In this document: positions 1 through 64,000 of the stretch, in pieces
Position numbering within the stretch: the stretch's first letter is position 1
How the letters are laid out: every line of letters starts with the position of its first letter
Source: a virus
Direction: 5' to 3' (one strand)
IMG/VR virus record: IMGVR_UViG_3300038417_000475
Location: 1 to 64,000 of that record
Length of the DNA: 64,000 nt
Program-made: the position numbers and the translations under genes
Notes under the pieces: model-generated
What the model was told of the DNA's origin: nothing
The model's input: the letters and a program-made list of their open reading frames with translations, nothing else
Databases searched by the model: none

Positions 1-441
1 TACCCTGCCAGGTTTGCCGGCGGGCTGGATCCCGAGTTGGTCGATGATTGGGTCGCCGAGGAGCTGCGGTCGCTGCGGATAGACGAGGTATTTCTCTCCG
101 CGGATTCCTACGCCGGGCTTCAAGGGCTGAAGAAAGCGGCAGAGAAGCTCTCCTTCCTGAGCGATAAATCGAAGAGGCTGCGCTGCTATGTCCTGTGCGC
201 CTATGGCTCGGACACGCCGGCCAAGGCGGAGGGGCGATTATGGCAGGTAGTCAAGGCAGGGTGTACCCCTTTTGCCCAGCTCTACCAGCCCCCGGATAAA
301 TTTGTGGAGTACTCCCAGGAATGGCAGGACCTGGCGCGGAAATTTATGCGCCCTGCGATAGTGGCTGCCTTGAAGCGGAAAAGGGAGCGGGCTGCTGATA
401 AGTTAGGTAACCTCCGGGGTGGACGGTCACTCGAGGGGTAA
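1..441 (+). CDS. C-terminal part of a radical-SAM-like phage protein (5' truncated by window edge)
   Basis: Open frame from the window start with GLDP...EVFLSADS...YVL...PFAQLY, resembling the C-terminal half of phage radical SAM proteins; the CxxxCxxC motif is not visible. Confidence 0.4.
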   Translation, partial: YPARFAGGLDPELVDDWVAEELRSLRIDEVFLSADSYAGLQGLKKAAEKLSFLSDKSKRLRCYVLCAYGSDTPAKAEGRLWQVVKAGCTPFAQLYQPPDKFVEYSQEWQDLARKFMRPAIVAALKRKRERAADKLGNLRGGRSLEG

Positions 442-455
442 ACTGGCAGAGGTTA

Positions 456-794
456 ATGTACCTGGTGTGGACGGTAAACAAGATGGGTAAAACCATTACC
501 CGCTTCCCCTTTCAGCCTGAATGGGAGCAGAAGATGCTCAGTGGCGAAAAAACGTGTACCTCCAGGAGGACGGTCTTCGGTCTGGCGGGTGATACGTTTG
601 TCGCCTTTGGCCAGCGGTATCTGATCACCAAGGTAGAGGAGCGATCCCTGGAGGATGTCGCCAGAAACCTCTACCGTCAGGAAGGGTGTCAGAATGTCTC
701 CGAGTTCGTCGGCTGGTGGAATAAGCTCCATCCAAGGCGGGGCTTCCAGCTGAAGCAGGTGGTATTTGTCCACCATTTCAGGAGGCTCGAATGA
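456..794 (+). CDS. ASCH/PUA-like domain protein
   Basis: F..EW...MLSGEKTCTSR and 'YRQEG...EF...W..LH...VFVHHF' pattern typical of ASCH domains. Confidence 0.7.
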   Translation: MYLVWTVNKMGKTITRFPFQPEWEQKMLSGEKTCTSRRTVFGLAGDTFVAFGQRYLITKVEERSLEDVARNLYRQEGCQNVSEFVGWWNKLHPRRGFQLKQVVFVHHFRRLE

Positions 795-970
795 AGCTTA
801 TTACAAGGGGAGATAGAGTGCTGTTAGATTGCACAAGGGTGGAAGCATTGTTAATCAAAGATGCCATTCATGATTTTGCAGACTATCGAAAAGAAACAGA
901 GTCATGGGACTCACAAGTAGATGGCCTTATCACAGCGAACATGAACAAGAAATTAGAGGGTGTAGCTTGA
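791..970 (+). CDS. hypothetical protein, 59 aa (not in ORF track)
   Basis: ATG overlaps the upstream stop, GGAGG upstream, and its TGA overlaps the TTG at 967. Confidence 0.45.
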   Translation: MKLITRGDRVLLDCTRVEALLIKDAIHDFADYRKETESWDSQVDGLITANMNKKLEGVA

Positions 971-1935
971 TTGTGCCGGCAGATGGCGAGCTAAGGGAAA
1001 TGATTGAAAGGGGCTTAGGGCCAGGGACCTTTGCCACGAGGGGTCTTAACCCCTGGGAAGATTATACCGAGACAAAGTCCGGGCTTCTTGTTCCAGGTCA
1101 TGTGGTACAGAAACCTGAGTGGCCGACTGGCGTCGACTTATTTAGCGGGGCTGGCGGATTCAGCCTCGGCTTGATGAGAGCCGGCTTTAGAATTGCTGGC
1201 TGTATAGACAATGATCCCGTTTGTATGCTTACTTACCTGGTTAATCTGGGAAGCCCCAGGACGAAGATATACTTCGTAGAGCCAGAAGATGAAGCCAGAT
1301 GGGAAAGGCTTATCAAACGCCAGTTGAAGGAAGAGAAGCGAGCTGCGGCTAACAATAAAAACGAAGAAGCACAGCATTTCTATGATTGGGACGTGGAAAA
1401 CCTGGAGAAGAGAAACTGGGGTTTTCAGCACCGGCATTATAGTGAGGTTCCGGAATCCCAGGCGGTCGAGGTCGCTGTTCTCGGTGATGCTCGAAAGATA
1501 ACCGGCGAACATTTCCTGGAACTTTTGGGTATGGAGATGGGAGAGATCGATTGTATTTGCGGCGGGCCGCCATGCCAGGGTTTCACCACTGTTGGGAAAC
1601 GGCAGGTCATGGATCCGAGAAATAGCCTGGTCTTTGAATGGGCCCGACTCGTGGTCGAGATGAAACCGAAGACCTGCATCATGGAAAATGTTCCGGGGAT
1701 CGTCAGTATGGTGACTCCGGAAGGGCTGCCTATACTCGATGTGCTGGCCAAGATACTCCAGGATGGCGGAATGGGCCCGGCTGACGCTCTGCGGAAAATG
1801 CTCATACAGACTTCGGGAGCTGGAGCCGTTATCAGTTCAAGCGGGACGCCAGCGAAACCCGGAGCCCCCAAGAAGCTGAAGAAAGAACAGGTTAGAAAAC
1901 AACAGGTTAAGGAGGTACAGCCAAGCCTACTATGA
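967..1935 (+). CDS. DNA (cytosine-5)-methyltransferase, N-terminal catalytic half only
   Basis: Motif I DLFSGAGG, motif IV GGPPCQGF, motif VI ENVPG; motifs VIII-X and the TRD are not seen. Start placed at TTG 967 after GAGGG. Confidence 0.8.
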   Translation: MIVPADGELREMIERGLGPGTFATRGLNPWEDYTETKSGLLVPGHVVQKPEWPTGVDLFSGAGGFSLGLMRAGFRIAGCIDNDPVCMLTYLVNLGSPRTKIYFVEPEDEARWERLIKRQLKEEKRAAANNKNEEAQHFYDWDVENLEKRNWGFQHRHYSEVPESQAVEVAVLGDARKITGEHFLELLGMEMGEIDCICGGPPCQGFTTVGKRQVMDPRNSLVFEWARLVVEMKPKTCIMENVPGIVSMVTPEGLPILDVLAKILQDGGMGPADALRKMLIQTSGAGAVISSSGTPAKPGAPKKLKKEQVRKQQVKEVQPSLL

Positions 1936-2132
1936 GCAAGCCCATTGTGGGTGACCGAATACGAATCAATAACACCGCCCGCGAATTCTTTCGAGGCAAG
2001 GAAGGTATAGTCTCTGAGATCGGTGATGGGCCCTGGGGCTATCGCGTGGTAGATGTGAACGGGTATTGGGTAGAAAACTTCAAGGATACCGAAATAGAGG
2101 TTCAGAAAAGCTCTGTTGTGCGAAGTGGATGA
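1932..2132 (+). CDS. small KOW/SH3-like hypothetical protein
   Basis: VGDRIRI...GKEGIVSEI pattern; ATGA overlap with the upstream gene. Confidence 0.5.
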   Translation: MSKPIVGDRIRINNTAREFFRGKEGIVSEIGDGPWGYRVVDVNGYWVENFKDTEIEVQKSSVVRSG

Positions 2133-2133
2133 C

Positions 2134-2376
2134 ATGAGAGCAGAAAGATTCTGGAACTGGGCCAAAGAGAGAATTAACGAAGATGGCGAGCTCGAGAGGT
2201 TCTGCCCAAAGTGTCAGGAGTGGTGGCCGGCAGACCGTGAGTTCTTTTATAGCTCTGGCCCTAATGGGAAGGAGCTTCACTCTTGGTGTAAGGCTTGCTA
2301 TAACGAATGGAGAAATTCTCGAAGGGAAACCATGCGCGGTACGGTGCGAACCATGAGGGAAACCGGTGCGCATTGA
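2134..2376 (+). CDS. zinc-finger protein
   Basis: CPKC...EFF...HSWCKAC. Confidence 0.55.
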   Translation: MRAERFWNWAKERINEDGELERFCPKCQEWWPADREFFYSSGPNGKELHSWCKACYNEWRNSRRETMRGTVRTMRETGAH

Positions 2377-2384
2377 GGAGGTTT

Positions 2385-3032
2385 ATGGAACTGGTAGTCA
2401 GAAAAAGTATCATTGATGGGGTCTTTCAAAGCCACTTGAAGCGGTGGAAGAACGCCGCAAACCAGGACGGTCTCAAGGATAATATCTCGTTCAAAGAGAG
2501 TGAAGTCTGCAAAACTACTGTCGCCAGGCTTCAGGCTCTCAATGAGAGGAATCCCGGAGCAGTGGCGTTCATTGCAAGTCAGAGCCGATTTGCCCGTGAT
2601 GTTCTAGAGGGGTTTATAACAAAGACTGTACCAAGGCCGAAAGAGAAAGCCGCCCAAGAGGAGATCGAAGTGGGTATCGCCTATATGAACGCCATTGTGA
2701 TTGATGGCATGGTCAGTCTGGTAGAGGCATTTGAGAAGGAATTCTTCGCTCAGCACATGGAGAGCCTGATGGGAGACGCTAGGCTCTCTGAATCCGGCAC
2801 CGTCTGGCCGGCCAAGGTAGAAACGCCCGCCTCCGCGCCTTACTGCACAGAGGATACCCCATGTTGCGATCGCCGGGGCAAGCCAGGTCGCGGCAACTGC
2901 CCTGTACTCTGCCCCTGTCATGCCTGCTCGAAAGAGAATCCATGCTGCGACCGCCAGGGCGAATACAATGGTTTTAACTCCGGCTTCGATCGGTTATTCA
3001 CCTGCCCGAATGGGTGTAGCTGCCATGACTGA
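2385..3032 (+). CDS. hypothetical protein with duplicated Cys-rich C-terminal repeat
   Basis: GAGGAGG RBS; CTEDTPCCDRRG...CPCH and CSKENPCCDRQG...CSCH. Confidence 0.6.
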   Translation: MELVVRKSIIDGVFQSHLKRWKNAANQDGLKDNISFKESEVCKTTVARLQALNERNPGAVAFIASQSRFARDVLEGFITKTVPRPKEKAAQEEIEVGIAYMNAIVIDGMVSLVEAFEKEFFAQHMESLMGDARLSESGTVWPAKVETPASAPYCTEDTPCCDRRGKPGRGNCPVLCPCHACSKENPCCDRQGEYNGFNSGFDRLFTCPNGCSCHD

Positions 3033-3246
3033 GAAGAAATACTGTTGCAAATTCTGCAACGGAGAGCTTGTCTTGAAGATCAACAGGCACAAAAAGGCTC
3101 ATGCGGATAGAATTGGGAACATTGTTTTAGATGATCCTGTAGTAGTGGTAGATACACCTTACTATGAATGTTCTGCCTGTGGCTTTACATACACAACCAA
3201 AGAGATTGAAGGCAAATGGAGAGAGGATAAGGTGGTAGAACCATGA
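3025..3246 (+). CDS. zinc-ribbon protein
   Basis: CKFC...CSAC. Confidence 0.5.
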   Translation: MTEKKYCCKFCNGELVLKINRHKKAHADRIGNIVLDDPVVVVDTPYYECSACGFTYTTKEIEGKWREDKVVEP

Positions 3247-3476
3247 CTATGCCCGGTTTTGTTCTCCTGCCGGCAAAGCCAGGGACCTGCCCTGAATGTG
3301 CCGTAGAACACGAGCCGACATACCCTCACAATAAGCAAAGCCTGTATTACCAGTATCACTTCTATGCTGAACATAAGCGGTGGCCGACCTGGGAAGATGC
3401 TATGGCCCATTGCTCCGATGAGATGAAGGCGTTCTGTCGCCAAGAGCTAACTGCTGCCGGAGAGAAGTTGTCATAA
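3243..3476 (+). CDS. conserved phage hypothetical protein
   Basis: CPECAVEH.P..PHN..SLYYQY.F....RWPTW.DAMAHC; ATGA coupling. Confidence 0.6.
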   Translation: MTMPGFVLLPAKPGTCPECAVEHEPTYPHNKQSLYYQYHFYAEHKRWPTWEDAMAHCSDEMKAFCRQELTAAGEKLS

Positions 3477-3484
3477 GGAGGATT

Positions 3485-3733
3485 ATGGAACGTCATGAGA
3501 GCCCCAAGATCCCTACAGGCCCGAAAACACAGATAACTGTTGAGGGGGATTTCTTTCCCCGAGGCGGCTTCAAGACCGCCTATTGTAAGGGAGCTCTAGC
3601 CTGGCGTGAGGGTAAGAACCTCACTGAAAACCCATATCCTCTGAAGGGAAATTGCTGCTGGTATAGGCAATGGGAGCGAGGTTGGCATGGGGCTGAAAGC
3701 GGAGCAGTTACCTTCAAGGAAGTATCATGCTGA
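3485..3733 (+). CDS. ribosome modulation factor-like protein
   Basis: AY.KG..A...G.....NPY.......W.RGW matches the RMF-like pattern. Confidence 0.5.
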   Translation: MERHESPKIPTGPKTQITVEGDFFPRGGFKTAYCKGALAWREGKNLTENPYPLKGNCCWYRQWERGWHGAESGAVTFKEVSC

Positions 3734-4242
3734 AAACAGCGGTCTTCTCCCCCGACCGGAGGTACCGCTATGCCCTGTGGCGCATCTGGGATATGCGGAA
3801 GCCTGTTTGTATGTTCATCGGTTTGAATCCCAGCACAGCCAACGAGATTAAGGACGATCCGACAACCATACGCTGTATGGGGTTTGCGGCAAGCTGGGGG
3901 TATGGTGGGCACTGTATGGCCAATATGTATGGGTTGGTATCCCGCGACCCTCATGCCCTGAGTATTGGGGACCCGATAGGCCCGGAGAATGATGCCTGGC
4001 TTTTCTATCTAGCTGCTGCGTCGCCAATGGTGGTAGCCTGTTGGGGGCAGATCTGGAAAGATGAGGATGGAAGAAGAGAAGCAGTCATAAAGCTGGTCCC
4101 TAATCTCTACTGCCTGGGGATTACAAAAACTAGGCAACCGAAGCATCCGTTATTTTTACCGCGAGGCACCAAACCGGTGCCATTCCCTGGGAGGTACCTG
4201 GAGGATTATTCCCCTCAACTCAGGTCCCCTCCAGCTTGGTGA
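3727..4242 (+). CDS. DUF1643 domain protein
   Basis: YRYALWRIW, FIGLNPSTA, DDPT, VACWG, PKHPL. Confidence 0.85.
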   Translation: MLKTAVFSPDRRYRYALWRIWDMRKPVCMFIGLNPSTANEIKDDPTTIRCMGFAASWGYGGHCMANMYGLVSRDPHALSIGDPIGPENDAWLFYLAAASPMVVACWGQIWKDEDGRREAVIKLVPNLYCLGITKTRQPKHPLFLPRGTKPVPFPGRYLEDYSPQLRSPPAW

Positions 4243-4247
4243 ACTGT

Positions 4248-4514
4248 ATGCCTAGATTTGCTGTCGCCATTCTCTATCAGAAGATCCCTAAGTACGACAG
4301 GGTGATTTTAGACCACGGTAAGACCCTCCGTTATTTTCAGGGTGATGTGGAGGTAATGAATTGCGATGCCGGGGTTATCCTTACTCCGGAACTGGGGTTA
4401 GACCTTGAATTCGTCGAGGCTGGTAGTGCTGAAGAGGCGATGAAAGATATGATGGATCACTTTGGTAGTCATATCCTCAGAGTAACCGCGAGGGAGGTAG
4501 TCAATGACCGTTGA
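4248..4514 (+). CDS. hypothetical protein
   Basis: ORF in a tightly packed + strand run. Confidence 0.45.
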   Translation: MPRFAVAILYQKIPKYDRVILDHGKTLRYFQGDVEVMNCDAGVILTPELGLDLEFVEAGSAEEAMKDMMDHFGSHILRVTAREVVNDR

Positions 4515-4875
4515 ACAGTTTCTTGAAAGAGCGAGAGAGAAAAGTCCTATCCTTGCCCTGGGTATCTTGCTGGACCTGATGCAGCTCCTGGATGAGTACG
4601 AGAGTGAGAAATGCTCCGTTTTGGTCGGCAAGATGCGGGAGGAGCTGCGAAAGACTGGAGAGCTGCCGGAAGAAGAACCTGGGAAGACTGGAGGGCTTGA
4701 AGATGTGGAGATCTGGACGTGTACCCTCTGCCAGGAGACGTTCCACATGATTCTGATAAGCCATGATGGCATCGCGCGGCGATATCGCCCCCTTGAGGAA
4801 GACAAGGAGCTGTACAAAGAACATACGGAACGCCACCAGGCAGAGCATGAAGCCTGGGGCTATACTGTCACATAG
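4504..4875 (+). CDS. hypothetical protein (CxxC...HxxxH)
   Basis: GGAGGT RBS, packed operon. Confidence 0.55.
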   Translation: MTVEQFLERAREKSPILALGILLDLMQLLDEYESEKCSVLVGKMREELRKTGELPEEEPGKTGGLEDVEIWTCTLCQETFHMILISHDGIARRYRPLEEDKELYKEHTERHQAEHEAWGYTVT

Positions 4876-4884
4876 GAGGCAATA

Positions 4885-5271
4885 ATGATTAGGCTAGATC
4901 CGAATAAGCATCGCCATTATACGCCTGGTGAAGTACTCCATCTCAAAGTAGTTTCTATGCAAGAAACACGCCCTGGCTGGTGGGTGCTGAAAGTCGATGA
5001 TGTGACACCCCTGCCGGGTGCCGAACCAGATGGCTACGGCTGTCATATCTGCGGCATTATCGACAATGCCAAAGAAGACGGAGGCCTCCCGGATGGTTGG
5101 ACAGAGAAGAAGTTCCAGGAAGGTTCCTGCTTTGTCTGCTCGAAATGTCAGGACCAGCCGATTTGCAAAGTCTGTGGCTGTACTGATGAAGGGGCATGTC
5201 AAACTGCGGAGGGGTCCTGCCACTGGGTTGAACCTGACCTTTGTTCGGCATGTGCGGGAAAACCAAAATGA
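4885..5271 (+). CDS. Cys-rich zinc-binding hypothetical protein
   Basis: CKVCGCTD...C....C.WVE.DLCSAC motif common in phage proteins; AGGAGG RBS. Confidence 0.65.
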   Translation: MIRLDPNKHRHYTPGEVLHLKVVSMQETRPGWWVLKVDDVTPLPGAEPDGYGCHICGIIDNAKEDGGLPDGWTEKKFQEGSCFVCSKCQDQPICKVCGCTDEGACQTAEGSCHWVEPDLCSACAGKPK

Positions 5272-5326
5272 TAAACCCGTGGAGCCAACAGGCTTGAGAA
5301 AACTAAACGCAGTGAGCGGAGTGTGA

Positions 5327-5710
5327 ATGATGGCAGTCTATAGAAGCGCAGTATGCCCTCTCTGTGGTATCTCTCACGGGAAGCGGGTCACCAGGCGAAT
5401 GGAGGGCAGACCTGACATCAAGCTGGAGACAGCGAACTTCTGGACGGGAGTCCAGGACTTTGACCCGGATAAGCCCCTGGGGGTCATCCAGGAAACCACC
5501 GGGAGGGGTAGCTTCCGGACCATCGGCCATTTTGGGCCCGAGGACGATCCTGATGGCTACTTCCCCCTGATTAAAGCCAGGCTGCTCAATGCCTTGAGGG
5601 AATGGGTTGCCAAAGGCTGGATAACGGTGGATGAAGCCCATGATGCGGCCAGGGGAGTCACCTTTACCGCTGCGGAGCTGCAACCTCTGGCTAAGAAACG
5701 GAAGAGGTAA
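5327..5710 (+). CDS. hypothetical protein
   Basis: ORF with CPLC; its stop overlaps the next start. Confidence 0.55.
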   Translation: MMAVYRSAVCPLCGISHGKRVTRRMEGRPDIKLETANFWTGVQDFDPDKPLGVIQETTGRGSFRTIGHFGPEDDPDGYFPLIKARLLNALREWVAKGWITVDEAHDAARGVTFTAAELQPLAKKRKR

Positions 5711-6243
5711 TGGAACCGCCACAACTCGATATCACCAAAGCGACCGATGCAGAGATAGAGGCGTTCATCGAATCCATCCACCAGGCCGGCGTGAGGATCA
5801 AGTTTAATATCCGCCTCACGCAGGAGAGTTTTAACGAGTTCTTTGCAGGCTTTAAGTGCCAGCATTGCGGAGTCTGTTGCGCCGGCCTCCCCAATTCCAA
5901 ACCGCCGGTAGGAATCCTGCTGCGGCCTGAAGAGGTGGTATCCCTGGCGGCAGAGAAGAGGGTATCATCCAAGAAATTCAAGGAGGCCTATACCTTCACT
6001 GTCACCGGCCGCAGGGAGCGGTTCATGAAATACCCTTGTCCCTTTTTCTCCGCTGATAAGCAACACCATTGCTCTATCTATGCCAGGCGGCCAGCTGTCT
6101 GTCACTACTTCCCCCTGGCGGGCATGCTGCGGGGCAATGTTTACATAATGGAGATCGACAGCGATTGCCCAGAGGCCCGCAGGGTTGCCTGCGGGATAGC
6201 CAGGCAGATTAGAGACTCCAAGCGTAATCTATTGACAACGTAA
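5710..6243 (+). CDS. YkgJ-family (CxxCxxCC) cysteine cluster protein
   Basis: FKCQHCGVCC, CPFF, CSIYARRPAVCHYFP. Confidence 0.85.
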   Translation: MEPPQLDITKATDAEIEAFIESIHQAGVRIKFNIRLTQESFNEFFAGFKCQHCGVCCAGLPNSKPPVGILLRPEEVVSLAAEKRVSSKKFKEAYTFTVTGRRERFMKYPCPFFSADKQHHCSIYARRPAVCHYFPLAGMLRGNVYIMEIDSDCPEARRVACGIARQIRDSKRNLLTT

Positions 6244-6261
6244 GAACCGTTCCCCTAATCT
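6232..6261 (+). promoter_or_regulatory. class B promoter TTGACA-N18-TAATCT with AACG-N7-CGTT dyad
   Basis: TTGACAACGTAAGAACCGTTCCCCTAATCT; the same architecture recurs at 37506, 39455, 50171, 55067, 62200 and 62260. Confidence 0.7.
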
Positions 6262-6320
6262 ACCATCAGCGCCCATTTCCGCCGGGAGGCTTATTTTGTC
6301 AAAAATGCCGAGGTGGATAG

Positions 6321-6941
6321 ATGAAAACGGTCAACAGAGGTAAGCTGCTCAAGGATGCCCAGGCCGGCCTCCTGGAGGGCAAGGTTATCATTGCCCCCGA
6401 CCCCATGCGCGACTCCATCACCACTCCGAGGATGAACTGGCTGCCGGTCCGGGTCAAGAAAGGCTATGGGGATTTCGTCGACGGGTACCTGAACCTCCTG
6501 GAGCTGGATTTCAAGTCCCACACAGGCCATGCTAGTGAGGATGAGCATGGTATAATTCACCTCCATGTTCATTCCAACTCGTCCATGGAGCTGCGATATA
6601 AAGCTATACCACCCAAGTGGGCTAAAAAACCGGAACCTATACCACCCGTGCAGGTGGAGATCTGGTACTGGAGAGACACCAAGTACTTGGCAGGAAACGT
6701 GCCAACAGCCCTTGAGCTCCAAAGAGACTATGCCGTGATGTGGCGCGGTACCCAGGCTGGTGTCATCAATGTAGACCGGTTGTTTTCGGATGTGAACCAG
6801 CACCCGGAGAATTACTTCAGCCAGGCTGATGTCAAACAGAAGCTCCAACCGCATCCTCATACATCGATGTCAGTGGGCGATATCATAGTAGTCAACGGCA
6901 GGAAATTCCTCTGCCAATTTCATGGCTGGAAGGAGATCTAA
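6321..6941 (+). CDS. protein with C-terminal YodL-like domain
   Basis: HTSMSVGDIIVV....LCQFHGW resembles the YodL SxSVxDVV motif. Confidence 0.55.
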   Translation: MKTVNRGKLLKDAQAGLLEGKVIIAPDPMRDSITTPRMNWLPVRVKKGYGDFVDGYLNLLELDFKSHTGHASEDEHGIIHLHVHSNSSMELRYKAIPPKWAKKPEPIPPVQVEIWYWRDTKYLAGNVPTALELQRDYAVMWRGTQAGVINVDRLFSDVNQHPENYFSQADVKQKLQPHPHTSMSVGDIIVVNGRKFLCQFHGWKEI

Positions 6942-7352
6942 ATGGAGAAAGAAGAGAAGGACTGCCCGGGCAGTTGCGTCGGTGCCGGCATTATGCTCGC
7001 CAGGCAAGCCTGGGAGAACCCGGAGCTCACCACTATGCTGTGGGCAGACAATGTAAGGAGTTTGGTCCGTCCGGAAGACCTCCAGGTGCCTCACTCGGAA
7101 CTCGCGGTGCACATAAAGGCTGCTGGCGCTGACGTCATAGCCTGGATGGTGGGGAAGAATAGCTCACATGTTGTCTGGAAAGGTAAGGATGGCTGCTGCG
7201 GCTATGCTGCCGGCGCGGAAACCGAGCTCCTGACCCCTGCCCTGGTCAGCAAAACCAGAGAGATGTTCCCCAAGATCCCGGGAAGCGATCAGGTGCAGCT
7301 CCCCACGGGGGTTGAGTGGACCGCCGAAGACGTAATGAGAAGGGAAGGATAG
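6942..7352 (+). CDS. hypothetical protein
   Basis: AAGGAG RBS, abuts neighbouring genes. Confidence 0.55.
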   Translation: MEKEEKDCPGSCVGAGIMLARQAWENPELTTMLWADNVRSLVRPEDLQVPHSELAVHIKAAGADVIAWMVGKNSSHVVWKGKDGCCGYAAGAETELLTPALVSKTREMFPKIPGSDQVQLPTGVEWTAEDVMRREG

Positions 7353-8144
7353 ATGGAAAGAAAGCTCGGATGGCGTAAAGACAAGTTCGATGCCAGGGAT
7401 TACCTTCATTCTACGGCCTTGGTGGTCCCGCCCAGCGCCAATAACCAGGCGTATATTCCCTCGATAAGAGACCAGGGGCAGGAAGGCGCCTGCGTTGGCT
7501 TTGGCATCGGAGGCACTATCACTGCCGTACTGAAACAACTGGGCATCTACGTCGAATGGGTTTCGCCCCGGTATATCTACAACGGTGCCCGCTATATGGA
7601 AGGCACTCTGACGCAGGACTGCGGCTGCGAGCCTGGCGATGCTCTGGCCTGGTCAAAGAAAATGGGCGTCCTGCTCGAGCATTTCTGGCCCTATGTGGAT
7701 GTTCCGCTGGATACCAGTGCCCCATCGAGCAAGAGAGAAAAGGAAGCCGTCAAATACCCCAAGTTTACCTATACCCGTGTGGTAGACGGGCCCAACGGTA
7801 TCTGTTCGGCTCTGGCTGCAGGGCACATAGTCTCGATAGGAACTCCCTGGCCTGACAAATGGATGGATCCACCTAATGGGACTCTACCCGAGGTGAAAAG
7901 CTCTGATTTCGGGCAAGAGGGGCACGAGACATACCTCTTCGGCTATGATAAGACTCTGGTGACCCTCTACTCCACTGGTGTGTTCCCCTTCTTCGGGACA
8001 AATTCCTGGAGTACTGCCTGGGGTAACAAGGGGCTTTACACCATGCCATCCTCAGCCTTTGAGGTCATGAAGCAGATAGGCGGTTATGATGCGTACATCA
8101 TAACCTTCAATAAACCCAAGAAGAAGTGCCTCGGAATCTTCTAA
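7353..8144 (+). CDS. papain-like cysteine peptidase (family C1)
   Basis: RDQGQEGACVGF (Gln/Cys), GHETYLFGYD (His), NSWSTAWG (Asn). Confidence 0.9.
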   Translation: MERKLGWRKDKFDARDYLHSTALVVPPSANNQAYIPSIRDQGQEGACVGFGIGGTITAVLKQLGIYVEWVSPRYIYNGARYMEGTLTQDCGCEPGDALAWSKKMGVLLEHFWPYVDVPLDTSAPSSKREKEAVKYPKFTYTRVVDGPNGICSALAAGHIVSIGTPWPDKWMDPPNGTLPEVKSSDFGQEGHETYLFGYDKTLVTLYSTGVFPFFGTNSWSTAWGNKGLYTMPSSAFEVMKQIGGYDAYIITFNKPKKKCLGIF

Positions 8145-8153
8145 GGAGAGGAA

Positions 8154-8615
8154 ATGATTGTAGAACTCGTGACACCGCGGGCAAGGGCGGCTTATCCGGA
8201 GCTGGGCCAATGCGTCAAGGATTCTCCTTGCCTGGTACCTAAGATCTCGCTGATTCTCGAGGACCAGATCGTGCTCGGTATAGTGAGGTCGGAAAGGCGT
8301 ATCACGCGCTGGGAAACCCAAAGGGAAGAAGCCCACGAAAAAGGGGACAGAGAACAGGAACAGGGCTTGATAGTCACGATCGCCCAGGAAGAGACTTATA
8401 TCGAGGACCTGAACAGAATCTCCGAGCTGGTCCGTAATCAGGTCTGCGGCGGCGCCGGCAGCGGGAAGGCAAAAAAGAAAGCGGCGCCGGCAGAAAAGAA
8501 AGTTAAAGTGCCTGGCGGTACCGCCGTCAAGAAAGAGACGGTTAAAAAAGTCGCAAAACGGGCAGCCGAAAAAGAGTCGGGCAAAGTTACGGTCCTGCCC
8601 GGTGTGCCAGTATAA
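8154..8615 (+). CDS. hypothetical protein with Lys/Ala-rich C-terminal tail
   Basis: AAGGAG RBS; basic low-complexity tail. Confidence 0.6.
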   Translation: MIVELVTPRARAAYPELGQCVKDSPCLVPKISLILEDQIVLGIVRSERRITRWETQREEAHEKGDREQEQGLIVTIAQEETYIEDLNRISELVRNQVCGGAGSGKAKKKAAPAEKKVKVPGGTAVKKETVKKVAKRAAEKESGKVTVLPGVPV

Positions 8616-8644
8616 ATCGCCCGAAAGGGCAGAAGGAGGTTAGT

Positions 8645-9088
8645 ATGTCCTTGCTACAAGCATTTCTAAGCCAGATCGACTGGTGGGCTATCTACACGGT
8701 GATAGCTCTCATCCTGGGGTATGTCGTCATTGGCCTAGTGCTGTCAATAAAGGACGGCAAAAGCGAACTCATTACAATAGGCAAATGGATCCTGGAAGAG
8801 TTTCTTCCTATGTGCGGAGGCTATATCTTCACTGTCTTCATAGCCGCTCTTCCATCCCTGGCCCTTGCTCCGAAGTACGTCGAATGGTTCAAAACCCTGC
8901 CACTAACAATCTTCGCTTTCATTACCGCTATGCTGATAGGCAAGATTAAGGCGGCATTGCAGGAGATCTTCCCCTGGATTCCGGATATCCCGGTCATCGA
9001 GGCTGGAAGGATCAAGGCAAGAAAGGCAGCGAAGGCGGCAGCGATCGCAGCAAAAGCCAAGCCAGCAGCGGCTAGGTCGCCCACTTAA
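8645..9088 (+). CDS. membrane protein with about 3 TM segments (holin-like)
   Basis: Three hydrophobic stretches and a basic C-terminus; AAGGAGGT RBS. Confidence 0.55.
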   Translation: MSLLQAFLSQIDWWAIYTVIALILGYVVIGLVLSIKDGKSELITIGKWILEEFLPMCGGYIFTVFIAALPSLALAPKYVEWFKTLPLTIFAFITAMLIGKIKAALQEIFPWIPDIPVIEAGRIKARKAAKAAAIAAKAKPAAARSPT

Positions 9089-9118
9089 TTATTCTATTCT
9101 GACCGAATAACCGAACGA

Positions 9119-9143
9119 AGGAGGGGCCGAATAAGCCCCTCCT
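9119..9143 (+). terminator. GC-rich hairpin (terminator or processing stem)
   Basis: AGGAGGGGC-cgaataa-GCCCCTCCT; no clear U-tract. Confidence 0.35.
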
Positions 9144-9153
9144 GGAGGCGTTT

Positions 9154-9771
9154 ATGCCGACAATCTATCTGGACAAACTGGATCCCGAGTCCGAGCTATT
9201 GAGACGTTTGACGTTCCCGGGATACTCAGGCAGAAAATTCCAGGTAGAGCTGACAGAGACGATCACCTTTAGCGGTACACAGTGGGCGGGCGGCTCCAAA
9301 ACTGACTACCGCATTGTTCAGCTCGACGGAATGAAAGTCGTGGGGATCCCGGAAGCGCCCTTCCTGCAACGGTCGCCGCTTCATGAGGGTCAGTACCCGT
9401 TGCCGCCTGGCTATGTGGTGGTAAGCCATCACATATCCTGCGGGAAAGATCTGGGGCTGACCTTTGCCGTCAACCCCAGAGAGTCCTTCAAACTGCTGCC
9501 CAAGCCAAGCGAGGAGCTGACCCGGGCGCAGAAGATAGTGCTGGCGGCAACCGGCTACAAATCGAGCTATGGGGGCATAAAGGACCTCAGATTTCATGAA
9601 GCCCATGAAAAGACAGGGATCTCGCGCCAGGAATATGACCAGGCCAAAGAGTCGCTGATAAAGAAGGGTCTGTTCAATAAAGCCGGCGCCATTACACCCC
9701 AGGGGAGAAACGCGATCGGGAACCAAAGGCTGGAGGATTTTAGGGAGATGACAAGGGGGAGGTATGGGTAG
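9154..9771 (+). CDS. hypothetical protein with C-terminal EMTRG tag
   Basis: GGAGG RBS; ends ...REMTRGRYG. Confidence 0.7.
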   Translation: MPTIYLDKLDPESELLRRLTFPGYSGRKFQVELTETITFSGTQWAGGSKTDYRIVQLDGMKVVGIPEAPFLQRSPLHEGQYPLPPGYVVVSHHISCGKDLGLTFAVNPRESFKLLPKPSEELTRAQKIVLAATGYKSSYGGIKDLRFHEAHEKTGISRQEYDQAKESLIKKGLFNKAGAITPQGRNAIGNQRLEDFREMTRGRYG

Positions 9772-11245
9772 AATAACTGAATTCCGCAATGGCATGAGGT
9801 TCAACCCTCCGATTCTGCCGGATGCCTTCTGGCTGGCCTATAACTCTATCGCTCGAGCTGCCGTAAATGCCAAACCGCCGCCCTCTGTCATCTTAAGCAA
9901 AGAGAAGTCCCAGGAGGTCTACCGGGCATGGGTAGCTGAACTTCAAAAGTATGTGGCTGCCAACGGTAAATTCACCAAGTTCGAGGTGATCTATGTTCCC
10001 TTCTCGCCCCCTCCGTTCTTCTGGGATTACAAGTGCGGAAAGTGCAGGTGGTGGATCCAGGGTGGCTGCCAGCTCGTCGACGGAACAATCAACGCGAGGG
10101 GCTGGTGTGCCGTTCCTGGTACTCTAACCCCTACCCATAGAGGAGTATTACCCATCGAGGAAGTAATTCCAGGTGATATAGGATATTCGTTGAATGGGGC
10201 GTTCCATTCAAATAAAATAGCCGCTATCTCCATGAGAGAATACAGTGGGAGAATGTATAAACTGCAGGCAAACTACCTGTTGCCTCTCACTGTTACTCCT
10301 GAGCATATTCTATATGTTCAAAGGTTTATCTCCTCTACTACTAATAAAAGAAAGACTGGATATGCCATGAAATTGTTTTCTCCTGAGGAGATGACAGCTG
10401 AGAGGTTATACCAGAATGTCATGGCTGGTGACAAGTATCGTATTTTACAGCCTTATCCTCTAAATGAGGAATCATCATTAGGTTTGGATGGAATACTTGC
10501 CAGGTTCCTGGGGATATTTATGGCAGAAGCACATATATTGTATCGTGATGATGAACCAGCTGGAGCCGGATTTGACTTTGGAGAAGAACCCGAGCTAATT
10601 AACTTTATTGAGGAAGTCTGTAGCTCTAGATTCAGTGCTAACAGTACAGTTAGGCCTAATTCAAGAGGTGGACTCAACGTTAGAGTACATTCCAGTAAGC
10701 TAGCTAAATTCATCCTCAAGTACTTTAATGGTTCTCATTCAGCTAATGGTAAATCTCTTAGCAACGACGTTCTTTATCTCCCAAGAAGTCTACAGAGAGA
10801 TCTTTTACAGGGGATGCTAATTGGAGATGGCCATACAAGGGGTACCAATAATCAGCTGGGATCCTCTTCTCCTTCGTTGATATGGCAATCTGAAATCATC
10901 TTATGGAGAAGTGGTACCACTGGAAGCATGGGCAAAATGAGAGAAGGTGGCGACAAAGTAATAATCTCTGGGAGAGAGGTTAATAGAGGTCCATTTTATA
11001 GATTGTCTTGGTATCCCAAGCCCAATGGAGGAAGATTAATCCAAGAAGAACCTGGCCTATTATCATTTATGGTGAGGAAGATTGCTCCGACGCAATATAG
11101 TGGACCAGTACACGACCTATCAATGATTAATGAACCAAATTTCATTACACTTGGTGGTCTTAGTCATAACTGCGCCATCTGGCTGCCACCGGACAGCTAT
11201 AAACCGTTTACCTGGCCGCAGGAGCTGCTGGCTGGGAATTGGTGA
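9764..11245 (+). CDS. HiPIP-like Fe-S protein interrupted by an intein (spliced product 138 aa)
   Basis: Spliced sequence CGKCRWW...CQLVDGTINARGW|CAIW matches HiPIP CxxC...C...GWCxxW. Confidence 0.7.
   Translation: MGRITEFRNGMRFNPPILPDAFWLAYNSIARAAVNAKPPPSVILSKEKSQEVYRAWVAELQKYVAANGKFTKFEVIYVPFSPPPFFWDYKCGKCRWWIQGGCQLVDGTINARGWCAVPGTLTPTHRGVLPIEEVIPGDIGYSLNGAFHSNKIAAISMREYSGRMYKLQANYLLPLTVTPEHILYVQRFISSTTNKRKTGYAMKLFSPEEMTAERLYQNVMAGDKYRILQPYPLNEESSLGLDGILARFLGIFMAEAHILYRDDEPAGAGFDFGEEPELINFIEEVCSSRFSANSTVRPNSRGGLNVRVHSSKLAKFILKYFNGSHSANGKSLSNDVLYLPRSLQRDLLQGMLIGDGHTRGTNNQLGSSSPSLIWQSEIILWRSGTTGSMGKMREGGDKVIISGREVNRGPFYRLSWYPKPNGGRLIQEEPGLLSFMVRKIAPTQYSGPVHDLSMINEPNFITLGGLSHNCAIWLPPDSYKPFTWPQELLAGNW
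10106..11170 (+). mobile_element. intein with LAGLIDADG homing endonuclease (355 aa)
   Basis: N-terminal CAVPGT, block B TPEH, LGIFMAEA and LQGMLIGDG, C-terminal SHN followed by Cys; lower GC than the flanks. Confidence 0.92.
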
Positions 11246-11255
11246 GAGGTGAGAT

Positions 11256-11369
11256 ATGGCCAAGAAGAAGGGCGATACCAAGAAAGACATCGACCGGAGT
11301 ATGAAGGATAGTGGAGCCGGCAGCATAGCCAAGGCCGATGCCGAGTTCCTGAAAAAGCGGAAGAAATGA
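11256..11369 (+). CDS. small basic protein, 37 aa (not in ORF track)
   Basis: GAGGTGA RBS, MAKKKGDT...KKRKK, stop overlaps the next ATG. Confidence 0.45.
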   Translation: MAKKKGDTKKDIDRSMKDSGAGSIAKADAEFLKKRKK

Positions 11370-12901
11370 ACATCCTCTCTCCGGAGCAGATCGAGACCTA
11401 TAAGAAGCAGGGATGGAGGGTATTCCAGCCTGGCTTTGACGTCTCGTACAAAAGTCAATGGAATACTCCGTGGTTCATCATCCGGGAGTTCTTCCAGAAC
11501 GCCTTGGACGAACATGACGAGGCTGGAATAAGTGCGAAACCACGCCTGGCGGGTAGCAGCAAAGGAGTGGTGATCGAAGACCGGGGCAGAGGGCTGGGCG
11601 CCGAGAGCTTGATTCTCCGCGAGACAAAGGGCGGGGGAGATCTCCGCGGCCGGTTTGGAGAAGGGCTGAAATTTGCCTGCATATCCGCAGTCAGGCAAGG
11701 CTTTACCCCTGTCATTGAAAGCGCGAATGTCACTATCAGGGCATATGCGTCCCCTAGCGTCATGGGCAAAGCCCAGCTGAATCTCTTGACTTTCCTTTTC
11801 AAAGAGACTGCTGGATCCAGGTTAGGTACTCTGGTCACCATCGAGGGCTATCATGGCACCCTCTACACCGAGAATTTCACCACGTTTCTGGGGAGTCCCA
11901 TAGCGTGGAAAGATACCCAGATAGGGCGTTTTGTCAGAAGAGAAGCGGTCTACAGTAACCCGAAGGGCAATCTCTACGTCGGCGATATCTTCATCAAGAA
12001 GTTCGACAAACCAACATCCTACAGCTATAACCTCTGGGGGATAGATCTGAACCCCGACCGGATCTCGGAAATAAGGGTCCGTGATGTTTTAGACGGTATG
12101 GCCCGGCCATGGACTACAATCAAGAGCAGGGAACTGGCTACCAGTCTTATACGCGCAGTAACGGATGTTAGGTCGCAGGAAGCGGAGATATACTGGTCTG
12201 CCGGTCCCTCCCGAGCCGTGTTGTTGGCTGCCTGGCAGCAGCTATTCGGCCAGCGGGCTGTCCTCTCTACCGGCGAGCGTGACTCAAAACTGGCGGAAGG
12301 ATACGGCTATCGTGTTATGGGGAAGAGCTGGACATCGAATATCAGGTCACTGTTTAGATATAATGTCCCGGATGCCTCGGATATAGTAGAGGCTCGAGTA
12401 AAAGAGCTTTCTGCTCCCACCATTATTCCCTCCACCAGGCTTACCCAGAAGCAGCACCAGAACTTGGATATCATACGTTTTCTAACCGCTAACTGCCCAT
12501 CATGTAGTTATGAGGGCAGGAAACCCGTGATCGAGGTCGCAAGCATACGACCGGATCCACGGATTCAGGAGGTTGTGCTAGGGCTATGCGATTATGACGG
12601 GGGTAAAATCTACGTTGTACCTTCAGTATTGAACACTGAAGAAGACACGATAGCTACTTACTACCACGAGATGGGACACTGGGTAGGCGGCGAGATAGCT
12701 ATTGACGGCTCGATGAGCCATACCTAAGCAGTGCAGAGAATAGCTGCCCGGATATCGCTCCTGATGAGGCAAAAGACGGCTGATATTGATAGGATCTTGG
12801 GCGTTAAAAAGGCCCCTGCGCCCGCAGCTGCCCCGGCCTTTGTCCAGGCAAGCCAGGCGCAGCGATCGAAGCCTGAGATGACTAAGGGCAGGTATAGGTA
12901 G
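11366..12901 (+). CDS. GHKL ATPase fused to HExxH metallopeptidase-like domain; in-frame TAA at 12725-12727, frame continues to PEMTKGRYR
   Basis: IREFFQNALDE, IEDRGRG, GRFGEGLK (Bergerat fold); YYHEMGH; the reading frame resumes after the TAA and ends at TAG 12899-12901. Confidence 0.75.
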
Positions 12902-12912
12902 ATGGAGGCGAT

Positions 12913-13311
12913 ATGAGAGATCTGACTGCGAATGAGAATGAACTGCTCAAGCATGTGAGTAAGATGGGACACTGGCAGAGCTATGAGATCGTTAGAACTG
13001 AGTCAAAGGAATACGACTTGTACATCAAAGGTGCGTCTAAAGATAGCTCCAGTGCTACGAAGGGCACCACCTTCATATCCTGGCTGCCACTGGCTACTCT
13101 CTCTGTTATGAACTGGGCAGCCCCGGATATCTGGGAACTGAATAATGCTTATGGGGTGAAGGGCTTTACTCCACCTGGAGGGCCTGATTGGAGTGGAATC
13201 CGGGATAGTTCCACAGAGACGATCTGGAAGATGTTTGATATAGCCCTCTGGCGGCTGGGGATCAAGAAACGTAAAGGGCCAGAAATGACTAAGGGCCACT
13301 TCGGGAGGTAA
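12913..13311 (+). CDS. hypothetical protein with C-terminal PEMTKG tag
   Basis: GGAGG RBS; ends ...GPEMTKGHFGR. Confidence 0.7.
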   Translation: MRDLTANENELLKHVSKMGHWQSYEIVRTESKEYDLYIKGASKDSSSATKGTTFISWLPLATLSVMNWAAPDIWELNNAYGVKGFTPPGGPDWSGIRDSSTETIWKMFDIALWRLGIKKRKGPEMTKGHFGR

Positions 13312-13313
13312 GA

Positions 13314-13802
13314 ATGGGAAGAAGCTCGAGAGATATTGATATCCCTGCTGCCATAAAGCTGGCTAGGACAGGCAGGCTGGAATCCTGGTCGACGGGCTTG
13401 CTGCAGCGGATAGACGAGAGGAAGGTTGTCCGGGCAGAGCTGTTTGATGATGGGAAGGTGGCCCTCTATTACCCCGACCCCAAGAGCCCCCATGGGTACC
13501 GGGGGAAAGGGGACAGAGAGCTTTTCCAGGAATTCATTTTGCCGAAGAAGAAATTCACTTATACCTATGTGCCCTGGAACAGCGCGATCCCTGGCCACCC
13601 GGACCTCCCCTTCGTTATGTCCCTGGGTACCATCCGGACCGTGCCGGAGAATTACTATGTAGCCGATGTCTACAAGGATCTTTCCCTCATGTTCGACTCA
13701 AGGCTGGAAGCGGCGACGCGGAATGTCGACAGGGCCTCCGTTAGGAAATGGTGGGAGCAGAACAAGCCCGAAATGACGAAGGGCAAGATGGGGAAGAAAT
13801 GA
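13314..13802 (+). CDS. hypothetical protein with C-terminal PEMTKG tag
   Basis: GGAGGT RBS; ends ...KPEMTKGKMGKK. Confidence 0.7.
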   Translation: MGRSSRDIDIPAAIKLARTGRLESWSTGLLQRIDERKVVRAELFDDGKVALYYPDPKSPHGYRGKGDRELFQEFILPKKKFTYTYVPWNSAIPGHPDLPFVMSLGTIRTVPENYYVADVYKDLSLMFDSRLEAATRNVDRASVRKWWEQNKPEMTKGKMGKK

Positions 13803-13839
13803 AGCCCGATATCTTCAGGCAAAGCGCGGGAAGCCACTG

Positions 13840-14343
13840 ATGAGCTATAACTCGAAAAATGTCAGGGCCAACGTGTGCCACAAGATTTACATGGCCCTTC
13901 TGACCGAAGAGAGGCGCAGTCAACCCGGTATGGCCTTGTCTCAGCAACAGAGTGAAGATATAAGGCTCGATACCGAAAGCGTCACGGATCTCATCGAGCA
14001 GGAATACAGCAGCAAGGGGGGAGCTGGCGCCCTCTGGCTGGACCGCATGCTCAAAGATCTCAACTGGCTGGCCGATATCCAGGAAAAGGCCTGGGCGGTT
14101 CAAAAGGAAAAGAAAGCGGCAGCGAAAAACTGGCTCTGGTCCCAACAGGGCTGGGCCACTGAAGCTCAAGCCAAGGCCGTTGCCACCAGGCTCCGGGTGG
14201 AGAATTACGTGGTGGAACCAGGCTATGAAAACAAAGCCTGGAGGCTGAAGGTAAGGATCGATACCATTCCGGAGAGCACCCGCCAGGCGCCCCATGCCGT
14301 GCTGTGGGACGCAATAAAGAAAGCTGAGGGGAAATCTCGATGA
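13840..14343 (+). CDS. hypothetical protein (true start may be 13799 across a 1-nt indel)
   Basis: ORF in operon; the coupled ATG at 13799 is one base out of frame. Confidence 0.55.
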   Translation: MSYNSKNVRANVCHKIYMALLTEERRSQPGMALSQQQSEDIRLDTESVTDLIEQEYSSKGGAGALWLDRMLKDLNWLADIQEKAWAVQKEKKAAAKNWLWSQQGWATEAQAKAVATRLRVENYVVEPGYENKAWRLKVRIDTIPESTRQAPHAVLWDAIKKAEGKSR

Positions 14344-14567
14344 GCGGGAAAGGGCGCATTGTCGGAGTCGGTAAAACCTCGCCGGTTTGTCTGCCGGCAC
14401 GCTGTAGCCATACAGACCATCTTTTCGGCAAGGCTATGAGGTGCCCGCTACCCTGCGCCCCCTTCAAGGCGGTCTGCCCGGCTCATTCCCTCCCGGAGGC
14501 CCCGAGACCCGACGAGTTTGCCCGGGCAATCCGGATGTGCCTGGAACAGGAGAGGAGAAAATTCTGA
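14340..14567 (+). CDS. Cys-rich hypothetical protein
   Basis: Start and stop both overlap neighbouring genes. Confidence 0.5.
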   Translation: MSGKGRIVGVGKTSPVCLPARCSHTDHLFGKAMRCPLPCAPFKAVCPAHSLPEAPRPDEFARAIRMCLEQERRKF

Positions 14568-14998
14568 TGCCTAGAATCTTTCAGGAGCCAAACTATGGCG
14601 TAACAGAGAGGTCCCTGGAGTGGGTGCGCCGTTATAAGTCTGATTTGGGCCCTCTCTTCCGGATTCGTTGCTTTATCCATCCCCACCGGGTTGCTGGGCT
14701 TGAAGGTGACCAGTGGGTAGAGTTTGAAGATCAAGCCGGCAATAAGATAATCGCTACCGGTTTCGGATGGGGATATCCGGGGACTGGACCAGCCGGCCTG
14801 GCCAAGATCCTGCGTGAATTGGGAATTCAAGGTCAAATTATTACCACGGCGCGTTGGCTTACTCAAAATAGCGAGTGGAGAATCGATATTAAGGAGAATA
14901 CTGCCACCGTGAAACTCAAACAGGAGATGACCGGAGGGGAGAGCAGCTGGGAGATCATGGGTTATGTCAGGTATTCGGCAGGAGATTGCAGAAGATGA
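14567..14998 (+). CDS. hypothetical protein with FxWGYxGxGP motif; degenerate EMTGG near the C-terminus
   Basis: GFGWGYPGTGPAGLAKIL, a motif similar to the 33938 protein. Confidence 0.6.
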   Translation: MPRIFQEPNYGVTERSLEWVRRYKSDLGPLFRIRCFIHPHRVAGLEGDQWVEFEDQAGNKIIATGFGWGYPGTGPAGLAKILRELGIQGQIITTARWLTQNSEWRIDIKENTATVKLKQEMTGGESSWEIMGYVRYSAGDCRR

Positions 14999-15324
14999 CT
15001 GTCGAGATCCGGAAAAGACAGGTAGGGGTTACCGACCGCTGGATAATCGAGGCGGTCGATGGCAAGCAGGTCCGGAACGAGCTGGATATCGATTTCGCCC
15101 TGGCCGGCAATCCTGCAGTCAAAAAGTACATCCCTCCGGACCAGCTCTGGGTGGAGATGATGTCAGACAAGACGGAGTGGCCCTGTTTCATTGTCCACGA
15201 GGACTGGGAGGATGGCCGCGTAGACCAGGGTATGCCGTATGAAGTAGCGCACGAGGAAGCCAACGTCCTGGAGAGACTGTGCCGGCAAGGGAAAATGGAG
15301 CTGACGGTATTCAGGCCGGGATAA
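14995..15324 (+). CDS. hypothetical protein, possible zincin-like (HExxE...H)
   Basis: FIVHEDWE...YEVAHEEA. Confidence 0.5.
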   Translation: MTVEIRKRQVGVTDRWIIEAVDGKQVRNELDIDFALAGNPAVKKYIPPDQLWVEMMSDKTEWPCFIVHEDWEDGRVDQGMPYEVAHEEANVLERLCRQGKMELTVFRPG

Positions 15325-15334
15325 GGAGGGAGAA

Positions 15335-15634
15335 ATGGCCCAATATTGCATGTTCAAGCAACCTGAGGTTATTGCTCGGCAGAAGGAATGGGAAAAGAAG
15401 ACGGATGACGAGATCCGCCGCCAGATGGAGAAGCTGAATCTTGACAAACCTTCGGAAGAGGAGCGATACAAGGCGGCAGTAAACGTCTTGATCTCTCGGG
15501 GATGGGGTGTAGAAGTGAAGCGGCGGCCCTCGTCGTATAAGCACAAAACTGGCGGCATGACCATACACCACGAAGGATTTGTGCTGGCTTTCCACCGGCC
15601 AAAGGTGGAGATGACCAAGGGACATAATAAGTAA
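15335..15634 (+). CDS. hypothetical protein with C-terminal EMTKG tag
   Basis: AAGGAGG RBS; ends ...KVEMTKGHNK. Confidence 0.7.
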   Translation: MAQYCMFKQPEVIARQKEWEKKTDDEIRRQMEKLNLDKPSEEERYKAAVNVLISRGWGVEVKRRPSSYKHKTGGMTIHHEGFVLAFHRPKVEMTKGHNK

Positions 15635-15646
15635 CTGGAGGGTGAC

Positions 15647-16078
15647 ATGAAATGTGATCTCAGCGCACCAGCGGAGAGCTGTGAGTGCAAGAAGCTGCTA
15701 TGCAAGGCAATGGCCGAGGCATTGGAACATGAGGCAGAAGAATTCCGAGATTATGCTGAAATAGCTCGGAAGGCGGGCGGCTTCCCGGGAACAGCACAGC
15801 CGAGGCCTTCTTTCTCTGCGGATGAATACCATAGCCTTGTCAGGGAGCTGGATGCTCAGAAGTTCCTGCGATGGGGTATGGTCAATGCCCATGGTTTGCT
15901 GGTAGGCGATTACAATAATCTCTCGTATGCCCAGAAGATGAGCGAAGAGATACGGATGGGGCAACAGAAAGACCAGGCCACGCCAGCAAAGCACGCAGCA
16001 GAAGCCCTCGAAGGCGCAGCCAAAGCCTTGAGACAGGCGGCTGCCTTTGGTTTTCTCAACTGTATCCAGGAGGCATGA
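15647..16078 (+). CDS. hypothetical protein
   Basis: GGAGG RBS. Confidence 0.55.
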   Translation: MKCDLSAPAESCECKKLLCKAMAEALEHEAEEFRDYAEIARKAGGFPGTAQPRPSFSADEYHSLVRELDAQKFLRWGMVNAHGLLVGDYNNLSYAQKMSEEIRMGQQKDQATPAKHAAEALEGAAKALRQAAAFGFLNCIQEA

Positions 16079-16404
16079 GCTTGGACCCGAAAGATTTACT
16101 GCCTGCATCGCCCCGGGATGGCCCGCCTCTGCCGAAAGGACTGGGGGTCAAATGGTCTGGGGGAAACCCCCAGACCTACGAAGAGTATCGGGCCTATGAA
16201 ATGAACAGGCAGGAGATTATCAGTAGAAATCGCTCCCGCCGGCTGCGCGGGCTGCCGCTCCTGCCCCAACCTCCGAAGGTGGCACCTCCCAAGAAACGCG
16301 TTGTGTATAGCCGTGAAAAGGATGGCAGCCTTACTTACGAAGGCACTCTGCGAGAAGGGGAAGATGTACCCGAGGGGATGGTTCTCAAGTTGGAGGACTA
16401 TTGA
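16075..16404 (+). CDS. hypothetical protein
   Basis: AGGAGG RBS, ATGA overlap. Confidence 0.55.
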   Translation: MSLDPKDLLPASPRDGPPLPKGLGVKWSGGNPQTYEEYRAYEMNRQEIISRNRSRRLRGLPLLPQPPKVAPPKKRVVYSREKDGSLTYEGTLREGEDVPEGMVLKLEDY

Positions 16405-16808
16405 ACGAGCTGGTATCGCCCTACGTCGGATATCGAACTGACGAGTTCCGGGGCATAGGTGAAGGAAACGAGGATCTCCTGGAAGTCACCCGGCATGAGA
16501 TGAGGGAGCTGGGGAACCAGGATATCCCCTATACCCTGATACACCGGGGCGCTATCAGGAGCACGAGCGGAGTGAATGACTACCTCCTCCAGCTCTACAA
16601 GAGCAGATACAGAAAGTGTGTCTGGCTCTGCGACTCCATGGAGCACCTGATAAGCAGCTACTTTGAGCCTCCAGAGAAGCCCGAAGTGGTGACCAGGTGG
16701 GCGTTCTCCCCTGGGACGTGGAAGATCATCTCTGACCTCGGAGAAGAGGGCAAGCTGATAGCCTACCTGGGCGATCCCCTGGTGACTGAAGTGCCCGTAC
16801 CTCGCTAA
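16401..16808 (+). CDS. hypothetical protein
   Basis: GGAGG RBS, TTG start overlapping the upstream stop. Confidence 0.55.
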   Translation: MNELVSPYVGYRTDEFRGIGEGNEDLLEVTRHEMRELGNQDIPYTLIHRGAIRSTSGVNDYLLQLYKSRYRKCVWLCDSMEHLISSYFEPPEKPEVVTRWAFSPGTWKIISDLGEEGKLIAYLGDPLVTEVPVPR

Positions 16809-16916
16809 GTCGCAAAAACCGCCCCTATCTCCCAACCTGACCTAATCCCTTGCCAGAAGCTCCAAGCCCCTATCTTGCCCTTGTAGATCGAGCCACAGGT
16901 AGGAAGTTTTAAGAGG

Positions 16917-17474
16917 CTAGAGTAGAGTGAGCTGATTGCTTTGTTTGGGAGACTCAGCGCCCAGAGATAACTGGCAGGTGCCTTTGTTTATGAGGTTCAG
17001 GAGATATTGTGCATCCCTGTAGGCGCTTTTGCCGACATGCTGCCGTTTATTCCCCGGGTTCATCTTGTCCCGTAAGGCGAGGATCTTCTTGAGGTCTTCT
17101 CTTGTGAGAGGGCTTTTCTGCATGAGATCGAGGCACTGGCTCCAATACTGAAAGGTCTCCTTCTTCTTAGTATGAAGAGGGTGATTGTTGAAGAAGTCCC
17201 TGAGTACCAGACACTCCGGTAATGAAGACACTATATAGGTTGCCCTGGGCCACTTCAGCTTCCCATACCCGCTTGTATATCCCTTGGAATCTGGGACACG
17301 CCCGACGCCCAGCTCCTGGCATATCTCATGCAGTACCTTCCGATCTGATTTAGATAGCCAGATGCAAAATACTGGAGTGACAGTAAGCCTGAAGTTCTTC
17401 TTGTTCTGAGCTTGACACTTAATACTGAAGCAGCCCTCACCATCACAAAAGCCTGAAATCCAACCAGCAATCAT
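16917..17474 (-). CDS. free-standing LAGLIDADG homing endonuclease
   Basis: WISGFCDGEGCFSI motif; LGVGRV; PLHTKK...F..W. Confidence 0.9.
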   Translation of the reverse strand: MIAGWISGFCDGEGCFSIKCQAQNKKNFRLTVTPVFCIWLSKSDRKVLHEICQELGVGRVPDSKGYTSGYGKLKWPRATYIVSSLPECLVLRDFFNNHPLHTKKKETFQYWSQCLDLMQKSPLTREDLKKILALRDKMNPGNKRQHVGKSAYRDAQYLLNLINKGTCQLSLGAESPKQSNQLTLL

Positions 17475-17480
17475 GCTTCA

Positions 17481-17509
17481 ATTATAAAATTCTAAATAGT
17501 CTTTCGCAA
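17481..17509 (-). promoter_or_regulatory. sigma70-type promoter for a leaderless endonuclease mRNA
   Basis: TTGCGA-N17-TATAAT, with the ATG 6 nt downstream and no SD. Confidence 0.65.
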
Positions 17510-17569
17510 ATCGGAAAATGGATTTGCTCATCTCAACGGAATTACGAAAGACATTAGTCCACTAATGAC

Positions 17570-17598
17570 TTGACTACTTGCCTCGTATGTGATAAACT
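17570..17598 (+). promoter_or_regulatory. host sigma70-type promoter upstream of the sigma factor gene
   Basis: TTGACT-N17-TAAACT with extended -10 TG. Confidence 0.65.
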
Positions 17599-17692
17599 GG
17601 CAGGGTTGAAAGTGAGGCGCAAAAAATGCAAATTTGCAAAAAAAATTGAACACGAAATGAGCACAAAAATCATCGAATGAAAGTGAGGGACA

Positions 17693-18352
17693 ATGAGACA
17701 ATCAGCTACAAAAACAAGCACAGTTAAGCACGTCAAGCCAGTGAAGCCGAATTACAAGGCAATAGAGCGGGATACTCAGAAGCGAGCCATACCGCCACTG
17801 AGGGACATAGCTAAGATGTTCGCATCTGCGCTACCTCTAGAGGGTGATGCGTTCGGGCAGATGGTAGATACCATCGAGGCGCAACTGACACGCATGACCA
17901 AGAGAGACAAAACTAACTTGCTGGCCTTACAAACTGCGTTCATATTCGCCCACAAAGTTCCTCGTCAAAACCGTGAGGATGTATTCCAAGATATCTTCCT
18001 CGCCTTGTATCAGCACAAGGTTACTGACAACGGGCTGGCTTATGCCATAGCCAGAACAGACTGGGTTGACTGGTGGCAGTCATACAAGATTCGCTCGCAC
18101 TACTCGCTTGACAGTGTAGCGAATCAAGACACTGGTGACACGTTCGGGGATTTGCTCGTGGGTGTATGTGACTTTGAAGCGCAGATATGCGGAAAGATCA
18201 ACGGAGATCGACTGCTAGAGGCATTACCGCAGCGTATCAGAGGCATTGTGCAAAAGAGACTTGACGGACACGCTACAAACAAGCTGGAGCAATCTCAGCT
18301 AAGACGTTTTGTCGCTACTCGTCCTACAATCCTCGCTCAGTATTCAAACTGA
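17693..18352 (+). CDS. virus-encoded sigma70-family (ECF-like) sigma factor
   Basis: Region 2-like REDVFQDIFLAL...AYAIART..VDWW, SLD linker, region 4-like LEALPQRIRGIV..RL.G. Confidence 0.7.
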   Translation: MRQSATKTSTVKHVKPVKPNYKAIERDTQKRAIPPLRDIAKMFASALPLEGDAFGQMVDTIEAQLTRMTKRDKTNLLALQTAFIFAHKVPRQNREDVFQDIFLALYQHKVTDNGLAYAIARTDWVDWWQSYKIRSHYSLDSVANQDTGDTFGDLLVGVCDFEAQICGKINGDRLLEALPQRIRGIVQKRLDGHATNKLEQSQLRRFVATRPTILAQYSN

Positions 18353-18358
18353 GCGTGG

Positions 18359-18400
18359 ATTATGTCAACCTGACCTCAGCGATTAGTTAAGTGTGAGGGG
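18359..18400 (+). repeat. class A intergenic motif copy 1 (putative viral-sigma promoter)
   Basis: ATTATGTCAA-N6-CTCAGCGATTAGT. Confidence 0.8.
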
Positions 18401-19205
18401 TGGGGATTTGCTCCCACCCCTTACTCATGCCCATGTTTCGGCATGGGGTGGACAACTTAATACTGTCAGGGGTCATACTACTAACCTCGTTGGCTAGGAA
18501 AACGGCCTTACTCCCGCACACGTTCCTCTTGGGGATGGCCAGGGCGACTTGTCGCCCGGCGGGAGCGGTAAGGTGTCATGCTAACTTCTGGCGAGGGATA
18601 GGGCAGACAAGAGGGATACGTGCCTGAAGGTGCGACTTCGGGTCTACGGTGGAAACACGCCCCTCACAGGACAAGCCCCTAGCACCCTAGCTGTGCTGGC
18701 GCAAGCCAGTTACCTGACGGTCAACGGACAGGGATCGGCCTGACCTAAATCAGCCAAAAAACGTCCAAGCTCAGACGTGAAACAGAGTGAAGGGTGAGTC
18801 TTAGCCAGCACTACCCACCCAAAACCAAAGGGAGAAGTGGCTCGGTAGTGAAGACCGCAGCACGGCTGTGCTCCAAGCCCTAGAGCAAGAGCACACAGCG
18901 CAGTCCTGTACGGCCTCATGCTGCTCTCCAGCAACCCCAGTAGGGGCAATACTGGAAACAAGAGCACAAGGGGATAGGGCGGGATCGGGGCGGTAAGCAA
19001 GCCCCAAAGGCTGTAACCGACTGCGGTAATTCGTTCCCTTCATAGTCCTGAATGATCTACCGTGGCAACTCGTGGACTGTTGCATAGGACATAACTCTGA
19101 GGCACACGCTCCCTGCCCCAGCAGGGGGCACTCACTTCAAAACTTGCTTCGGTTTGTTTTGCTGTGACCCTGTGAGTCAAACCACGATTTGACTCACAGG
19201 GTCAA
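18395..19205 (+). ncRNA. candidate large structured ncRNA (~800 nt)
   Basis: No credible ORF; dense GC-rich stems with UUCG, CUUG, GAAA and GCAA tetraloops; begins right after the class A motif. Confidence 0.6.
19165..19204. repeat. perfect 17-bp inverted repeat
   Basis: TGACCCTGTGAGTCAAA-ccacga-TTTGACTCACAGGGTCA. Confidence 0.9.
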
Positions 19206-19230
19206 ATCAAAACGGAAGGCGGTGAGAACC

Positions 19231-19581
19231 ATGACCATGATAAACCAGAGACGGAAGTGCCTTATTTGTGAGGTTCGGCCTCGCTTTGACGGCTCTCCGT
19301 ACTGTAGGCCATGCCATGACGGTTTGAGCAAGGCCAGCAACAGACGGACGGCGGGTGATCCAGTGAAATTCCTTGTCTATCAGGGCAGCGTGGTCGGGCT
19401 GTTCCCGAACGGTAAGACCACAGAGGACGGACAGCCGCAGTTCTCTCCTGTTCTTCTCAAGAGAGACCCTGAGAAGCTCCCGAAGGGTAAGACCCTCGAC
19501 CTGAACACGTACCTAGAGGGGTACACACGAGCACAGATCAAGAAGCTCAAGGCAGCGCACAGACAGGCAGTAGCCTGCTGA
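19231..19581 (+). CDS. zinc-finger hypothetical protein
   Basis: CLIC...YCRPC; AGGCGGTG RBS. Confidence 0.6.
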   Translation: MTMINQRRKCLICEVRPRFDGSPYCRPCHDGLSKASNRRTAGDPVKFLVYQGSVVGLFPNGKTTEDGQPQFSPVLLKRDPEKLPKGKTLDLNTYLEGYTRAQIKKLKAAHRQAVAC

Positions 19582-19603
19582 ATATCGGAAAGGAGAGTGT
19601 ACC

Positions 19604-19810
19604 GTGGCAGTAGCGACAGCGAAGAAAGCAAAGGGCGCAAAGGGGGACAAGCCGAAGGCGGAGAAGTATCCCGTCAACCAGCTCATCGTCCTGTCGGCGT
19701 ACAAGAAGACCTTCACATCAGGGAAGGACGGCTTCTTCGGGCAGGTGCAAGACCCTGCAACTGGAGATCGCTTCCAGATCGTCGGCGCAGTCAAGATCAG
19801 CAAGAACTAG
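19604..19810 (+). CDS. small hypothetical protein
   Basis: AAGGAG RBS, GTG start. Confidence 0.55.
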   Translation: MAVATAKKAKGAKGDKPKAEKYPVNQLIVLSAYKKTFTSGKDGFFGQVQDPATGDRFQIVGAVKISKN

Positions 19811-19868
19811 GTCAACCCTGACCGCTTCGGGCGCACCTCGGTATGCGCCCGAATGGTGAGGGCTGAAC
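19811..19868 (+). repeat. structured repeat copy 1 (long bulged hairpin after a stop codon)
   Basis: GTCAACCCTGAC..TTCGGGC...GCCCGAA..TGAGGGCTGAAC. Confidence 0.75.
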
Positions 19869-19897
19869 GCAGCCTATAACGGAAGGAGTGTGCAACT

Positions 19898-20071
19898 GTG
19901 GAGAACGTAGTCCTGAAGAGAACAGCCATCAAAGGGGCACTAAAGTCTCGTGCCGCCCTGCGGAACGAGAAGCTCACCGAAGAGCAGATGGAAGCCTTCG
20001 TCAAACAGGTAGAGGCGAAGCTGCCTGGGTGGGTGGAAGATCAGGCCAAGCGGTACGTAGTAGCCAGCTAG
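19898..20071 (+). CDS. hypothetical protein, 57 aa (not in ORF track)
   Basis: AAGGAG RBS, GTG start, MENVVLKRTAIKG...YVVAS. Confidence 0.55.
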   Translation: MENVVLKRTAIKGALKSRAALRNEKLTEEQMEAFVKQVEAKLPGWVEDQAKRYVVAS

Positions 20072-20124
20072 TCAACCCTGACTTCGGGCATCTCTCCCGA
20101 TGTGCCCGAAGATGAGGGCTGAAC
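20071..20124 (+). repeat. structured repeat copy 2
   Basis: GTCAACCCTGACTTCGGGC...GCCCGAAGATGAGGGCTGAAC. Confidence 0.75.
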
Positions 20125-20234
20125 GGCCAGCCAGCAGATAGAGATAACCCTCTCTAACTCTGGCTGGCGTAAGCCTCTACATCCGCCTGGCGGGACCGCC
20201 GGATCTCACCGGGCGCCGTAGGAAAGGGGGCAAC

Positions 20235-20438
20235 GTGCCGTTGATCTGTATTGAATGTAACTTTGAAGCCAAGGATGGTAAGGCTCTCCAGAAGAAGGGG
20301 GGCAAAATCATCCTGTCTCGTGGCCTTCGGGCTGTCTGTCCGAACGGACATGATATGGGGGCTTTCGACCCCACGTATATCTCGAACAAGGAATTGAGGA
20401 AGGGGGCGTTGACGCTGGGGAGTTTCGGGGGTTCGTAG
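20235..20438 (+). CDS. small zinc-ribbon protein
   Basis: CIEC...CPNGH; AAGGGGG RBS. Confidence 0.5.
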   Translation: MPLICIECNFEAKDGKALQKKGGKIILSRGLRAVCPNGHDMGAFDPTYISNKELRKGALTLGSFGGS

Positions 20439-20489
20439 CTGGCCTCTCTTTCGCCTCGGCGCAGCGACCCCTCTCGGAAAGGGGGAGAT

Positions 20490-20690
20490 ATGGAAGCAGG
20501 GTTAAATCTCGGCAAGTTCAGGCCGTTTGTCGGGGCTGAGGGGATAGAGGCTCGATATGCGCCCTTCGGCGCAACCGTGTCAATCGGCGATGACGAGGAG
20601 ACCAAGCAGACCAGGGTGCAGTTGAACATCTACCTCGTATTCGGTTTCCTGTCCTTCGGGATAGGAATGGTAAATTCGGAGAAGGAGTGA
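20490..20690 (+). CDS. hypothetical protein
   Basis: GGGGGAG RBS. Confidence 0.45.
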   Translation: MEAGLNLGKFRPFVGAEGIEARYAPFGATVSIGDDEETKQTRVQLNIYLVFGFLSFGIGMVNSEKE

Positions 20691-20784
20691 GAGATGGACG
20701 GGATGGAACTATTGGCAGAGCTTGAGGAAGATTGCGTAAAGGAACTCCACTATTCGGCAAAGAGAAGACATCTGCAACCCTGAA

Positions 20785-20830
20785 ATTATGTCAATTTGGC
20801 CTCAGCGATCAGTAATATAGGGAGATTTTC
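20785..20830 (+). repeat. class A intergenic motif copy 2
   Basis: ATTATGTCAATTTGGCCTCAGCGATCAGTAATATAGGGAGATTTTC. Confidence 0.85.
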
Positions 20831-20985
20831 TGCCTTCCCCACAGACTCCTGTCGATTTGGCCTCTCTATGTTCGGCTCTTGAGAGTCTGGCAGGTTAGCA
20901 AGCGATGAGACCACCTTCCGAACTGGTGAGCACCAGCTCTGCTATCCGATACAGGAGTCGGTGGGGAAGGCAAGACGAGGTGAAT

Positions 20986-21207
20986 ATGTCAGCAGCAAAG
21001 AGCATTTTGGAAGAGGTAGCTCTGCGGGAGTTCGGGGCGATAACAGAGGAAACCCTTCGGCTGGCTACGCCCATAGCTCAGGCGGAGCTGGAAGAATTAG
21101 AGCGGAAAGCAGGGTATCCCACCAGGGTAGGAAAGGGGGCTGTTCATGCCGATCTATGTAGTGGCCGACAGGGAGCAAACCTGCACTCACTGTCAGGGAA
21201 CGATTGA
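20986..21207 (+). CDS. hypothetical protein
   Basis: GAGGTGA RBS before MSAAKS. Confidence 0.45.
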   Translation: MSAAKSILEEVALREFGAITEETLRLATPIAQAELEELERKAGYPTRVGKGAVHADLCSGRQGANLHSLSGND

Positions 21208-21379
21208 ACCTGCGTGCTCAGAGGAAACTCTGCCAGAAGATGCACGCCTGTGTAGGGCAGGGTACGTCTGGACAAGGCCAGAAGATCAGAAGGTGATGGA
21301 TCAGTGTCCTGACTGCCAGTTCTTCCCTGAGAACTGTGCGGAGAGCAAACAGACACCCTGCCAGTATTGGGCAACGTAA
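21146..21379 (+). CDS. Cys-rich hypothetical protein
   Basis: CxxC pairs; AAGGGGG RBS. Confidence 0.45.
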   Translation: MPIYVVADREQTCTHCQGTIEPACSEETLPEDARLCRAGYVWTRPEDQKVMDQCPDCQFFPENCAESKQTPCQYWAT

Positions 21380-21435
21380 GCAACCTCATGTCGAGTGACA
21401 GAGGAATAGATAGAGAAGGAGCAGGAGTTGAGAGA

Positions 21436-22341
21436 ATGAAAGCATGGCGAAACACGGCAATCGTTATGGGAGTTATGACCATCCCTGTGAAGCTGTACTC
21501 TGCTACAAGCGATCACGATATGGAGCGGCATAATCTCCACGCCAAAGACGGCGGAAGGGCAAAGCAGGGAAGCAAATTCTGTAGCAAGTGCAAGGCCGAT
21601 TTAGATGATACGAACACGGTGAAGGGCTACGAGGTCGGCAAGGATAGAGATATCATCCTGACTCCGCAGGAGCTTGCCACCATCAGCCTCAAGTCGGCCA
21701 AGGCAGTTGAGATCGTGGAGTTTACCGCCAGTGACAAGGTTGACCCACGGATGCCTGAGAATCACTACTTCGTTGCACCAGAGGACATGGGGAAGAAGGG
21801 CTTCTCCATCCTGCTGGAGACGATGCAGGACACGGGGCTGTTTGCCATCGGCAGGGTAGTCTTCAGTGAGACCAAGGAGACCCTTGTCCTGATGCGACCC
21901 TTCGGCCACGTCCTGATGCTGCACACGCTGGCATGGGCTGATGAGCTGAGGGATGCCTCAGAGCTTACCGATACCACCGTGGCAATCTCCGACAAAGAGC
22001 GTGAGCTTGGCAAGATGCTGGTGGAAGTTATGGTCGGCGATGGTGACATTAGCAAGTTCCACGACCAGTATCAGGAACAGCTCAGGGCTTTGATCGAGAC
22101 GAAGGGGTTGGGCGGTGTCATCGAAGTCCAGCCAGAACGTACTGAGGAACAGGTGGCGGCTGTGGATGCAGCGGAGCAGCTCCTGGCGAGCATTGTGGCG
22201 GTACAGAAGAGTCAGAAGAGCAAGGGCACAGTTCTCCGGGCTGGCGAAGGGGAAGTCCCCACGGAGTTGGAGCCTGAGTTGTCGCCCAAGCCGAAGAAAA
22301 CGGCCAAGGCGAAACGCTCTGCCAAAACAGTAGCAGCTTAG
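21436..22341 (+). CDS. ku: prokaryotic Ku (NHEJ DNA end-binding protein)
   Basis: MKAW...IPVKLYSAT, VKGYEVGK, IVEF, YFVAP, LHTLAWADELR, D.SKFHDQY. Confidence 0.92.
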   Translation: MKAWRNTAIVMGVMTIPVKLYSATSDHDMERHNLHAKDGGRAKQGSKFCSKCKADLDDTNTVKGYEVGKDRDIILTPQELATISLKSAKAVEIVEFTASDKVDPRMPENHYFVAPEDMGKKGFSILLETMQDTGLFAIGRVVFSETKETLVLMRPFGHVLMLHTLAWADELRDASELTDTTVAISDKERELGKMLVEVMVGDGDISKFHDQYQEQLRALIETKGLGGVIEVQPERTEEQVAAVDAAEQLLASIVAVQKSQKSKGTVLRAGEGEVPTELEPELSPKPKKTAKAKRSAKTVAA

Positions 22342-22501
22342 TGAGACTAGACTGCGTTCGGATTGAGCCTAGCCCTTTGCGCTAGGATTGAGCCTGACCC
22401 TCTAGCCTCTCACGTCAGGGCGAGTCCGTAGACACCGTGTCATTGACACAGATGCCAGCGGAACGCCCTGCGGTGAGCGACTAGCTCGAAAGGGGGTCTA
22501 T

Positions 22502-22675
22502 ATGGAAATACCTGTCGTAGTGCAGGCTTCCAGTCTCGCCTATCCTCTGGAAGAGGAAGACTTCTTTGCGGAAGAGCGACTCCGCAAGGAGATGGGAAAT
22601 CAGGAAGCCCGCCATCTGGATGATGGCGATGAGTGGCCTTGCCAGCATCTTTCTACCAATGGGGGTGGGCTATGA
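22502..22675 (+). CDS. small acidic protein, 57 aa (not in ORF track)
   Basis: AAGGGGG RBS; stop overlaps the ligase ATG. Confidence 0.45.
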   Translation: MEIPVVVQASSLAYPLEEEDFFAEERLRKEMGNQEARHLDDGDEWPCQHLSTNGGGL

Positions 22676-23574
22676 ATCTACCGATGAAGTGCCAGAAGCA
22701 GAAGAAACCCTTCAGCTCCAGCCGACATCTCTTTGAGCCAAAGGTGGACGGTTGGCGGTTGAGGATGGTCACCAAGACAGAGTATGGTCAGGTCGAGCTG
22801 GATGGAGAGGTGGCTGTCCTGGATGCCCAGGGCGTGCCCCGCCTTCACCTTGTCCAGCAAAGAGGACAGGACGATCCCCTGTTTCTCAAGACAGCCATGC
22901 GGGATTACCCCGCCCTGTTCTTTGGGTTCGATATCCTTCAGTGTGGGGGCAGGGGTGATCTACACCTGACTCCCCTCAAGACTCGAAAACGGATACTGAC
23001 GGATATTTGGCCTGCTCTGAGGAAGAACGGCGTTCATCTCTACAGCAAGAACGGGCATGATATAACAGGCCGCTTCCCTGAGCTGGGCGATCCCCGGAAT
23101 TGCAAGCTCCTGTCCTGGGTTGAGGGAGATGGGGAAGCACTTTTCGAGAAACTCTGTCTTGCTGGTTGGGAAGGCGTGGTGGGCAAAGAGCTGGAGTCGC
23201 CATACCTCTACGACAGCAGGACGAAGCTCTGGATCGCCTCCAAGAGGCCGAAGATCGAGGGGGATTTCGTCATCTGCGGTGCTACCCTGGGCAAGGGAAA
23301 CCGTGAGGGCTTGGTCGGCTCCCTGATACTCGGAGAGCCAACGTCTAGGGGACTGATCTACATGGGAGAGGCCGGCACAGGACTCGGCTTCGCCGATCTG
23401 CGAAGGTTGACCGAGAAGCTGTCCCGCAAGGATGCCTGTCCCTTTACTGACAGGCCGAAGATCGACGGATTCTGGTTCTGGTCTGCGCCCACAGTCAAGG
23501 TGGAGATCGCCTATGTCGAGCGCACCAAGGATAACAAGCTGCGGGAGCCGGTGATAAAGCGCCCGCCGATGTGA
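22672..23574 (+). CDS. ATP-dependent DNA ligase (LigD/LigC-type ligase domain), internally rearranged
   Basis: EPKVDGWR (I), LDGEV (III), FGFDIL (IIIa), EGVVGK (IV), OB domain GEAGTG and LREPV (VI). Confidence 0.9.
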   Translation: MNLPMKCQKQKKPFSSSRHLFEPKVDGWRLRMVTKTEYGQVELDGEVAVLDAQGVPRLHLVQQRGQDDPLFLKTAMRDYPALFFGFDILQCGGRGDLHLTPLKTRKRILTDIWPALRKNGVHLYSKNGHDITGRFPELGDPRNCKLLSWVEGDGEALFEKLCLAGWEGVVGKELESPYLYDSRTKLWIASKRPKIEGDFVICGATLGKGNREGLVGSLILGEPTSRGLIYMGEAGTGLGFADLRRLTEKLSRKDACPFTDRPKIDGFWFWSAPTVKVEIAYVERTKDNKLREPVIKRPPM

Positions 23575-23613
23575 AACGCTCTGAAAGTGGAGATGAAACG
23601 AAGGGGGTGAAGT

Positions 23614-23874
23614 ATGACACTGGTACAACTGCTGGACAAAGCCAACGAAGGGTATGATGACCATTTCCTGTCCGAGTTCTACAACAGGAAGACCGGCAAA
23701 TTCAAGCCGAGGGCCAAGGGGGATGGGCTGGCCCGCTTCATCGTTCTGGAGATCATGCAGACCTTTGACGAGAAGGCTAAGGATGCGGACCAGCTACAGG
23801 AAGCACTCAAGCTGATGGAGAACGCCAGGGATGATGTCCAGAGGGTAATTCAGGCCCTGGAACAATATACGTGA
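23614..23874 (+). CDS. hypothetical protein
   Basis: GGGGGTG RBS; GDGLARFIVLEI. Confidence 0.6.
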   Translation: MTLVQLLDKANEGYDDHFLSEFYNRKTGKFKPRAKGDGLARFIVLEIMQTFDEKAKDADQLQEALKLMENARDDVQRVIQALEQYT

Positions 23875-24155
23875 AGGGGTGACGTGATGATTTATCATTA
23901 TGAGCACCGCTATCCAAAAGAGATGAAGATGGTGCCTGGTTCAAAGAACAGAGTACAAGTGAATATCAAAGGGGAGAAGCGTGAGCAGTGCCTGCATTGC
24001 GGTAGCTTAAGATCATGTGAACATGATCTATGAGGGGTGAGTACATGATGGAATTATTTTGTGACGGATGTGGAGAGAAAATTGAGCAGGGGCAGGCGGT
24101 TGCCCGACATCTGGCCATATTCCGGCGCGCTTCAGTGTAGTCCCCCCCTCGTCAA

Positions 24156-24201
24156 ATTATGTCAACTTTGTCTCAGCGATCAGTAATATAGGGAGATTTT
24201 C
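24156..24201 (+). repeat. class A intergenic motif copy 3
   Basis: ATTATGTCAACTTTGTCTCAGCGATCAGTAATATAGGGAGATTTTC. Confidence 0.85.
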
Positions 24202-24417
24202 CTCTCCAGTATATGACTAGCAGTAATATCGCAGAGGTGAGCAGGGCTGGTATAAAGCCTTCACCCCTTCGGAAAGCCCCATCCAGAGAAAATCCTCGTC
24301 TCAGCTGGCCTCCACTCGACCATCTGAAATAACCGAGGTCTCGTGGATGGGGCTAACTGGGTTGTAAGGGTCTTCAGATAACAGAATCAAAATTTTGGAA
24401 AGGAGCGTGAAAGACAG

Positions 24418-25665
24418 ATGAAGGCAACCCTGAAAACTGCTGACCTGTTGGGCGTGCTCAACAGAGTCAAGCCCTGCTTAGGGAAACGGGAACCCTATGC
24501 AGCGTACCACCTGGCCACCGCTGACGGTGTAGTGCTGGTCATCGGCAACGGCGGCGATTCTGCCCTGATGGGTAAGATCAAGGCAACCATAACCAGCAAG
24601 GGTGAGACCACCCTGCCTCCGGGAGCAGTGGAGTTCCTGAAGGCACAAGCCTCTGCCACTGTGACCGTCTCCACCGTACACAAGACGGAAGAGAAGAAGG
24701 TCATGGGCCAGGGGCATTGGGAGAATGGTCACTACGTGCAGGGAGAAGAGGCGCTTCAGACAGTCCACACCTGGAAAGTGAATCTGGAAGCCGGCAACTC
24801 CCGCATCTCCTACCCTGCGGCAGATCCCAAGGATATCCCGGAGCTGCCCATGCCCCTCAAGACGCTGCCCAAGCTGGAGCAGCCTCTAGTGCTGAAGGAC
24901 TTCGGCGCTGCGCTCTCTGAGGTGTCCTATGCCGTAGCAGCCAAGAATGACTCACGGCCTATCCTGACCTGCGTTGCTATGGCGCCTGATGCCAAGGGTG
25001 TGGCTCTGATAGCCAGCGATGGATTCCGTCTGGCCAAGACATCCATCAAGGGCAGTGTTCCCTCTACCTTTGCCGTCGACGGCGACCTGTTAGCTATCTT
25101 GCAGAAGTTCGGGAAGACCAAGTTCTCCTGCAAGAAGGTCCAGATAGCTAAAGAGAGGGTACAGTGGGTGCTCGTCTTCGAGAGCGACGGCCTGACGGTA
25201 ATGACCTGCAATGCCGGCGACTTCCCTAAGTGGGAGAAGTTCATCCCCGAGCATACCCGCAGGGCGCTCCGGGTGGACAACCTTGAGTTCAAGGATGCCA
25301 TCAGGACAGCGATATCGGCTGTCGGCTCGCAGGGCACTATCCGCCTGATCGGAAAGGGCAAGACACTGAGAGTGATCGGCCTCTCCGACCAGACACAGGC
25401 AGAGGTCAAGATCCCGTCCAAGGGACGGATACAGCAGGCTTATCAGGCCAACCATCTGCTGGCTGTTCTCAGCAGAGTGGGAGAGAGGGTGGATATCCTC
25501 CATGACACGGAAGCCAAGGATGGGAAGCCGACTCCTGCCATTGTGCGGAGCAACGGCAGCACCCACCTGATGTGTGCCCGTGAGGTTGCGGAATGGACCA
25601 AGGCTGACGTCAAGGCAGAGGTTCAGGCTCCAGAGGTCGAGGATCTGGAAGAAGTTCCAGCCTAA
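24418..25665 (+). CDS. dnaN: DNA polymerase III beta sliding clamp-like protein
   Basis: V.YAVA...SRPILTCV, ASDGFRLA, GDFPKWEKFIP; three-domain length. Confidence 0.85.
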   Translation: MKATLKTADLLGVLNRVKPCLGKREPYAAYHLATADGVVLVIGNGGDSALMGKIKATITSKGETTLPPGAVEFLKAQASATVTVSTVHKTEEKKVMGQGHWENGHYVQGEEALQTVHTWKVNLEAGNSRISYPAADPKDIPELPMPLKTLPKLEQPLVLKDFGAALSEVSYAVAAKNDSRPILTCVAMAPDAKGVALIASDGFRLAKTSIKGSVPSTFAVDGDLLAILQKFGKTKFSCKKVQIAKERVQWVLVFESDGLTVMTCNAGDFPKWEKFIPEHTRRALRVDNLEFKDAIRTAISAVGSQGTIRLIGKGKTLRVIGLSDQTQAEVKIPSKGRIQQAYQANHLLAVLSRVGERVDILHDTEAKDGKPTPAIVRSNGSTHLMCAREVAEWTKADVKAEVQAPEVEDLEEVPA

Positions 25666-25703
25666 AGGTAGTTTAGTCAATAGGCTAAGGAAGGAGCATC
25701 ATC

Positions 25704-26087
25704 ATGATAAAGTGGGACCCTGTTCTAGTGATAGACAGATGCAATGAGGCTGAGGCGATACTGGCCGAAGCCCTCCCCATCATCCAGAGAGCAGCCGCGA
25801 AACTTGAGGAAGTGGGGCAGATCCAGGGCATGCCTCAGTACATCACGCAGCCGGTGGCCAATGCCAGGGCTTCGGTCGAGAACTGCGGGCGCAGGACCAA
25901 GCAGGACATCGAGATGGTTCGGAGTCATGTGCCCAAGAAGGAACTGGAGCGATGGCGCTTCAAGGGCAAGGCGACGAGTCTCGGCCTTAAGGTCGTGCCC
26001 GGCACCAAACCGTACCAATACCACCCTCCCCGGGATACCACACCAGGATTCGACGGAACACGGCAAACGTCCCTGGTCGGGCGATGA
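25704..26087 (+). CDS. hypothetical protein
   Basis: AAGGAG RBS. Confidence 0.6.
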   Translation: MIKWDPVLVIDRCNEAEAILAEALPIIQRAAAKLEEVGQIQGMPQYITQPVANARASVENCGRRTKQDIEMVRSHVPKKELERWRFKGKATSLGLKVVPGTKPYQYHPPRDTTPGFDGTRQTSLVGR

Positions 26088-26404
26088 CCGCCCCGGTAGC
26101 GGAGATCAAGAACCTCAAAGCGTTTCCGAAGTTGCTCCATATGACCCATGGAGAGGACGGCGAGCGTGAGTGGTGGGACTGGCATAAGGACAGCAAAAAG
26201 GTAGTCATACAGCGCCGCATCAAGACCCCGAAGACCACTTGGACAGTGTACTTTCTCAATGGGGGAGAGATCGGCTGTCTATATGAAGACGATACGATGA
26301 AGAGGTCTGTCGGCGGTGAAGTTGAGACGTGTGTCTCTGCGTTGGCAGAGCTTGGCTTCAAGGTCGTTTTCCCTCAATCCCTGTTTGACAACGACAGGGA
26401 CTGA
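26084..26404 (+). CDS. hypothetical protein
   Basis: ATGA coupling. Confidence 0.55.
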   Translation: MTAPVAEIKNLKAFPKLLHMTHGEDGEREWWDWHKDSKKVVIQRRIKTPKTTWTVYFLNGGEIGCLYEDDTMKRSVGGEVETCVSALAELGFKVVFPQSLFDNDRD

Positions 26405-26415
26405 AACACGGTTGA

Positions 26416-26461
26416 ATTATGTCAACCTAGGCTCAGCGATTAGTAATATAGAGGGTTTTCC
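26416..26461 (+). repeat. class A intergenic motif copy 4
   Basis: ATTATGTCAACCTAGGCTCAGCGATTAGTAATATAGAGGGTTTTC. Confidence 0.85.
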
Positions 26462-26479
26462 TCTGTGGAAAGGAGCTTA

Positions 26480-27319
26480 GTGAGTCCAGAGTTTGTAAAG
26501 AAACTCGCTCAGTGGCGCAACCGGCACAAAGAGAGATGGGCCAAGGCTCTGCTTTCTTCTCCGATTCAGACCACCATGAGAAGGATAGTCCGCCCCGAAG
26601 GCGTACTCCTCATCATGGGCAGCCGGAGATCGGGGAAGACCGGCCTGGCCATGGAGATCATGGACGATTTCCACGACCGCAAGAATATCCCTGGTGCGGT
26701 GTGCTATCCGCAGGAGCATAAGAAGCTGAAGAAGCTCCTGCCCCGGTGGGTCAAGGTGGTAACAAGGCTCAAAGACCTGCCTCCCAACTCGATCTGCGTT
26801 GTGGACGAGGCCTCACAGGTAGCCCATGCCAGACGGACTTCCAGCGGAGCTGCGGTTGATCTGGATGCGCTGGTGGCGATCTCCGAGCAGAAGCACCAGT
26901 TGATCATCTTCATCACCCACCATTCCAGGAAGTTCGACATCAACGATGTCCACGGTTCCGACATGATCATCTGGAAGATGCCAACGCTGGCCGATACCAT
27001 GTGGGAGAGGGAAGAGCTACAGATGTATGTGCTGCGGGCCTGGGAATTTTTCGAGGCTCTGCCGCATGCCAGAGAGTCAGGGAAGTTCAGCCTGCAACAG
27101 CTTAAGGCCTGCTACGTCATGAACCTCAAGCGGATGGAGTTCTACACCTTCAAGAACGGACTCCCGAAGTGGTGGACGAATGAGCTGAGCACGGTCTTCA
27201 AGCTGTTCGAGGATCTGGACCCGAACGGAAAGGGGGCGGTCAAGGCCAAGGAAGTTGAAGCGAAGGTAGTCAAGCGGAAGAAGAAATCAAGGAAGAAGGA
27301 GGCCAAGAAGAAGCGATGA
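26480..27319 (+). CDS. P-loop ATPase (Zot/A32/FtsK-HerA-like)
   Basis: Walker A GSRRSGKT, Walker B ICVVDEA, downstream LIIFITHH. Confidence 0.75.
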   Translation: MSPEFVKKLAQWRNRHKERWAKALLSSPIQTTMRRIVRPEGVLLIMGSRRSGKTGLAMEIMDDFHDRKNIPGAVCYPQEHKKLKKLLPRWVKVVTRLKDLPPNSICVVDEASQVAHARRTSSGAAVDLDALVAISEQKHQLIIFITHHSRKFDINDVHGSDMIIWKMPTLADTMWEREELQMYVLRAWEFFEALPHARESGKFSLQQLKACYVMNLKRMEFYTFKNGLPKWWTNELSTVFKLFEDLDPNGKGAVKAKEVEAKVVKRKKKSRKKEAKKKR

Positions 27320-28296
27320 CCAAAGAAGAAGTAATGCAAAGCATCGGGAGAGTCGCCGACCTGAAGCCCCGGGTAGTGGACTCGGCCACTCCGAGGGTTG
27401 TCATGATCGGAACGGAGCAGCTTGCCATCAAGCCGTCCTCCGGCTCGAAGTCAATCCCGCTCTCAAATGCGGGCTCTGATAGCCTGATGCACCTCGTGGG
27501 GATGTCCAACAAGATGCGCAAGGATCTCAGTGGTGGGACATTCCTCAAGGCAGCCAGTGAGCTGCTCGCCGCCCAGGGCCAGTTTGTTGTCCTGACAAAG
27601 GATGACATAGGCCATGATTTTGTGGGCGGGAAACACTACCACGCAGTTGACCCGGAGAGGGCGCTGCGCACTATGGAAAGCCTGGAGATCACGAATTACC
27701 ACCGTTGCTATCCGCTGGCAGAGAAACGGGCAGTGGTGATCGAAGCTGTCGGGCCGAGGATAGAGAGCGTGGTGGTCGGAGACAGGGTTCAGGCTGGCGT
27801 TCAAGTCTCTTTCAGCCCCTTTGGGGTTATTGCGCCGGCTGTCTCGTCCTTCAGCCTGCGGCTGGTCTGCACCAACGGTGCCGCAATCCAGGAAATTGAA
27901 GACACGTTCAAGGATACCGGCGGCAGCCGCGATGCGAACGGGTTTTGGGACTGGTTCAGGAAGAACGTCAAGACGGCCTATAATGAGATCGGCCCTATGA
28001 CGGAAAGATTCAAGGGGATGCGAGATCACCGGATTACTCCGAAGGACAGGGCCGGTGCCATCGAGGGGATCATCCGGCAGGGACACCTTGAGGAACTGTC
28101 TGAGGCTATCCACGCCCGGGCTCTGCAGGAGCCGCCCCACAATGCCTGGGATCTGTTGAATCTGGTCACCTGGGCTGGCACCCATGCTTCAGGGGGTGAC
28201 TATCAGCTGGTCCGCAGGGCGAACAAGGCAGCGACAACGTTCTCCACAAACGTCAGTGTTCACAGGGTCTGCCCTCTGTGCAACTCACAGAACTAG
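27316..28296 (+). CDS. DUF932-like protein
   Basis: RLVCTNG motif; NAWDLLNLVT..GTH. Confidence 0.7.
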   Translation: MTKEEVMQSIGRVADLKPRVVDSATPRVVMIGTEQLAIKPSSGSKSIPLSNAGSDSLMHLVGMSNKMRKDLSGGTFLKAASELLAAQGQFVVLTKDDIGHDFVGGKHYHAVDPERALRTMESLEITNYHRCYPLAEKRAVVIEAVGPRIESVVVGDRVQAGVQVSFSPFGVIAPAVSSFSLRLVCTNGAAIQEIEDTFKDTGGSRDANGFWDWFRKNVKTAYNEIGPMTERFKGMRDHRITPKDRAGAIEGIIRQGHLEELSEAIHARALQEPPHNAWDLLNLVTWAGTHASGGDYQLVRRANKAATTFSTNVSVHRVCPLCNSQN

Positions 28297-28534
28297 CTCA
28301 TACAGTCTGGGCCATTCAGAGAATGACTCAGACGTATGGCCTGGTCGCCAGGGCCGAGTGCGGTAGACCGATATTCGCGCGTGGGCATGACCGTCCGGCC
28401 CTGACGCCTGGTCGCTGGCTGTGTGTGCGAGGTGTAAGAAGATGAGTCTCCTTACGGAACAGCTTGACTCCTTCAGGGCTTAAAGCTCTGACAAAGCATA
28501 GGCCTTGGTCACAGCCAGCCGAAAGAGAGGACGA

Positions 28535-28756
28535 ATGATCATCAGAATAGGTAAGTTCTTCCTGACTTGTCATCTCTGGTGGAGTGCCTGGTGTCTAGGA
28601 GGGGCAATCTATTCACTCGTGGTGAGAGACCACGTATGGGTAGGCATCTTTGGGGGGATGGGGCTCTACTTTGCCATTGTGAATTTGTTAAAGGTAGGCT
28701 CAAAACGAGGAGGAAAGAAGGATGAGGAGAAAGAAAGAGATCAAAGAGGCCCTTAA
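28535..28756 (+). CDS. small membrane protein
   Basis: Two hydrophobic segments. Confidence 0.4.
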   Translation: MIIRIGKFFLTCHLWWSAWCLGGAIYSLVVRDHVWVGIFGGMGLYFAIVNLLKVGSKRGGKKDEEKERDQRGP

Positions 28757-29180
28757 GCAGATAGCTGCGCTGGATGATGAGTGCCCGGAGAAAGCAAGGC
28801 ATCAAGAGGGCCGGCTGTGCTTTGAACCCGGTCATGCTCAGAATAACAAATGGAGAGCTGTACTGCTATGGGTGCTTGGTAATCATCCGGCACCGTGGGG
28901 CGGTGGCGATGATCCAAACCCGCTGGCCACTCCGGGTGAGACTTACACCAGGTGGGATATCTCCCGCTTGGGAGCCGGCCTGGCACACGTCAGGTATGAG
29001 ACCAACGACGATAACGATGACGGTGTCCCGGATCCAGGCCTGACCGTTTGGGAGCAGAATCTTACTCTGAAGACAGCCCTGGAGCTCTGTGGCCACAAGT
29101 CCCACACTGGCGCCTATGGGCAGCCGGTGGATGTCTATATCGATGGAGAGAAGCTCCTTACCTTCTCGTCAGGTGAGTAG
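28722..29180 (+). CDS. hypothetical protein
   Basis: GAGGAGG upstream. Confidence 0.55.
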   Translation: MRRKKEIKEALKQIAALDDECPEKARHQEGRLCFEPGHAQNNKWRAVLLWVLGNHPAPWGGGDDPNPLATPGETYTRWDISRLGAGLAHVRYETNDDNDDGVPDPGLTVWEQNLTLKTALELCGHKSHTGAYGQPVDVYIDGEKLLTFSSGE

Positions 29181-29181
29181 G

Positions 29182-29442
29182 ATGCGCCGCAAGCTCTACT
29201 TCACCCAGGTATTGGATGTGCAGACCGCTTGGGGACCAGCCCGCCATCTTGTGGTCGGGCGTTATGACGGCAAGCCCGGTATCTCCTGGGATGTTCTACA
29301 GGCTTTGAAGAATGAAATGCTTGGGCCTGATGCCTGCGCCGTGGAGTTTTTTCCTCCAGCGCATAAGGTCGTCGATGAAGTGAATAGACGGCACTTGTGG
29401 GAAGTGCCCAAGGATTTGGAGCTTCCCATGAGTCCGAGATAA
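29182..29442 (+). CDS. conserved phage protein (SWxxLQxxKNE...AVExFP...RHLW family)
   Basis: ISWDVLQALKNEMLGPDACAVEFFPP....VDEVNRRHLW. Confidence 0.7.
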   Translation: MRRKLYFTQVLDVQTAWGPARHLVVGRYDGKPGISWDVLQALKNEMLGPDACAVEFFPPAHKVVDEVNRRHLWEVPKDLELPMSPR

Positions 29443-29452
29443 GGAGGAGCAT

Positions 29453-30109
29453 TTGCCGAAGGATTTGACGGAGAGAGCAACAGAAGCTACAGAGGCGGCC
29501 AAGGAGCAATTCTGGGCGTTGATCGCTCGAGGTTTCCGGAAGCCAAGACGGGAGACGTTGATCCTCTCTCAGCTATCAGGTTCGATGACGGTCTCGGATG
29601 CCGTCCGCGAATGGGTGCTGAACAACGTACCCGGGGCCAGCATCCAGCCGGCGCATCCGGAGTCCGAACCCATCCGCTGCCCGCAGTGCAGGGCTGACAA
29701 ACAAGGTATGAAGAAAGAACCGCAGGTCATGACGTTCATCTACAAGGATTACCCGCAGAACAGCTTTGTGGCTCTGCTGGTCAGCCAGGGGCCCAAGAAT
29801 TTTACTCTCAGGCTCAAGAGCATGTCTGAAGGTGGAGGCTGGCGGGAGGGTACCTGGCAAACCGAGAAAGTGAAATACATCCTCATCACCGGCGATCGCC
29901 AGGATCTCGTCGACATGGTGAAAAAGGCCAGGGCCGACCATGAGGCAGCCCATGAGAAACGCAGCAGGGACAGGCAAGAGGCGATACACGATTTTGAGTG
30001 CCAGTGGGACAAGGACCATCCCTACCCGCCATCCCTGGATATCCCGGGCCTTATCGCTCCCTATCTCCTAGTCCCTGGAAAGGCGGTGAATCATGATGGA
30101 AAAGCCTAA
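29453..30109 (+). CDS. hypothetical protein (probable compensating frameshifts near 29530-29590)
   Basis: AAGGAGG RBS; an alternative frame reads FPEAKTGDVDP. Confidence 0.55.
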   Translation: MPKDLTERATEATEAAKEQFWALIARGFRKPRRETLILSQLSGSMTVSDAVREWVLNNVPGASIQPAHPESEPIRCPQCRADKQGMKKEPQVMTFIYKDYPQNSFVALLVSQGPKNFTLRLKSMSEGGGWREGTWQTEKVKYILITGDRQDLVDMVKKARADHEAAHEKRSRDRQEAIHDFECQWDKDHPYPPSLDIPGLIAPYLLVPGKAVNHDGKA

Positions 30110-30458
30110 GGAAGAGAGATTCATCATCCACATGGTTATCATGAAAGAGCCCACGGTGCAGGTGCACAGCCACGGCATGGAGAAGGTCGGCCAGCCCAAT
30201 TTCGTTATCATCGTCCCCTCTGTCATGGGCCGGTCGGCGGCTGAGATGCTGGGCGAACTCTGCCTTCAGGTGCTCGATAAGGGTGAGAGGTTTGAAATTA
30301 ATCAGGTCTGCGACCATCCCTACTGGGGCTATTGGACCTTCGATGAAGCCGACCCGGAGCTGGTGAAGGCGGAAGGCGGGCACAAGCTCTGGAAGATTGT
30401 TCCTCTCCCCATCCCTGAGTGTGCTTGCCCCGAATGTCTACGGAAGAGGAGGAACTGA
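30093..30458 (+). CDS. hypothetical protein (HxHG..K.G.P motif, DUF4262-like)
   Basis: VHSHGMEKVGQPNFVI. Confidence 0.5.
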   Translation: MMEKPKEERFIIHMVIMKEPTVQVHSHGMEKVGQPNFVIIVPSVMGRSAAEMLGELCLQVLDKGERFEINQVCDHPYWGYWTFDEADPELVKAEGGHKLWKIVPLPIPECACPECLRKRRN

Positions 30459-30766
30459 TGGCCACAGAGATTCGCAGTAATGGCAGTCATTGGGCTGGAG
30501 AGGCCCCAGATACCATTGAGCAACTATTAGAGTGCCTCAGCAACCATGCCCTTGATAGGGTATTTGAGCAATGCGGCAATTTCTACGAGGTAGAGGGCGG
30601 CGGAAGTGTCCGATTCTTTGGCAACTTCCGGGATGTCTCCCATGTCTTCAACATAACATCGGATGATCCAGAGGTTACGAGGAAACTCATCAAGGCTATT
30701 GACCTCAACAGACAACGACCGGACTATAAGAGCCAACCAAAACCGAAGGCTGGCAAGGTACCATGA
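30458..30766 (+). CDS. hypothetical protein
   Basis: GAGGAGG RBS, TGATG overlap. Confidence 0.6.
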   Translation: MATEIRSNGSHWAGEAPDTIEQLLECLSNHALDRVFEQCGNFYEVEGGGSVRFFGNFRDVSHVFNITSDDPEVTRKLIKAIDLNRQRPDYKSQPKPKAGKVP

Positions 30767-31065
30767 AGACTGCTCTCGACATTCCGGTTATTCTCGTGAT
30801 GCTCCTGCTGCATTTGATAACCAATGGGATGGAGATTCTAGAGACAAGGCTGAATAACCTCAGCTCGCGCCTGGCGCTCTGGCGGCTGAAAGCCAATGAC
30901 GCACTCGCAGACCTTGCCCTGGACCAGCACAAAGAGGATGTGGAGTACTGCAAATTTCTCCTGGAACACCGGAGAGAGAAGAAATTTCAGTGGGTGAATC
31001 TCTTAATACTTCTGGCAGGCCAACAGGCTGCCGGAGAGAAGGAGGCTACAGATGGCTTTGAGTGA
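30763..31065 (+). CDS. hypothetical protein
   Basis: ATGA coupling. Confidence 0.45.
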   Translation: MKTALDIPVILVMLLLHLITNGMEILETRLNNLSSRLALWRLKANDALADLALDQHKEDVEYCKFLLEHRREKKFQWVNLLILLAGQQAAGEKEATDGFE

Positions 31066-31246
31066 AGAAACCAAAGCAGGACTGACGAAGCTATTCACTG
31101 GCTTCGGTGAGAACATGGGAAAGGGGCTCTGGACCTCTCTCACGTATCTCCCCAAGACCAAGACAGTGTACCTTCAGACTGCCCCGGGCGGGAAGACGGA
31201 CTCCGTCGAGGTTATCGAGAGTGAGCCTCAATCGGGTGGCCACTGA
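31052..31246 (+). CDS. hypothetical protein
   Basis: AAGGAGG RBS. Confidence 0.5.
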   Translation: MALSEETKAGLTKLFTGFGENMGKGLWTSLTYLPKTKTVYLQTAPGGKTDSVEVIESEPQSGGH

Positions 31247-31426
31247 TGCCAAACAAGGGAAGTTGGCATAAAGGCAAATGTCAGAAATGTAGGGTGTCTT
31301 ATAACTGGACAGGCGGGCCCAGGTTGAAAGACGCCAGGTGCCCCAAGTGCGGTGGCAGCCTGTCATGGGTGTCATGGGATGAAGGTGGCCGTTGGGAAGT
31401 GCTCCATGCTTAGAAAGTGAGGAACA

Positions 31427-32500
31427 ATGCACAGATGGACGGATGAAGAGCGGGATATCGTCCGCCAGCGTTATGACGGAACAAGGGCATCGGCAGAGGC
31501 AATCGCCCGGGAACTGGGCGGCCTGACATTCCTCCAGGTCAGAGGGCAGGTCCAAAAACTGAAACTCGGCCATCCTTCTGAGAAGTGGAGCCCTGAGGAT
31601 CTGGCGTTCCTACGTAAGAACTATGGGCTAGTTCCCGACGAGGTGATAGAGAAGAAGCTCAAGAGGACGCATAATTCCATCATCCTGACAGTCAAGCGGC
31701 GTTTGCAGATCAACCGCAAGTCGAACTTCTACACCGCCAGGGAGCTCGCCAAAATCCTCGGCATATCCTGCTCGAAGACCATTACGGAAACCTGGATGCC
31801 GCGCAAGTGGATCCGGGGAATAAAATCCCCTGTCCGCTGCGGCCCCAATATCATGTGGAGTTTCAAGGAAGAGGAGATCACCCGCTGCCTCAGAGCGCGG
31901 CCCTACCTGGTAGAGATCTCAGATATCCAGGAAGAGCATCTCTTCCGCTCGGTTGTCCAGGAGGAATGGGATAGAGACCCCTGGTATGGTCTTGAAGAGG
32001 CGGGGTATCTCCTGGATGTCGGCGACAATGCTGTAGTCAAGTATATCAGGCGGGGAGATCTGCCGGCAACGAAGAAGACCGGCGGCCCGTGGCAGGGCGT
32101 GTGGATTGTCCGGAGAAGCGCAATAGAGGAGTTTCTGAAGAACGACCGGAGATTCAAGGTCCATATGCAGAAGCTGGAAATGAGCCGGAAGGTCTTGAGG
32201 TTCGAAAGGGGAGAGGCCTGGATGCTCGGCAAACTCTGGCTCATCCTCTGTCCCGGCTGCCGGCGCCATGTCGAGGTCCTGGCCCCGAAGCAACTGGATT
32301 ACAAAGAGATCGTGCCGAAATTTGTCGAGGCTTTCGTCAAAGGTGGCTGCCACCATGACGAGAGGGCATCATTGATAGACTGGAAATCTGGAGAGCCCAA
32401 TGGAAAGGCCAAACTTCTCACAAAGCTGATAGATGAGCACCCTACATGGTCCGCTTCTCAGATAGTCAAAGAGGCAGAGAGAATTGGAGGTCAAATATGA
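31427..32500 (+). CDS. multi-HTH DNA-binding protein (Myb-like WT..E repeats plus excisionase-like HTH)
   Basis: RWTDEE, KWSPED, YTARELAKILG, EEAGYLLDV....V.KYIRRG.LPA. Confidence 0.7.
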   Translation: MHRWTDEERDIVRQRYDGTRASAEAIARELGGLTFLQVRGQVQKLKLGHPSEKWSPEDLAFLRKNYGLVPDEVIEKKLKRTHNSIILTVKRRLQINRKSNFYTARELAKILGISCSKTITETWMPRKWIRGIKSPVRCGPNIMWSFKEEEITRCLRARPYLVEISDIQEEHLFRSVVQEEWDRDPWYGLEEAGYLLDVGDNAVVKYIRRGDLPATKKTGGPWQGVWIVRRSAIEEFLKNDRRFKVHMQKLEMSRKVLRFERGEAWMLGKLWLILCPGCRRHVEVLAPKQLDYKEIVPKFVEAFVKGGCHHDERASLIDWKSGEPNGKAKLLTKLIDEHPTWSASQIVKEAERIGGQI

Positions 32501-33174
32501 GCTATCGTGTATTTTTCTCTATGTCGTCAGGCCTTAAAGAGCCTATTACCGTACCAAAGGGAACACTGAAAGAAATCCTTGATCGGGTTACACTGACTGA
32601 GGAGACATTGGGGTTTGAGGCTGAGCAATACCGAGACAACCCTAAGCACTGGAAAGGTACTACACCAAAAGAGGGTATATCCGACAAAGTGTTCTGTGAG
32701 GTTGCCGAGGAACATAATCGTTTCGTCAGATGGCTCCATCAGAGGCTCGCGGAATGTTCCAAAACTCCGCCTGCTGATGGCGAGGTTATTACTCCTGAGG
32801 ATGCGGCTTCATTCTGGCATGGCCTTACCATCATTGAGGTCCCAGCCTATAGGTGGACGGGTGATTATTACCGCGCCAGGATGGATGCCATTTATCAAGC
32901 AATGAGAGGGCATGAAAGCGAGGGCATTATCTTCGAGAGTAAGCGGCTGACTCCAAGGCAAGCAGCCGACGTGATCAATCTTTTCAGCCCATTTCTCGAC
33001 CTGACTGATTTACGTCTGGATGTACCGAAGGGTTGCGATCAACTAGCCTCATCATCCGATGGTGGCTATGTGTGGTGTGAGAAATGTGGAGCTGTCACTC
33101 CTGAATATGCTGAGGCTTGCCGGAAGAAAGGTTGCCCTGCGAAGGAGGAAGAGGATGCCAACGGCAATTTGTAA
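32497..33174 (+). CDS. hypothetical protein
   Basis: GGAGGT RBS, ATGA overlap. Confidence 0.6.
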   Translation: MSYRVFFSMSSGLKEPITVPKGTLKEILDRVTLTEETLGFEAEQYRDNPKHWKGTTPKEGISDKVFCEVAEEHNRFVRWLHQRLAECSKTPPADGEVITPEDAASFWHGLTIIEVPAYRWTGDYYRARMDAIYQAMRGHESEGIIFESKRLTPRQAADVINLFSPFLDLTDLRLDVPKGCDQLASSSDGGYVWCEKCGAVTPEYAEACRKKGCPAKEEEDANGNL

Positions 33175-33363
33175 GAAGTGTCAGAAGACAACGAACTGGA
33201 GAAACCGGCGCGGGGTGAGACTCTCCGATATCCGGTGTGAGTGCGGTGGGGAGCTAACCAGGCGCGGCACGTCTGGTGTAAGAGCCCGAATTGCATACAT
33301 CCTGAACAGAAGAGGGACTGCCGGCAGTGCCCTGAACATCAAGACCGCTATGAGGCATACTGA
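33155..33363 (+). pseudogene. Cys-rich protein split by an apparent 1-nt frameshift near 33257
   Basis: MPTAICKKC...CECGGEL continues in another frame as ARHVWCKSPNC...CRQC..., whose TGA overlaps the ATG at 33363. Confidence 0.45.
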
Positions 33364-33925
33364 TGTCAAGAACGTCAAGAACGTATACAAATGCCGACAA
33401 GAACGTACACCGGCAAAGCCTGGGCTTCGAGATACCGGAAACTCCCAAGAAGGCAGATCTCAAACCGGCTGAAGACCTGGCGGGTGTTTTCTGCGATCCG
33501 ATAATAGTCATGCCCAACGGATGGGGCAACGATCTGCCCCCCGAGATCAAGAAGCAGGTGACCATGCAGCGGTTGCTCCGCCTGGCGCGAAGTGCAGAGC
33601 ATCCTGAGGAGCTGGAACTGGCCACCGATGCCGAAATAGCCTGCTACATGTTTACAGTGACTATGGACCATCCGGTGCATAACGAATGGGTACAGATCTA
33701 TATGTTCGTCATGACCCGCTTCATGGGGAGAAGTTCCCGGAAGACATGAAGGTGACCGAGCTCTCGCAGTATGAGGAAAGCATGCTGCGCGACCTCCAGC
33801 GGTGGATAGTCCAGCAGCAGTTAAAGCATCGCGCTGAGGCGCGGCGGGCTGAGAAGGTGAAGAAAGTGAGAGAGGTGCCGAAGGTGAAAGAGGCGCAAAC
33901 AGCTATAGCATTTGATTTCAAGTAG
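33363..33925 (+). pseudogene. hypothetical protein split by an apparent frameshift in a G-run near 33725
   Basis: ...VMTRFMG joins GEKFPEDMKV... in the next frame. Confidence 0.5.
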
Positions 33926-33937
33926 GAGGAGGAACTG

Positions 33938-34249
33938 ATGCCGAAGAGTGATCTATATGAGGGTAGCCAGCAGACTATTGTCTTGAAGAATGGGCGACCA
34001 TTGCCCATAGAGCCAAGCCGCAAGCTCGCAAGCAAATCAACAGAGTTCAGTTGGTCTTATGGTGGAAGTGGCCCGGCGCAGCTCGCCCTGGCCCTGCTCT
34101 ACGATGTCACCGGCGATGAAAAACTGTCCCTGGATCTCTTCCAGGACTTCAAGTGGACCGTCGTGGCCGGGTGGGGTGAGACCTGGGTCATCACCGCTGA
34201 CGGAATCCGGAAGTGGATCGCAGCTAAGAAGGCCGGACAGAGTGAATAA
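33938..34249 (+). CDS. DUF6166-like protein
   Basis: FSWSYGGSGPAQLALALL...QDFK..VVA. Confidence 0.7.
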   Translation: MPKSDLYEGSQQTIVLKNGRPLPIEPSRKLASKSTEFSWSYGGSGPAQLALALLYDVTGDEKLSLDLFQDFKWTVVAGWGETWVITADGIRKWIAAKKAGQSE

Positions 34250-34367
34250 CCAATGTAAAGCTATGGTTAAAAGGGGCTATGGGGGAGTCTGGGGGAAGTG
34301 CAAGCGTGCCGCTGTGCCAGGTCAAAGGTTCTGTCAGCAACACATGAAGAAGCACAAAGGGGGTTGA

Positions 34368-34571
34368 ATGGACGAGAACGAGAAAAAATTACAAGAGCTG
34401 CAGGAGTACCGGGATGCCATGATAAAAGAAGGCTATTTCAAAACTGCTGAGGCATTGATCATGTTTAAGCTGGAGTGCCGCAAGGTGGAAACTCTCATGG
34501 AGATCTCGAAGAGCCTGACCAGCATAGAGAACTGCCTATGGCGAGAGTATAGCGAGAAAAAGGTTCACTGA
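34368..34571 (+). CDS. hypothetical protein
   Basis: ORF with AGGGGG RBS. Confidence 0.45.
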   Translation: MDENEKKLQELQEYRDAMIKEGYFKTAEALIMFKLECRKVETLMEISKSLTSIENCLWREYSEKKVH

Positions 34572-34732
34572 AAGGAGCTTATGTCTGAAATCGAACAGGT
34601 TCCCGAAAATGTGAGTGCGGTTATCCATTACGCTACCCGATCTGGCGCATCGGATATCTGCGGCCAGGTCAGAGGTACGTCTGCACTCAGTGTGCAGCGA
34701 AGAAATACAGAGTCACTGAGGCGATTACTCTG

Positions 34733-35080
34733 ATGGCAGCCAACTTGGGCCTCCAGAAGTGCTTCACTCACTTTGGCAGCCCTCAGTGGATTCCGCCGCA
34801 GTCTCCCGGAGAAGCGATTATCTGTAACCGTTGTCCGATGGCGGATGCCTGCCAGTCGATGACCGGAGACGGTGAAAAGTTGGCCGCCACCTTTAAGGAC
34901 TGCCTGACTCGCATCGGCCCGATGGATACTCACGAGATAGAGATGGCCTATGCCGCCTGGTGCAGGTACAACAGGCTGGAGCCTGGCGACTGGCTACACC
35001 TGGCCAAGTGGTTGGAATCCGGCCACCCGAAAGCGGATTACGCCCTGCAGAAGCTGGGCTTGAAGAAAGGGGGTGATTAA
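34733..35080 (+). CDS. hypothetical protein
   Basis: TGATG overlap with an upstream small ORF. Confidence 0.5.
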   Translation: MAANLGLQKCFTHFGSPQWIPPQSPGEAIICNRCPMADACQSMTGDGEKLAATFKDCLTRIGPMDTHEIEMAYAAWCRYNRLEPGDWLHLAKWLESGHPKADYALQKLGLKKGGD

Positions 35081-35082
35081 GA

Positions 35083-35562
35083 GTGAACAAGATACCCAAA
35101 GCTATAGAGACAGTGTTCCTGTTAAATGAGACCCATGATCTCATTGTCCGCGCGAGAGATCTGGGCCTCGGCATACCGTCGGAACAAGCGGATATTCTGC
35201 GTGCCGTCTCCCTTATAGAGAGCACCGAGAAGCATGCGACTCCCAGCAAGCTGGCCAGGATGATGACGAGGGCGCCGCATACCATGTCCGGGATGCTCAA
35301 CCGCATGGAGGACAATGGCCTCGTCAAGAGGAAGAGGCGTGCTGACCCGAGAAAGAACATCATCTGGATCGAGCTGACCCCGAAAGGTCAGGAGGCCCTT
35401 AAAACGGCAGAGAATCAGCTGATTGCCGAAACGATCTTCAGCAGCATCGGAAGCGGCGAGCGGATGGAGCTGGTGCGGATACTGGAGAAGCTCCGGAATA
35501 AGGCGCTTCACAAGATCAAGGACCTCCAGCCTCTGCCATATGCCCTGAAAGGGAAGACATAG
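35083..35562 (+). CDS. MarR-family transcriptional regulator
   Basis: TPSKLA.......TMSGMLNRMEDNGLVKR....D.R.....LTPKG. Confidence 0.9.
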   Translation: MNKIPKAIETVFLLNETHDLIVRARDLGLGIPSEQADILRAVSLIESTEKHATPSKLARMMTRAPHTMSGMLNRMEDNGLVKRKRRADPRKNIIWIELTPKGQEALKTAENQLIAETIFSSIGSGERMELVRILEKLRNKALHKIKDLQPLPYALKGKT

Positions 35563-35702
35563 AGGTTGGAGCCCCGCCCAGCAGGTTACCGGGGGGAAGG
35601 CCTGTGGGCTTGTGGCCCAGGGCGGGGCTCCTCCCCGATAATATCAGCGGGATGTCAGTGAATGTCAATAGGCTAAGCTGAATTGCAAAGGTGAAATATG
35701 AC

Positions 35703-35726
35703 ACCAGGCGTTGGCCTGGTTTTTTT
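35703..35726 (+). terminator. intrinsic terminator
   Basis: ACCAGGC-gttg-GCCTGGT followed by a T-run. Confidence 0.6.
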
Positions 35727-35749
35727 GTATAATTTGGGAGAGGTGATTT

Positions 35750-35956
35750 ATGAAAATTGAAGAGAGAGCCGAGAGGTTAAAGAGATCTGCCGACCGCATG
35801 GAGAAGATGGCCAGGGAGGGATTTGACCAGTCGGGGAACGGCAAGCAGCCCAACATCCCCCGCAAGATCATCCGGAAGGAAGCTGCCATCCTGCTAAAGA
35901 GGACCATGGAGCTTTTCCTGGCCCTTTATGGTGAAGAGGTTGACTACAAGGATTGA
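35750..35956 (+). CDS. hypothetical protein
   Basis: GAGGTGA RBS. Confidence 0.55.
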   Translation: MKIEERAERLKRSADRMEKMAREGFDQSGNGKQPNIPRKIIRKEAAILLKRTMELFLALYGEEVDYKD

Positions 35957-35957
35957 G

Positions 35958-36161
35958 ATGCCGTACAGAAAAGGCGGCTGGACACCTGAAGAGAAGGCCG
36001 AGGCGATTGGTAATGTACTAAAGGAAGCTGGCATTACCCTCCACCAGCCGAAGCAATGCCGATACTGCAATTTCTACAAGCGCAACACAAGATGGTGTAA
36101 GTCTCTTCATCGTACAGTCAGGCTAAGCGATGGCTGTCTAAATTGGGAGTTGAGAAAATGA
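35958..36161 (+). CDS. small Cys-containing hypothetical protein
   Basis: CRYC...WC...C.NW. Confidence 0.45.
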   Translation: MPYRKGGWTPEEKAEAIGNVLKEAGITLHQPKQCRYCNFYKRNTRWCKSLHRTVRLSDGCLNWELRK

Positions 36162-36553
36162 CTACGCGGGATGATTGGGAGTCTGCTGCCGGCAGAAAAT
36201 GCGCCAAGTGCGGTCGGGAGGCTTACCGCCTGGTGAAAGGTATCTGTCTGCCCTGCTCCGGAGAGGAAGCCGATGAGGTCCAGCTCCTACGGGCAGTCGT
36301 TGAACTAGGTAAAGAGCTATCCGATGAGGATATGAAAATTGTATGGGAGTGGAACAAGGAACATCAGGTCTTCCTGGAAAGTCTTCAGGAGATCGCTCGA
36401 GCGCAGCACCTTACGTTTAATCCCAAGCTACATCTCAAAGAGTGGATAATCAGGCGGGTGGCTGCCGGCAATTTCTGTTTCACCCCGGGGCGGGCGTGCC
36501 CATGTCCACAACCGTCCGCTGTTCGCTGCCCTCTTCTTGTCCCGGGCAAGTGA
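36158..36553 (+). CDS. zinc-finger protein with ferredoxin-thioredoxin-reductase-like CPCP tail
   Basis: CAKC...ICLPC; C......CPCP......CP. Confidence 0.5.
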   Translation: MTTRDDWESAAGRKCAKCGREAYRLVKGICLPCSGEEADEVQLLRAVVELGKELSDEDMKIVWEWNKEHQVFLESLQEIARAQHLTFNPKLHLKEWIIRRVAAGNFCFTPGRACPCPQPSAVRCPLLVPGK

Positions 36554-36968
36554 TAATCAGGACTTGCTCTTCCCTGTCTATTTCCAGCTTGCAGACTTGC
36601 CCATCATATTTGGCCGTGGGTACCTGCTCCAGCTTCTCGCTCTCGACAAAAGGGAATCCTTCCTCTGTCGTCACGTCAATCAGATCAAGCCCAACATCGC
36701 CAGGGATATTGGACTCAAAGCGTCCCTGTACCACCATCTCTTTGATCGGGCCGCAGGGTTTGCAACCCTCACCGACAAAAAGCCGTATCGCCTTCTTCGC
36801 CATCGCTTCCTCCTGATAGACTGCCGGGACGCAGTTCGTCATTCTATCAACTAATTCCCCCCGTGTCATACCCTTATGGACCCCGCAGCGGACTGATGCT
36901 GCCGCGATTGCTCTCTGTTGCCATGTTTGAGGATAACTCGAAGGGGTGGCCCTCACAATCATCGTCAT
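36480..36968 (-). CDS. small KGMTRG-family domain fused in frame to a glutaredoxin/thioredoxin-like domain (internal RBS and ATG at 36803)
   Basis: CKPC and EQVPT cis-Pro motif; the N-terminal 55 aa are paralogous to 37179-37421. Confidence 0.7.
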   Translation of the reverse strand: MTMIVRATPSSYPQTWQQRAIAAASVRCGVHKGMTRGELVDRMTNCVPAVYQEEAMAKKAIRLFVGEGCKPCGPIKEMVVQGRFESNIPGDVGLDLIDVTTEEGFPFVESEKLEQVPTAKYDGQVCKLEIDREEQVLIITCPGQEEGSEQRTVVDMGTPAPG

Positions 36969-37162
36969 TTCGTTATCTCCAAAGCTATCGTCTTATGAGG
37001 TAGGCAGAAGGTCGCTGAGGTTATCTGTGCACCCCGAGGAATCTTCTGACAGCCAAGAGTGTCTACCGTGGCAGTAGTCCCATCCGAGTGTTCTATAACA
37101 ATTTGCTTTACCGGGCTTAAACGAATCGGGCGGGGATTTCTCCTCGCCCGATGTTCGCCCAT
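36965..37162 (-). CDS. hypothetical protein
   Basis: ATGA coupling. Confidence 0.45.
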   Translation of the reverse strand: MGEHRARRNPRPIRLSPVKQIVIEHSDGTTATVDTLGCQKIPRGAQITSATFCLPHKTIALEITK

Positions 37163-37178
37163 TTTATTCCAGCCTCAG

Positions 37179-37421
37179 CTAGAACTTGCCGGGTACGCAG
37201 TCGGTCATCGCGGTGACCAGAGCGCCTCTGGACATACCCTTATGGATGCCGCACGCCTTAGCCGCGTCCTTCACTTTCTTTTGCTGTGAAGTCATAGGAT
37301 AAGGCGCCGGATAGGAAGCCAGCACAAACCCCTCATGGTGCACCGTGGTGATGCTCTCCAGTCTATGGGACTTGGGCCGTCTTTTCAGGTATCCGAAGGA
37401 CTTCAGGTTCTTTAGGATCAT
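37179..37421 (-). CDS. small basic protein (paralog of the 36968 N-terminal domain)
   Basis: YP.T.QQ......A..CG.HKGM.RG.LV..MT.CVP shared; GGAGGT RBS. Confidence 0.65.
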   Translation of the reverse strand: MILKNLKSFGYLKRRPKSHRLESITTVHHEGFVLASYPAPYPMTSQQKKVKDAAKACGIHKGMSRGALVTAMTDCVPGKF

Positions 37422-37436
37422 TTCGGTACCTCCCTT

Positions 37437-37775
37437 CTATTCCCCTTTGCCCGGGGGTTCGGGGTTGGCCTCTTGTCCTCTAACGACTGCCGTTCGACCG
37501 CTTTCATTATCAGACAACGTTTGTCCGTTTGTCAATAGGGCCTGATTGATATAGAACGCCGCATGTTCGCGGCATGATTTGTGGCGGCATAAGAGGAACA
37601 TGGCATCATCAGTGGTCTTCTTGATAACCAGGTACCCCATGTAATGGCCTTTGGGACACGTGAGCCTGACGGGAGTGCCCAGGGGCGAAAGAGCTTCGAG
37701 AATCTCTTCATCAAGCTCTTGTAACGGTGGGTTGCTATTCGGGTTACTGCCGGCAATGGTTTTATGCTGCTGCAT
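37437..37775 (-). CDS. zinc-ribbon hypothetical protein
   Basis: CPKGH...C.HKSC. Confidence 0.45.
   Translation of the reverse strand: MQQHKTIAGSNPNSNPPLQELDEEILEALSPLGTPVRLTCPKGHYMGYLVIKKTTDDAMFLLCRHKSCREHAAFYINQALLTNGQTLSDNESGRTAVVRGQEANPEPPGKGE
37506..37535 (-). promoter_or_regulatory. class B-like promoter variant
   Basis: TTGACA-N18-GATAAT containing AACG-N6-CGTT. Confidence 0.5.
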
Positions 37776-38022
37776 TTGCTTTCTGTTTCTCCTTCCAAGC
37801 CTGGGCGCACTCCTTCATTTTTGGAGCCGCAGCGCCAAACGGCTGCCCTTTCAGACCCTTCGTCTTCATGCACTCGCCGATGAAAATATTGTATCCGCTG
37901 CGGGTCCTCTTCTTCCTAATTCCACAGACGGTGATCCCCTCGGGGTCTTCGCACTCCGGGATCTCGTCAACCACTGCGATAGTCCCGACATCGCTGAGGA
38001 CGCTACGTAGAGCTTCCTTCAA
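37762..38022 (-). CDS. HMG-box-like small basic protein
   Basis: KKRTRSGYNIFIGECMK........P......MKECAQAWKE. Confidence 0.55.
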   Translation of the reverse strand: MKEALRSVLSDVGTIAVVDEIPECEDPEGITVCGIRKKRTRSGYNIFIGECMKTKGLKGQPFGAAAPKMKECAQAWKEKQKANAAA

Positions 38023-38057
38023 CGTAGCCCCGAGGCAGGGAACGCATTTCTTCTTGG

Positions 38058-38393
38058 CTATGTCGCACCGCCTTCAGCCACAGCCACCGGCTGCGCGATA
38101 TCGCAGGTACCGCACTCCTCTTTTTTCTGGATCTCACAATCGATCGATACCAGTTTCTCCCGGAGCTCCGGAGGCGCTTTCTCCTTCACCTCATCCATGG
38201 CACCTGCCAGATTCCCAATCGTATCGTCATCAGTCATCAGGGCAGTACTCATTACCTGCACCAGCTCAGGTTTCCCGCCCTCCGTGAGCGCCCTCCTGTA
38301 CTTGCCAACCCCTATGGCCACCCTGCAGGGACGGCAATCTTTCCCCTCACCCTTTACCCACTTCTTCATCGGCTCGAGCTCGCGACAACCCAT
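38058..38393 (-). CDS. CxxC-containing hypothetical protein
   Basis: CRPC; start overlaps the upstream stop. Confidence 0.55.
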   Translation of the reverse strand: MGCRELEPMKKWVKGEGKDCRPCRVAIGVGKYRRALTEGGKPELVQVMSTALMTDDDTIGNLAGAMDEVKEKAPPELREKLVSIDCEIQKKEECGTCDIAQPVAVAEGGAT

Positions 38394-38698
38394 TACACAA
38401 CTCCCTTCCGGACTTTACTCAATTCGGCAGACAACTCCCTCCAATGCTGGTCCTCTTCCCCTGCTATGTGCTCCCACAATTCGGCCGTTCTGACATATCC
38501 CTTTACCCGGGCGCTTTTAGCTCTCTCGCGATATACTCTAGCGGCCAGGGTTTCCTCTTTCATACTCGTGAGAATACATTCCTCCAGTTGCAGGTCGACT
38601 TTATGGCCCTGCCGGTCAACCATGAGCTTACCAGACGGGTGACTAGGAGTGATCTCACCTTTCCTTATCCTATAGATCTGCATACTAACCTCCTTCAT
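38393..38698 (-). CDS. ferritin/rubrerythrin-like half-domain protein
   Basis: EE..A...Y...A...........HIAGEEDQH. Confidence 0.7.
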   Translation of the reverse strand: MKEVSMQIYRIRKGEITPSHPSGKLMVDRQGHKVDLQLEECILTSMKEETLAARVYRERAKSARVKGYVRTAELWEHIAGEEDQHWRELSAELSKVRKGVV

Positions 38699-39347
38699 AG
38701 GGAGTGAACTTGAACCACGGAATTATGATCTCGACGGGCTTACCGTTTATAGGAGGCTTCCCGCTAACTAACCACAGCTGAAAGTAGGCTAGCAATGGCT
38801 TCTGGGGAACGTAGATCAAAGGCTGCTTCGGAGCGTAAGTCCAGCTAGCACACTGCTTTCCCTTGCTGTCGTAGATGGCGAACATGACCTTCGTCTTTGT
38901 CCGGAACAGCTTGTGCACCGTCGGACCGGCTGGAATGCCTTTGAACAAATGGTCAACAAGGTTATAACCGTCCATCTCAGGAAACACAGTGAACTTCCCT
39001 GGTGGGCAGTTCGGATCCCTCCACCTTGTTATCTCTATGTCACACTCCTCAGTCTGCTTCTTCGTGGCAGGGGTATCATGCGGAAAAATGAATAGGCCAA
39101 AACACACTCCTGGGTCGAGAGCATTGATATCACTCTGAACATGCCACTCCGATGTTCCACTTCCATAGAGTATTTGGGTTCTGGCCTCTGCACAAGGCCA
39201 TTGATCACCTACATGGGTAATATTCAGGTGCAATGCCCCCTTGTCATCTACAGTGACATTGCCAGGGCTCCACTTGTTTGGGCCAGGTGCGCCATCATAA
39301 TCCCTTACATCCAGAGTAAGACCCATATAATTCACAGTGTTTCCCAT
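38685..39347 (-). CDS. glycoside hydrolase family 16-like protein
   Basis: NVTVD..G.LHL.I, AE......YG, ECDIE (ExDxE) catalytic motif. Confidence 0.75.
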   Translation of the reverse strand: MGNTVNYMGLTLDVRDYDGAPGPNKWSPGNVTVDDKGALHLNITHVGDQWPCAEARTQILYGSGTSEWHVQSDINALDPGVCFGLFIFPHDTPATKKQTEECDIEITRWRDPNCPPGKFTVFPEMDGYNLVDHLFKGIPAGPTVHKLFRTKTKVMFAIYDSKGKQCASWTYAPKQPLIYVPQKPLLAYFQLWLVSGKPPINGKPVEIIIPWFKFTPYEGG

Positions 39348-39370
39348 CTCTTCCTCCGTCCGAATTATTA

Positions 39371-39448
39371 TGGTGGCGGGGGTTGGATTTGAACCAACGA
39401 CCTCCGGGTTATGGGCCCGACGAGCTGACCTGGCTGCTCTACCCCGCT
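39371..39448 (-). tRNA. tRNA-fMet (CAT), CCA encoded
   Basis: Cloverleaf with 1:72 mismatch, three G-C pairs in the anticodon stem, TTCAAAT T-loop and 3' ACCA. Confidence 0.95.
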
Positions 39449-39454
39449 GTGCTC

Positions 39455-39484
39455 AGATTAGTGTAACGCTCCTCACGTTGTCAA
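39455..39484 (-). promoter_or_regulatory. class B promoter driving the tRNA
   Basis: TTGACAACGTGAGGAGCGTTACACTAATCT, 6 nt upstream of the tRNA 5' end. Confidence 0.75.
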
Positions 39485-39609
39485 TGTGCATCTCGCCAAA
39501 CGCTCTAAAACGGCCTTTGCTCGGTTGCCGTGACTGTTTCCACCCACCCCACGCTCAGACTGTTGCGTTTTTTGGCAGTCTGGCGCATATGGAAATCCTC
39601 TTATGGGAA

Positions 39610-39924
39610 TCATTCCTCTTGTGAGCCTTCCGCCAATTTTGGAAACTCCCACCGGGACACCGGCTCGGGCTGAAACGCTACCGCCAGCTCCCTGGCTATC
39701 TCTTGTGTGGTAGGAGTGATCGAGTAGACAGCCTGAGGGGAGTAGAATTGCGTTGTCATCTCAGCCGGATTTCCGAATCCGACAGGGCATTTCTTGGGGA
39801 TATCGAGCCGCAGAAAGGATACACCACCGATCTGTTGCTCGGTCATCAGTCCTGCCATGCGCCGGTGGCCGAAAAGCTCCAGAATACACCACTCCTTGAA
39901 TGTCCCATCAGATGATTCAGCCAT
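39610..39924 (-). CDS. conserved phage hypothetical protein
   Basis: W.ILELFGHRR.AG...EQ.IGG..F.R.DIP...FYSP.AVYSITP; GGAGG RBS. Confidence 0.65.
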   Translation of the reverse strand: MAESSDGTFKEWCILELFGHRRMAGLMTEQQIGGVSFLRLDIPKKCPVGFGNPAEMTTQFYSPQAVYSITPTTQEIARELAVAFQPEPVSRWEFPKLAEGSQEE

Positions 39925-40102
39925 GTTCCTCCTTGAAGTACTCCTCCAGGATGGCATAAAGTTCCCTGGCCACCTTCTCCGCCTCCTCGGGATTCTTGCC
40001 CACCCATTTCATAATGACGGAGCTGGGATCCAGAATCCGGAATTTGCCCAGATGGGGTTTGAGCTTTTCCAGTGCCTTCGAATAAAGTTCAGCGATACTC
40101 AC
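39917..40102 (-). CDS. hypothetical protein
   Basis: Coupled overlaps at both ends. Confidence 0.5.
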   Translation of the reverse strand: MSIAELYSKALEKLKPHLGKFRILDPSSVIMKWVGKNPEEAEKVARELYAILEEYFKEEHG

Positions 40103-41043
40103 CGCATCCTCACCTCCTCCATGATATCACGGTGTTTCCTGTAATTCGGATCCCTGGCCAGCCATGCCGGCAGATAAAAGCCCATCCGCTCAAAAGTAAG
40201 GCCCCAGCAGTTCCAGGCGCTCCATATCTCGGTGGCCTTTTTCAAGCCCGCTGCGGCTATCTTATACCTCTCTCCCTGATGCTTCAGGTAGTAACGCACC
40301 TTGTTCAAGAGATCCTGTTTTCCGGAGAAAACAACCATCTCCTTCTCCGGCTCGAAGAATTCCCTTGCCTCGGTTTCCTGAATGTCCATCATCATGGCCC
40401 CGCAGGAGGTTATCTCGAAAAGATGGCGCCCATTGAAATTAAGGCTGATTTTGCTCCTGTTGAGAACATCATTCATCCGCCAGGGCTCGAGCTGGCCCGG
40501 AATATGTACGTTGATTCCGCTGTCCGCCAAAAAACGTATGTACTCCTTCCACAGCGATTGATCTTCTCCGATAAAAGTTACGTCGAAATCACGCTCGATT
40601 GATCTGTCGTAATACGTGGAGGGGTCCACAGCATTGTAGGTCAGCAGCACGTTGGCGATATCGCGGGAAGAGCGGTAGGCTGTCAGGTCCGTTATCCCAC
40701 AGTAGGTGGCATAGTCCGCTCCCATGAACAGGGAGAGATTGGTGACAACCATCAGCACAGGGATATTATGACGTGTGCGGGCCAGGATATCACTCGGCGG
40801 GGTCAGCCCGTTGGGTGGTATAAAGATAATGAGGTCCGGATGGAAAAGCCGGCACTCTTCCACCAGGATCTGCTCCGCCCTATGCTGCTTGAATATCTCA
40901 TCAGTAATAACAGACTTGTCATCCCCCAGCATGTTGCTGGCTCTCACCACGCCGACAAGCTCCTCGTTTTTTCCCCTGAGGAACAGAACGCGCAGTTTCC
41001 TGAAGGAGTCCTCTGTGATCTCCGGTCTGCGTATCGTGGACAA
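40099..41043 (-). CDS. glycosyltransferase (CgeB/Glyco_trans_1_2-like)
   Basis: DVTFIG, SKISLN, FEITSCG, FEPEKE, KVRYYL.H..ER.KIA. Confidence 0.85.
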   Translation of the reverse strand: MSTIRRPEITEDSFRKLRVLFLRGKNEELVGVVRASNMLGDDKSVITDEIFKQHRAEQILVEECRLFHPDLIIFIPPNGLTPPSDILARTRHNIPVLMVVTNLSLFMGADYATYCGITDLTAYRSSRDIANVLLTYNAVDPSTYYDRSIERDFDVTFIGEDQSLWKEYIRFLADSGINVHIPGQLEPWRMNDVLNRSKISLNFNGRHLFEITSCGAMMMDIQETEAREFFEPEKEMVVFSGKQDLLNKVRYYLKHQGERYKIAAAGLKKATEIWSAWNCWGLTFERMGFYLPAWLARDPNYRKHRDIMEEVRMR

Positions 41044-41083
41044 GCACCCCCCTTGCCGATATTATACAGCAGGGGGGCAAGCT

Positions 41084-43726
41084 CTAGATGACGGCTGCAG
41101 CCAGGAGCTTGGCTGCATTACCCCCAAGAGCCGAGACCGGCTTCCGGCCAAGGATAAGACCGGCCGAGACATAATCCAGAGCAGGAGAGCCTGACGGAGT
41201 CAGTACAAAGTAAGCGTTTTTCTTGGCTCTCCAGCTTACAGGGTGAGTCGCTATTCCGAACGTGTCATTTCCTGATACAGTAACGGAGAGACCAGTAGGA
41301 TTTCCGTCAGTGTACAAGGTAAGAGTCCAGGACTTTCCTACTCCCGGAGCCGTCTTGCACTTCAAGCAGATGGTGTTAGGATAGCAGTCATAAGGAGTTA
41401 TGCAGACTTCATTCCCCGGTATGGAAGCATCTACCCAGCTTATGTTGCAGGCATTGACTTCTATCTCCGCTCTAGTGGGGATGGTATTAAATCCCGGCAT
41501 CCCCCTGGTCAGGAGGTAGACCTCGTAGTCCATTCCGATGAAGCAGAAGCCAAAGTAAGGCCAACCTGGGGGGCTTCCTCCCGACGCAGTCGCTTCCCAC
41601 CAGAACTGGTCACCAGGTACAAAGTCAATTACCGTGGTGTCGTCGTAGTAGACGTCGTTATGGCCTTGGGCGACAGGGACACCGTGGAAGGTGACACTGG
41701 TACTGACTCCGTTCTTCATCAGGGTAAGGTCGGTAGTATCACTTCCTCCACCAGTCCAACCTGTCATGGCAGCGAAGTACTTCATCTGGCCAGTATGGAC
41801 CATCGTGGTCTTGGATTGTTCCAGTGTTCCACCGCTGCCTCCAAGCAGTCCACTGTAGCTTGGAGGGAAAGCCTGAAGATATCCTTGGGACATGGGGAAG
41901 TAGCCATCTGTCAGAGGCGTGAAGTCAGCTGACCAAGAGAATTGCCCATTCTGTGCACAGGGGACGTACCAGGAGAGTATGTCTCCTTTTTGTATTTCGC
42001 AAAGGGTGGCCAGATCTTCATGGTATTTTTCGTTAGCGTAGAAGTCGAGGTGTAGAAGGTCTACAGTCTGGATAACATGGTTTACATCCAAATAGCTGCG
42101 TCGGAGGGTGTAGGTGACAGGCGTACTAATCATCACCGGGTCATCTGTTAGCTGAAGCCGGACATTCTGGAGCTGGCCAGAGATGGTGATGATGCCAGAA
42201 GGAGGAACTGAATCTTCAACCCAGATAGAGCCCTGGAACTGCCCTATGTTCTGGTTCCCGCCAATGCTTGCTCCAGTGAACCAGCCAAGCAGGGAGAATG
42301 TAGTGAGCCCAAGAGTATGGACGCTGACCTCCGCTCCATACCCGTAGTGGCCATTGCTGCCCAGAGCGTAAGCCCGGTAGTAATAGATGGTAGCTGGAGT
42401 CAGGCCACTCAGTCCCGTAGAAAAAGGTCCTGTCCCAAAGCTTCCTCCGCTAGAGCACCAGTTAGGATATCCGGAAAGACTTGGGGCTACATCTCCCGGG
42501 TCACCGTGAGGTGATGTATCCCAGACAAAGCACTCATTGGTGATGACAGTGTCATTGATAGCGGTTACATTCCCATTCAGGGTGGCTACTGTTTTGCCTA
42601 CGGAAGTTGCTGGCTGAGTTGTCACCGTAGGCACTCCGCTGAGAATAGTGAATCCGCCCAACAGCGTGCCGGTGCCATAGGAGTTGGTGACAGAGATATC
42701 CCGAGCGCCAACAGCAGCCCCATTCGCAATAGTGATATTCGCTGTGATCTGGTTGTCGTTATCTACGGTGAAGCTGTTGACGGTGATGCCAGCTCCGTAG
42801 CTCACTACCGTGGCTCCGGTGAAGTTGGAGCCGGCTATGACATCGCTGGCGATGGTAGCTCCCTGGTGGCCTGAGTTGGGAGTAGCTGATGTGGGCAGCG
42901 GGGCAGCAGTGAGCACAGTGAAGCCATCAGTTAGAGTTCCTGTACCATCCGGCGAGGTGACAGAGACATCTCTCGCTCCCAGGACCGCTCCAGAAGCTAT
43001 AGCGATATCTACCGTGATATGAGAATCATCCACCACATCGAGGCCGCTTACTGTTATCCCGGCACCGAAGCTCACAGAAGTGGCTCCAGTGAAGTGAGCT
43101 CCACCAATAGCCACCCCAAGGATAGTAGCCCCCTGAATACCGGTGTTCGGAGTGACTGAGAGCACAGAAGGAGCCGGCGGAACGGGCAGGCTGTAATCTA
43201 TCATGAGAGAAACCCCGCTCATCGCAGCATAGTTCATCCAGTTCGATCTCTCATTGTGGTCATCCACAAACATCTCAACATTGTCTATCGAAAAGGCGTT
43301 GACGAGCTCCTGGATGATGGCGGTTACATCGAAGGGGTTATCGCCGTTTATCCAGGTATGGCTTACCACATTTACTAAGGCCAGGGTTACCAGTCCTGTA
43401 TCAACCACTGTCCCCCCAGGGACAAGGCCTCTCCTGGCCATATAGTCAGCAAGGTCAGCTATTAGGCCAGGTGAAGCGACTAGCTGGGCCTTAATATAGT
43501 TGGTTGGGGTAGCGTTACTATATCCACAGGTGACAGTTAAGATTGCGCTGTTGATGGTCGACCCTAGTGGAATGGTAACACCGAGAGGGTGATGAGAGCC
43601 GAAACCAAATCTGTCTACTCCATAATATGCTATGCTTCCTACAGCAAGGCCATAGCCGGAGTTTTGCCATGGACCACCATAGTCTACGTCGTAGAGTTGG
43701 TCAGCGGCTATAGTGATAACTGGCAT
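41084..43726 (-). CDS. large beta-rich virion surface/receptor-binding protein with tandem IPT/TIG (Ig-like) and FN3-like domains
   Basis: Two repeats SVTPN.G.QGATI....I.G..FTGAT.VS.GAGITV...GARD.SVT; PTVTT.PAT...GLTPATIYYYRAYA. Confidence 0.8.
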   Translation of the reverse strand: MPVITIAADQLYDVDYGGPWQNSGYGLAVGSIAYYGVDRFGFGSHHPLGVTIPLGSTINSAILTVTCGYSNATPTNYIKAQLVASPGLIADLADYMARRGLVPGGTVVDTGLVTLALVNVVSHTWINGDNPFDVTAIIQELVNAFSIDNVEMFVDDHNERSNWMNYAAMSGVSLMIDYSLPVPPAPSVLSVTPNTGIQGATILGVAIGGAHFTGATSVSFGAGITVSGLDVVDDSHITVDIAIASGAVLGARDVSVTSPDGTGTLTDGFTVLTAAPLPTSATPNSGHQGATIASDVIAGSNFTGATVVSYGAGITVNSFTVDNDNQITANITIANGAAVGARDISVTNSYGTGTLLGGFTILSGVPTVTTQPATSVGKTVATLNGNVTAINDTVITNECFVWDTSPHGDPGDVAPSLSGYPNWCSSGGSFGTGPFSTGLSGLTPATIYYYRAYALGSNGHYGYGAEVSVHTLGLTTFSLLGWFTGASIGGNQNIGQFQGSIWVEDSVPPSGIITISGQLQNVRLQLTDDPVMISTPVTYTLRRSYLDVNHVIQTVDLLHLDFYANEKYHEDLATLCEIQKGDILSWYVPCAQNGQFSWSADFTPLTDGYFPMSQGYLQAFPPSYSGLLGGSGGTLEQSKTTMVHTGQMKYFAAMTGWTGGGSDTTDLTLMKNGVSTSVTFHGVPVAQGHNDVYYDDTTVIDFVPGDQFWWEATASGGSPPGWPYFGFCFIGMDYEVYLLTRGMPGFNTIPTRAEIEVNACNISWVDASIPGNEVCITPYDCYPNTICLKCKTAPGVGKSWTLTLYTDGNPTGLSVTVSGNDTFGIATHPVSWRAKKNAYFVLTPSGSPALDYVSAGLILGRKPVSALGGNAAKLLAAAVI

Positions 43727-43767
43727 GTTTCCTCTTTAAGACTGGATGACCCCGGGGTGGTCGACAT

Positions 43768-44694
43768 CTAGACCTTCAGATAGATCCGGATACCAACCTC
43801 TACGTCGTGGAGCTCCAGGCCGGCTACGCCAGTGATGATGGCATTAAGCCACTGGAACTGGTAGGTATCTGCGGCAGTGATGTTGCCGGGATCGAAGCCA
43901 ACTCTGACGTCGCCTGGTCCCGGGCTTGCTACGTCTGTCCAGAGCTGAGCATCGGCCCAGTTGATGCAGGTAATGTAGCTCCCGCCGCCTTTGCGGACCT
44001 GAATGTACTGACCTCCGCTAAGCTCGTTGATATTGGCCCCATCGAGGTTGAGGCGCATCCCGAACTTGAACAGAGGAATACATTGGACCACTGTGAAGCC
44101 GGCTGGGAAGGCTCCAGCTGGTAAGACCACAGCGGGCAAGGCCAAAGACGCAGGAGTGGTGTCCGGCAGGGTGATCTTGGCAACGGGTGTAGCATTCCAG
44201 AACTCCAGGAAGCCCAGAGCATGATTGATTGTAGGTATGGCTCCAATCAGAGTCGCCAACTCTGCAAGACCGTACCCCGGGTCAGTGAGCAGCGATCCGA
44301 TTGCTGAGATCAATGTGGCCAAGTCTGTGCTGGGATTCCCCAGCTTGGCCACTATGCTTGTTAGATGATCGGAACTAGGGTCACCAATGGCCGCGAACAT
44401 CTTCTTGAGGTAATTGCCTGGGCTGAAAGCAAGGTCAAAGGTGTCTCCGTTAGCCGGCGCAGATGTCCACCGATCTAAGGCCGCAAACGTCATAGCCTTA
44501 GTAGCTCCGGTGTAAGTATCTACTTGATGGGATTGCCCGGCTAGTGCTCCGCTGGTAAATATGAGCAAACTACCATCATAGAAGTCATTGACCGCTGAGG
44601 GTAAGTTGGTAACAAACCCTGATACAGATGGAGCAGCATCATTCACTGCTCCGGGAATTACAAGGAGAGGAGTTACGCTCGAACCGCCAGCCAT
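43768..44694 (-). CDS. putative virion spike/fibre protein
   Basis: NDFY.G..L.FTSG...GQ...V..Y.G....T......AP..GDTF motif seen in phage structural proteins. Confidence 0.55.
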   Translation of the reverse strand: MAGGSSVTPLLVIPGAVNDAAPSVSGFVTNLPSAVNDFYDGSLLIFTSGALAGQSHQVDTYTGATKAMTFAALDRWTSAPANGDTFDLAFSPGNYLKKMFAAIGDPSSDHLTSIVAKLGNPSTDLATLISAIGSLLTDPGYGLAELATLIGAIPTINHALGFLEFWNATPVAKITLPDTTPASLALPAVVLPAGAFPAGFTVVQCIPLFKFGMRLNLDGANINELSGGQYIQVRKGGGSYITCINWADAQLWTDVASPGPGDVRVGFDPGNITAADTYQFQWLNAIITGVAGLELHDVEVGIRIYLKV

Positions 44695-45494
44695 TACGTT
44701 TGCTCCACGATGAAGGAGACTATTTGATTGGCCGCGTTACTCGAGAGCCAGATACTGTTCGTATTAGCCACACCTAAGCTCAAATCCTCACGGGCTACCA
44801 GGGTCCGGCTCTTGGTGGGATCCAGGACCGATACCTTGTCGAAGGCCACATAACACATGCCGGTGTTGTTGGGATGACCTTGCAACAGCACTTTATACCC
44901 GGTCGGTATGACAAATGCGGGCACGGGATAAGCAGTACTCGGGACGACGCAGGTGACTGTGAACGCCACTCCCGAGCTGGGGTTCGGTGGAGGAACCAGG
45001 CCACCGATCGCAGTCAGGATAAGGATTAAAGTCGCTTGTACAGCCTGAAGAGTTGCCTGGCTTGCCCTCGTGGACAGGGGAACATCCAACGCGAGGGCTA
45101 TATTCGCATTGGCGATGACATAAGGAGTCCCCCGTTCTACCTGGACGCCACCTGGCAAAGTCGGGAAAGTAATCGTGTCACTGGTATTGGAACTGATGAG
45201 GACAGGATACCTCTGGCCCCCAATGTCCATCTGGAGGTGAGCGCCGGGCCAGATATTAGCCCCCCAGTACTTGGAGCTATCCCTGAGAGTTGTGGGGCTT
45301 CCCCCTGTGGCTATGCCGAAATCCAGAGGCACGAGGCCGGTTATAGGCATGCCTAAGGAGGCAAAGATCTTAAGCAGGTCTGCACGCCCTCCAGTAGGGC
45401 CTCTCTCCGCAACTAGCTGCTTGATGGCCTCGACCAGCTCATGTAACTCAGTCCACGGAGCTTCCGGAAGTTTGTCTCTAAGCCCCAATACCAT
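44694..45494 (-). CDS. putative virion structural protein
   Basis: ATGGS.TTL.DSSK.W..N.W.G....I.SNT..TITF motif; beta-rich C-terminal domain. Confidence 0.55.
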   Translation of the reverse strand: MVLGLRDKLPEAPWTELHELVEAIKQLVAERGPTGGRADLLKIFASLGMPITGLVPLDFGIATGGSPTTLRDSSKYWGANIWPGAHLQMDIGGQRYPVLISSNTSDTITFPTLPGGVQVERGTPYVIANANIALALDVPLSTRASQATLQAVQATLILILTAIGGLVPPPNPSSGVAFTVTCVVPSTAYPVPAFVIPTGYKVLLQGHPNNTGMCYVAFDKVSVLDPTKSRTLVAREDLSLGVANTNSIWLSSNAANQIVSFIVEQT

Positions 45495-45505
45495 ATCTCA
45501 CCACC

Positions 45506-46447
45506 TTACGAGATGGGTAATGCAGTGATGCCGAAGTAGTTCAGGCCCATCAGTCCGGCCTTTCCGCTGCCGCAGACATCACAGGCATGAGCATTATCAG
45601 CAAAGCCCACCAGATGGTTGTCATCAATCACCAGCTGGCCAGGGCTAGGAGTATTCACCACTTGGATTCCCACCCCGTTGACCGGATCGGTGGTAGATAC
45701 CTTATTGCTCAGGATCTTCCGGTATGGCCGGCTGGAGCTGTTCTGCACATCCTGGATTCCGATGGCGCCGGTCGGGACCTGAATAATATTCCTTCTGGTC
45801 ACGCAGCCGCCCCCGTTGTTGCGGACAGCCACGGTCACGAAGTCATCAAAGCGGCAGTCCTCAACTATGGTCCAAGGAGCATCACTGCCCACTCCGCCGG
45901 CATAGACGCCATAGGTTGCTACCCCATTGCCGCCGAAGCAGCAATCGTGGACATGAGACCTCCAGGTATTCAAGCCCCAAGCATCCTCAGCCACGCCGAT
46001 ACAGAGCTTCGCCGCCAGCTGATGGAAGCCTAAGCCCGCAATCTCCACTGAATCGGCCTTGATGTTGATAAGCTCCATATTGTCGGATAAGCCACCCTTG
46101 ATAGTCGGCTGCCCCCAAGTCAAGCCTGAGGACATGTTGCCCAGTATCTTCAGTCCCTTCTGGGTCACTACAAGAGTTCCAGCCTCAATGGTAGTCGCGT
46201 ACTGAATTCCCACCAGGATGATGTCGTAGGGACTGGCCACGGCCAGGGCTTTGGTGATGGTGGCGAAGGCCTTGGACCAGGGGTAGCCTGCCCAGGAATC
46301 ACTGCCGCCGGTCGCTCCATTCACACACCATATAGTGCCTGGCATGTTCACTGCACCGAGTATCCCTCCAGGAGCTACAAGGGAGCCACTCGGCCCCAGG
46401 TTCATTGGGCCGTAAATTCTCTCTCCTGCAATACGTTCGCCTATCAT
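45506..46447 (-). CDS. right-handed beta-helix (pectin-lyase-fold) protein
   Basis: G.SW..AFATI..AL, then repeating Asn/Cys-ladder strands (HDCCF, EDCRF, RRNII); AAGGAGG RBS at this ATG. Confidence 0.75.
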   Translation of the reverse strand: MIGERIAGERIYGPMNLGPSGSLVAPGGILGAVNMPGTIWCVNGATGGSDSWAGYPWSKAFATITKALAVASPYDIILVGIQYATTIEAGTLVVTQKGLKILGNMSSGLTWGQPTIKGGLSDNMELINIKADSVEIAGLGFHQLAAKLCIGVAEDAWGLNTWRSHVHDCCFGGNGVATYGVYAGGVGSDAPWTIVEDCRFDDFVTVAVRNNGGGCVTRRNIIQVPTGAIGIQDVQNSSSRPYRKILSNKVSTTDPVNGVGIQVVNTPSPGQLVIDDNHLVGFADNAHACDVCGSGKAGLMGLNYFGITALPIS

Positions 46448-46458
46448 CAGTAGCCTCC

Positions 46459-46806
46459 TTAGAAGTACTCGTAGTCCACAACGGTCAGGCAGCCAGCGTC
46501 TGCTGAGTCTGCATAGCATTTCAGAGTTCCCAGAAACTCCTTCTCCCTCAGCTCATCTGCCTTGATCACCACCATTAAGCCTTTTGGCACAGAATACTGG
46601 GCCCTTATAAGGGTTTGGGATGAACCTGCCGGTGTGCCTATCGAGGGGTCAATGGTGACATCATCCCGGAAGTAGATGATGTGGTCTGCACTTCCGCCTG
46701 AATTGTCAATAGTGATATCAGTCATCCTCAGCTTCCGCTCATAGGGAACTGTTGCCAGGGTGACAATGTTTCCGACTGCGAATGCTGCTGTTCTCGCTGT
46801 AGCCAT
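46459..46806 (-). CDS. putative small beta-rich structural protein
   Basis: GGAGGT RBS; alternating beta pattern. Confidence 0.55.
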   Translation of the reverse strand: MATARTAAFAVGNIVTLATVPYERKLRMTDITIDNSGGSADHIIYFRDDVTIDPSIGTPAGSSQTLIRAQYSVPKGLMVVIKADELREKEFLGTLKCYADSADAGCLTVVDYEYF

Positions 46807-46856
46807 CTCTCATACCTCCAATGTGAAATTGTAGATCACGTCGCGGTAATCCAAAA

Positions 46857-47636
46857 TCAGAACGATTGCATCTCGGTGTACCACTCGATGAGAGTGGCTT
46901 TGTCCTGCATCTGTTCCCACCTGGAGTCGTCGATCACCTTCGCCCCGACAGGGACGGACGGGATCACGGCTCCCATTGGCGTCTGGGTCGGTGCCAGCGC
47001 CGCCGCCTGGGCCTGCATCGACTTGGCCAGCACTTCTCTGAGCGGGCACTTGTTGATATAGAAGTCGATGGTCACCTTTTCGAAGTCTACGCCATCGACA
47101 AAGGGAGCCAGCACGAAGGCCGTCTGGCTGTATATCGCGTACAACTTCCACAGCGGGCTTCTGTCCGGGCTGTCATCAGGCCTCTTGGCACCGAGGTACC
47201 TGTAGTACTGGTTGGTGATATCCGGGAAGATGGAGTTCGAGCCCACAGTGTACACATACTGGCTCTTGGGCACATAGAGCTGGACGAAATAGTTGCCCTT
47301 ATGGAGGCCAATGGCTATCTCGTACAGGATGCCAGTCTGGGCCGGATAAGCCTGCAGGGTGCCGGAGATGCCCGGCGGGGAAGCCATATTGGGGACATTC
47401 TGGTTTGACAGGTCGAGGAGCTGGTAGTCTGACCCCGGGAGCTTCAGAGCCACCGGGAACTTCACCAGGACCGGATCTGCCGCAACCTCGAAGGTGCGAC
47501 CAGAGGCCCAGGCGAAGCCGGCCTGGTTGGGGAACAACGATGAGAATTTGAACCAGGAGCCTTTCTTGGCGAGGACATCCTCAGGGCGTACAGAAATGTC
47601 TGCTTTGCCGAATAACTTGGCAAGTTCTATGATCAT
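46857..47636 (-). CDS. putative structural protein
   Basis: GGAGG RBS; beta-rich, in the structural run. Confidence 0.6.
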   Translation of the reverse strand: MIIELAKLFGKADISVRPEDVLAKKGSWFKFSSLFPNQAGFAWASGRTFEVAADPVLVKFPVALKLPGSDYQLLDLSNQNVPNMASPPGISGTLQAYPAQTGILYEIAIGLHKGNYFVQLYVPKSQYVYTVGSNSIFPDITNQYYRYLGAKRPDDSPDRSPLWKLYAIYSQTAFVLAPFVDGVDFEKVTIDFYINKCPLREVLAKSMQAQAAALAPTQTPMGAVIPSVPVGAKVIDDSRWEQMQDKATLIEWYTEMQSF

Positions 47637-47733
47637 TTGCGTTCCTCCGTTTTCTTCTCTCTTCTCCCGAGAGTACGCTATGATGGGCGCTGCCCCGGCT
47701 TACCAGGGCAGCGCATTATTCTGTTGTGAAGGT

Positions 47734-48000
47734 TTACTCTGCGTCGACCAGCATGGCAATGTAGACCACATCACCAGTAGTCGCTGGCTCCCAGTCACTC
47801 CAGCTGCCAGAATAGACATTCTTCTCTACAGTTACCGTCAACACATTCCCGGATATGGACCATGAGGTTGCTAGCAGAGTGGAGGTGGTAAATTTGTTAC
47901 AGATAGCTACTAGTGCAGACTTGATGTGCACAAACTCGCCAAACTCCTGGACGACCTGTCCCCCAGCAGTTAGAGCAGTAGCTACTTTCATCATAAGCAT
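47734..48000 (-). CDS. small structural protein, paralog 2
   Basis: QEFGEFV.I.SALV.I.N.F shared with 48010-48309. Confidence 0.65.
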   Translation of the reverse strand: MLMMKVATALTAGGQVVQEFGEFVHIKSALVAICNKFTTSTLLATSWSISGNVLTVTVEKNVYSGSWSDWEPATTGDVVYIAMLVDAE

Positions 48001-48009
48001 AGTAGCCTC

Positions 48010-48309
48010 CTACTCCCCATCCACAGTCATAGTGCAAATACAGCCTTGCACGTCGGACGTAGTTGCATTTACCCATGCTCCGGGACTTCCGATATTCTCC
48101 TTGTCCACGGTCACAACCAGGGTATTGTTGTTGGTAATAGCCCAAGAGCATGCCACTTCATAGGAACTCTTGAAGGGATTGGCGATAGTCACCAACGCCG
48201 AAACGATGTTCACAAACTCGCCAAACTCTTGAGTAAAAGCTCCGCTACCGAGTCCAGTTTGCCCAGACGAAGAACCTAGAGTCACTGTCTTTTGTAACAG
48301 CATACTCAA
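48010..48309 (-). CDS. small structural protein, paralog 1
   Basis: QEFGEFVNIVSALVTIANPF...L.VTV.K...W..ATT.DV. Confidence 0.65.
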   Translation of the reverse strand: MSMLLQKTVTLGSSSGQTGLGSGAFTQEFGEFVNIVSALVTIANPFKSSYEVACSWAITNNNTLVVTVDKENIGSPGAWVNATTSDVQGCICTMTVDGE

Positions 48310-48331
48310 TACCTCCTTGCCCTAACCCAGG

Positions 48332-49183
48332 CTAGAGCGACTTATTCTGCGACTGCGCGACTATGAGAGAGATCATCTCGAAGTCCGTGTCGTTGGTGGC
48401 CGTTGCCGGGCCATCAGGCATCACATCCACCAGCTGGGTCTTCAGAGGCGGGATGATGATGGGCTTCTCGAAGCGGGTGAACGAGACCTCCCTGCCGACG
48501 CCCCAGGTCTTCTTGTAGTTCCGGGAACAAGGCTGAGGAGGAGAAGCCGTGCCGCCCAGGGTGAACTGAATACCCTCGATCTTGGGGACCTGGATCTTCT
48601 CGATGGCTCCGAGATGGATCATGCCGGCATACTGCCACATGGTTTGCGACGGGATATAGCCGTTGGTTGGCTTGGTGCCACCAGTAAGACCAGTGGTCAA
48701 CCAGTCAAACACACCCGCCGAAGTGCCACCATAAAGACCTAGAGAAGCTGTCTTCAGTGGGTTCAACAGCACCCCGCCGACATCCTTCGGCCTCATCGGC
48801 CAGATATCGAGCTGGGTGCCCTGGGCCAGGATGCCGCCGAATGAAGACTGGGTCTGCCACTTCACCGCTTCGATGGTCGCCAGGATGTTCAGGATCTCCT
48901 CGGCGATCATGATGGCAATGTCCTCCTGCTCCTTATTGCGGAAGATCATGTCCAGCTTGGAACAGACGGCGTTGACTTCATCAGGCGATAACCCCATCAG
49001 GGTGAGGGCGACTGCCGTTTTTCCGGAGTCGATCAGGGCGGCTGTCCAGTTAAAGGACCCGCCGTTCAGGAATGCCAGGGAGCCCAGCGGACTGTTGACT
49101 GTAGACCAGTCGAAAGGCTTGGGGCCCGGTGGCGCCTGCTGGATGAGATTGTTATTCTTGCAAAACGTGTAGATAAGTGCCAT
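48332..49183 (-). CDS. candidate major capsid protein (possibly jelly-roll; fold not confirmed)
   Basis: Strong AAGGAGG RBS, strongly C/G-ending codons, helical N-half and beta-rich C-half (FEKPIIIPP...); heads the structural run. The ORF is solid, the function is inferred. Confidence 0.4.
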   Translation of the reverse strand: MALIYTFCKNNNLIQQAPPGPKPFDWSTVNSPLGSLAFLNGGSFNWTAALIDSGKTAVALTLMGLSPDEVNAVCSKLDMIFRNKEQEDIAIMIAEEILNILATIEAVKWQTQSSFGGILAQGTQLDIWPMRPKDVGGVLLNPLKTASLGLYGGTSAGVFDWLTTGLTGGTKPTNGYIPSQTMWQYAGMIHLGAIEKIQVPKIEGIQFTLGGTASPPQPCSRNYKKTWGVGREVSFTRFEKPIIIPPLKTQLVDVMPDGPATATNDTDFEMISLIVAQSQNKSL

Positions 49184-49236
49184 TGTTCTGAAGTTCCTCC
49201 TTCTTCCTAATTTTCTGCGGCTCTGCCGCTTGTTAC

Positions 49237-49683
49237 CTAGAGACTGCCTCTTGCCCCCTGCATGGCCACAGACTGAGTGAGATGAGCCTGGGTGAAGGCA
49301 CTCAGGCCGGGCACCGCAGTACGGAGACCTTCAGGCGCGGCGGCTATTAACTCAGCAGGACTCTCTTTCACCTTGAGCCCATCTCCTATAGCCTTAGCTT
49401 TCTGTCCCGTCAGCTGATTCAGCTTCAGGTTGGCCGTGGATTCCCCCTTCGCGAGCAGAGAAGAAACCTTCGGCACTCCGGGGATATTCTCCTCAACCTT
49501 GGAGACGATAGGGGCTACCCTGGGCAAACGCAGGCCTGAAATACTTGCCGTACCTCCCAGGTTAGGTACCTTGCCGGCGATCTTGGACATGATGCCCGAT
49601 ATACTGGGCGCTCCATTGGGCAGGATCGATTCAATCTTCTGCGGGATTACGACGGGCTTTAGTAAAGCTGCTTGAACACCCAT
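49237..49683 (-). CDS. amphipathic protein with shared C-terminal PEGLRTAVPGLSAF...MQGARGSL tail
   Basis: C-terminal ~32 aa nearly identical to 52998-53390. Confidence 0.65.
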   Translation of the reverse strand: MGVQAALLKPVVIPQKIESILPNGAPSISGIMSKIAGKVPNLGGTASISGLRLPRVAPIVSKVEENIPGVPKVSSLLAKGESTANLKLNQLTGQKAKAIGDGLKVKESPAELIAAAPEGLRTAVPGLSAFTQAHLTQSVAMQGARGSL

Positions 49684-49710
49684 GTGGATATGTCCTCCTT
49701 CTCAAAATAC

Positions 49711-50055
49711 TTAGGGCATCCATTTTTGGATATCGCCCTGGACTTTGCCGATCGTCTCCTCAGCTGCGGTACTTACAGCATGACGGACGCCATCAACGCC
49801 ATTCTTGGCATTACCGATGGCACCCTGCACCGCGTCTCTGGCTGTTGACAAGTCGGCGCCGGCCTGGCTCACCGCATCTGAGGCGGCTGACTTCGCTGAG
49901 CCGAGGACGCTTTCGGCAGTGCCTACCACAACATCTTTGGCCCCGTCAGCAACACTGTCGACAGCACCGAGAAAGCCTTCGGCAACATCCTTCGCGCCTT
50001 CAGCAAGTCCGTCAGCAACCTTGAGAAGATCCGGTAATGTAGGTCCCTTTGCCAT
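49711..50055 (-). CDS. Ala/Asp/Val-rich amphipathic helical (apolipoprotein/LEA-like) protein
   Basis: Helical repeats ADGLAEGAKDV / VADGAKDV; AAGGAGGTG RBS. Confidence 0.6.
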   Translation of the reverse strand: MAKGPTLPDLLKVADGLAEGAKDVAEGFLGAVDSVADGAKDVVVGTAESVLGSAKSAASDAVSQAGADLSTARDAVQGAIGNAKNGVDGVRHAVSTAAEETIGKVQGDIQKWMP

Positions 50056-50081
50056 ATCCACACCTCCTTCGGTGATATTTG

Positions 50082-50144
50082 GGGGAAGCAGCTAAAGCAA
50101 AAGGGTTGGGGACCCAACAGCTTTAGCTGTTCCCCAACCCTTTT
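50082..50144 (-). promoter_or_regulatory. 5' leader with two competing stems (terminator/antiterminator-like)
   Basis: Stem A 50099-50112/50131-50144 and stem B 50082-50098/50120-50135 share 50131-50135. Confidence 0.55.
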
Positions 50145-50170
50145 TTATTCGGTTATTGAATTACGGTATT

Positions 50171-50200
50171 AGACTATTAGAACGCTTCCTACGTTGTCAA
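50171..50200 (-). promoter_or_regulatory. class B promoter upstream of the structural run
   Basis: TTGACAACGTAGGAAGCGTTCTAATAGTCT. Confidence 0.75.
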
Positions 50201-50220
50201 TAGGGTATGCTCAATTTACG

Positions 50221-52539
50221 TTACATTTGATTGTCGATATACGTTTTCAGAAGCGAATAATTTATAAGTCCCCAACCGTAATCATTGCTCTTGGCTGAGG
50301 CATAATCGCCATATATCGACATCGCAGCCTTGATATGCTCCGTGGTCAGGACCTTCCCCTTTTTACGGGCATACTGGATCGCCAGGGCTGTCACGTATGC
50401 GGCATGGGGTGTGGCCATTGACGTGCCGGAAATCGCGGCAAGCTGCGGAGGTCCGTCTCCAAGCTGCATGGCTGCGATATATCCGTTGGAAGTCGAAAGG
50501 ATATCCACACCCGGAGCCACCACGTCGGGCTTGATGAATCCGGCTTTCGTGGGGCCTCGAGAGGAGAAGCTGGCTATGTTTCCGTGGATATCCACAGCTC
50601 CGACAGTCAACGCATCCGGTGAACAGCCGGGGCCTCCTACAGTCATCTGGCCAGGGCCGCTGTTGCCGGCAGCGATACAACAGATGATCCCAAGTTGCGT
50701 CATGGCGGTGATGGCCTGGCATTCCGGGTCATTCAGGTAATCATCGGGTTCGTCCCCTCCCAAAGACATCGAGATGATATCGGCTTTCCAGTGCAGAGCG
50801 TTCATCAGGCCGGCCAGTATCCAGCTTGCCATCCCTACGCCGATCCCGCCGCCCAGGACTTTGAACGGACGAACCTCTGCTCCCGGAGCTCCGCCCTTGA
50901 GCAACGCTCCTCGCGCAGGCCCGGCGAGAACCTTAAAAGGCCTCCCGCCGATGCAGGTGTTACACCAGGTATTGTGGATAAAAGCCATACCTTGTTTACC
51001 AGCAAGGTAATAAGGGCTTTCTGGGTCAAGGGTGAAATCATAGAGGAACCCCTTGAAGTCTATCTCCTCAACAGATTTGGGCAATAGGTAAGGGGCTGTT
51101 CTGTGAACTTCAGTGTAGAGAGGCCTTTTCAGCTTCAGGTAGGGAATCAACGCCTCGGTCATCCGGGTAAATCCTGCATCTACAGCAGATACTTGGTAAC
51201 AAACCTTCTTCCCTTTACCAGAAGGTTTCTGTTTTGTAAACCGTCCTCCAAAACCTAGAACACCGAACAGGCTAACGATTTGCTGTGCCAGTTGCCTTGA
51301 AGTAGTGCTAACCCTGCATCTAGCACGATCAGGGTCGAAATGACCATCACCATCTATGATCCCGGCCAGCACTGCCAGGAGTACATTCGTGGGTTGTTTT
51401 AAGAGCCTCTCCGGTATGGTATTCTCTTTCCGTCTTAGACCTAGCGCAATGAACTCTCTTTTCAATCCTGATACCTCAATGCTTCTACTCTTCTTGCGTT
51501 TTTTGGGAGTCCAAGCACAATAATGATAGCCGAGCTGCTTCAGATATGTCTCAATAGCAGGCCCTTCGTCATGGTGTAGAGAAAGGTTCACGGCACTGTG
51601 ATGGAAACAGCCCTCAGCTATGAACAGCCCTGCCAAGTAGGCCAGATCTGTATTCACAGTCTGTACGAAAGGCAGATTGATGATCTGCTCATTCGTAGCC
51701 AGACCGTAATTTCTATGGGACTGAATCAGGTCAGAAGCTCTCACATCCCTGTATCTTTTGCACCGTGGCTCATAGATTTTGAATGGATGCCACGGAGTTG
51801 TCACAAATTCAGATGTCCCGGCTTTCACTTTTATCAATTTGCCGTCGAAAGGAATCTTGTGTACAGCCAAGACCCTTACAGGTTTTCTGAAGCCGATCGT
51901 CCATGTGGGATCTACGGGTATTTTGGTAAATCCCAGTTCACTCTGGACCTCTGGAACCTTCAAATTCTCATAGAGGTCTTGGAATCGCACAAGGCCACAG
52001 AACGTAGTATAGACAAAGGCTTCTCCCTCAATGCAACCATGGCCGACCTCATCGAACATAAAAGGCTGGCCGGGTACCGATGATTTACCATGTCCGAAGT
52101 ATCCCTGGACCGCGAAATCCAAGGCTGTACCGGTATCGAGCACTGCAACTTTTACACCTTTGCCGGTGATACCGTCCGCGGCAGCTACGTCCGCTCCCAC
52201 CATCTGCCCGCTCACCGATGTCGGGATCCTCTCGTGCGAGGAGTCGGAGGCGGCATAAGCCATGGCTTTCGCCGGCCCCGTGATGGGGTTGGAGAGGAAG
52301 AGGTTGATGAACTTGGAAAACTTCTGATCTACCGGCATGGTGATGCGGATGGCCCGTATCTGCTCCGGTTTCACGTTGAGCACATAAGGCACAGCTTCTA
52401 TCGCCGCTACCTGGTTAGGCTGGATATCCACCTTCACAAAATTGAAATCGAGAGGAGCAGGGAATATACCCATCTTGGTCAGAGAAATGTTGACCTCGGC
52501 AAGATGAATAGGGTCTACCTGGACAAGGTATTTAGCCAT
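50221..52539 (-). CDS. subtilisin-like serine peptidase (S8) containing an intein (spliced product 417 aa)
   Basis: VAVLDTG (Asp), GHG|T (His), AAGNSG, SGTSMATPH (Ser); N-terminal I9-like propeptide. Confidence 0.92.
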   Translation of the reverse strand: MAKYLVQVDPIHLAEVNISLTKMGIFPAPLDFNFVKVDIQPNQVAAIEAVPYVLNVKPEQIRAIRITMPVDQKFSKFINLFLSNPITGPAKAMAYAASDSSHERIPTSVSGQMVGADVAAADGITGKGVKVAVLDTGTALDFAVQGYFGHGKSSVPGQPFMFDEVGHGCIEGEAFVYTTFCGLVRFQDLYENLKVPEVQSELGFTKIPVDPTWTIGFRKPVRVLAVHKIPFDGKLIKVKAGTSEFVTTPWHPFKIYEPRCKRYRDVRASDLIQSHRNYGLATNEQIINLPFVQTVNTDLAYLAGLFIAEGCFHHSAVNLSLHHDEGPAIETYLKQLGYHYCAWTPKKRKKSRSIEVSGLKREFIALGLRRKENTIPERLLKQPTNVLLAVLAGIIDGDGHFDPDRARCRVSTTSRQLAQQIVSLFGVLGFGGRFTKQKPSGKGKKVCYQVSAVDAGFTRMTEALIPYLKLKRPLYTEVHRTAPYLLPKSVEEIDFKGFLYDFTLDPESPYYLAGKQGMAFIHNTWCNTCIGGRPFKVLAGPARGALLKGGAPGAEVRPFKVLGGGIGVGMASWILAGLMNALHWKADIISMSLGGDEPDDYLNDPECQAITAMTQLGIICCIAAGNSGPGQMTVGGPGCSPDALTVGAVDIHGNIASFSSRGPTKAGFIKPDVVAPGVDILSTSNGYIAAMQLGDGPPQLAAISGTSMATPHAAYVTALAIQYARKKGKVLTTEHIKAAMSIYGDYASAKSNDYGWGLINYSLLKTYIDNQM
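50971..52035 (-). mobile_element. intein with LAGLIDADG homing endonuclease (355 aa)
   Basis: N-terminal CIEGE, TPWH, LAGLFIAEG and LAGIIDGDG, C-terminal IHN followed by Thr. Confidence 0.93.
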
Positions 52540-52546
52540 CTCTACC

Positions 52547-52942
52547 TCACTCTGTAGGGATATTCAAAGCGCCCTCAATACGTCCCAACCTGGTCGAGAT
52601 ATCCTGCAGGGGCTCTGCCAGTTCCTTTTGAGTCACGCAATTCTCAAGGTGAGCGGTTATCCGTGTATCTGTCACCGCTAGCGCCCCCTTGATTTCGGCC
52701 AGGTCCTTTATCATCCGGCCGCCTATGTCCACTAAACTTTTGTCCACTTCCGCCTTGTGATTTTCATGCGCTCTCCACAGTTTATCGAGAGAATCACCCT
52801 GGTCCTTCTGTACCTTCCCCTGGGCTTTCTGCGTATCCGTAATCTCCTGATACCGTCTCCCGAATGTCCATGCCGTGGTCAGGGCACCGGCAGCAACTCC
52901 TCCTACGCTGGAGATCGTATACCACAATGCGTTTAAGTCCAT
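52547..52942 (-). CDS. N-terminal TM plus coiled-coil protein
   Basis: Hydrophobic N-terminus; ends ...I..RL.RIEG. Confidence 0.6.
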   Translation of the reverse strand: MDLNALWYTISSVGGVAAGALTTAWTFGRRYQEITDTQKAQGKVQKDQGDSLDKLWRAHENHKAEVDKSLVDIGGRMIKDLAEIKGALAVTDTRITAHLENCVTQKELAEPLQDISTRLGRIEGALNIPTE

Positions 52943-52997
52943 ATCTCATCAACTTCACACCCACCCCCAGGCCTCACCCACAGGTTGACGGCCTCCT

Positions 52998-53390
52998 TTA
53001 TAAGCTACCTCTTGCCCCTTGCATATCTACCGACTGAGTCAGATGCGTTGTGGTGAAGGCGCTCAAGCCCGGCACCGCAGTACGCAGACCTTCAGGCACC
53101 GACTCTATCAGCTCGGGCGCGGCCTCTGTTACCTCAGGGGTTTGTATCTCAGGGGCTGCCGCAGCAACATTTGCTCGTATTTCGGAAATATCATTGATCA
53201 TGCCGGGAGTCGGCAACCGCTTTTTCGGCATCTTCCGGATATCGGTTATCATGCTGGTCTTTCCAACGGTAGGCAGATCAGGAAGCTGACCGGCCACACG
53301 GAGCAGTAATGGGGACACCCGAGGAAGAGCAGTGCCCTGCTCAACTTTTGAAATCCGAGAGGCAAATGTCTTTAACGGATTCATCTTCAT
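52998..53390 (-). CDS. paralog with shared C-terminal MQGARGSL tail
   Basis: PEGLRTAVPGLSAFTTTHLTQSVDMQGARGSL. Confidence 0.65.
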   Translation of the reverse strand: MKMNPLKTFASRISKVEQGTALPRVSPLLLRVAGQLPDLPTVGKTSMITDIRKMPKKRLPTPGMINDISEIRANVAAAAPEIQTPEVTEAAPELIESVPEGLRTAVPGLSAFTTTHLTQSVDMQGARGSL

Positions 53391-53395
53391 CCCCC

Positions 53396-54388
53396 CTAGA
53401 GTTTAGGTATCCTGTCCAATATGGGAGCCACCTTATTGATCTCAGTTTCAAGTTTTGACACTCTCGCCTTCAGGTCACTCACCGTACTCTCATCAGCTGT
53501 CAATTTGTCCTGGAGCGTAGCAATATTCTGGTTCGCGGCAGCCAGGGCCGCGTTCGCTTTATCCGTAGAAGCCTGGTTGGCATCATCGATTCTCTTGTTC
53601 AGTGCTGCCGTAGTCAGGGGGAATTCGTTCTCGAGGTCACCGATTCTGCCATCTGAGTTATTTATCTTGTCTGCCATCTTGGCATCAAGATCACTGATGT
53701 TCTGGTTGGCTGCCGCCAGAGCTGCATTGGCCTTGTCGGTGGCATCTGACTTGGCTTGGGCTAGTGCACTATCTGTATAATCTGTCCACAAGGGTCTTTC
53801 AGCTACAGAGGTGCTCTCAATCTGTGCTTTTATATTGGCCCAGTCATCTCCAGTCCTGTTCTTGATGTTGTCTAGCCTTGTCATAACCCCGTTAAGGTCA
53901 TCTCGCGCACTATCTATCTGACCCTGCAGGGCATCTCTGGCTGTACCCATATTCTGGTTGGCGGCAGCTAGCGCCTGATTGGACTTCAATGTGGCCCAAT
54001 CCGAGGCAATGGACACTACGCCCTGGTAGTCATCTCCGACTCTGTTTTTGAGGTCGTTCAGTCTTTGGACCGCAGCGGCTGCTTTAGCCTGTGCATCAGC
54101 TATTTGAGCCCGCGAATCAGATGCCCATTGCAGTAACTGGTTAATTTTCGTGTCTACTGCACCGTTTAGATTATCGAAAGTGGTGTTGAGGTCATTCAGC
54201 TTGTTCGCCGCAGTAAGGAGCGCATCAGCCACGTCATACAGGGCTGTATCGATGTCGTTGGCCGGGCCACCCAGAGAGGATATAACATTGGGCCAATGCC
54301 CGAGCTGTGCATAAATACTGTCTGCGACAGCCTTTACTTTTAGTCCAGCCTCCCCTATTTGGTCTTTGACATTGAGAATGTCTTGCAT
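53396..54388 (-). CDS. long coiled-coil protein with internal repeats
   Basis: Repeats TDKANAALAAANQN (x2-3) and RL..(L/I)KNR.GDD (x2). Confidence 0.7.
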   Translation of the reverse strand: MQDILNVKDQIGEAGLKVKAVADSIYAQLGHWPNVISSLGGPANDIDTALYDVADALLTAANKLNDLNTTFDNLNGAVDTKINQLLQWASDSRAQIADAQAKAAAAVQRLNDLKNRVGDDYQGVVSIASDWATLKSNQALAAANQNMGTARDALQGQIDSARDDLNGVMTRLDNIKNRTGDDWANIKAQIESTSVAERPLWTDYTDSALAQAKSDATDKANAALAAANQNISDLDAKMADKINNSDGRIGDLENEFPLTTAALNKRIDDANQASTDKANAALAAANQNIATLQDKLTADESTVSDLKARVSKLETEINKVAPILDRIPKL

Positions 54389-54850
54389 CTACTTCCTTCT
54401 GATCGTCTGCAATACCGCTATGGAACTCAAAGGGCTTTTCTTGTCCCACCCCATAAAGGTCTTGAATTCCTCAGGGGTGAACGAATCGTTGATCTTCCCC
54501 AGGTAGGTATCGCCAACCCTCTGGCCAATAATGGGGCCGACCACAGGCACGAATTCAAGCAGGTCAGCCAGGTCCCGGCCTATGGAGGCTTTGAGCGCGG
54601 CGCTGTGCCCCGGGGTCATCGAAGGGGCTTTGAGCTGGGGCAGACGCAGTTCGGGCAGAGTTACACTCCCGAATGGCGTCCCCATCTCGGCCTCCGGAAG
54701 ATACGGCGCTTTGTCCATAACAGCGTTGATCGCCTTGATAGGCGGAGAGCTGTCAAGTTTCCGGGAGACCTTCAGCGCCGCCCTCCCTAAGGTGCTCTCA
54801 AACGGGAGTTTGCTCGGTATCGGAGGGGGTGGTATCCGTATCGCACCCAT
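54389..54850 (-). CDS. Pro-rich hypothetical protein
   Basis: AGGGGGAG RBS. Confidence 0.6.
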   Translation of the reverse strand: MGAIRIPPPPIPSKLPFESTLGRAALKVSRKLDSSPPIKAINAVMDKAPYLPEAEMGTPFGSVTLPELRLPQLKAPSMTPGHSAALKASIGRDLADLLEFVPVVGPIIGQRVGDTYLGKINDSFTPEEFKTFMGWDKKSPLSSIAVLQTIRRK

Positions 54851-54859
54851 TCTCCCCCC

Positions 54860-55006
54860 TTATTTGGGTATTACGTCCGAGATCCGGGGCAGGAATTTGG
54901 GAAGCACAGACTCAACAGACTGGAAAATCTTGGGAACGCCGGGGATAGCAGGGAGCTTCGTCATCATTCGGACCAGACCCGTGGGCATAGCAACTTGAGC
55001 AGACAT
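54860..55006 (-). CDS. small amphipathic protein related to the 49683 N-region
   Basis: IPGVPKI..SVESVLP..LPRIS; GGAGGTG RBS. Confidence 0.55.
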   Translation of the reverse strand: MSAQVAMPTGLVRMMTKLPAIPGVPKIFQSVESVLPKFLPRISDVIPK

Positions 55007-55066
55007 AACAACACCTCCCGCACATTTTCTCCAAAAAGAGATGCCGAAACCCAAAAAGGTAATTCA

Positions 55067-55096
55067 AAACTAACGGAATCGGAGAAACGTTGTCAA
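55067..55096 (-). promoter_or_regulatory. class B-like promoter
   Basis: TTGACAACGT...N18 spacer...TAGTTT. Confidence 0.6.
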
Positions 55097-55106
55097 GAGG
55101 TTGTGC

Positions 55107-55406
55107 TTATTTTTGGTCTTTGCTGACTTCCCGCAGGAGTTCGATAATCTCAGGAGGAAGGTTCTCCGACAATTTCTTGGCGTCCGCCAGCATTTGACTG
55201 ACCGCCCTTATTTTCTCTATCGGCATCGAGCTGATCAGCCTCACCAGCTCCAGGCCGTTGTCTAAAGACTTGGGGTCTCCGGAGGTCAGGGCCTTGGCTT
55301 TGTCCAGAATCTCGCCGATCTGTTTGAGCTTCCTCTGGTCTATCGCTGCCAGGTCATGGACCAGCTGCTGCGCCTTGCCAACTCCATCAAAAATCTTCGG
55401 CATCAT
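55107..55406 (-). CDS. helical hypothetical protein
   Basis: AGGAGGT RBS. Confidence 0.6.
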   Translation of the reverse strand: MMPKIFDGVGKAQQLVHDLAAIDQRKLKQIGEILDKAKALTSGDPKSLDNGLELVRLISSMPIEKIRAVSQMLADAKKLSENLPPEIIELLREVSKDQK

Positions 55407-55416
55407 GGCAAACCTC

Positions 55417-56361
55417 CTACTCTATGACGCTCTGCGCTACGGAGCCCGTAATGAATTTATGGTCGATCTCCGGGCAGGCCATCAGGTCACTCGGGAAATC
55501 ATTGCCTTCCAGGTAGGGCAGGAACGGCTCTGCCAGCCTGTGGAATACAGCTTCGATCGCCGACTTCTTAAAATCCTCAGGGTGGACCTGGATATCGACA
55601 TACATGGCCTCTCCCATCCAGTTGCAGACCTCCTGGATGGTGGGAGGCTTGGGGTTTGTCAGCCAGTATTTGCCGGCGAGCTGCTGTTTGACGATGTAAT
55701 CCGCCACCGCGTCGACAGGGACCAGGTTGATATGCCCGTCCGGATTGCCTTTGACCCTGAACTGCGGTGTCAGAACAGGCAAACGCAACGTACCTTCGAT
55801 GGCCCGCCTCACAATCTCAGCCCTTTCATGGACTGCGCAGATTCCCCGGGCAAACTGGTAGAGGGCGCCCATCGAAGGCTTGATGATATTCATGCAGGGG
55901 ATGATCACCCCCGGCTTGAAGACAGCCTTGAAGAGCCAGGTCTGGGCATCGACCGCCTTCTCCGCCGCTTTCTTGGAGATCTCGTAGGAATTGCGCCCTA
56001 TGGTGTACGCCGTCCCAACGTAGAAAAGTTGCGATACGTTATAGCGTTTGCAGAAGTCGATTACATGAATAGTGCCATCGTAATTCGTCTTCCAGACCCG
56101 GTCTTCGTGCTTCGTTCCCAGGTTGATATCCGCCGCCAGGTGGTAAAGAGCGTCAAATCTGCGGACGTTAGCCTCGTCCTCTCTGACTCCCAGCAGATTC
56201 TCCACAATATCGCCATGGATGATATCCATATCCGGAAAGAGCTTCTTCGTTTTATCCACGTCGCGGGCTATGAGAGTCACGAGATCACCGCGCTCGATGA
56301 GTCGCGGTACCACTTCCTGCCCGAGCTGCCCCGATGCGCCTGTCACCAGAATCTTCATCAT
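55417..56361 (-). CDS. extended SDR oxidoreductase (fatty acyl-CoA/thioester reductase-like)
   Basis: ILVTGASGQLG, YHLAA, TN..GT, NSYEISK (YxxxK), NLVPVDAVA. Confidence 0.85.
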   Translation of the reverse strand: MMKILVTGASGQLGQEVVPRLIERGDLVTLIARDVDKTKKLFPDMDIIHGDIVENLLGVREDEANVRRFDALYHLAADINLGTKHEDRVWKTNYDGTIHVIDFCKRYNVSQLFYVGTAYTIGRNSYEISKKAAEKAVDAQTWLFKAVFKPGVIIPCMNIIKPSMGALYQFARGICAVHERAEIVRRAIEGTLRLPVLTPQFRVKGNPDGHINLVPVDAVADYIVKQQLAGKYWLTNPKPPTIQEVCNWMGEAMYVDIQVHPEDFKKSAIEAVFHRLAEPFLPYLEGNDFPSDLMACPEIDHKFITGSVAQSVIE

Positions 56362-56379
56362 TACCTCCACAGTTCCTTA

Positions 56380-56821
56380 TTAAACCGCCAAGGCAAATTG
56401 CCGCCGTTGCTTTTGGCAGGCACGGCAAAATCTATAACCATGCCAGGCATACGTATTTTCTTCATCAAAAGGATGCCCATGCTTACAAGCTGTTTTCTTG
56501 GCATTCAAGGCAGTCGGGCTAAGACCACGAAGAAGATTTATCTTAAGCGGAACAGGCTCCAAATGCCCTGGATTCACGCATAAGGTATTTATGCAGCCTC
56601 TAGCCTTCACATGATCTAGCGTATAACTTTCAGGTATGGGCCCCACCATGAGTTCATAGGAAAAACGGTGTGCCAACACATGCTTGCCATTAACTTTAAA
56701 CATCCCATACCTAAGCCCACCCCTACCACTACTAGTACCTGCCTGCCAGAGCCAGCAGGCATCAGGATCAGTATGAGGCCCGACTTTCTCCCAAAACCGC
56801 TCTTCAACTGTTTTTTTTCAT
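56380..56821 (-). pseudogene. HNH homing endonuclease with a +1 frameshift in an A8 run after the start codon
   Basis: With A7 it reads MKKTVEERFWEKV...CWLW...AHRFSY...LDH...C.N.LCVNPGHL; the ATG overlaps the upstream stop. Confidence 0.8.
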
Positions 56822-57084
56822 CGTCGGTTATCACAGCCCTTATGGCTATAGTGGGCATCCTTCCCCTTTTTGCCCACCCTCATCAGTGTGCCACCTCCTC
56901 GCCCACAGTGCACGCAGACAATCGGCCCTCCGGGAGCTGGAGGCGGTAAGCCCGGGACAGCATCCAGGATAGGGATGTCCGAGACCAACTTCCCGGGCAC
57001 CTTTGGGTATTGATCCATCAATTCCCGCAAGTGAACCAGAGACTGGGTGGCACTCCCCACCAGCACAACTCGTTTCTCGTCCAT
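56818..57084 (-). CDS. small zinc-finger hypothetical protein
   Basis: CVHC...H..C. Confidence 0.5.
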   Translation of the reverse strand: MDEKRVVLVGSATQSLVHLRELMDQYPKVPGKLVSDIPILDAVPGLPPPAPGGPIVCVHCGRGGGTLMRVGKKGKDAHYSHKGCDNRR

Positions 57085-57085
57085 A

Positions 57086-58234
57086 TCAAGCCCAGTAGAG
57101 CAAAATTCCATACGTTTTGAAGCCGGCGCCCATTGTGAGCACCAGGCCCCAGTCGCCCGGCTGGGCCTGCTCTTTCGCCAGGCGCCCGATTGAAGCAATG
57201 GTAGCAGAACTCTGGTTACCCTGCTGCCTCAGGATTTGCCTCGAGTAAGCCAGCTTCTCCTCCGGGATCTTCAGGCGATCGCGGATATTGTCCAGGACTT
57301 TGACCCCGCCCGGGTGAATAATAAGGTGTTTGATGTCGCGCAGCGTCATCCCCGGGACCTGTTCCAGGATTCTGTTTACCACCCTCTCGACCAGCACAGG
57401 TGCCACCTTCGGCACATCCTTGTCCAGCTTCACCTTCAGCCGGCCGTCCACCCAGTCAAAGCCAAGATAGTCAATATAGCGGCGGTCGAACTCTTCGGCA
57501 AAAGCCCAGATCCAGGGGTGCTTCGGGTTGTCATCCTGCCCGATCAAACAGGCACAGGCCCCGTCGCTGAAAATGGCATTGGCCACCGTATTCTCCAGGT
57601 CTTTCTCCGGAGCCGGGTAGAACGTGGCGGTGCAGATCTCCGCCGTTATTACCAGCGCGGGGTAGCCCGTCTGCATGAAATGGTCATGGGCCCTGCGGAT
57701 AGCCGGAGCTCCGCCAACGCACCCGCCTCCGATCATATCGGTATGCTCAATATCAGAGGGCAGCTTCAGCAGCATCGAATAAAAGTAACTCAGAGAGGGG
57801 CAGAGCAGCCGGGGTTGCGTTGTGGTAGCAAAGGTGATTGAGCCGATGTCCTTACGGATCTCTAAACCTTCGATGCACTGTAAGGCGGCTTCCAGCCCCA
57901 GGTTTACAGCACCCGCCTCATATTCCTGGCACATCTGCTCAAAGGTCATATTACGCAGCTTGCTGGGATGAATCCAGCACGGCCGCCGGTCGATCCCGGA
58001 ATTCTTGAAGATATTCCAGACCCGTTGAGACGTGTAGCCCAGGGCATCATATGCTTCCTTCTGGGTCACAAATGTCTTGGGGACTGCGGTACCCAGTGAG
58101 ATGATCTTGGCCCTCTTCGGCTTCCGATAATAGGCCGCCGAGCGTTGGGGGGCTGCCTCTTCCTGCCGTTTAATAGTTTCAGGAGTCCGGGTATCCGGAA
58201 AGCCGTTCAGGTCTGGTCTGGTTGCAATCATCAT
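57086..58234 (-). CDS. type III polyketide synthase (chalcone/alkylresorcinol synthase family)
   Basis: Catalytic triad GGGCVGG (Cys), IHPGG (His), GNQSSA (Asn); AEIC, AIFSDGA, MGAGF. Confidence 0.95.
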   Translation of the reverse strand: MMIATRPDLNGFPDTRTPETIKRQEEAAPQRSAAYYRKPKRAKIISLGTAVPKTFVTQKEAYDALGYTSQRVWNIFKNSGIDRRPCWIHPSKLRNMTFEQMCQEYEAGAVNLGLEAALQCIEGLEIRKDIGSITFATTTQPRLLCPSLSYFYSMLLKLPSDIEHTDMIGGGCVGGAPAIRRAHDHFMQTGYPALVITAEICTATFYPAPEKDLENTVANAIFSDGACACLIGQDDNPKHPWIWAFAEEFDRRYIDYLGFDWVDGRLKVKLDKDVPKVAPVLVERVVNRILEQVPGMTLRDIKHLIIHPGGVKVLDNIRDRLKIPEEKLAYSRQILRQQGNQSSATIASIGRLAKEQAQPGDWGLVLTMGAGFKTYGILLYWA

Positions 58235-58449
58235 ACCCCCGGAGCTTTCGGCATCGGCTGGTCAAATGCGTGGGCATAATCTTCCAAAGCCACATAGTAA
58301 TCCACTACACCCTTCCTGAATTCTGGGGTTTCTATAAGAAGCTCCATCAGTTTTCTGAAACCATCACGGCCTAATCCCCTGATTTCTTCCGGGCTCAGTA
58401 TATAATCTGGATCCTTCTGGTACTTTTCAAAAATCTCTTCCGGCTTCAT
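58231..58449 (-). CDS. hypothetical protein
   Basis: AAGGAGG RBS, ATGA overlap. Confidence 0.55.
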   Translation of the reverse strand: MKPEEIFEKYQKDPDYILSPEEIRGLGRDGFRKLMELLIETPEFRKGVVDYYVALEDYAHAFDQPMPKAPGV

Positions 58450-58460
58450 TTAGGCCTCCT

Positions 58461-59423
58461 TCATTTCGCCACCGCCTGGCTGATGACCAGTGCCAGCATC
58501 CACAGGAACATCACCCCCATTGCCGCCATAATCGCCTTGTTGTTGAATTTCAGCTCAGCCTGCTTGACGTCCGGCTTTGTTTCGCAGACCGCCAGGATGC
58601 AGTAGATAAACGGCGGCATGAGGGCCAGAGTAGAGAGCGTCAGCGGCGCTAGGTACCCGCCGATGACAAGGGCTATCTGGATGATGTACGCAAAGCCCAG
58701 CAGTGTACACGTAAAGAGCACCGGGTTGACTCCCGTCTTCCAGGCCAGGGCGCCCATGTTGCGGAGTCCGGAACTCCAGTTGACATCCGCATCGAACGCC
58801 TGGTCGATGAATTCCGCGCCAAACCCAAACGTCCAACCGAAAACTAGCCCTGCCATAAAAGCCGGGCCGAAATTGTGGAACACAAATGTGCTGGAGGCCG
58901 CAGCTCCAAGACAACATGCCAATGGCCCAAAGCCCAAACCCAACACAGTCTCGCAGGCATAATGTAATTTACCGAGGGAATAAAACGGAGAACAGAGAGC
59001 TGATAGCCCCCATGGCAGCCAAATCCAAGCTGAGGCATAGTGAGCAATGATCGCAGCCACTACCGCAGACGCAGCCAACCAGCAGAGGGCATTGACAAGA
59101 ACTTCAGTTGGCTTCATCAAGCCAGTCACAATGACCTGGTTGCCGCTGGTGTAGGACTTCGGCTTCGAGGTATCATCGCCGATATGGTCAATCCCTGTAG
59201 TATAGTCAAAGAATGTATTGAGTGAGTGTTCCCCAGCCATCAATAGACCAGAGCAGACGATTGCTAACGCAATCAGCCAGCCCGCAGCGCCGGTGAGAAT
59301 GCAACCGAGGGCCACGGCACATCCGGCTGCTGGCAATGCAAAGGGTCTACTTAATATGACTATGTGGATTCTTGCTCTTTGTAGTAACGAAAGTCCTGAT
59401 TTTGGCAGTAACTTTTGGCTCAT
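58461..59423 (-). CDS. UbiA-family (MenA-like) membrane prenyltransferase
   Basis: SRP..LP, NTFFDYTTGID (NxxxDxxxGxD), DQAFD, 8-9 TM segments. Confidence 0.9.
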   Translation of the reverse strand: MSQKLLPKSGLSLLQRARIHIVILSRPFALPAAGCAVALGCILTGAAGWLIALAIVCSGLLMAGEHSLNTFFDYTTGIDHIGDDTSKPKSYTSGNQVIVTGLMKPTEVLVNALCWLAASAVVAAIIAHYASAWIWLPWGLSALCSPFYSLGKLHYACETVLGLGFGPLACCLGAAASSTFVFHNFGPAFMAGLVFGWTFGFGAEFIDQAFDADVNWSSGLRNMGALAWKTGVNPVLFTCTLLGFAYIIQIALVIGGYLAPLTLSTLALMPPFIYCILAVCETKPDVKQAELKFNNKAIMAAMGVMFLWMLALVISQAVAK

Positions 59424-60144
59424 CCTTCAGTTCCTCCTCCCAAATAACGAGGCATTTGATTCCAAGAGCATTATAAGCCATGATTCTACCGAGCTCTGTT
59501 CGTCTCCACTTTGGATTGTTCCCTTCGTGCCAATAGCGTCCGAAGGCTTCAATCACCATTTTGCGGCCATTTTTATTGAAGAAATCAGGGATCATCCCAT
59601 CAATAATAACCTTGCCATCACCAGTGTATTCCCATTCGCCTGGATAGTCCCTCTCCAGCAGTACCTCCAGGTTCTTCTCCAGCTTCGTTGGCTTAATCAA
59701 TGCCCTATTTGATTCAGCCCTTAATTGTCGATATGCCCTAGAACTTGTCCAGCACTTCGAGGAACAATATTCACCTGTCCCCTTAGTAGTCATAGCTGAC
59801 CTTGGAACTCTGAAATCCCTCCCACAATTCAGGCAAATGCGGGCTACCCTCCTATTTCTATGATCTGAGCATTTCCGGGAGCAGAATTTCCGGGTACGCC
59901 GCAACCCCGGTTCCTTCACTGGGAGGGTTTTGCCACATTTAGCACAAGAGATGATTCTGGGTTCTTTCTTAACCCAATTCTTGCTGAAATTCTTCACAAT
60001 GGTCTGATAATCTTGAGGAAGAGAGCCAAACCAAACTAGGCGGCAGGGATTCGAACAAAAGTTGTGCTCACGTACTAGCCAGGAAGCTTTCTGAAATTGC
60101 TTGCCACACGTAGTGCAGGTTACCTCACGCATTACAGTTGTCAT
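59347..60144 (-). CDS. zinc-finger-repeat Vsr/PD-(D/E)xK-like endonuclease (probable free-standing homing endonuclease)
   Basis: Three CxxC...FCSxxC repeats; IPDF, IEAFGRYWH, LVIWEEE. Confidence 0.8.
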   Translation of the reverse strand: MTTVMREVTCTTCGKQFQKASWLVREHNFCSNPCRLVWFGSLPQDYQTIVKNFSKNWVKKEPRIISCAKCGKTLPVKEPGLRRTRKFCSRKCSDHRNRRVARICLNCGRDFRVPRSAMTTKGTGEYCSSKCWTSSRAYRQLRAESNRALIKPTKLEKNLEVLLERDYPGEWEYTGDGKVIIDGMIPDFFNKNGRKMVIEAFGRYWHEGNNPKWRRTELGRIMAYNALGIKCLVIWEEELKDEPKVTAKIRTFVTTKSKNPHSHIK

Positions 60145-60791
60145 ATTAGCTTACATAGTGCCATTACCAAAGCACTCGCAAGGGGTATGGAGAAATTATC
60201 ATCGATATATCTTGTAGTTTTCGTGAATCTTTCTGCAAGCACAGCAGTAATGGCCCCGACAGCGCCAATCCAGTAGGGTTGGATGAAGTATGCGAGCAAG
60301 AGACAGGTTACCACCATACCCACGCTGCCCCACAATCCTTTGACTTCTCTCCCATAGACACGGCTACGGATGAGCCCCGTTATCGCATCCCCTCCCCCCA
60401 TGAACGTCAGAGGAACTATTGCCAACCAGGGTTCGTGGTATATCCCCCAGAGAACGCCGATGAGAACAGCTCCGGTGGCTGGGAAATGTATTTCGGCTAG
60501 AGCATCTAATCTCCCGGAGCCACCCACACCACGGAAAAGACCAGGGCGGAAAACCCTGGCATAAAGTAACAGGATTGTGAATCCGGCTGTCAGAATAAAT
60601 GGCCACCAGAAATTATGGAACAGGAAAGGCATCAGAAGAAATCCAAGACAACCCCCCAGGTGACCTATTTTCCTGCTGATATACTGCGGCACTTTATAGT
60701 CATAGAAGAGATTGGCCAGATACAAGGACGTGAGAACTCCGAGGAGTATCAGGGCAACGTATGGCAATTCGTGTACGTAGCTCATTCTCAT
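60141..60791 (-). CDS. CTP-dependent isoprenoid-alcohol kinase (phytol/dolichol kinase family)
   Basis: SRKIGH, GDAITGLI, KGLWGS, DDNFSIP; polytopic membrane protein. Confidence 0.85.
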   Translation of the reverse strand: MRMSYVHELPYVALILLGVLTSLYLANLFYDYKVPQYISRKIGHLGGCLGFLLMPFLFHNFWWPFILTAGFTILLLYARVFRPGLFRGVGGSGRLDALAEIHFPATGAVLIGVLWGIYHEPWLAIVPLTFMGGGDAITGLIRSRVYGREVKGLWGSVGMVVTCLLLAYFIQPYWIGAVGAITAVLAERFTKTTRYIDDNFSIPLASALVMALCKLI

Positions 60792-61186
60792 CTCCCTAAA
60801 TGCAGCATCTTTTTGATTTCCTTGAGCCAGTCTTCTATAGCCTGCATCAGCTCTTCGGTATCGTAGAGTTCCTCCGTACCGCTGACCATGATAAGCCGGT
60901 GCGCCTTTGCCGCCCTCGGGGTTATCACACCGTCAACAAGGTCGAAGAACGTATCTTCGTGCATCAGGATCTTGTTCCGCACTTCACACGGTTCTTCGAG
61001 AAGGTGCAGCTTTCCCTCGTAGTATTTGAGGTAGAAAAGGCCTCCTTCTTCCCCCAGTACTTTGAGTTCAGCGGCCCGCCCCTCCGCGGACTTCAGCTTT
61101 TCTTTGATCTCTGCCGGCAGCCGCTGCATCAGGGAAGCCTGCCGTTTTTCCGCTCGCGCGAGTAGATCTGCAACAAGGCCAGCCAT
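60788..61186 (-). CDS. SCP2 (sterol carrier protein-2-like) lipid-binding protein
   Basis: GG.FYL....G.L......I.M..DTF..L..G...P..A.....I.VSG. Confidence 0.7.
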   Translation of the reverse strand: MAGLVADLLARAEKRQASLMQRLPAEIKEKLKSAEGRAAELKVLGEEGGLFYLKYYEGKLHLLEEPCEVRNKILMHEDTFFDLVDGVITPRAAKAHRLIMVSGTEELYDTEELMQAIEDWLKEIKKMLHLGR

Positions 61187-61196
61187 ATACCCTCCT

Positions 61197-62192
61197 TTAA
61201 GTGAGTTTGGCTATAACTCTCCCGCCCATTTTAGTTATTCCCCTCTTGACCCTCTGCCCCCTTGATTCTCTCCGGAGTGTAACCGGCTTGGCTGTCAAAA
61301 TATCCTGCGCCAGTTTTGTAAAATACGGTTTCAATGCGTTCATGTCCGGGGTCTGGGGAATGGACATCAGAAACGGGATCCCGCAATCCCTGGCCTCTTT
61401 TCCCATAGCTAGCTTGGGGGAAAGCAGCTGGTGGCTCACCCTCCCGCAGCTCGGGCACAAATAGCCGTCCATCATCGAGAGAAGACCGATTATGGGCACT
61501 TCCTCGAGCCTCAAAAAGTCGACGGTTCTCCTCATGCCGAGTGCCGAGATTTCTGACGGTTGGGAGACTATAATCACACCTAGCAGTCCACTTAGGTGCT
61601 CAAAAAACGAGAAAACTTCGGATGCAGTTGATGGCGGCATATCCGCCAGAAGAATCTCCGTGTCATCGGGCCACTGCACCTGTTCCGATAAGAGTTGACG
61701 GATGATTGAAGCCCTGTTGGAAACATACGTTTGTTTCAGGTACCAGGCCTGATGGTTATACACATCGGCTTCCTGAACGATCTCGAAGGAAGAATGTACG
61801 TCGGGATTCTTCTCGAGAAACTCTTTGCATTTCTGTACGATGTCCTGATTGGCCTTCAGCCAGTTCTGCACCTTCTCCATCACTTCATCGGGGATCTCAA
61901 CGGTGCCCGTCTCACCCTTCCACATGACGGAATTAGCTTCGCCAAAATGAGCACAAATCGAGAACAGATAATATCCGTTGATTTCCGGAGGAATGAGCTT
62001 GCGTTGTTCCGTTGATGTTTTGATGCGTGGGGGTTCCGAGAGCCCCAACGCCTTGTGAAGTGTACTGCCGCTCAGGTCGATATCCAGAAATCCGACCCTG
62101 TGCCCCATATCGCGTAATGCCAGCCCCAGAAGTGCCGTAACGGTGCTTTTCCCGACCCCGCCCTTCTGGCTCCAGACCGCGATTTTTTTCAC
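61197..62192 (-). CDS. Mrp/ApbC/NBP35-family P-loop ATPase (Fe-S carrier-like) with internal insertion
   Basis: SQKGGVGKSTV, DIDLSG, DMPP, CPSCG; probable leaderless GTG start at 62192. Confidence 0.85.
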   Translation of the reverse strand: MKKIAVWSQKGGVGKSTVTALLGLALRDMGHRVGFLDIDLSGSTLHKALGLSEPPRIKTSTEQRKLIPPEINGYYLFSICAHFGEANSVMWKGETGTVEIPDEVMEKVQNWLKANQDIVQKCKEFLEKNPDVHSSFEIVQEADVYNHQAWYLKQTYVSNRASIIRQLLSEQVQWPDDTEILLADMPPSTASEVFSFFEHLSGLLGVIIVSQPSEISALGMRRTVDFLRLEEVPIIGLLSMMDGYLCPSCGRVSHQLLSPKLAMGKEARDCGIPFLMSIPQTPDMNALKPYFTKLAQDILTAKPVTLRRESRGQRVKRGITKMGGRVIAKLT

Positions 62193-62199
62193 GTTCTTG

Positions 62200-62229
62200 A
62201 TTATATGCGCACGTTTCTTACGTTGTAAA
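62200..62229 (-). promoter_or_regulatory. class B promoter (leftward arm of divergent pair)
   Basis: TTTACAACGTAAGAAACGTGCGCATATAAT. Confidence 0.75.
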
Positions 62230-62259
62230 TGCCCCAAACGCGCACTGCCTCGCGCTCTA

Positions 62260-62288
62260 TTTACAACGCAATGCGCACGTTTTATAAT
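62260..62288 (+). promoter_or_regulatory. rightward promoter of divergent pair (leaderless)
   Basis: TTTACAACG...N17...TATAAT, with the ATG 7 nt downstream. Confidence 0.7.
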
Positions 62289-62295
62289 CCGATTT

Positions 62296-62541
62296 ATGAC
62301 AATAGAAAACACTACTGAAACCCAGCCTGAAACCCCGGCAGCAGATGTCCCATCGGAAGTCTATCGTTTGACTGTGGAAATGCCCGAAAAGTACCGTAAA
62401 ATTCTGAAGACTGCGGCGCAGCAGGCATTTCTCCTGAAGAAGATAGATGAGCCCTCGGTACACAACGTAATGAACCTCTTCATTAACCTGGGGCTTCAGT
62501 ATCTGGTGGACGAAGGCCGCAGAGCACAAGGCTACAGATGA
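62296..62541 (+). CDS. putative ribbon-helix-helix regulator
   Basis: RLTVEMPEKYRKILKTAA...SV..VM...I..GL pattern. Confidence 0.55.
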   Translation: MTIENTTETQPETPAADVPSEVYRLTVEMPEKYRKILKTAAQQAFLLKKIDEPSVHNVMNLFINLGLQYLVDEGRRAQGYR

Positions 62542-62801
62542 CCCACGAGCGTCTGGAAACGCTGCGTTACATTGGGCAATGGCGGGTAGTCACCGCAGAT
62601 GGCGTCGCCTCCGCCCTGGGCATATCATATAACACAGCAGTCAGACGGCTGGAACGTATGAGGGATATGGGGCTGGTCAGATCGGACACCAACTTCGTCA
62701 TGCAAAAGGAATTCGGCCCGGTGCATTTGGACTGGAGCCTCACCAGAAACGGAAGAAAGAGGCTCGAATATTTTGAACAACATCTTCGGGAGGTGGCATA
62801 A
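62538..62801 (+). CDS. winged-helix DNA-binding protein
   Basis: TADGVASALGISYNTAVRRLERMRDMGLV...W.LT..G. Confidence 0.8.
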   Translation: MTHERLETLRYIGQWRVVTADGVASALGISYNTAVRRLERMRDMGLVRSDTNFVMQKEFGPVHLDWSLTRNGRKRLEYFEQHLREVA

Positions 62802-64000
62802 TGGCCAACAAAAAAACAAGGAAAACAGCACATCGCAAATCCCAACGGAAACCAGCTGCAACTGCCGGCGTCGACCTCGCAAATCCAACGGAAATAGAGA
62901 CCGGCGGCAGTGAACATCCCCCGCTGCCGGGGAGACGCCCAAGTCTGGAGATGGATTCAGGCTTGGACGGTGGGAGCGAGCCGCCACCTACCGAGACCGA
63001 GAAGCCCATGCCCAACGAGACCACTGCCTTTGAGAACCTGTTGCGCGACATGGGGGTTTCTGACGAGTTTATCAAGCCCATAACGGTGTACTGCTCCCAG
63101 GAAAATCTCAAGGACCTGCCCAGGCTGTACGAGAATCTCTGGGATATGGGCATCTCGAATGTTCACCTGCGCCGGCGCATCATCAACTTCTGGGCCAGGT
63201 CAATCGGAATCAAGGTCCCCAAAGAGCTGACTCAACAGTTTATAGTGCATGATCAAAGTGCGCCGGAGGCTACTGTACGCAACAGCTCCGGAGGCCTGAG
63301 ATGGATAGTTGAGGATGACGGTGCAGGCAATCCCAAGCTGCGCCCCAGCAGGCAAAACGAGGCAGGGATGACCCTCGCGGAGGCCAAGGCTGCCATCAGG
63401 GAAATGCGTGATCAGGGCGGCCAGGGCGCTGAGCCTATCGTGGAATTCAATGCTGAGACACAACAGTACACACCCAATCCCAAGTCAGCCTGGGTTAAAG
63501 CTAATCCGGCAGCAGCCTGGGCAACTGCCCATGACTTCACTCGCCACATGCAGGAAGGGAATCCAGCGGACCCTGTTGATATTATGGCAGAACAGCTTAG
63601 TAGAGTGGAAACTATCAAACAGTCCCTCGGTCTCAAACCGGACGCAAAAACTGGCACAGATGATGTCTTTGATGCCATCGCCAAGGTGGACGAAATCGCC
63701 AGGAATCGCAACCAGGGGGGAGGGCAGCCGGCATGGATGGCAGACCCTGTAACCTTCGTGAATACAATCAGGAACATGAATCCGCAGCCAACGGGGCCGG
63801 ATCCAGTGATAATGGCACAGATGGCTGAAATGAAGGAAGATGTCAAGGCGGCCAGGGCTGAGAACCAGGCCTTGAAAGACCAGATACAGAATGACAGAAT
63901 GGAGGCCCTCAGGCAGCAGAACCAGGCTATCCTGACACAGCTTCAAGAAGTGCGAACGGAACTCGCCAGGCCCCGGGACGGAGTGACTGCCCTGGGCGTC
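62801..64000 (+). CDS. large hypothetical protein with coiled-coil region (3' truncated, not in ORF track)
   Basis: GGAGGTG RBS, TAATG overlap; MANKKTRK... reads open towards the window end. Confidence 0.65.
   Translation, partial: MANKKTRKTAHRKSQRKPAATAGVDLANPTEIETGGSEHPPLPGRRPSLEMDSGLDGGSEPPPTETEKPMPNETTAFENLLRDMGVSDEFIKPITVYCSQENLKDLPRLYENLWDMGISNVHLRRRIINFWARSIGIKVPKELTQQFIVHDQSAPEATVRNSSGGLRWIVEDDGAGNPKLRPSRQNEAGMTLAEAKAAIREMRDQGGQGAEPIVEFNAETQQYTPNPKSAWVKANPAAAWATAHDFTRHMQEGNPADPVDIMAEQLSRVETIKQSLGLKPDAKTGTDDVFDAIAKVDEIARNRNQGGGQPAWMADPVTFVNTIRNMNPQPTGPDPVIMAQMAEMKEDVKAARAENQALKDQIQNDRMEALRQQNQAILTQLQEVRTELARPRDGVTALGV

What the first reader, a model, noticed from the sequence alone, without database searches (positions are those of the whole stretch)
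41084..55406. Structural-type module with no recognisable head-tail genes: possible membrane-containing, non-tailed large bacterial virus
Seen: 14 kb of co-oriented genes for beta-rich spike-like proteins (Ig repeats, beta-helix), a 283-aa candidate capsid protein, duplicated small beta proteins, amphipathic and coiled-coil proteins and an S8 protease. I recognise no terminase, portal, HK97 capsid, tail tube or tape measure. A Zot/A32-like ATPase lies at 26480 and lipid genes flank the module. Inference: a jelly-roll or enveloped virion of an undescribed lineage, with a genome (>64 kb) large for known tailless phages. Head-tail genes could lie outside the window or be too divergent to spot by eye.
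Basis: inference. Interest (0 to 1): 0.72.

Follow-up and report, generated by a model that had tools for sequence, protein, structure and literature searches.

The report
Tailless jelly-roll virus particle module
This gene block is most likely the particle-building module of an undescribed group of 69-85 kb peat and sediment viruses that have none of the head, portal, packaging or tail genes of ordinary phages and are instead built around small jelly-roll proteins encoded next to a lipid-synthesis operon.

Summary
41084-55406 carries 17 co-oriented minus-strand genes: an intein-bearing S8 protease, coiled-coil and paralogous small proteins, Ig-repeat and beta-helix proteins. The contig is complete (85,151 bp, 127-bp end repeat). 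Pfam scans of 50 ORFs (every ORF of 250 aa or more), PHROG scans of 39, and four six-frame family searches found no terminase, portal, HK97 capsid or tail gene. A second complete relative (69,475 bp) also lacks them.

The order 283 / small paralogs / 259 / 115 aa recurs in 47 metagenome loci, often beside the protease and the lipid operon. A small Walker A/B ATPase at 26465 is shared by both complete genomes and is distantly like STIV B204 and Zot.

A capsid role and a virion membrane are inferred, not shown: the module has almost no membrane proteins.

Verdict: probable virion module of a new non-tailed lineage (about 0.55). Earlier agents of this scan reported similar large tailless candidates on other, unrelated DNA.

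The parts
48332..49183 (-). JR283: the most widely conserved core protein; an N-terminal helical part plus a C-terminal jelly-roll sandwich; candidate shell protein
46857..47636 (-). JR259: second conserved core protein with a jelly-roll sandwich
47734..48309 (-). Two paralogous small beta proteins (88 and 99 aa; family C9) between JR283 and JR259
   Evidence: 45% identical to each other. This position holds 1-3 C9 copies, or two ~250-aa C11 proteins, in relatives. C9 and C11 share an N-terminal ~31 residues (hhalign probability 92%). In peat contigs of runs X5 and X12 this cassette is replaced.
46459..46806 (-). b115: conserved small protein directly after JR259
   Evidence: Present in 9 of 13 compared sources, always after JR259. 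43% identical to the G001 copy.
44694..45494 (-). p266: conserved protein, not modelled
   Evidence: Present in 6 of 13 sources. 37% identical to the G001 copy. No Pfam or PHROG hit.
43768..44694 (-). p308: partly conserved protein that shares a domain with larger spike-like proteins of relatives
   Evidence: Cluster C5 in 5 of 13 sources, including the G001 618-aa protein.
45506..46519 (-). 337-aa protein with a marginal beta-helix (DUF1565) signature; the start codon is uncertain and overlaps b115
   Evidence: DUF1565 20.9 bits against a cut-off of 20.3. No homolog in G001.
41084..43726 (-). 880-aa protein with two tandem Ig-like repeats; variable distal, spike-like gene
   Evidence: Repeats seen. 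Weak Ig-like Pfam hit. Not conserved: G001 has unrelated 618, 680 and 721-aa proteins at this position. Contigs of all 4 runs break at 43059-43095.
50221..52539 (-). S8 subtilase with an N-terminal pro-region-like part and no signal peptide; candidate maturation protease
   Evidence: Peptidase_S8 127.6 bits; phrog_3677 'protease' E 1.6e-34. Found near JR283 in 7 of 46 loci. Asp, His and Ser motifs are conserved in the alignment.
50971..52035 (-). LAGLIDADG intein (residues 169-523) inserted at the catalytic His motif of the protease
   Evidence: LAGLIDADG_3 47.9 bits and Hom_end 28.1 bits. It begins with Cys, ends with His-Asn and is followed by Thr. 3 of 5 aligned homologs lack the insert at this exact site and 1 other has it.
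49237..49683 (-). 148-aa protein, paralog of the 130-aa protein, with a shared C-terminal tail
   Evidence: 43% identity, with the last ~33 residues nearly identical.
52998..53390 (-). 130-aa paralog on the other side of the protease
   Evidence: Lies within the strain-variation hot spot at 52.06-53.36 kb.
49711..50061 (-). 116-aa Ala/Gly/Val-rich protein
   Evidence: Only low-score tape-measure-like PHROG hits (E about 1e-3), read as compositional.
52547..52942 (-). 131-aa protein with a weakly hydrophobic N-terminus followed by a helical region
   Evidence: N-terminal 12-residue hydropathy 1.61. No family hit.
53396..54388 (-). 330-aa coiled-coil protein; candidate scaffold or internal protein
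   Evidence: 28 low-score coiled-coil-type Pfam hits, none above cut-off.
54389..54850 (-). 153-aa protein that travels with the protease
   Evidence: Homologs lie directly beside the S8 gene in L008, L011 and L029.
55107..55406 (-). 99-aa helical protein, first gene of the block after the lipid operon
   Evidence: 31% identical to the G001 102-aa protein at the same position.
55417..62312 (-). Co-oriented lipid operon (reductase, HNH, type III PKS, polytopic membrane protein, further proteins, Mrp-like ATPase) conserved next to the module
   Evidence: Pfam hits. Homologs in the same order in G001 and beside JR283 in L008, L011 and L017.
26465..27319 (+). 284-aa Walker A/B ATPase with a basic C-terminal tail; candidate genome-packaging ATPase
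   Evidence: Motifs seen. 26% identical to a G001 protein with a C-terminal SAP domain. 677 library relatives. Profile hit to STIV B204 at E 0.0015 covering Walker A and Walker B. Zot in 11 of 52 relatives. Nearest ESM Atlas clusters are 77-100% viral, with Zot or Pox_A32 in a minority of members.
40099..41043 (-). Glycosyltransferase at the distal end of the block
   Evidence: Glyco_trans_1_2 69.9 bits. Not conserved in G001.

Best explanation
The block is the virion-morphogenesis module of a previously undescribed lineage of non-tailed, double-stranded DNA viruses. Two complete genomes (85 and 69 kb) and one related 54-kb partial contig are in hand. The hosts are probably bacteria of anoxic peat, sediment and groundwater.

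Proposed working; every step here is inferred:
1. A late transcript runs from the lipid operon through the module.
2. The conserved jelly-roll proteins JR283 and JR259, together with the small C9 and b115 proteins, form the particle shell and its vertices.
3. The coiled-coil protein and the paralogous tail-bearing proteins act as internal or scaffolding proteins.
4. The cytoplasmic S8 protease, active only after its intein splices out, trims them during maturation.
5. The variable Ig-repeat, beta-helix and other large distal proteins are host-recognition spikes.
6. The small Walker A/B ATPase encoded elsewhere in the genome loads the DNA.

Shown: genome completeness; the lack of detectable head-tail genes; the jelly-roll folds of the two proteins; the conserved gene order; the protease and its intein.

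Inferred: the particle-forming role of the jelly-roll proteins, the role of the ATPase, and any part played by the lipids.
For: 1. The genome is complete. It has a 127-bp terminal repeat, and IMG/VR classes both G000 and G001 as 'direct terminal repeats', 100% complete.

2. No terminase, portal, HK97 capsid, sheath or tube family was found.
- Pfam scans of 50 G000 ORFs, which include every ORF of 250 aa or more.
- PHROG scans of 39 G000 ORFs.
- Terminase_6N, TerL_ATPase, Phage_portal and Phage_capsid gave 0 of 2 genomes at E <= 1 in six frames.
- The 10 largest unassigned ORFs of G001 and the 10 largest of the related 54-kb contig G002:C1 gave none either.

4. The gene order JR283 / C9 or C11 / JR259 / b115 / p266 recurs across 13 compared sources, with variable large proteins downstream. 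A conserved core followed by variable distal genes is the usual layout of virion modules.

5. None of the 18 proteins of the block has a signal-peptide-like N-terminus by a hydropathy check. This argues against exported cell-surface proteins.

6. The ATPase family is mostly virus-associated. Its profile aligns with both Walker regions of the STIV B204 packaging ATPase. It is the only small Walker A plus B ATPase in G000.

7. No relative was found in 72,556 plasmid records or 50,697 phage records.

Against: 2. In the viral structure library, JR283's best matches are mostly minor-tail, tail-collar, fibre and collagen-like knob proteins of tailed phages and giant viruses. A capsid role is therefore not singled out.

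3. Plasmid-type genes are present: a ParA/Mrp-like ATPase, a ParB-like protein and an integrase here; ArdC-N in G001; ParB and DUF932 in G002:C1.

4. No lysis gene was recognised among the ORFs scanned.

5. The ATPase itself matches neither the Pox_A32 nor the Zot Pfam model. It lies 14 kb from the module on the other strand. It was not found in the 10-kb flanks of the other loci or on the 54-kb contig.

6. Weak tape-measure-like hits exist on two low-complexity proteins.

7. Roughly 80 smaller ORFs of G000 were not scanned against any family library.

8. The six-frame searches use a loose first look. They also failed to flag the ATPase for Zot, so their negatives are weak on their own.
Confidence: 0.55

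Rival explanations
1. The element is a virus, but the particle is pleomorphic or vesicle-like, with no icosahedral protein shell. In this reading a lipid vesicle, possibly containing the operon's polyketide lipid, encloses the DNA. The jelly-roll, Ig and beta-helix proteins are surface spikes, and the Zot-like ATPase drives extrusion or loading, as in plasmaviruses, pleolipoviruses or vesicle-borne plasmids.
For: - The lipid operon is the other large conserved block, and it is contiguous and co-oriented with the module in G000, G001, L008, L011 and L017.
- JR283's viral-library matches are mainly fibre or knob domains.
- 11 of 52 ATPase relatives match Zot, the assembly ATPase of filamentous phages.
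- Partition and plasmid-type genes are present.
Against: - Spikes anchored in a membrane need transmembrane segments. The module proteins have none above a hydropathy of 1.95, and only one weak N-terminal candidate.
- 69-85 kb is far larger than known pleomorphic prokaryotic viruses (from memory: 7-17 kb).
- JR283 is conserved over its full length in 47 loci, unlike typical receptor-binding tips.
Confidence: 0.15
2. The element is a plasmid or another non-viral mobile element. The block encodes cell-envelope functions (surface layers, appendages, lipid remodelling) that act on the host cell and do not form a particle.
For: - ParA/Mrp-like, ParB-like and integrase genes here; ArdC-N and a TnpB gene in G001; ParB and DUF932 in G002:C1.
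- Jelly-roll matches include Ena spore pili and BclA.
- No lysis gene and no hallmark virion gene was recognised.
- Relatives were binned into three MAGs.
Against: - No signal peptides on any of the 18 block proteins.
- No relaxase, coupling protein or secretion ATPase was seen among the ORFs scanned.
- No similarity to 72,556 plasmid records.
- The nearest ESM Atlas clusters of JR283 and of the ATPase are 56-100% viral by their labels.
- Found in only 1 of 401 genomes of the Dehalococcoidia class, and that one is the MAG that brought it in.
Confidence: 0.2
3. The element is a tailed phage whose terminase, portal, HK97 capsid and tail genes are too divergent for profile HMMs. The block would then be its baseplate and fibre region.
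For: - JR283 resembles knob domains of minor tail and fibre proteins.
- Beta-helix and Ig-repeat proteins are typical of tail spikes.
- Weak tape-measure-like hits.
- ESM Atlas neighbours carry the label Uroviricota where a phylum is known.
Against: - The large terminase is the best-conserved phage gene, and none of the ORFs of 400 aa or more has a terminase-like Walker A plus B pair or any terminase hit.
- The same is true of the ORFs scanned in two further related genomes.
- The proteins shared by the two complete genomes include no unassigned protein of portal or terminase size.
- No sheath, tube or long tape-measure gene is present in 85 kb.
Confidence: 0.08

Closest known systems
Portogloboviridae: Sulfolobus polyhedral virus 1 (SPV1), coat protein in PDB 6OJ0
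   Same: - Non-tailed, with a single-jelly-roll shell protein.
- SPV1's coat protein sits at the base of the two-SJR-MCP branch (passages of PMC8812541 read).
   Different: - The match is weak and tied with other rows within 1 Z; sequence identity is 14%.
- SPV1 infects an archaeon, and its genome is about 20 kb (from memory).
- SPV1 lacks a packaging ATPase (PMC8812541), whereas this lineage has a conserved small ATPase.
- This element carries bacterial-type genes: a DnaN-like clamp, the DnaB N-terminal domain and a GcrA-like domain.
Helvetiavirae (Sphaerolipoviridae, Matsushitaviridae, Simuloviridae; for example Thermus phage P23-77) and the unclassified Salisaeta phage SSIP-1
   Same: - Non-tailed prokaryotic dsDNA viruses with two different single-jelly-roll capsid proteins and an FtsK/HerA-type ATPase (PMC8812541 and PMC6356626, passages read).
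- Here there are two unrelated jelly-roll proteins in one conserved module, plus a small P-loop ATPase.
   Different: - No P23-77, SH1 or HCIV capsid chain appeared among the listed structural matches.
- No sequence match to any GenBank phage, SSIP-1 included if it is in that collection.
- The two jelly-roll genes are not adjacent, and the ATPase lies far from them.
- Few membrane proteins are encoded.
- The genome is 2-5 times larger (from memory: 16-44 kb for these groups).
Prokaryotic double-jelly-roll viruses (Tectiviridae, Corticoviridae, Autolykiviridae; Bamfordvirae)
   Same: Non-tailed; a spike-bearing particle; an A32/FtsK-type packaging ATPase; a small structural-gene module.
   Different: - No double-jelly-roll candidate was found; the two modelled proteins each have one sandwich.
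- Prokaryotic DJR viruses have genomes under 20 kbp (PMC8812541), against 69-85 kb here.
- Those viruses encode many small membrane proteins; this module does not.
STIV B204 / Pox_A32 / Zot group of small P-loop ATPases
   Same: - Size is similar (284 aa against 210 aa).
- Walker A and Walker B with a following conserved Arg align collinearly with B204.
- Relatives match Zot in 11 of 52.
- One structural neighbour cluster carries Pox_A32 in 39% of its members.
   Different: - The protein itself matches neither Pfam model.
- The best PDB profile hit is in fact a Pch2 AAA+ protein (E 4.4e-4).
- Basic or SAP-type DNA-binding tails are appended.

Membership tests
Tailed phages (Caudoviricetes, Duplodnaviria) | Large terminase subunit | tested here: not met
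   No terminase family in Pfam scans of 50 G000 ORFs (all of 250 aa or more) or PHROG scans of 39. Terminase_6N and TerL_ATPase: 0 of 2 complete genomes at E <= 1 in six frames. No ORF of 400 aa or more has a Walker A plus B pair. A form too divergent for HMMs is not excluded.
Tailed phages (Caudoviricetes, Duplodnaviria) | Portal protein | tested here: not met
   No portal family in the same scans. Phage_portal: 0 of 2 genomes. Other portal families were tested only through the hmmscan of ORFs.
Tailed phages (Caudoviricetes, Duplodnaviria) | HK97-fold major capsid protein | tested here: inconclusive
   Phage_capsid: 0 of 2 genomes, and no capsid family in the scans. The two conserved candidates model as beta sandwiches with jelly-roll matches. 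Other unassigned ORFs were not modelled.
Helvetiavirae (two single-jelly-roll capsid proteins) | Two different vertical single-jelly-roll major capsid proteins | tested here: inconclusive
   Two unrelated jelly-roll proteins are conserved in one module. No specific match to known helvetiavirus capsid chains was listed. Orientation in a shell cannot be read from monomer models.
Helvetiavirae (two single-jelly-roll capsid proteins) | FtsK/HerA (A32-like) genome-packaging ATPase | tested here: inconclusive
   Family profile against STIV B204: E 0.0015 with both Walker regions aligned. Direct Pox_A32 and Zot searches found nothing.
Helvetiavirae (two single-jelly-roll capsid proteins) | Internal lipid membrane carrying virus-encoded membrane proteins | not testable with these tools
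   Indirect evidence only. The lipid operon is conserved next to the module, but the module has almost no hydrophobic transmembrane segments.
Portogloboviridae (SPV1) | Coat protein with the SPV1-type single jelly roll | tested here: inconclusive
   [not shown]
Bamfordvirae (double-jelly-roll viruses) | [quoted passage not shown] | tested here: inconclusive
   [not shown]
Subtilases (peptidase S8) | Family HMM above cut-off, and the Asp/His/Ser motifs | tested here: met
   Peptidase_S8 127.6 bits against a cut-off of 21.8. The Asp, His-Gly-Thr and Gly-Thr-Ser-Met-Ala motifs are conserved in the 5-sequence alignment, and the His motif is rebuilt once the insert is removed.
Inteins with a LAGLIDADG homing endonuclease | Insert with endonuclease domain, N-terminal Cys, C-terminal His-Asn, a +1 nucleophile, and absence from orthologs at the same site | tested here: met
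   LAGLIDADG_3 47.9 bits and Hom_end 28.1 bits. Border residues seen. 3 of 5 homologs lack the insert and 1 other carries one at the same site.

The most novel reading that the evidence does not exclude
These elements found a new high-rank group of 69-85 kb non-tailed bacterial viruses. Their shell is built from single-jelly-roll proteins unrelated in sequence to any known capsid protein. They make their own particle lipid with a conserved polyketide/prenyl lipid operon transcribed together with the virion genes. This would be the first phage known to synthesise rather than borrow its membrane, with a genome several times larger than any characterised jelly-roll phage.
Probability: 0.15. Interest if true: 0.9.

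Novelty: new variant of a known kind. Interest (0 to 1): 0.68.

Why it matters
Nearly all known bacterial viruses with genomes above about 45 kb are tailed. A review of membrane-containing phages states that phages carry no lipid-synthesis machinery of their own and take their lipids from the host (PMC6356626, passage read). Prokaryotic double-jelly-roll viruses are described as having genomes under 20 kbp (PMC8812541).

Here a lineage has two complete genomes of 69 and 85 kb, is found in at least 47 metagenome loci from peat, wetland, groundwater and sediment, and recurs in 23 peat or wetland sequencing studies. It lacks every head-tail hallmark and keeps a jelly-roll module welded to a lipid operon. 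If the particle is real, this would widen the size range and the biology of non-tailed phages.

It would also give a testable case for how jelly-roll shells scale to large genomes, and for whether a virus can supply its own membrane lipid.

Even the cautious reading is useful. Virus catalogues label such contigs as tailed phages by default, and this one is not recognisably tailed.

Tried and rejected
1. Binding of JR283 to JR259 (complex prediction): 'no answer', score 0.01 against a mark of 0.32. This is no evidence either way.

2. Fused or longer forms of JR283: none among the 8000 candidates scored. Weak evidence.

3. Sequence-profile searches of JR283 and JR259 against the PDB: nothing below E 0.2.

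4. Paralogy between the core families by hhalign: none, except the shared N-terminus of C9 and C11.

5. A possible link between the 265-aa ORF of the lipid operon (59347-60144) and a 283-aa protein inside the module of the L032/L034/G002 clade. The only PDB lead for that ORF is a mobile-intron endonuclease at E 0.038, so I dropped it as evidence for a lipid link.

6. p248 (contig 82482-83228) lies in the module of L011. It carries a Cys-rich N-terminal motif and has no PDB match. I rejected it as a capsid candidate.

7. Host assignment. Relatives sit in two Dehalococcoidia MAGs and one ANME-2 MAG. The 54-kb 'Dehalococcoidia' contig is itself a related element with no host genes seen. The family was found in only 1 of 401 genomes of that class. 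The host remains open.

8. Sequencing runs: no RNA holder was listed, so nothing can be said on expression. The library type (virus-particle fraction or bulk) is not on record.

9. Laid contigs: no intein-free allele of the protease was seen, and no contig spans the whole stretch.

10. Promoter and terminator scans of 39000-58500 gave counts at chance level.

11. Pox_A32 and Zot six-frame searches: no match in G000 or G001.

12. Papers. Three full-text searches listed no paper describing this lineage. I read passages of PMC6356626 and PMC8812541 only; the other papers were seen as listings and abstract starts. Supplementary files were not consulted.

Full report
WHAT IS THERE

The window is the first 64,000 bases of a single 85,151-bp contig. 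The first 100 bases of that contig recur 127 bases from its end. The collection classes the record as a virus with direct terminal repeats, 100% complete.

Between 41084 and 55406, seventeen ORFs on the minus strand follow one another with short gaps. The same strand continues upstream through 55417-62312. That stretch encodes an NAD-dependent reductase, an HNH endonuclease, a type III polyketide synthase, a polytopic membrane protein, further small proteins and an Mrp-like P-loop protein. Downstream lies a glycosyltransferase at 40099-41043.

- S8 protease: Peptidase_S8, 127.6 bits.
- Two tandem Ig-like repeats in the 880-aa protein.
- A marginal beta-helix signature in the 337-aa protein: 20.9 bits against a cut-off of 20.3.
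- An 88/99-aa paralog pair, 45% identical.
- A 148/130-aa pair with an almost identical C-terminal tail.
- A 330-aa protein with coiled-coil-type hits only.

ARE HEAD-TAIL GENES ELSEWHERE?

I scanned 50 ORFs of the contig against Pfam, including every ORF of 250 aa or more, and 39 against PHROGs. No terminase, portal, capsid, sheath, tube or baseplate family appeared.

The only tail-flavoured results are low-score tape-measure hits.
- The 116-aa Ala/Gly/Val-rich protein: E about 1e-3, 17-18 bits.
- The coiled-coil protein: TMP_2 at 19.4 bits against a cut-off of 30.2.

I read both as compositional.

Six-frame searches for Terminase_6N, TerL_ATPase, Phage_portal and Phage_capsid found nothing at E <= 1, either in this genome or in a second complete relative. 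These searches use a loose first look. They also failed to flag the ATPase for Zot or Pox_A32. Their negatives therefore count for less than the ORF scans.

What the contig does encode:
- a C5 methylase, a papain-like peptidase, Ku, an ATP-dependent ligase and a DnaN-like clamp;
- a GcrA/HTH protein, a UvrD-type helicase and a DnaB N-terminal domain protein;
- a Gp3-like protein, a ParB-like protein, a tyrosine integrase and an MmcB-like nuclease;
- a tRNA-Met.

These are bacterial-type replication and maintenance genes.

RELATIVES

The 283-aa protein (JR283) has 21 relatives in the large protein collection. It also has one relative in IMG/VR on a 69,475-bp record, G001, which has terminal repeats, is classed 100% complete and has 43% G+C. 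A metagenome scan returned 47 loci from peat, wetland, groundwater and sediment samples. A genome scan returned three MAG contigs, two labelled Dehalococcoidia and one ANME-2.

The 54-kb 'Dehalococcoidia' contig is itself a related element, not a chromosome piece. Its genes are mostly small and co-oriented, and it shares the integrase, several small proteins and the module. Its ten largest ORFs show ParB, DUF932, a helicase and a primase-like zinc finger, but no terminase. The ten largest unassigned ORFs of G001 show TnpB, an N6 methylase and ArdC-N, and again no terminase.

The family was found in 1 of 401 sampled genomes of the class, namely the MAG that brought it in. The host is therefore open.

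Nothing similar exists in 50,697 GenBank phage records or 72,556 plasmid records, for JR283 or for the ATPase.

Near-identical DNA is present in 24 peat or wetland runs of 23 studies, dated 2017-2021.

WHAT IS CONSERVED

The two complete genomes share only about 20 proteins:
- the module core: JR283, the C9 pair, the 259-aa protein JR259, the 115-aa protein, p266 and the 99-aa first gene;
- the whole lipid operon;
- a 284-aa ATPase;
- a handful of small or enzymatic proteins.

Across 13 compared sources the order is constant:
1. the lipid operon, where the flank reaches far enough;
2. the S8 protease with its 153-aa companion, or a large Ig-domain protein;
3. small variable proteins;
4. JR283;
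5. one to three C9 proteins, or two ~250-aa C11 proteins;
6. JR259;
7. the 115-aa protein;
8. p266 or p308;
9. large proteins that differ between genomes.

C9 and C11 share only an N-terminal stretch of about 31 residues (hhalign probability 92%), as if a common anchor carried different outer parts.

In other peat samples the C9 cassette is replaced by a different sequence, and 52.06-53.36 kb is a hot spot of strain differences.

A conserved core followed by fast-changing distal genes is the usual shape of a virion module.

FOLDS

JR283 was modelled with 19 sequences and gives a confident model: pLDDT 84.1, pTM 0.88. It has three short helices in the first 110 residues and then an eight-or-more-stranded sandwich.
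- Foldseek against the PDB gives birnavirus VP2 (probability 0.99, TM 0.26), the SPV1 coat protein (probability 0.99), Pgp3 and BclA.
- Against predicted viral structures, the best matches are knob domains of minor-tail, collar, fibre and collagen-like proteins, plus birnavirus VP2 again. All have TM 0.2-0.27.

JR259 was modelled with 13 sequences (pLDDT 68.5, pTM 0.69) and is also a jelly-roll sandwich.
- Plant and insect virus coats score 5.6-6.5.
- Tymovirus, FMDV VP2 and geminivirus coats appear among weak Foldseek rows; none is at E <= 0.001.

The firm result is negative. Neither conserved candidate is HK97-like, and both are single jelly rolls. The positive step from jelly roll to capsid is not established by structure alone.

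The argument for it is by elimination. If these elements make a protein shell, its subunit must be among the few proteins they share. Among the unassigned shared proteins, the only ones of suitable size are JR283, JR259 and p266.

THE ATPASE

The 284-aa protein at 26465 has a canonical Walker A, a Walker B and a strongly basic tail. It is the only small Walker A plus B protein in the genome.
- It has 677 relatives in the representative library.
- A profile of 52 of them hits the PDB weakly: a Pch2 AAA+ protein at E 4.4e-4, then the STIV B204 packaging ATPase at E 0.0015. In the B204 match, both Walker regions and the segment after Walker B align collinearly.
- 11 of the 52 match Zot and 18 match nSTAND3.
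- Some relatives carry HTH or SAP DNA-binding domains, and the G001 ortholog has a SAP domain.
- Language-model and structure neighbours are clusters labelled 77-100% viral. One has Pox_A32 on 39% of its members.

'Zot/A32-like' is thus a fair description of the neighbourhood, but membership is not shown. The gene is also not linked to the module beyond co-occurrence in the two complete genomes.

MEMBRANE

By a simple hydropathy check, none of the 18 proteins of the block has a signal-peptide-like N-terminus. This speaks for cytoplasmic assembly and against exported surface proteins.

The module also has almost no transmembrane segments. In the whole genome, clear ones occur in the two lipid-operon membrane proteins and in a few small ORFs elsewhere. 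Known internal-membrane phages encode many small membrane proteins in their structural modules (from memory).

That adjacency is striking. A review states that phages carry no lipid-synthesis machinery and take their lipids from the host (PMC6356626). Even so, the operon could equally serve to remodel the host membrane.

THE PROTEASE AND ITS INTEIN

The S8 protease has an N-terminal pro-region-like segment and no signal peptide.

Residues 169-523 are a LAGLIDADG intein (nt 50971-52035). It is inserted exactly between the Gly and the Thr of the catalytic His-Gly-Thr motif. It starts with Cys and ends with His-Asn. Three of five aligned homologs lack the insert at this site, and one other has it. 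The protease can therefore be active only after splicing.

Its 153-aa neighbour travels with it in three relatives. I propose it as the maturation protease of the particle, with the tail-sharing 148/130-aa proteins and the coiled-coil protein as likely substrates. This is inference.

VERDICT

The best reading, at about 0.55, is a virion module of an undescribed non-tailed virus lineage built around single-jelly-roll proteins.

Rivals:
- a vesicle-like particle in which the jelly rolls are spikes (0.15);
- a plasmid-like element whose block acts on the cell envelope (0.2);
- a very divergent tailed phage (0.08).

Earlier agents of this scan reported similar 'large tailless jelly-roll' candidates on other genomes, also with SPV1 as the closest structure. 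A sequence look-up found no relative of JR283 among them. Those notes are parallel leads and not independent support. They may also partly reflect SPV1 being a common top hit for small sandwiches.

Noticed in passing
window 50971-52035 (minus strand), inside the S8 protease gene: A 355-residue LAGLIDADG intein splits the catalytic His-Gly-Thr motif of a subtilase. Three of five homologs lack it and one (L029) has an intein at the same site. Inteins in proteases are unusual. A second intein, in another gene of this genome, was noted by another reader.
   Followed up: partly
window 47733-48284: In peat contigs of runs X5 and X12 the stretch holding the two small C9 genes is replaced by other sequence. 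This looks like a swappable cassette within one viral population.
   Followed up: no
window 52060-53360: A hot spot of strain differences (dozens of substitutions and small indels shared by three runs) covers the N-terminal end of the protease gene, the 131-aa gene and the 130-aa paralog. Neighbouring genes are nearly invariant.
   Followed up: no
window 39371-39448 (minus strand): A tRNA-Met (CAT) gene lies just beyond the distal end of the block.
   Followed up: no
window 27316-28296: A 326-aa gene overlaps the stop codon of the ATPase gene (ATGA) and hits only phrog_1362, of unknown function. The related contig G002:C1 carries a DUF932 protein (L060:4627-5703). Whether the two are the same family was not tested.
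   Followed up: no
window 11366-12727: A 453-aa protein with motifs that look like a GHKL-type ATPase N-box and G1-box by eye, matching only phrog_6077 (unknown function, E 3.6e-15).
   Followed up: no
window 61197-62312: The Mrp/NUBPL-type P-loop protein at the head of the lipid operon matches its Pfam model in two stretches, and is 84 residues longer than its G001 ortholog (371 against 287 aa). It may carry an insertion.
   Followed up: no
L004:6524-7678 (G001): The 69-kb relative carries an IS605-type OrfB/TnpB gene (OrfB_IS605 85.9 bits).
   Followed up: no
window 16075-16404 against L003 7372-7782: The first ~27 residues of a 109-aa plus-strand protein resemble the N-termini of two small module proteins of G001 (46-48% identity over 26-27 residues). 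This may be another shared short N-terminal motif.
   Followed up: no

Follow-up and report, generated by a model that had tools for sequence, protein, structure and literature searches.

A six-gene operon of a virus-like lineage that may direct the synthesis of a polyketide-derived membrane lipid

The agq cluster of Actinoplanes missouriensis, which is chromosomal and contains a monooxygenase and a methyltransferase, reportedly directs the synthesis of alkyl-O-dihydrogeranyl-methoxyhydroquinones. Similar to what is proposed here, a fatty-acyl-primed type III polyketide synthase (PKS) and a UbiA-type membrane prenyltransferase are said to yield a prenylated phenolic lipid in that system, whereas agq reportedly lacks counterparts of the kinase/CdsA-like protein, the SCP2-like protein, the ParA/Mrp ATPase, and the thioester-reductase-like SDR. 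In phytol/prenol salvage, VTE5 and VTE6 feed the UbiA-family enzymes VTE2 and ChlG, and archaea have DGGGP synthase and CarS. In these systems, as in the operon described here, a UbiA-family enzyme has as its partner a small polytopic membrane enzyme from the kinase/cytidylyltransferase superfamily; however, the present operon has neither a second kinase nor a GGGP synthase, and its pair is accompanied by genes for a PKS, a reductase, an SCP2-like protein, and an ATPase. UbiA-family enzymes use allylic diphosphates as donors, which are bound via two Asp-rich motifs. Sulfolobus polyhedral virus 1 (SPV1; Portogloboviridae) is a nontailed virus with an inner membrane and a genome of approximately 20 kb. 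The sphingolipid product of the Emiliania huxleyi virus reportedly ends up in virions. As far as the published accounts of that pathway go (e.g., PMC10583209 and PMC6502432), it is virus encoded and resembles the present case as a multigene lipid pathway on a large DNA virus, rewiring host lipids, and differs in belonging to a eukaryotic giant virus and in consisting of serine palmitoyltransferase and other enzymes acquired from the host. The present system, in contrast, is prokaryotic, its chemistry being of the polyketide and prenyl types, and none of 50 GTDB loci yielded a cellular copy of the operon. The Srs and pkqA-C operons of Streptomyces and Mycobacterium consist of three genes, which encode a PKS, a methyltransferase, and an oxidoreductase/hydroxylase (PMC9927152); there, as is proposed here, a type III PKS leads to an alkylresorcinol-type membrane-resident lipid. 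The passages describing those operons mention no prenyltransferase (PMC9927152), and the present operon lacks their tailoring genes and comes from anoxic habitats, where O2-dependent hydroxylation is unlikely.

The window analyzed in this study is a stretch of 64,000 nucleotides from IMG/VR record IMGVR_UViG_3300038417_000475. The source contig, of peat origin, is an 85-kb virus record that is rated complete and has a 127-bp terminal repeat. The operon (55417 to 62192, minus strand) is a tight run of six genes, broken by two mobile endonuclease genes; except near the HNH insert, neighboring genes overlap or are spaced by at most 11 bp. We consider it rather likely that this single late-type operon is the signature module of an undescribed virus-like lineage, probably infecting Dehalococcoidia, and that it makes a membrane-resident polyketide-derived lipid. 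The features are as follows, in the order of transcription.

62200 to 62229, minus strand: promoter-like site (TTTACA-18 nt-TATAAT), an 11/12 match to the consensus, directly upstream of the operon
61197 to 62192, minus strand: ParA/MinD-class P-loop ATPase of the Mrp/NUBPL type (PF10609, 138.7 bits)
60788 to 61186, minus strand: SCP2-like small soluble protein, 132 aa (Pfam SCP2, E = 0.013)
60141 to 60791, minus strand: membrane protein of 216 aa with eight helices, similar to the superfamily of dolichol/phytol kinases and CdsA/CarS cytidylyltransferases
59347 to 60144, minus strand: Zn-ribbon and Vsr-like (PD-(D/E)xK) endonuclease-like ORF, a mobile insert
58461 to 59423, minus strand: UbiA-superfamily membrane prenyltransferase, 320 aa, assigned by family-level alignment to a Pfam-positive homolog
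58231 to 58449, minus strand: 72-aa ORF, found elsewhere only in L054, a 93%-identical relative
57086 to 58234, minus strand: type III PKS, with N- and C-terminal Pfam chalcone-synthase domains both above cutoff
56380 to 56703, minus strand: HNH-type endonuclease-like ORF (HNH_3, 23.2 bits, just below the cutoff of 24.8)
55417 to 56370, minus strand: extended SDR of the NAD_binding_4/thioester-reductase type (PF07993, 62.6 bits versus a cutoff of 20.1)
55107 to 55406, minus strand: 99-aa helical protein, directly downstream of the SDR and kept in several relatives
48332 to 49183, minus strand: conserved protein, 283 aa, combining N-terminal helices with a jelly-roll domain, a candidate capsid protein of the element

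All six genes named in the initial annotation are thus present, the identities of the UbiA-like, 216-aa, and SCP2-like proteins being indirect. Three further ORFs lie inside the run, i.e., the HNH_3-like, Zn-ribbon/Vsr-like, and 72-aa ORFs. The recurring motif TTTACAACG is located inside the operon promoter (62221 to 62229, minus strand), and a second copy of note lies ahead of the genes that follow the operon (55088 to 55096, minus strand). TTKACAACG occurs seven times against 0.54 expected, a count reached in none of 100 shuffles, which bears out the common promoter motif claimed earlier. The GTG start codon of the first operon gene is only 7 nt past the -10 hexamer, and the operon mRNA is therefore probably leaderless. 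The ORF of this gene, which encodes the ATPase, is open to position 62312, and its homologs begin at approximately residue 41, in agreement with the GTG start at 62192. Transcription of the unit probably ends with the 99-aa gene.

The contig had been taken to be viral, and the IMG/VR record, rated complete and terminally repeated, agrees with this, but no recognized packaging genes were detected; i.e., neither Pfam scans of 95 ORF translations of the contig nor PHROGs scans of 20 ORF translations found a terminase, portal, HK97 capsid, tail, or FtsK-type packaging ATPase. Five operon-bearing records are labeled viral by IMG/VR, three of them with terminal repeats. The genes of the element include Gp3-like, DUF5131, integrase, and Ku genes, and inteins and homing endonucleases occur at high density in the genome, as they do in large phages. 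A conserved block adjoining the operon encodes beta-rich proteins, a protease, small proteins, and the jelly-roll protein. The best solved matches of this 283-aa protein are capsid proteins, all of them weak (Z-score < 8). The SPV1 major capsid protein (PDB accession number 6oj0) ranks first in two programs, again as a weak match (Z-score = 6.7 over 137 residues, 12% identity; Foldseek probability = 0.98); IBDV VP2 was also matched by Foldseek, and a BFVD search returned a mixture of fiber, C1q, and capsid proteins. SPV1 differs in its archaeal host, and the 283-aa protein has an extra N-terminal helical domain. We regard it as a candidate capsid protein on these fold matches.

Alternatively, Dehalococcoidia-like bacteria may carry the elements as plasmids or in another extrachromosomal form, with the operon belonging to ordinary cellular secondary/lipid metabolism. 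The failure to find a terminase, portal, known capsid family, or packaging ATPase in these scans is consistent with this explanation, as are the integrase, the related contigs binned in Dehalococcoidales and Patescibacteria MAGs, and a close homolog (81%) of a replication-module ATPase on a 1.84-Mb contig. However, the five viral labels with three terminal repeats, the adjoining conserved block with its capsid-matching protein, and the phage-like density of inteins and homing endonucleases argue against it; moreover, one homolog of the 216-aa protein stems from a "viral metagenome" (UniRef name "Phosphatidate cytidylyltransferase"), and the jelly-roll protein has no match among 72,556 plasmids. 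We assign this explanation a real but low probability. On the basis of automatic classification and the jelly-roll protein, the element is a probable virus. Its host is probably a member of the Dehalococcoidia.

Among the 131 loci searched, 34 encode at least two operon proteins, and all six genes are found with their order kept in 12 metagenome loci, which represent 9 distinct elements; the operon is thus a coherent conserved module, as had been proposed, and not a chance neighborhood. Four further IMG/VR records carry five of the six genes, and G001 alone among them gave a match to the small SCP2-like gene. Two of the four records are complete (65 to 69 kb, terminal repeats, CheckV completeness of 100%). 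Seven relatives carry an ACP gene within the operon. The contig is not a chimera at this point, because independent runs cover the region and extend across its upstream boundary with zero mismatches and because the identical PKS is present on 13 contigs, the longest of 85,382 bp. A recent copy of a host operon is likewise not indicated, given that related viruses have the operon and that co-located operon genes occurred in only two of the 50 GTDB loci, L004 and L005, the latter on a 41-kb contig that is virus-like throughout. In the PKS tree, a single clade (SH-aLRT = 100) unites the 24 syntenic PKSs with 2 from short contigs and is separate from all cellular PKSs sampled, with Acidobacteriota sequences as the sister group; the long internal branches within the clade are consistent with an old divergence. 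Consistent with the earlier statement that no characterized virus with such a cluster is known, the 50,697 GenBank phages contain no homolog of the PKS or of the UbiA-like protein, and a single weak match to the 216-aa protein. Because relatives conserve the operon, the most distant complete genomes have hardly any other DNA in common, the PKS clade is separate, and GenBank phages lack PKS and UbiA homologs, the operon is a lineage hallmark and not a recent pickup from a host. The lineage comprises undescribed virus-like dsDNA elements of 40 to 100 kb from anoxic peat, sediment, and groundwater.

The operon might instead move among unrelated elements as a self-contained cassette, i.e., an accessory set spread by homing endonucleases and not an ancestral core. 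Its identities are mosaic: L068 has the closest 216-aa protein (75%), L055 has the closest UbiA-like protein, PKS, and SDR (72%, 62%, and 59%, respectively), and the break falls at the Vsr-like endonuclease; the module therefore recombines. The position of the Vsr-like ORF in the operon varies between relatives, and one peat/wetland run has an HNH-free allele that skips positions 56360 to 56904; both endonuclease ORFs are mobile inserts. In addition, the tblastn matches between the complete genome G404 and the source genome are limited to the operon and a single small Fe-S-like gene. On the other hand, the 99-aa, 153-aa, protease, and jelly-roll genes accompany the operon in most longer loci, a jelly-roll protein was recognized at the syntenic place in G404 by profile comparison (probability of 90.9%, E = 1.2e-6), and the branch lengths of the PKS clade fit an old divergence. 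A hopping cassette is unlikely in our view.

The catalytic triad of the PKS is intact, as initially described: C172, H307, and N340 are invariant in 19/19 aligned sequences and, in an alignment with Mycobacterium tuberculosis Pks11, coincide with its GC, HPGG, and GN.SS motifs. This alkylpyrone-type type III PKS (PDB accession number 4jao) is the best solved relative of the operon PKS family, albeit a distant one (E = 2.5e-42, full length). The PKS reached the cutoff of no NCBIfam equivalog model, the best being DpgA (153 bits versus 425 needed). In the SDR, the TGxxGxxG and Y129-x3-K133 motifs are invariant, and the best PDB match is the thioester reductase domain of MxaA (E = 2.2e-21). Homologs of the SCP2-like protein match Pfam SCP2 in 5 of 11 cases (best E = 1.6e-5), and the protein is presumed to carry hydrophobic intermediates. 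The deviant Walker A motif of the ATPase, KGGxGK[ST], is invariant in 15/15 homologs, and its CxxC motif is retained in only five of them. Fe-S cluster delivery is ruled out as its general role, because most homologs have lost CxxC.

On its own, the UbiA-like protein of the window gives weak matches, the best of which are the archaeal-type entries NCBIfam PRK12884 (E = 7.7e-4) and AfUbiA (PDB accession number 4tq3; E = 0.09). Its family, however, aligns with a chromosomal homolog (hhalign probability of 100%, E = 2e-86) that passes the Pfam UbiA cutoff (48.6 bits versus 34.2). The invariant residues are N69-x3-D73...D79 and D207-x3-D211-x3-N215, the first Asp-rich motif being degenerate. In the 216-aa protein, the invariant residues include R40, G134, D135, and D197-D198-N199. 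Neither the window protein nor its homologs (0/17, plus 0/5 further homologs) matched a Pfam or NCBIfam model, PF01148 included, and Foldseek gave no match. The nearest ESM-Atlas clusters are phosphatidate cytidylyltransferase, dolichol kinase, and phytol kinase (scores of 0.95 to 0.96); most of the 120 matches listed are unnamed, apart from two JGI "dolichol kinase" entries and the one UniRef "Phosphatidate cytidylyltransferase." In VIA-align, no membrane enzymes other than CdsA (4q2e; Z-score = 7.3 over 160 residues) and CarS (5guf; Z-score = 6.5 over 99 residues) were among the fold matches, and their scores fall short of the Z-score of approximately 13 asked by this program for helical bundles. 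The protein thus resembles a kinase or a cytidylyltransferase, the two being inseparable here. The two membrane genes are adjacent in most relatives, and they are also paired on the chromosome of one Dehalococcoidia genome; a cellular counterpart therefore exists for part of the module.

We infer the substrates, step order, product, and use of the pathway from homology only, and the most likely product would be a prenylated polyketide membrane lipid. The type III PKS would load a long-chain acyl starter, i.e., host acyl-CoA, or acyl-ACP in the ACP-bearing relatives, and add malonyl units to give an alkylpyrone- or alkylresorcinol-type head group; the thioester-reductase-like SDR would act on the starter or the product, reducing either a thioester or a keto group. 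The membrane UbiA-family enzyme would then join a diphosphate-activated isoprenoid chain to the PKS/SDR product, for which the 216-aa protein, as a CTP-dependent kinase or a cytidylyltransferase, may provide the isoprenoid alcohol or lipid phosphate or activate it by means of a nucleotide. The SCP2-like protein may shuttle hydrophobic intermediates between the soluble and membrane enzymes, and the ParA/Mrp ATPase would be a conserved helper. A quinone is an unlikely product, because the operon contains none of the agq-type and Srs/PkQ-type tailoring enzymes (monooxygenase and methyltransferase).

In the route of the initial annotation, the SDR makes a fatty alcohol, the 216-aa protein phosphorylates it, and the UbiA-family enzyme attaches it to the aromatic head made by the PKS, which results in a two-tailed, glycerol-free lipid. 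MxaA, the best solved SDR relative, reduces carrier-bound thioesters to alcohols, and the ACP genes of the seven relatives and the resemblance of the 216-aa protein to long-chain alcohol kinases would also suit this route. Although the gene identities, viral record, and module behind it hold, its step order is chemically awkward, because UbiA enzymes use diphosphate donors and a single kinase-like gene is present; to our knowledge, no saturated alkyl monophosphate serves as a UbiA donor, and no sequence feature links the kinase to fatty alcohols over prenols. We consider it quite unlikely. An ether-lipid-like route, in which a DGGGP synthase-like UbiA enzyme O-prenylates a phosphorylated backbone made by the PKS and reductase (e.g., an alkane-diol) and a CarS/CdsA-like 216-aa protein makes a CDP-lipid that is finished by host head-group enzymes, would agree with the archaeal-type UbiA matches, the CdsA/CarS fold matches, the pairing of the membrane genes, and the diols that a PKS and a thioester reductase can yield, but it is very unlikely, since all of these matches are weak, the operon has no GGGP-synthase-like gene or head-group transferase, and the nearest solved PKS is pyrone making.

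The prenylated polyketide lipid would probably be made late in infection, for the membrane of the infected cell or for the particle, because the operon and the adjoining presumed particle genes have a common promoter motif. The lineage would thereby carry out a polyketide membrane lipid synthesis that is known for no described bacterial virus.

The putative lipid operon is a compact gene run on the minus strand that extends from 62229 to 55107.

Promoter-like site and genes of the operon, in their order along the minus strand
62229-62200, minus strand: promoter-like site TTTACA-18 nt-TATAAT, with 11 of 12 consensus positions matched
62192-61197 (start GTG 62192), minus strand: gene 1, ParA/MinD-class ATPase of the Mrp/NUBPL type (PF10609)
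61186-60788, minus strand: gene 2, 132-aa protein, predicted to be SCP2-like at the family level
60791-60141, minus strand: gene 3, 216-aa protein with eight predicted helices
60144-59347, minus strand: gene 4, Zn-ribbon/Vsr-like endonuclease ORF
59423-58461, minus strand: gene 5, 320-aa polytopic membrane protein, UbiA-like
minus strand: gene 6, 72-aa ORF
58234-57086, minus strand: gene 7, type III polyketide synthase (PKS)
minus strand: gene 8, HNH-like ORF
56370-55417, minus strand: gene 9, extended SDR
minus strand: gene 10, 99-aa helical protein, after the SDR

Neighboring genes overlap or are separated by at most 11 bp, except around the HNH-like ORF. The ATPase ORF is open upstream to 62312, and all homologues start at about the residue encoded by GTG 62192, which makes this position, the end of the cluster in the initial annotation, the likely start of the ATPase. 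The same GTG comes 7 nt after the -10 hexamer of the operon promoter, a spacing at which the operon mRNA would probably be leaderless. The 9-mer TTKACAACG occurs in 7 copies in the window versus 0.54 expected, a number reached by 0 of 100 shuffles; one copy is inside the operon promoter and one, at 55088-55096, is located before the next gene block. The "class B" promoter motif that had been proposed from a first look at the sequence is thus real, and it ties the operon to the adjoining genes. A further copy in the opposite direction (62260-62268) precedes a divergent 469-aa gene, which is also conserved beside the operon in relatives.

A contig from the wetland run X19 joins 56359 straight to 56905, i.e., 56360-56904 with the HNH-like ORF is missing, and this junction puts the PKS and SDR genes close together, as they are in relatives; the HNH-like ORF is a mobile endonuclease gene, present in some copies of the operon and absent from others. 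The best PDB match of the Zn-ribbon/Vsr-like ORF is a "mobile intron protein" (3r3p, E = 0.038), and its position in the operon varies among related loci (L060, L066, L076, L078, and G001 32252-33196). This ORF also marks a switch of nearest relatives in the window: the closest relative of the 216-aa protein is found in locus L068 (75%), and those of the UbiA-like protein, the PKS, and the SDR are found in locus L055 (72, 62, and 59%, respectively).

The predicted identity of the PKS as a type III enzyme of the chalcone/stilbene synthase superfamily is secure. Both Pfam domains are above the cutoff of 27 bits (Chal_sti_synt_N, 62.9 bits; Chal_sti_synt_C, 56.2 bits), and all 19 aligned sequences have the catalytic residues C172, H307, and N340, which bears out the intact Cys-His-Asn triad described in the initial annotation. 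The PKS profile aligns over its full length with Mycobacterium tuberculosis Pks11 (PDB accession number 4jao; E = 2.5e-42), with the catalytic motifs aligned; Pks11, a long-chain alkylpyrone synthase, is the nearest solved PKS. No NCBIfam equivalog is reached, the best being DpgA (3,5-dihydroxyphenylacetyl-CoA synthase; NF042429) with 153.3 bits versus a cutoff of 425. The extended SDR was likewise recognized correctly: PF07993 (NAD_binding_4) is matched with 62.6 bits versus a cutoff of 20.1, and the residues of the glycine-rich NAD(P) motif (T10, G11, and G14) and of the YxxxK motif (Y129-x3-K133) are invariant among 18 sequences. Its best PDB match is the thioester-reductase domain of MxaA (4u7w, E = 2.2e-21), and it stays below TIGR01746 (49 bits versus a cutoff of 213). 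These matches fall largely on the Rossmann half and therefore do not define the substrate of the SDR.

UbiA enzymes carry two Asp-rich motifs, NDxxDxxxD and DxxxD. In the UbiA-like protein the second of these is intact and invariant (D207-x3-D211). In the first, which is degenerate, N69-x3-D73 is followed by another invariant Asp only at position 79. On its own, the window protein matches no Pfam family at E ≤ 0.01 and matches PRK12884 weakly (E = 7.7e-4), and the family profile matches AfUbiA (4tq3) weakly (E = 0.09). A chromosomal homologue from Dehalococcoidia, however, passes PF01040 (48.6 bits versus a cutoff of 34.2), and the family profile aligns with this homologue over 296 columns (probability = 100%, E = 2.1e-86), which settles membership in the UbiA superfamily; the assignment as a UbiA-like prenyltransferase therefore holds at the family level.

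The 216-aa protein had been described as a phytol-type kinase. Its nearest ESM-Atlas clusters are those of phosphatidate cytidylyltransferase, dolichol kinase, and phytol kinase (scores of 0.95-0.96). Most of the 120 listed matches are unnamed, two are JGI "dolichol kinase" entries, and one is a UniRef "Phosphatidate cytidylyltransferase" from a viral metagenome. On the other hand, neither PF01148 nor any other relevant Pfam family is matched (17 members at E ≤ 1 and 5 further members at E ≤ 0.1), no NCBIfam match was obtained for the protein at E ≤ 1, and a profile search of the PDB gave nothing usable. The AF2 model (pLDDT = 92) is matched in VIA by CdsA (4q2e; Z = 7.3, 160 residues) and CarS (5guf; Z = 6.5, 99 residues), the sole membrane enzymes among the matches. 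Since neither Z value reaches the level at which helical bundles are trusted and Foldseek returned nothing usable (E = 1.1), the modeled protein is likened in function to the dolichol/phytol kinase and CdsA/CarS superfamily rather than filed as a member, and a kinase cannot be told from a cytidylyltransferase by these matches.

The window protein of the SCP2-like family reaches 16.2 bits with PF02036 versus a cutoff of 21.3 (E = 0.013), and 5 of the 11 homologues match Pfam SCP2 (best E = 1.6e-5); the family profile matches the PDB SCP2 structure 4uei weakly (E = 0.1). The ATPase, which had been named an Mrp ATPase, is confirmed as a ParA-type protein with the NUBPL domain, as PF10609 is matched with 138.7 bits versus a cutoff of 27.1 and all 15 homologues carry the deviant Walker A motif KGGxGK[ST]. 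It falls short of the MrpORP equivalog (130 bits versus a cutoff of 450). The CxxC of the Mrp/NBP35/ApbC carriers is a cluster-bridging motif; it is seen as CPSC in the window protein but is kept in only 5 of the 15 homologues, and its loss in the other 10 rules out Fe-S delivery as the conserved role of the ATPase.

The operon is neither an assembly artifact nor a chimera. In 23 studies, 24 runs on peat and wetland samples each contain at least two-thirds of its sampled words, with no RNA run among those listed, and the contigs of four other peat or wetland runs, from which alone the tiling was drawn, tile 50000-64000. The pieces 57487-60799 and 61503-63976 are without mismatch, and others cross the junction between the SDR and the 99-aa gene. 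The identical PKS protein is on 13 contigs, the longest of which is 85,382 bp, and close PKS relatives (58-66% identity) are found on metagenome contigs of up to 92 kb.

A search for operon genes covered 131 loci that had been retrieved from three sources (IMG/VR, GTDB genomes, and metagenomes) by means of the PKS alignment. At least two operon proteins are present in 34 of them, and in 12, representing 9 distinct elements, the Mrp-type ATPase, SCP2-like protein, 216-aa protein, UbiA-like protein, PKS, and SDR are all present in the same order. In IMG/VR, the PKS sequence alone found no relative, and the PKS alignment found a single match (24%) on a 439-kb record. Five of the six operon genes are present in four more IMG/VR records, with the SCP2-like gene matched by BLAST only in G001.

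IMG/VR records with operon genes
G001: 69,475 bp, terminal repeats, CheckV 100%
G404: 64,886 bp, terminal repeats, CheckV 100%
two fragments: 40.8 and 55.8 kb

Operon identity between the complete genomes is 27-61%. In tblastn, nothing is shared by G404 and the window genome beyond the operon and one small four-Cys protein, and the jelly-roll protein of G404 is recognized only by profile; within the lineage, the operon is thus conserved best.

The idea that these genes were recently copied from a host was rejected on the GTDB loci, the 131-locus survey, the PKS tree, and the nature of one 41-kb contig. Among the 50 GTDB loci no cellular copy of the operon was found, and co-located operon genes occur only on two contigs of Dehalococcoidales MAGs, the longer of which (41 kb) shares genes with the window genome and G001 along its length and is therefore taken to be a binned virus-like contig. 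In the PKS tree (99 rows; hits aligned over fewer than 280 residues were left out, and identical sequences were entered once), 24 PKSs with at least one operon neighbor and 2 on contigs in which an ORF search detected none form one clade (SH-aLRT = 100), the sister of which is a group from Acidobacteriota. The view that no characterized virus is known to have such a cluster was supported: a DNA search of GenBank phages with the operon gave nothing, GenBank phages contain no homologue of the PKS or of the UbiA-like protein, and a literature search found no virus or phage with a type III PKS and no such cluster in a virus. The 216-aa protein has one weak match in GenBank phages (MT836065; 30.8% identity, E = 1e-4).

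The window makes up the first 64 kb of an IMG/VR virus record, a contig of 85,151 bp, the first 127 bp of which recur at the end. Pfam searches of 95 ORF translations identified UvrD- and DnaB-type helicase domains, Gp3-like, DUF5131, integrase, and Ku families, an ATP-dependent ligase, a C5 methylase, LAGLIDADG and HNH endonucleases, and an intein-split S8 protease; no terminase, portal, HK97 capsid, or tail family was found among them. In a PHROGs search, 20 proteins were covered; one clamp-like and one Ku-like protein were recognized in addition, and no structural family. The sole small P-loop candidate for a packaging ATPase (26465-27319) has no PDB relative and matches only an unnamed PHROG; as AAA_25 or AAA domains occur in a few homologues and the gene lies in a replication-type module, it is not called a packaging enzyme.

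Conservation among relatives extends to the block downstream of the operon, which contains a candidate capsid protein of 283 aa (48332-49183, minus strand), for which there are 49 representative relatives. Its model (pLDDT = 88) consists of N-terminal helices and a jelly roll, and its best matches among solved structures, all weak, are capsid proteins of viruses: that of SPV1 (Portogloboviridae; 6oj0) both in VIA (Z = 6.7, RMSD = 3.7, 137 residues) and in Foldseek (probability = 0.98, E = 2.8e-3), and IBDV VP2 in Foldseek (E = 1.2e-3). Matches in BFVD are a mixture of fiber, C1q, and capsid proteins, and the Atlas neighbors are clusters mainly of viral sequences. GenBank phages and PLSDB plasmids contain no match to this protein. 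In G404-G406, neither a profile search nor an HMM search found a homologue; the conclusion that G404 has no jelly-roll protein was nevertheless dropped, since a profile comparison of the syntenic G404 ORF with the 283-aa jelly-roll protein finds a distant one (probability = 90.9%, E = 1.2e-6). Taken as a whole, we consider it quite likely that these elements are true viruses.

The S8 subtilase at 50221-52539 (Peptidase_S8, E = 7.8e-37) has an intein-like insert with LAGLIDADG/Hom_end domains after its GHG motif, and a different 223-aa protein is found at this neighborhood in G001, G404, and the contig G002:C45. Two small, otherwise dissimilar proteins (49237-49683 and 52998-53390) share a near-identical 40-residue tail (...EGLRTAVPGLSAFT..HLTQSV.MQGARGSL), which could be a targeting, cleavage, or assembly signal. 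The 330-aa coiled-coil protein at 53396-54388 has weak, below-cutoff matches to Apolipoprotein A1/A4/E and tape-measure-like families, and it may serve the particle block as a scaffold or by binding lipid.

A link to Dehalococcoidia is given by the genome G153, in the chromosome of which the genes for the 216-aa and UbiA-like proteins are present alone, as a pair (G153:C28 14612-16215, locus L147), between trmD and a two-component system, with ftsZ, ftsA, mraW, and mraZ nearby; this pair is also a cellular counterpart of the two membrane steps. By a strict definition, 3 of the 401 Dehalococcoidia genomes sampled, one of them G153, have a member of the 216-aa family, as do 2 of the 401 sampled from the phylum; metagenomes contain at least 642 members. 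Two contigs of Dehalococcoidia MAGs (G215:C29 and G343:C37) carry the early module of the window (17693-28296; sigma factor, 130-aa protein, clamp-like protein, P-loop ATPase, and 326-aa protein) with the gene order kept. An 81% homologue of the P-loop ATPase of this module is on a 1.84-Mb contig. Dehalococcoidia are the probable hosts, although some relatives are labeled Patescibacteria by NCBI. No jelly-roll virus of Dehalococcoidia was found in the literature.

Judged from its gene content, the operon would probably make a prenylated polyketide lipid. Bearing on this are the alkylpyrone synthase Pks11 as nearest solved PKS, a diphosphate-binding motif kept in the UbiA-like protein, and the pairing of the UbiA-like and 216-aa genes in a cellular genome as well. 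An acyl carrier protein (ACP) gene is next to or near the PKS gene in seven relatives (G001 34490-34735 and loci L070, L075, L077, L078, L067, and L152), and this gene and the resemblance of the SDR to MxaA suggest that acyl groups are handled on a carrier in the predicted pathway; no ACP-like ORF of at least 50 aa is present in the window's own 85-kb genome. The gene run itself is as the initial annotation observed it, and the lipid pathway read from it is supported in part: its exact order of steps, in which an acyl chain is reduced, the alcohol is phosphorylated, and the product is attached to a PKS-made head, is kept as a rival, as is an ether-lipid-like route. A quinone product is unlikely, because no hydroxylase or methyltransferase gene is seen in the operon and the anoxic habitat also argues against it.

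The four-Cys protein shared with G404 carries an intein in the window (9764-11245) and is intein-free in or beside the operon at six other loci (L067 13275-13610, L071, L075, L076, L086, and G404 53143-53460). The intein-free form has only two PDB matches, both of which are HiPIPs (E = 0.017 and 0.031), and it may be an Fe-S electron carrier and an accessory part of the module.

Among cellular systems, the proposed prenylated polyketide pathway comes closest to the agq cluster, Pks11, the Srs/PkQ operons, and the phytol-salvage or DGGGPS-CarS pairs, none of which is known to have the full gene set of the operon. The Srs/PkQ operons are type III PKS lipid systems (PMC9927152). A type III PKS-prenyltransferase lipid cluster is already known in kind, and so is virus-encoded lipid synthesis. 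The latter is known from the Emiliania huxleyi virus, and to our knowledge the virus-encoded lipid pathways described so far are those of giant viruses of eukaryotes. The membrane-bearing viruses of bacteria and archaea are thought to take their lipids from the host.

What distinguishes the present case is a six-gene pathway that is kept better than any structural gene across a widespread virus-like lineage of anoxic environments. One reading, which we put forward as speculative and rather improbable, is that these elements are viruses with a membrane and no tail, that they infect Dehalococcoidia-like bacteria, and that they produce a prenylated polyketide as a non-phospholipid membrane lipid of their own, destined for the virion or an assembly compartment. 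If this were true, the hallmark conserved best in the lineage would be the lipid operon rather than any capsid gene, and these would be the first prokaryotic viruses known to encode the synthesis of their own structural lipid. Should the product prove to be a structural or membrane-remodeling lipid, it would change what a prokaryotic virus can supply for itself. It would also point to a new lipid class, to a possible biomarker, and to a new enzyme set in which UbiA, kinase-like, and thioester reductase proteins act with a type III PKS.
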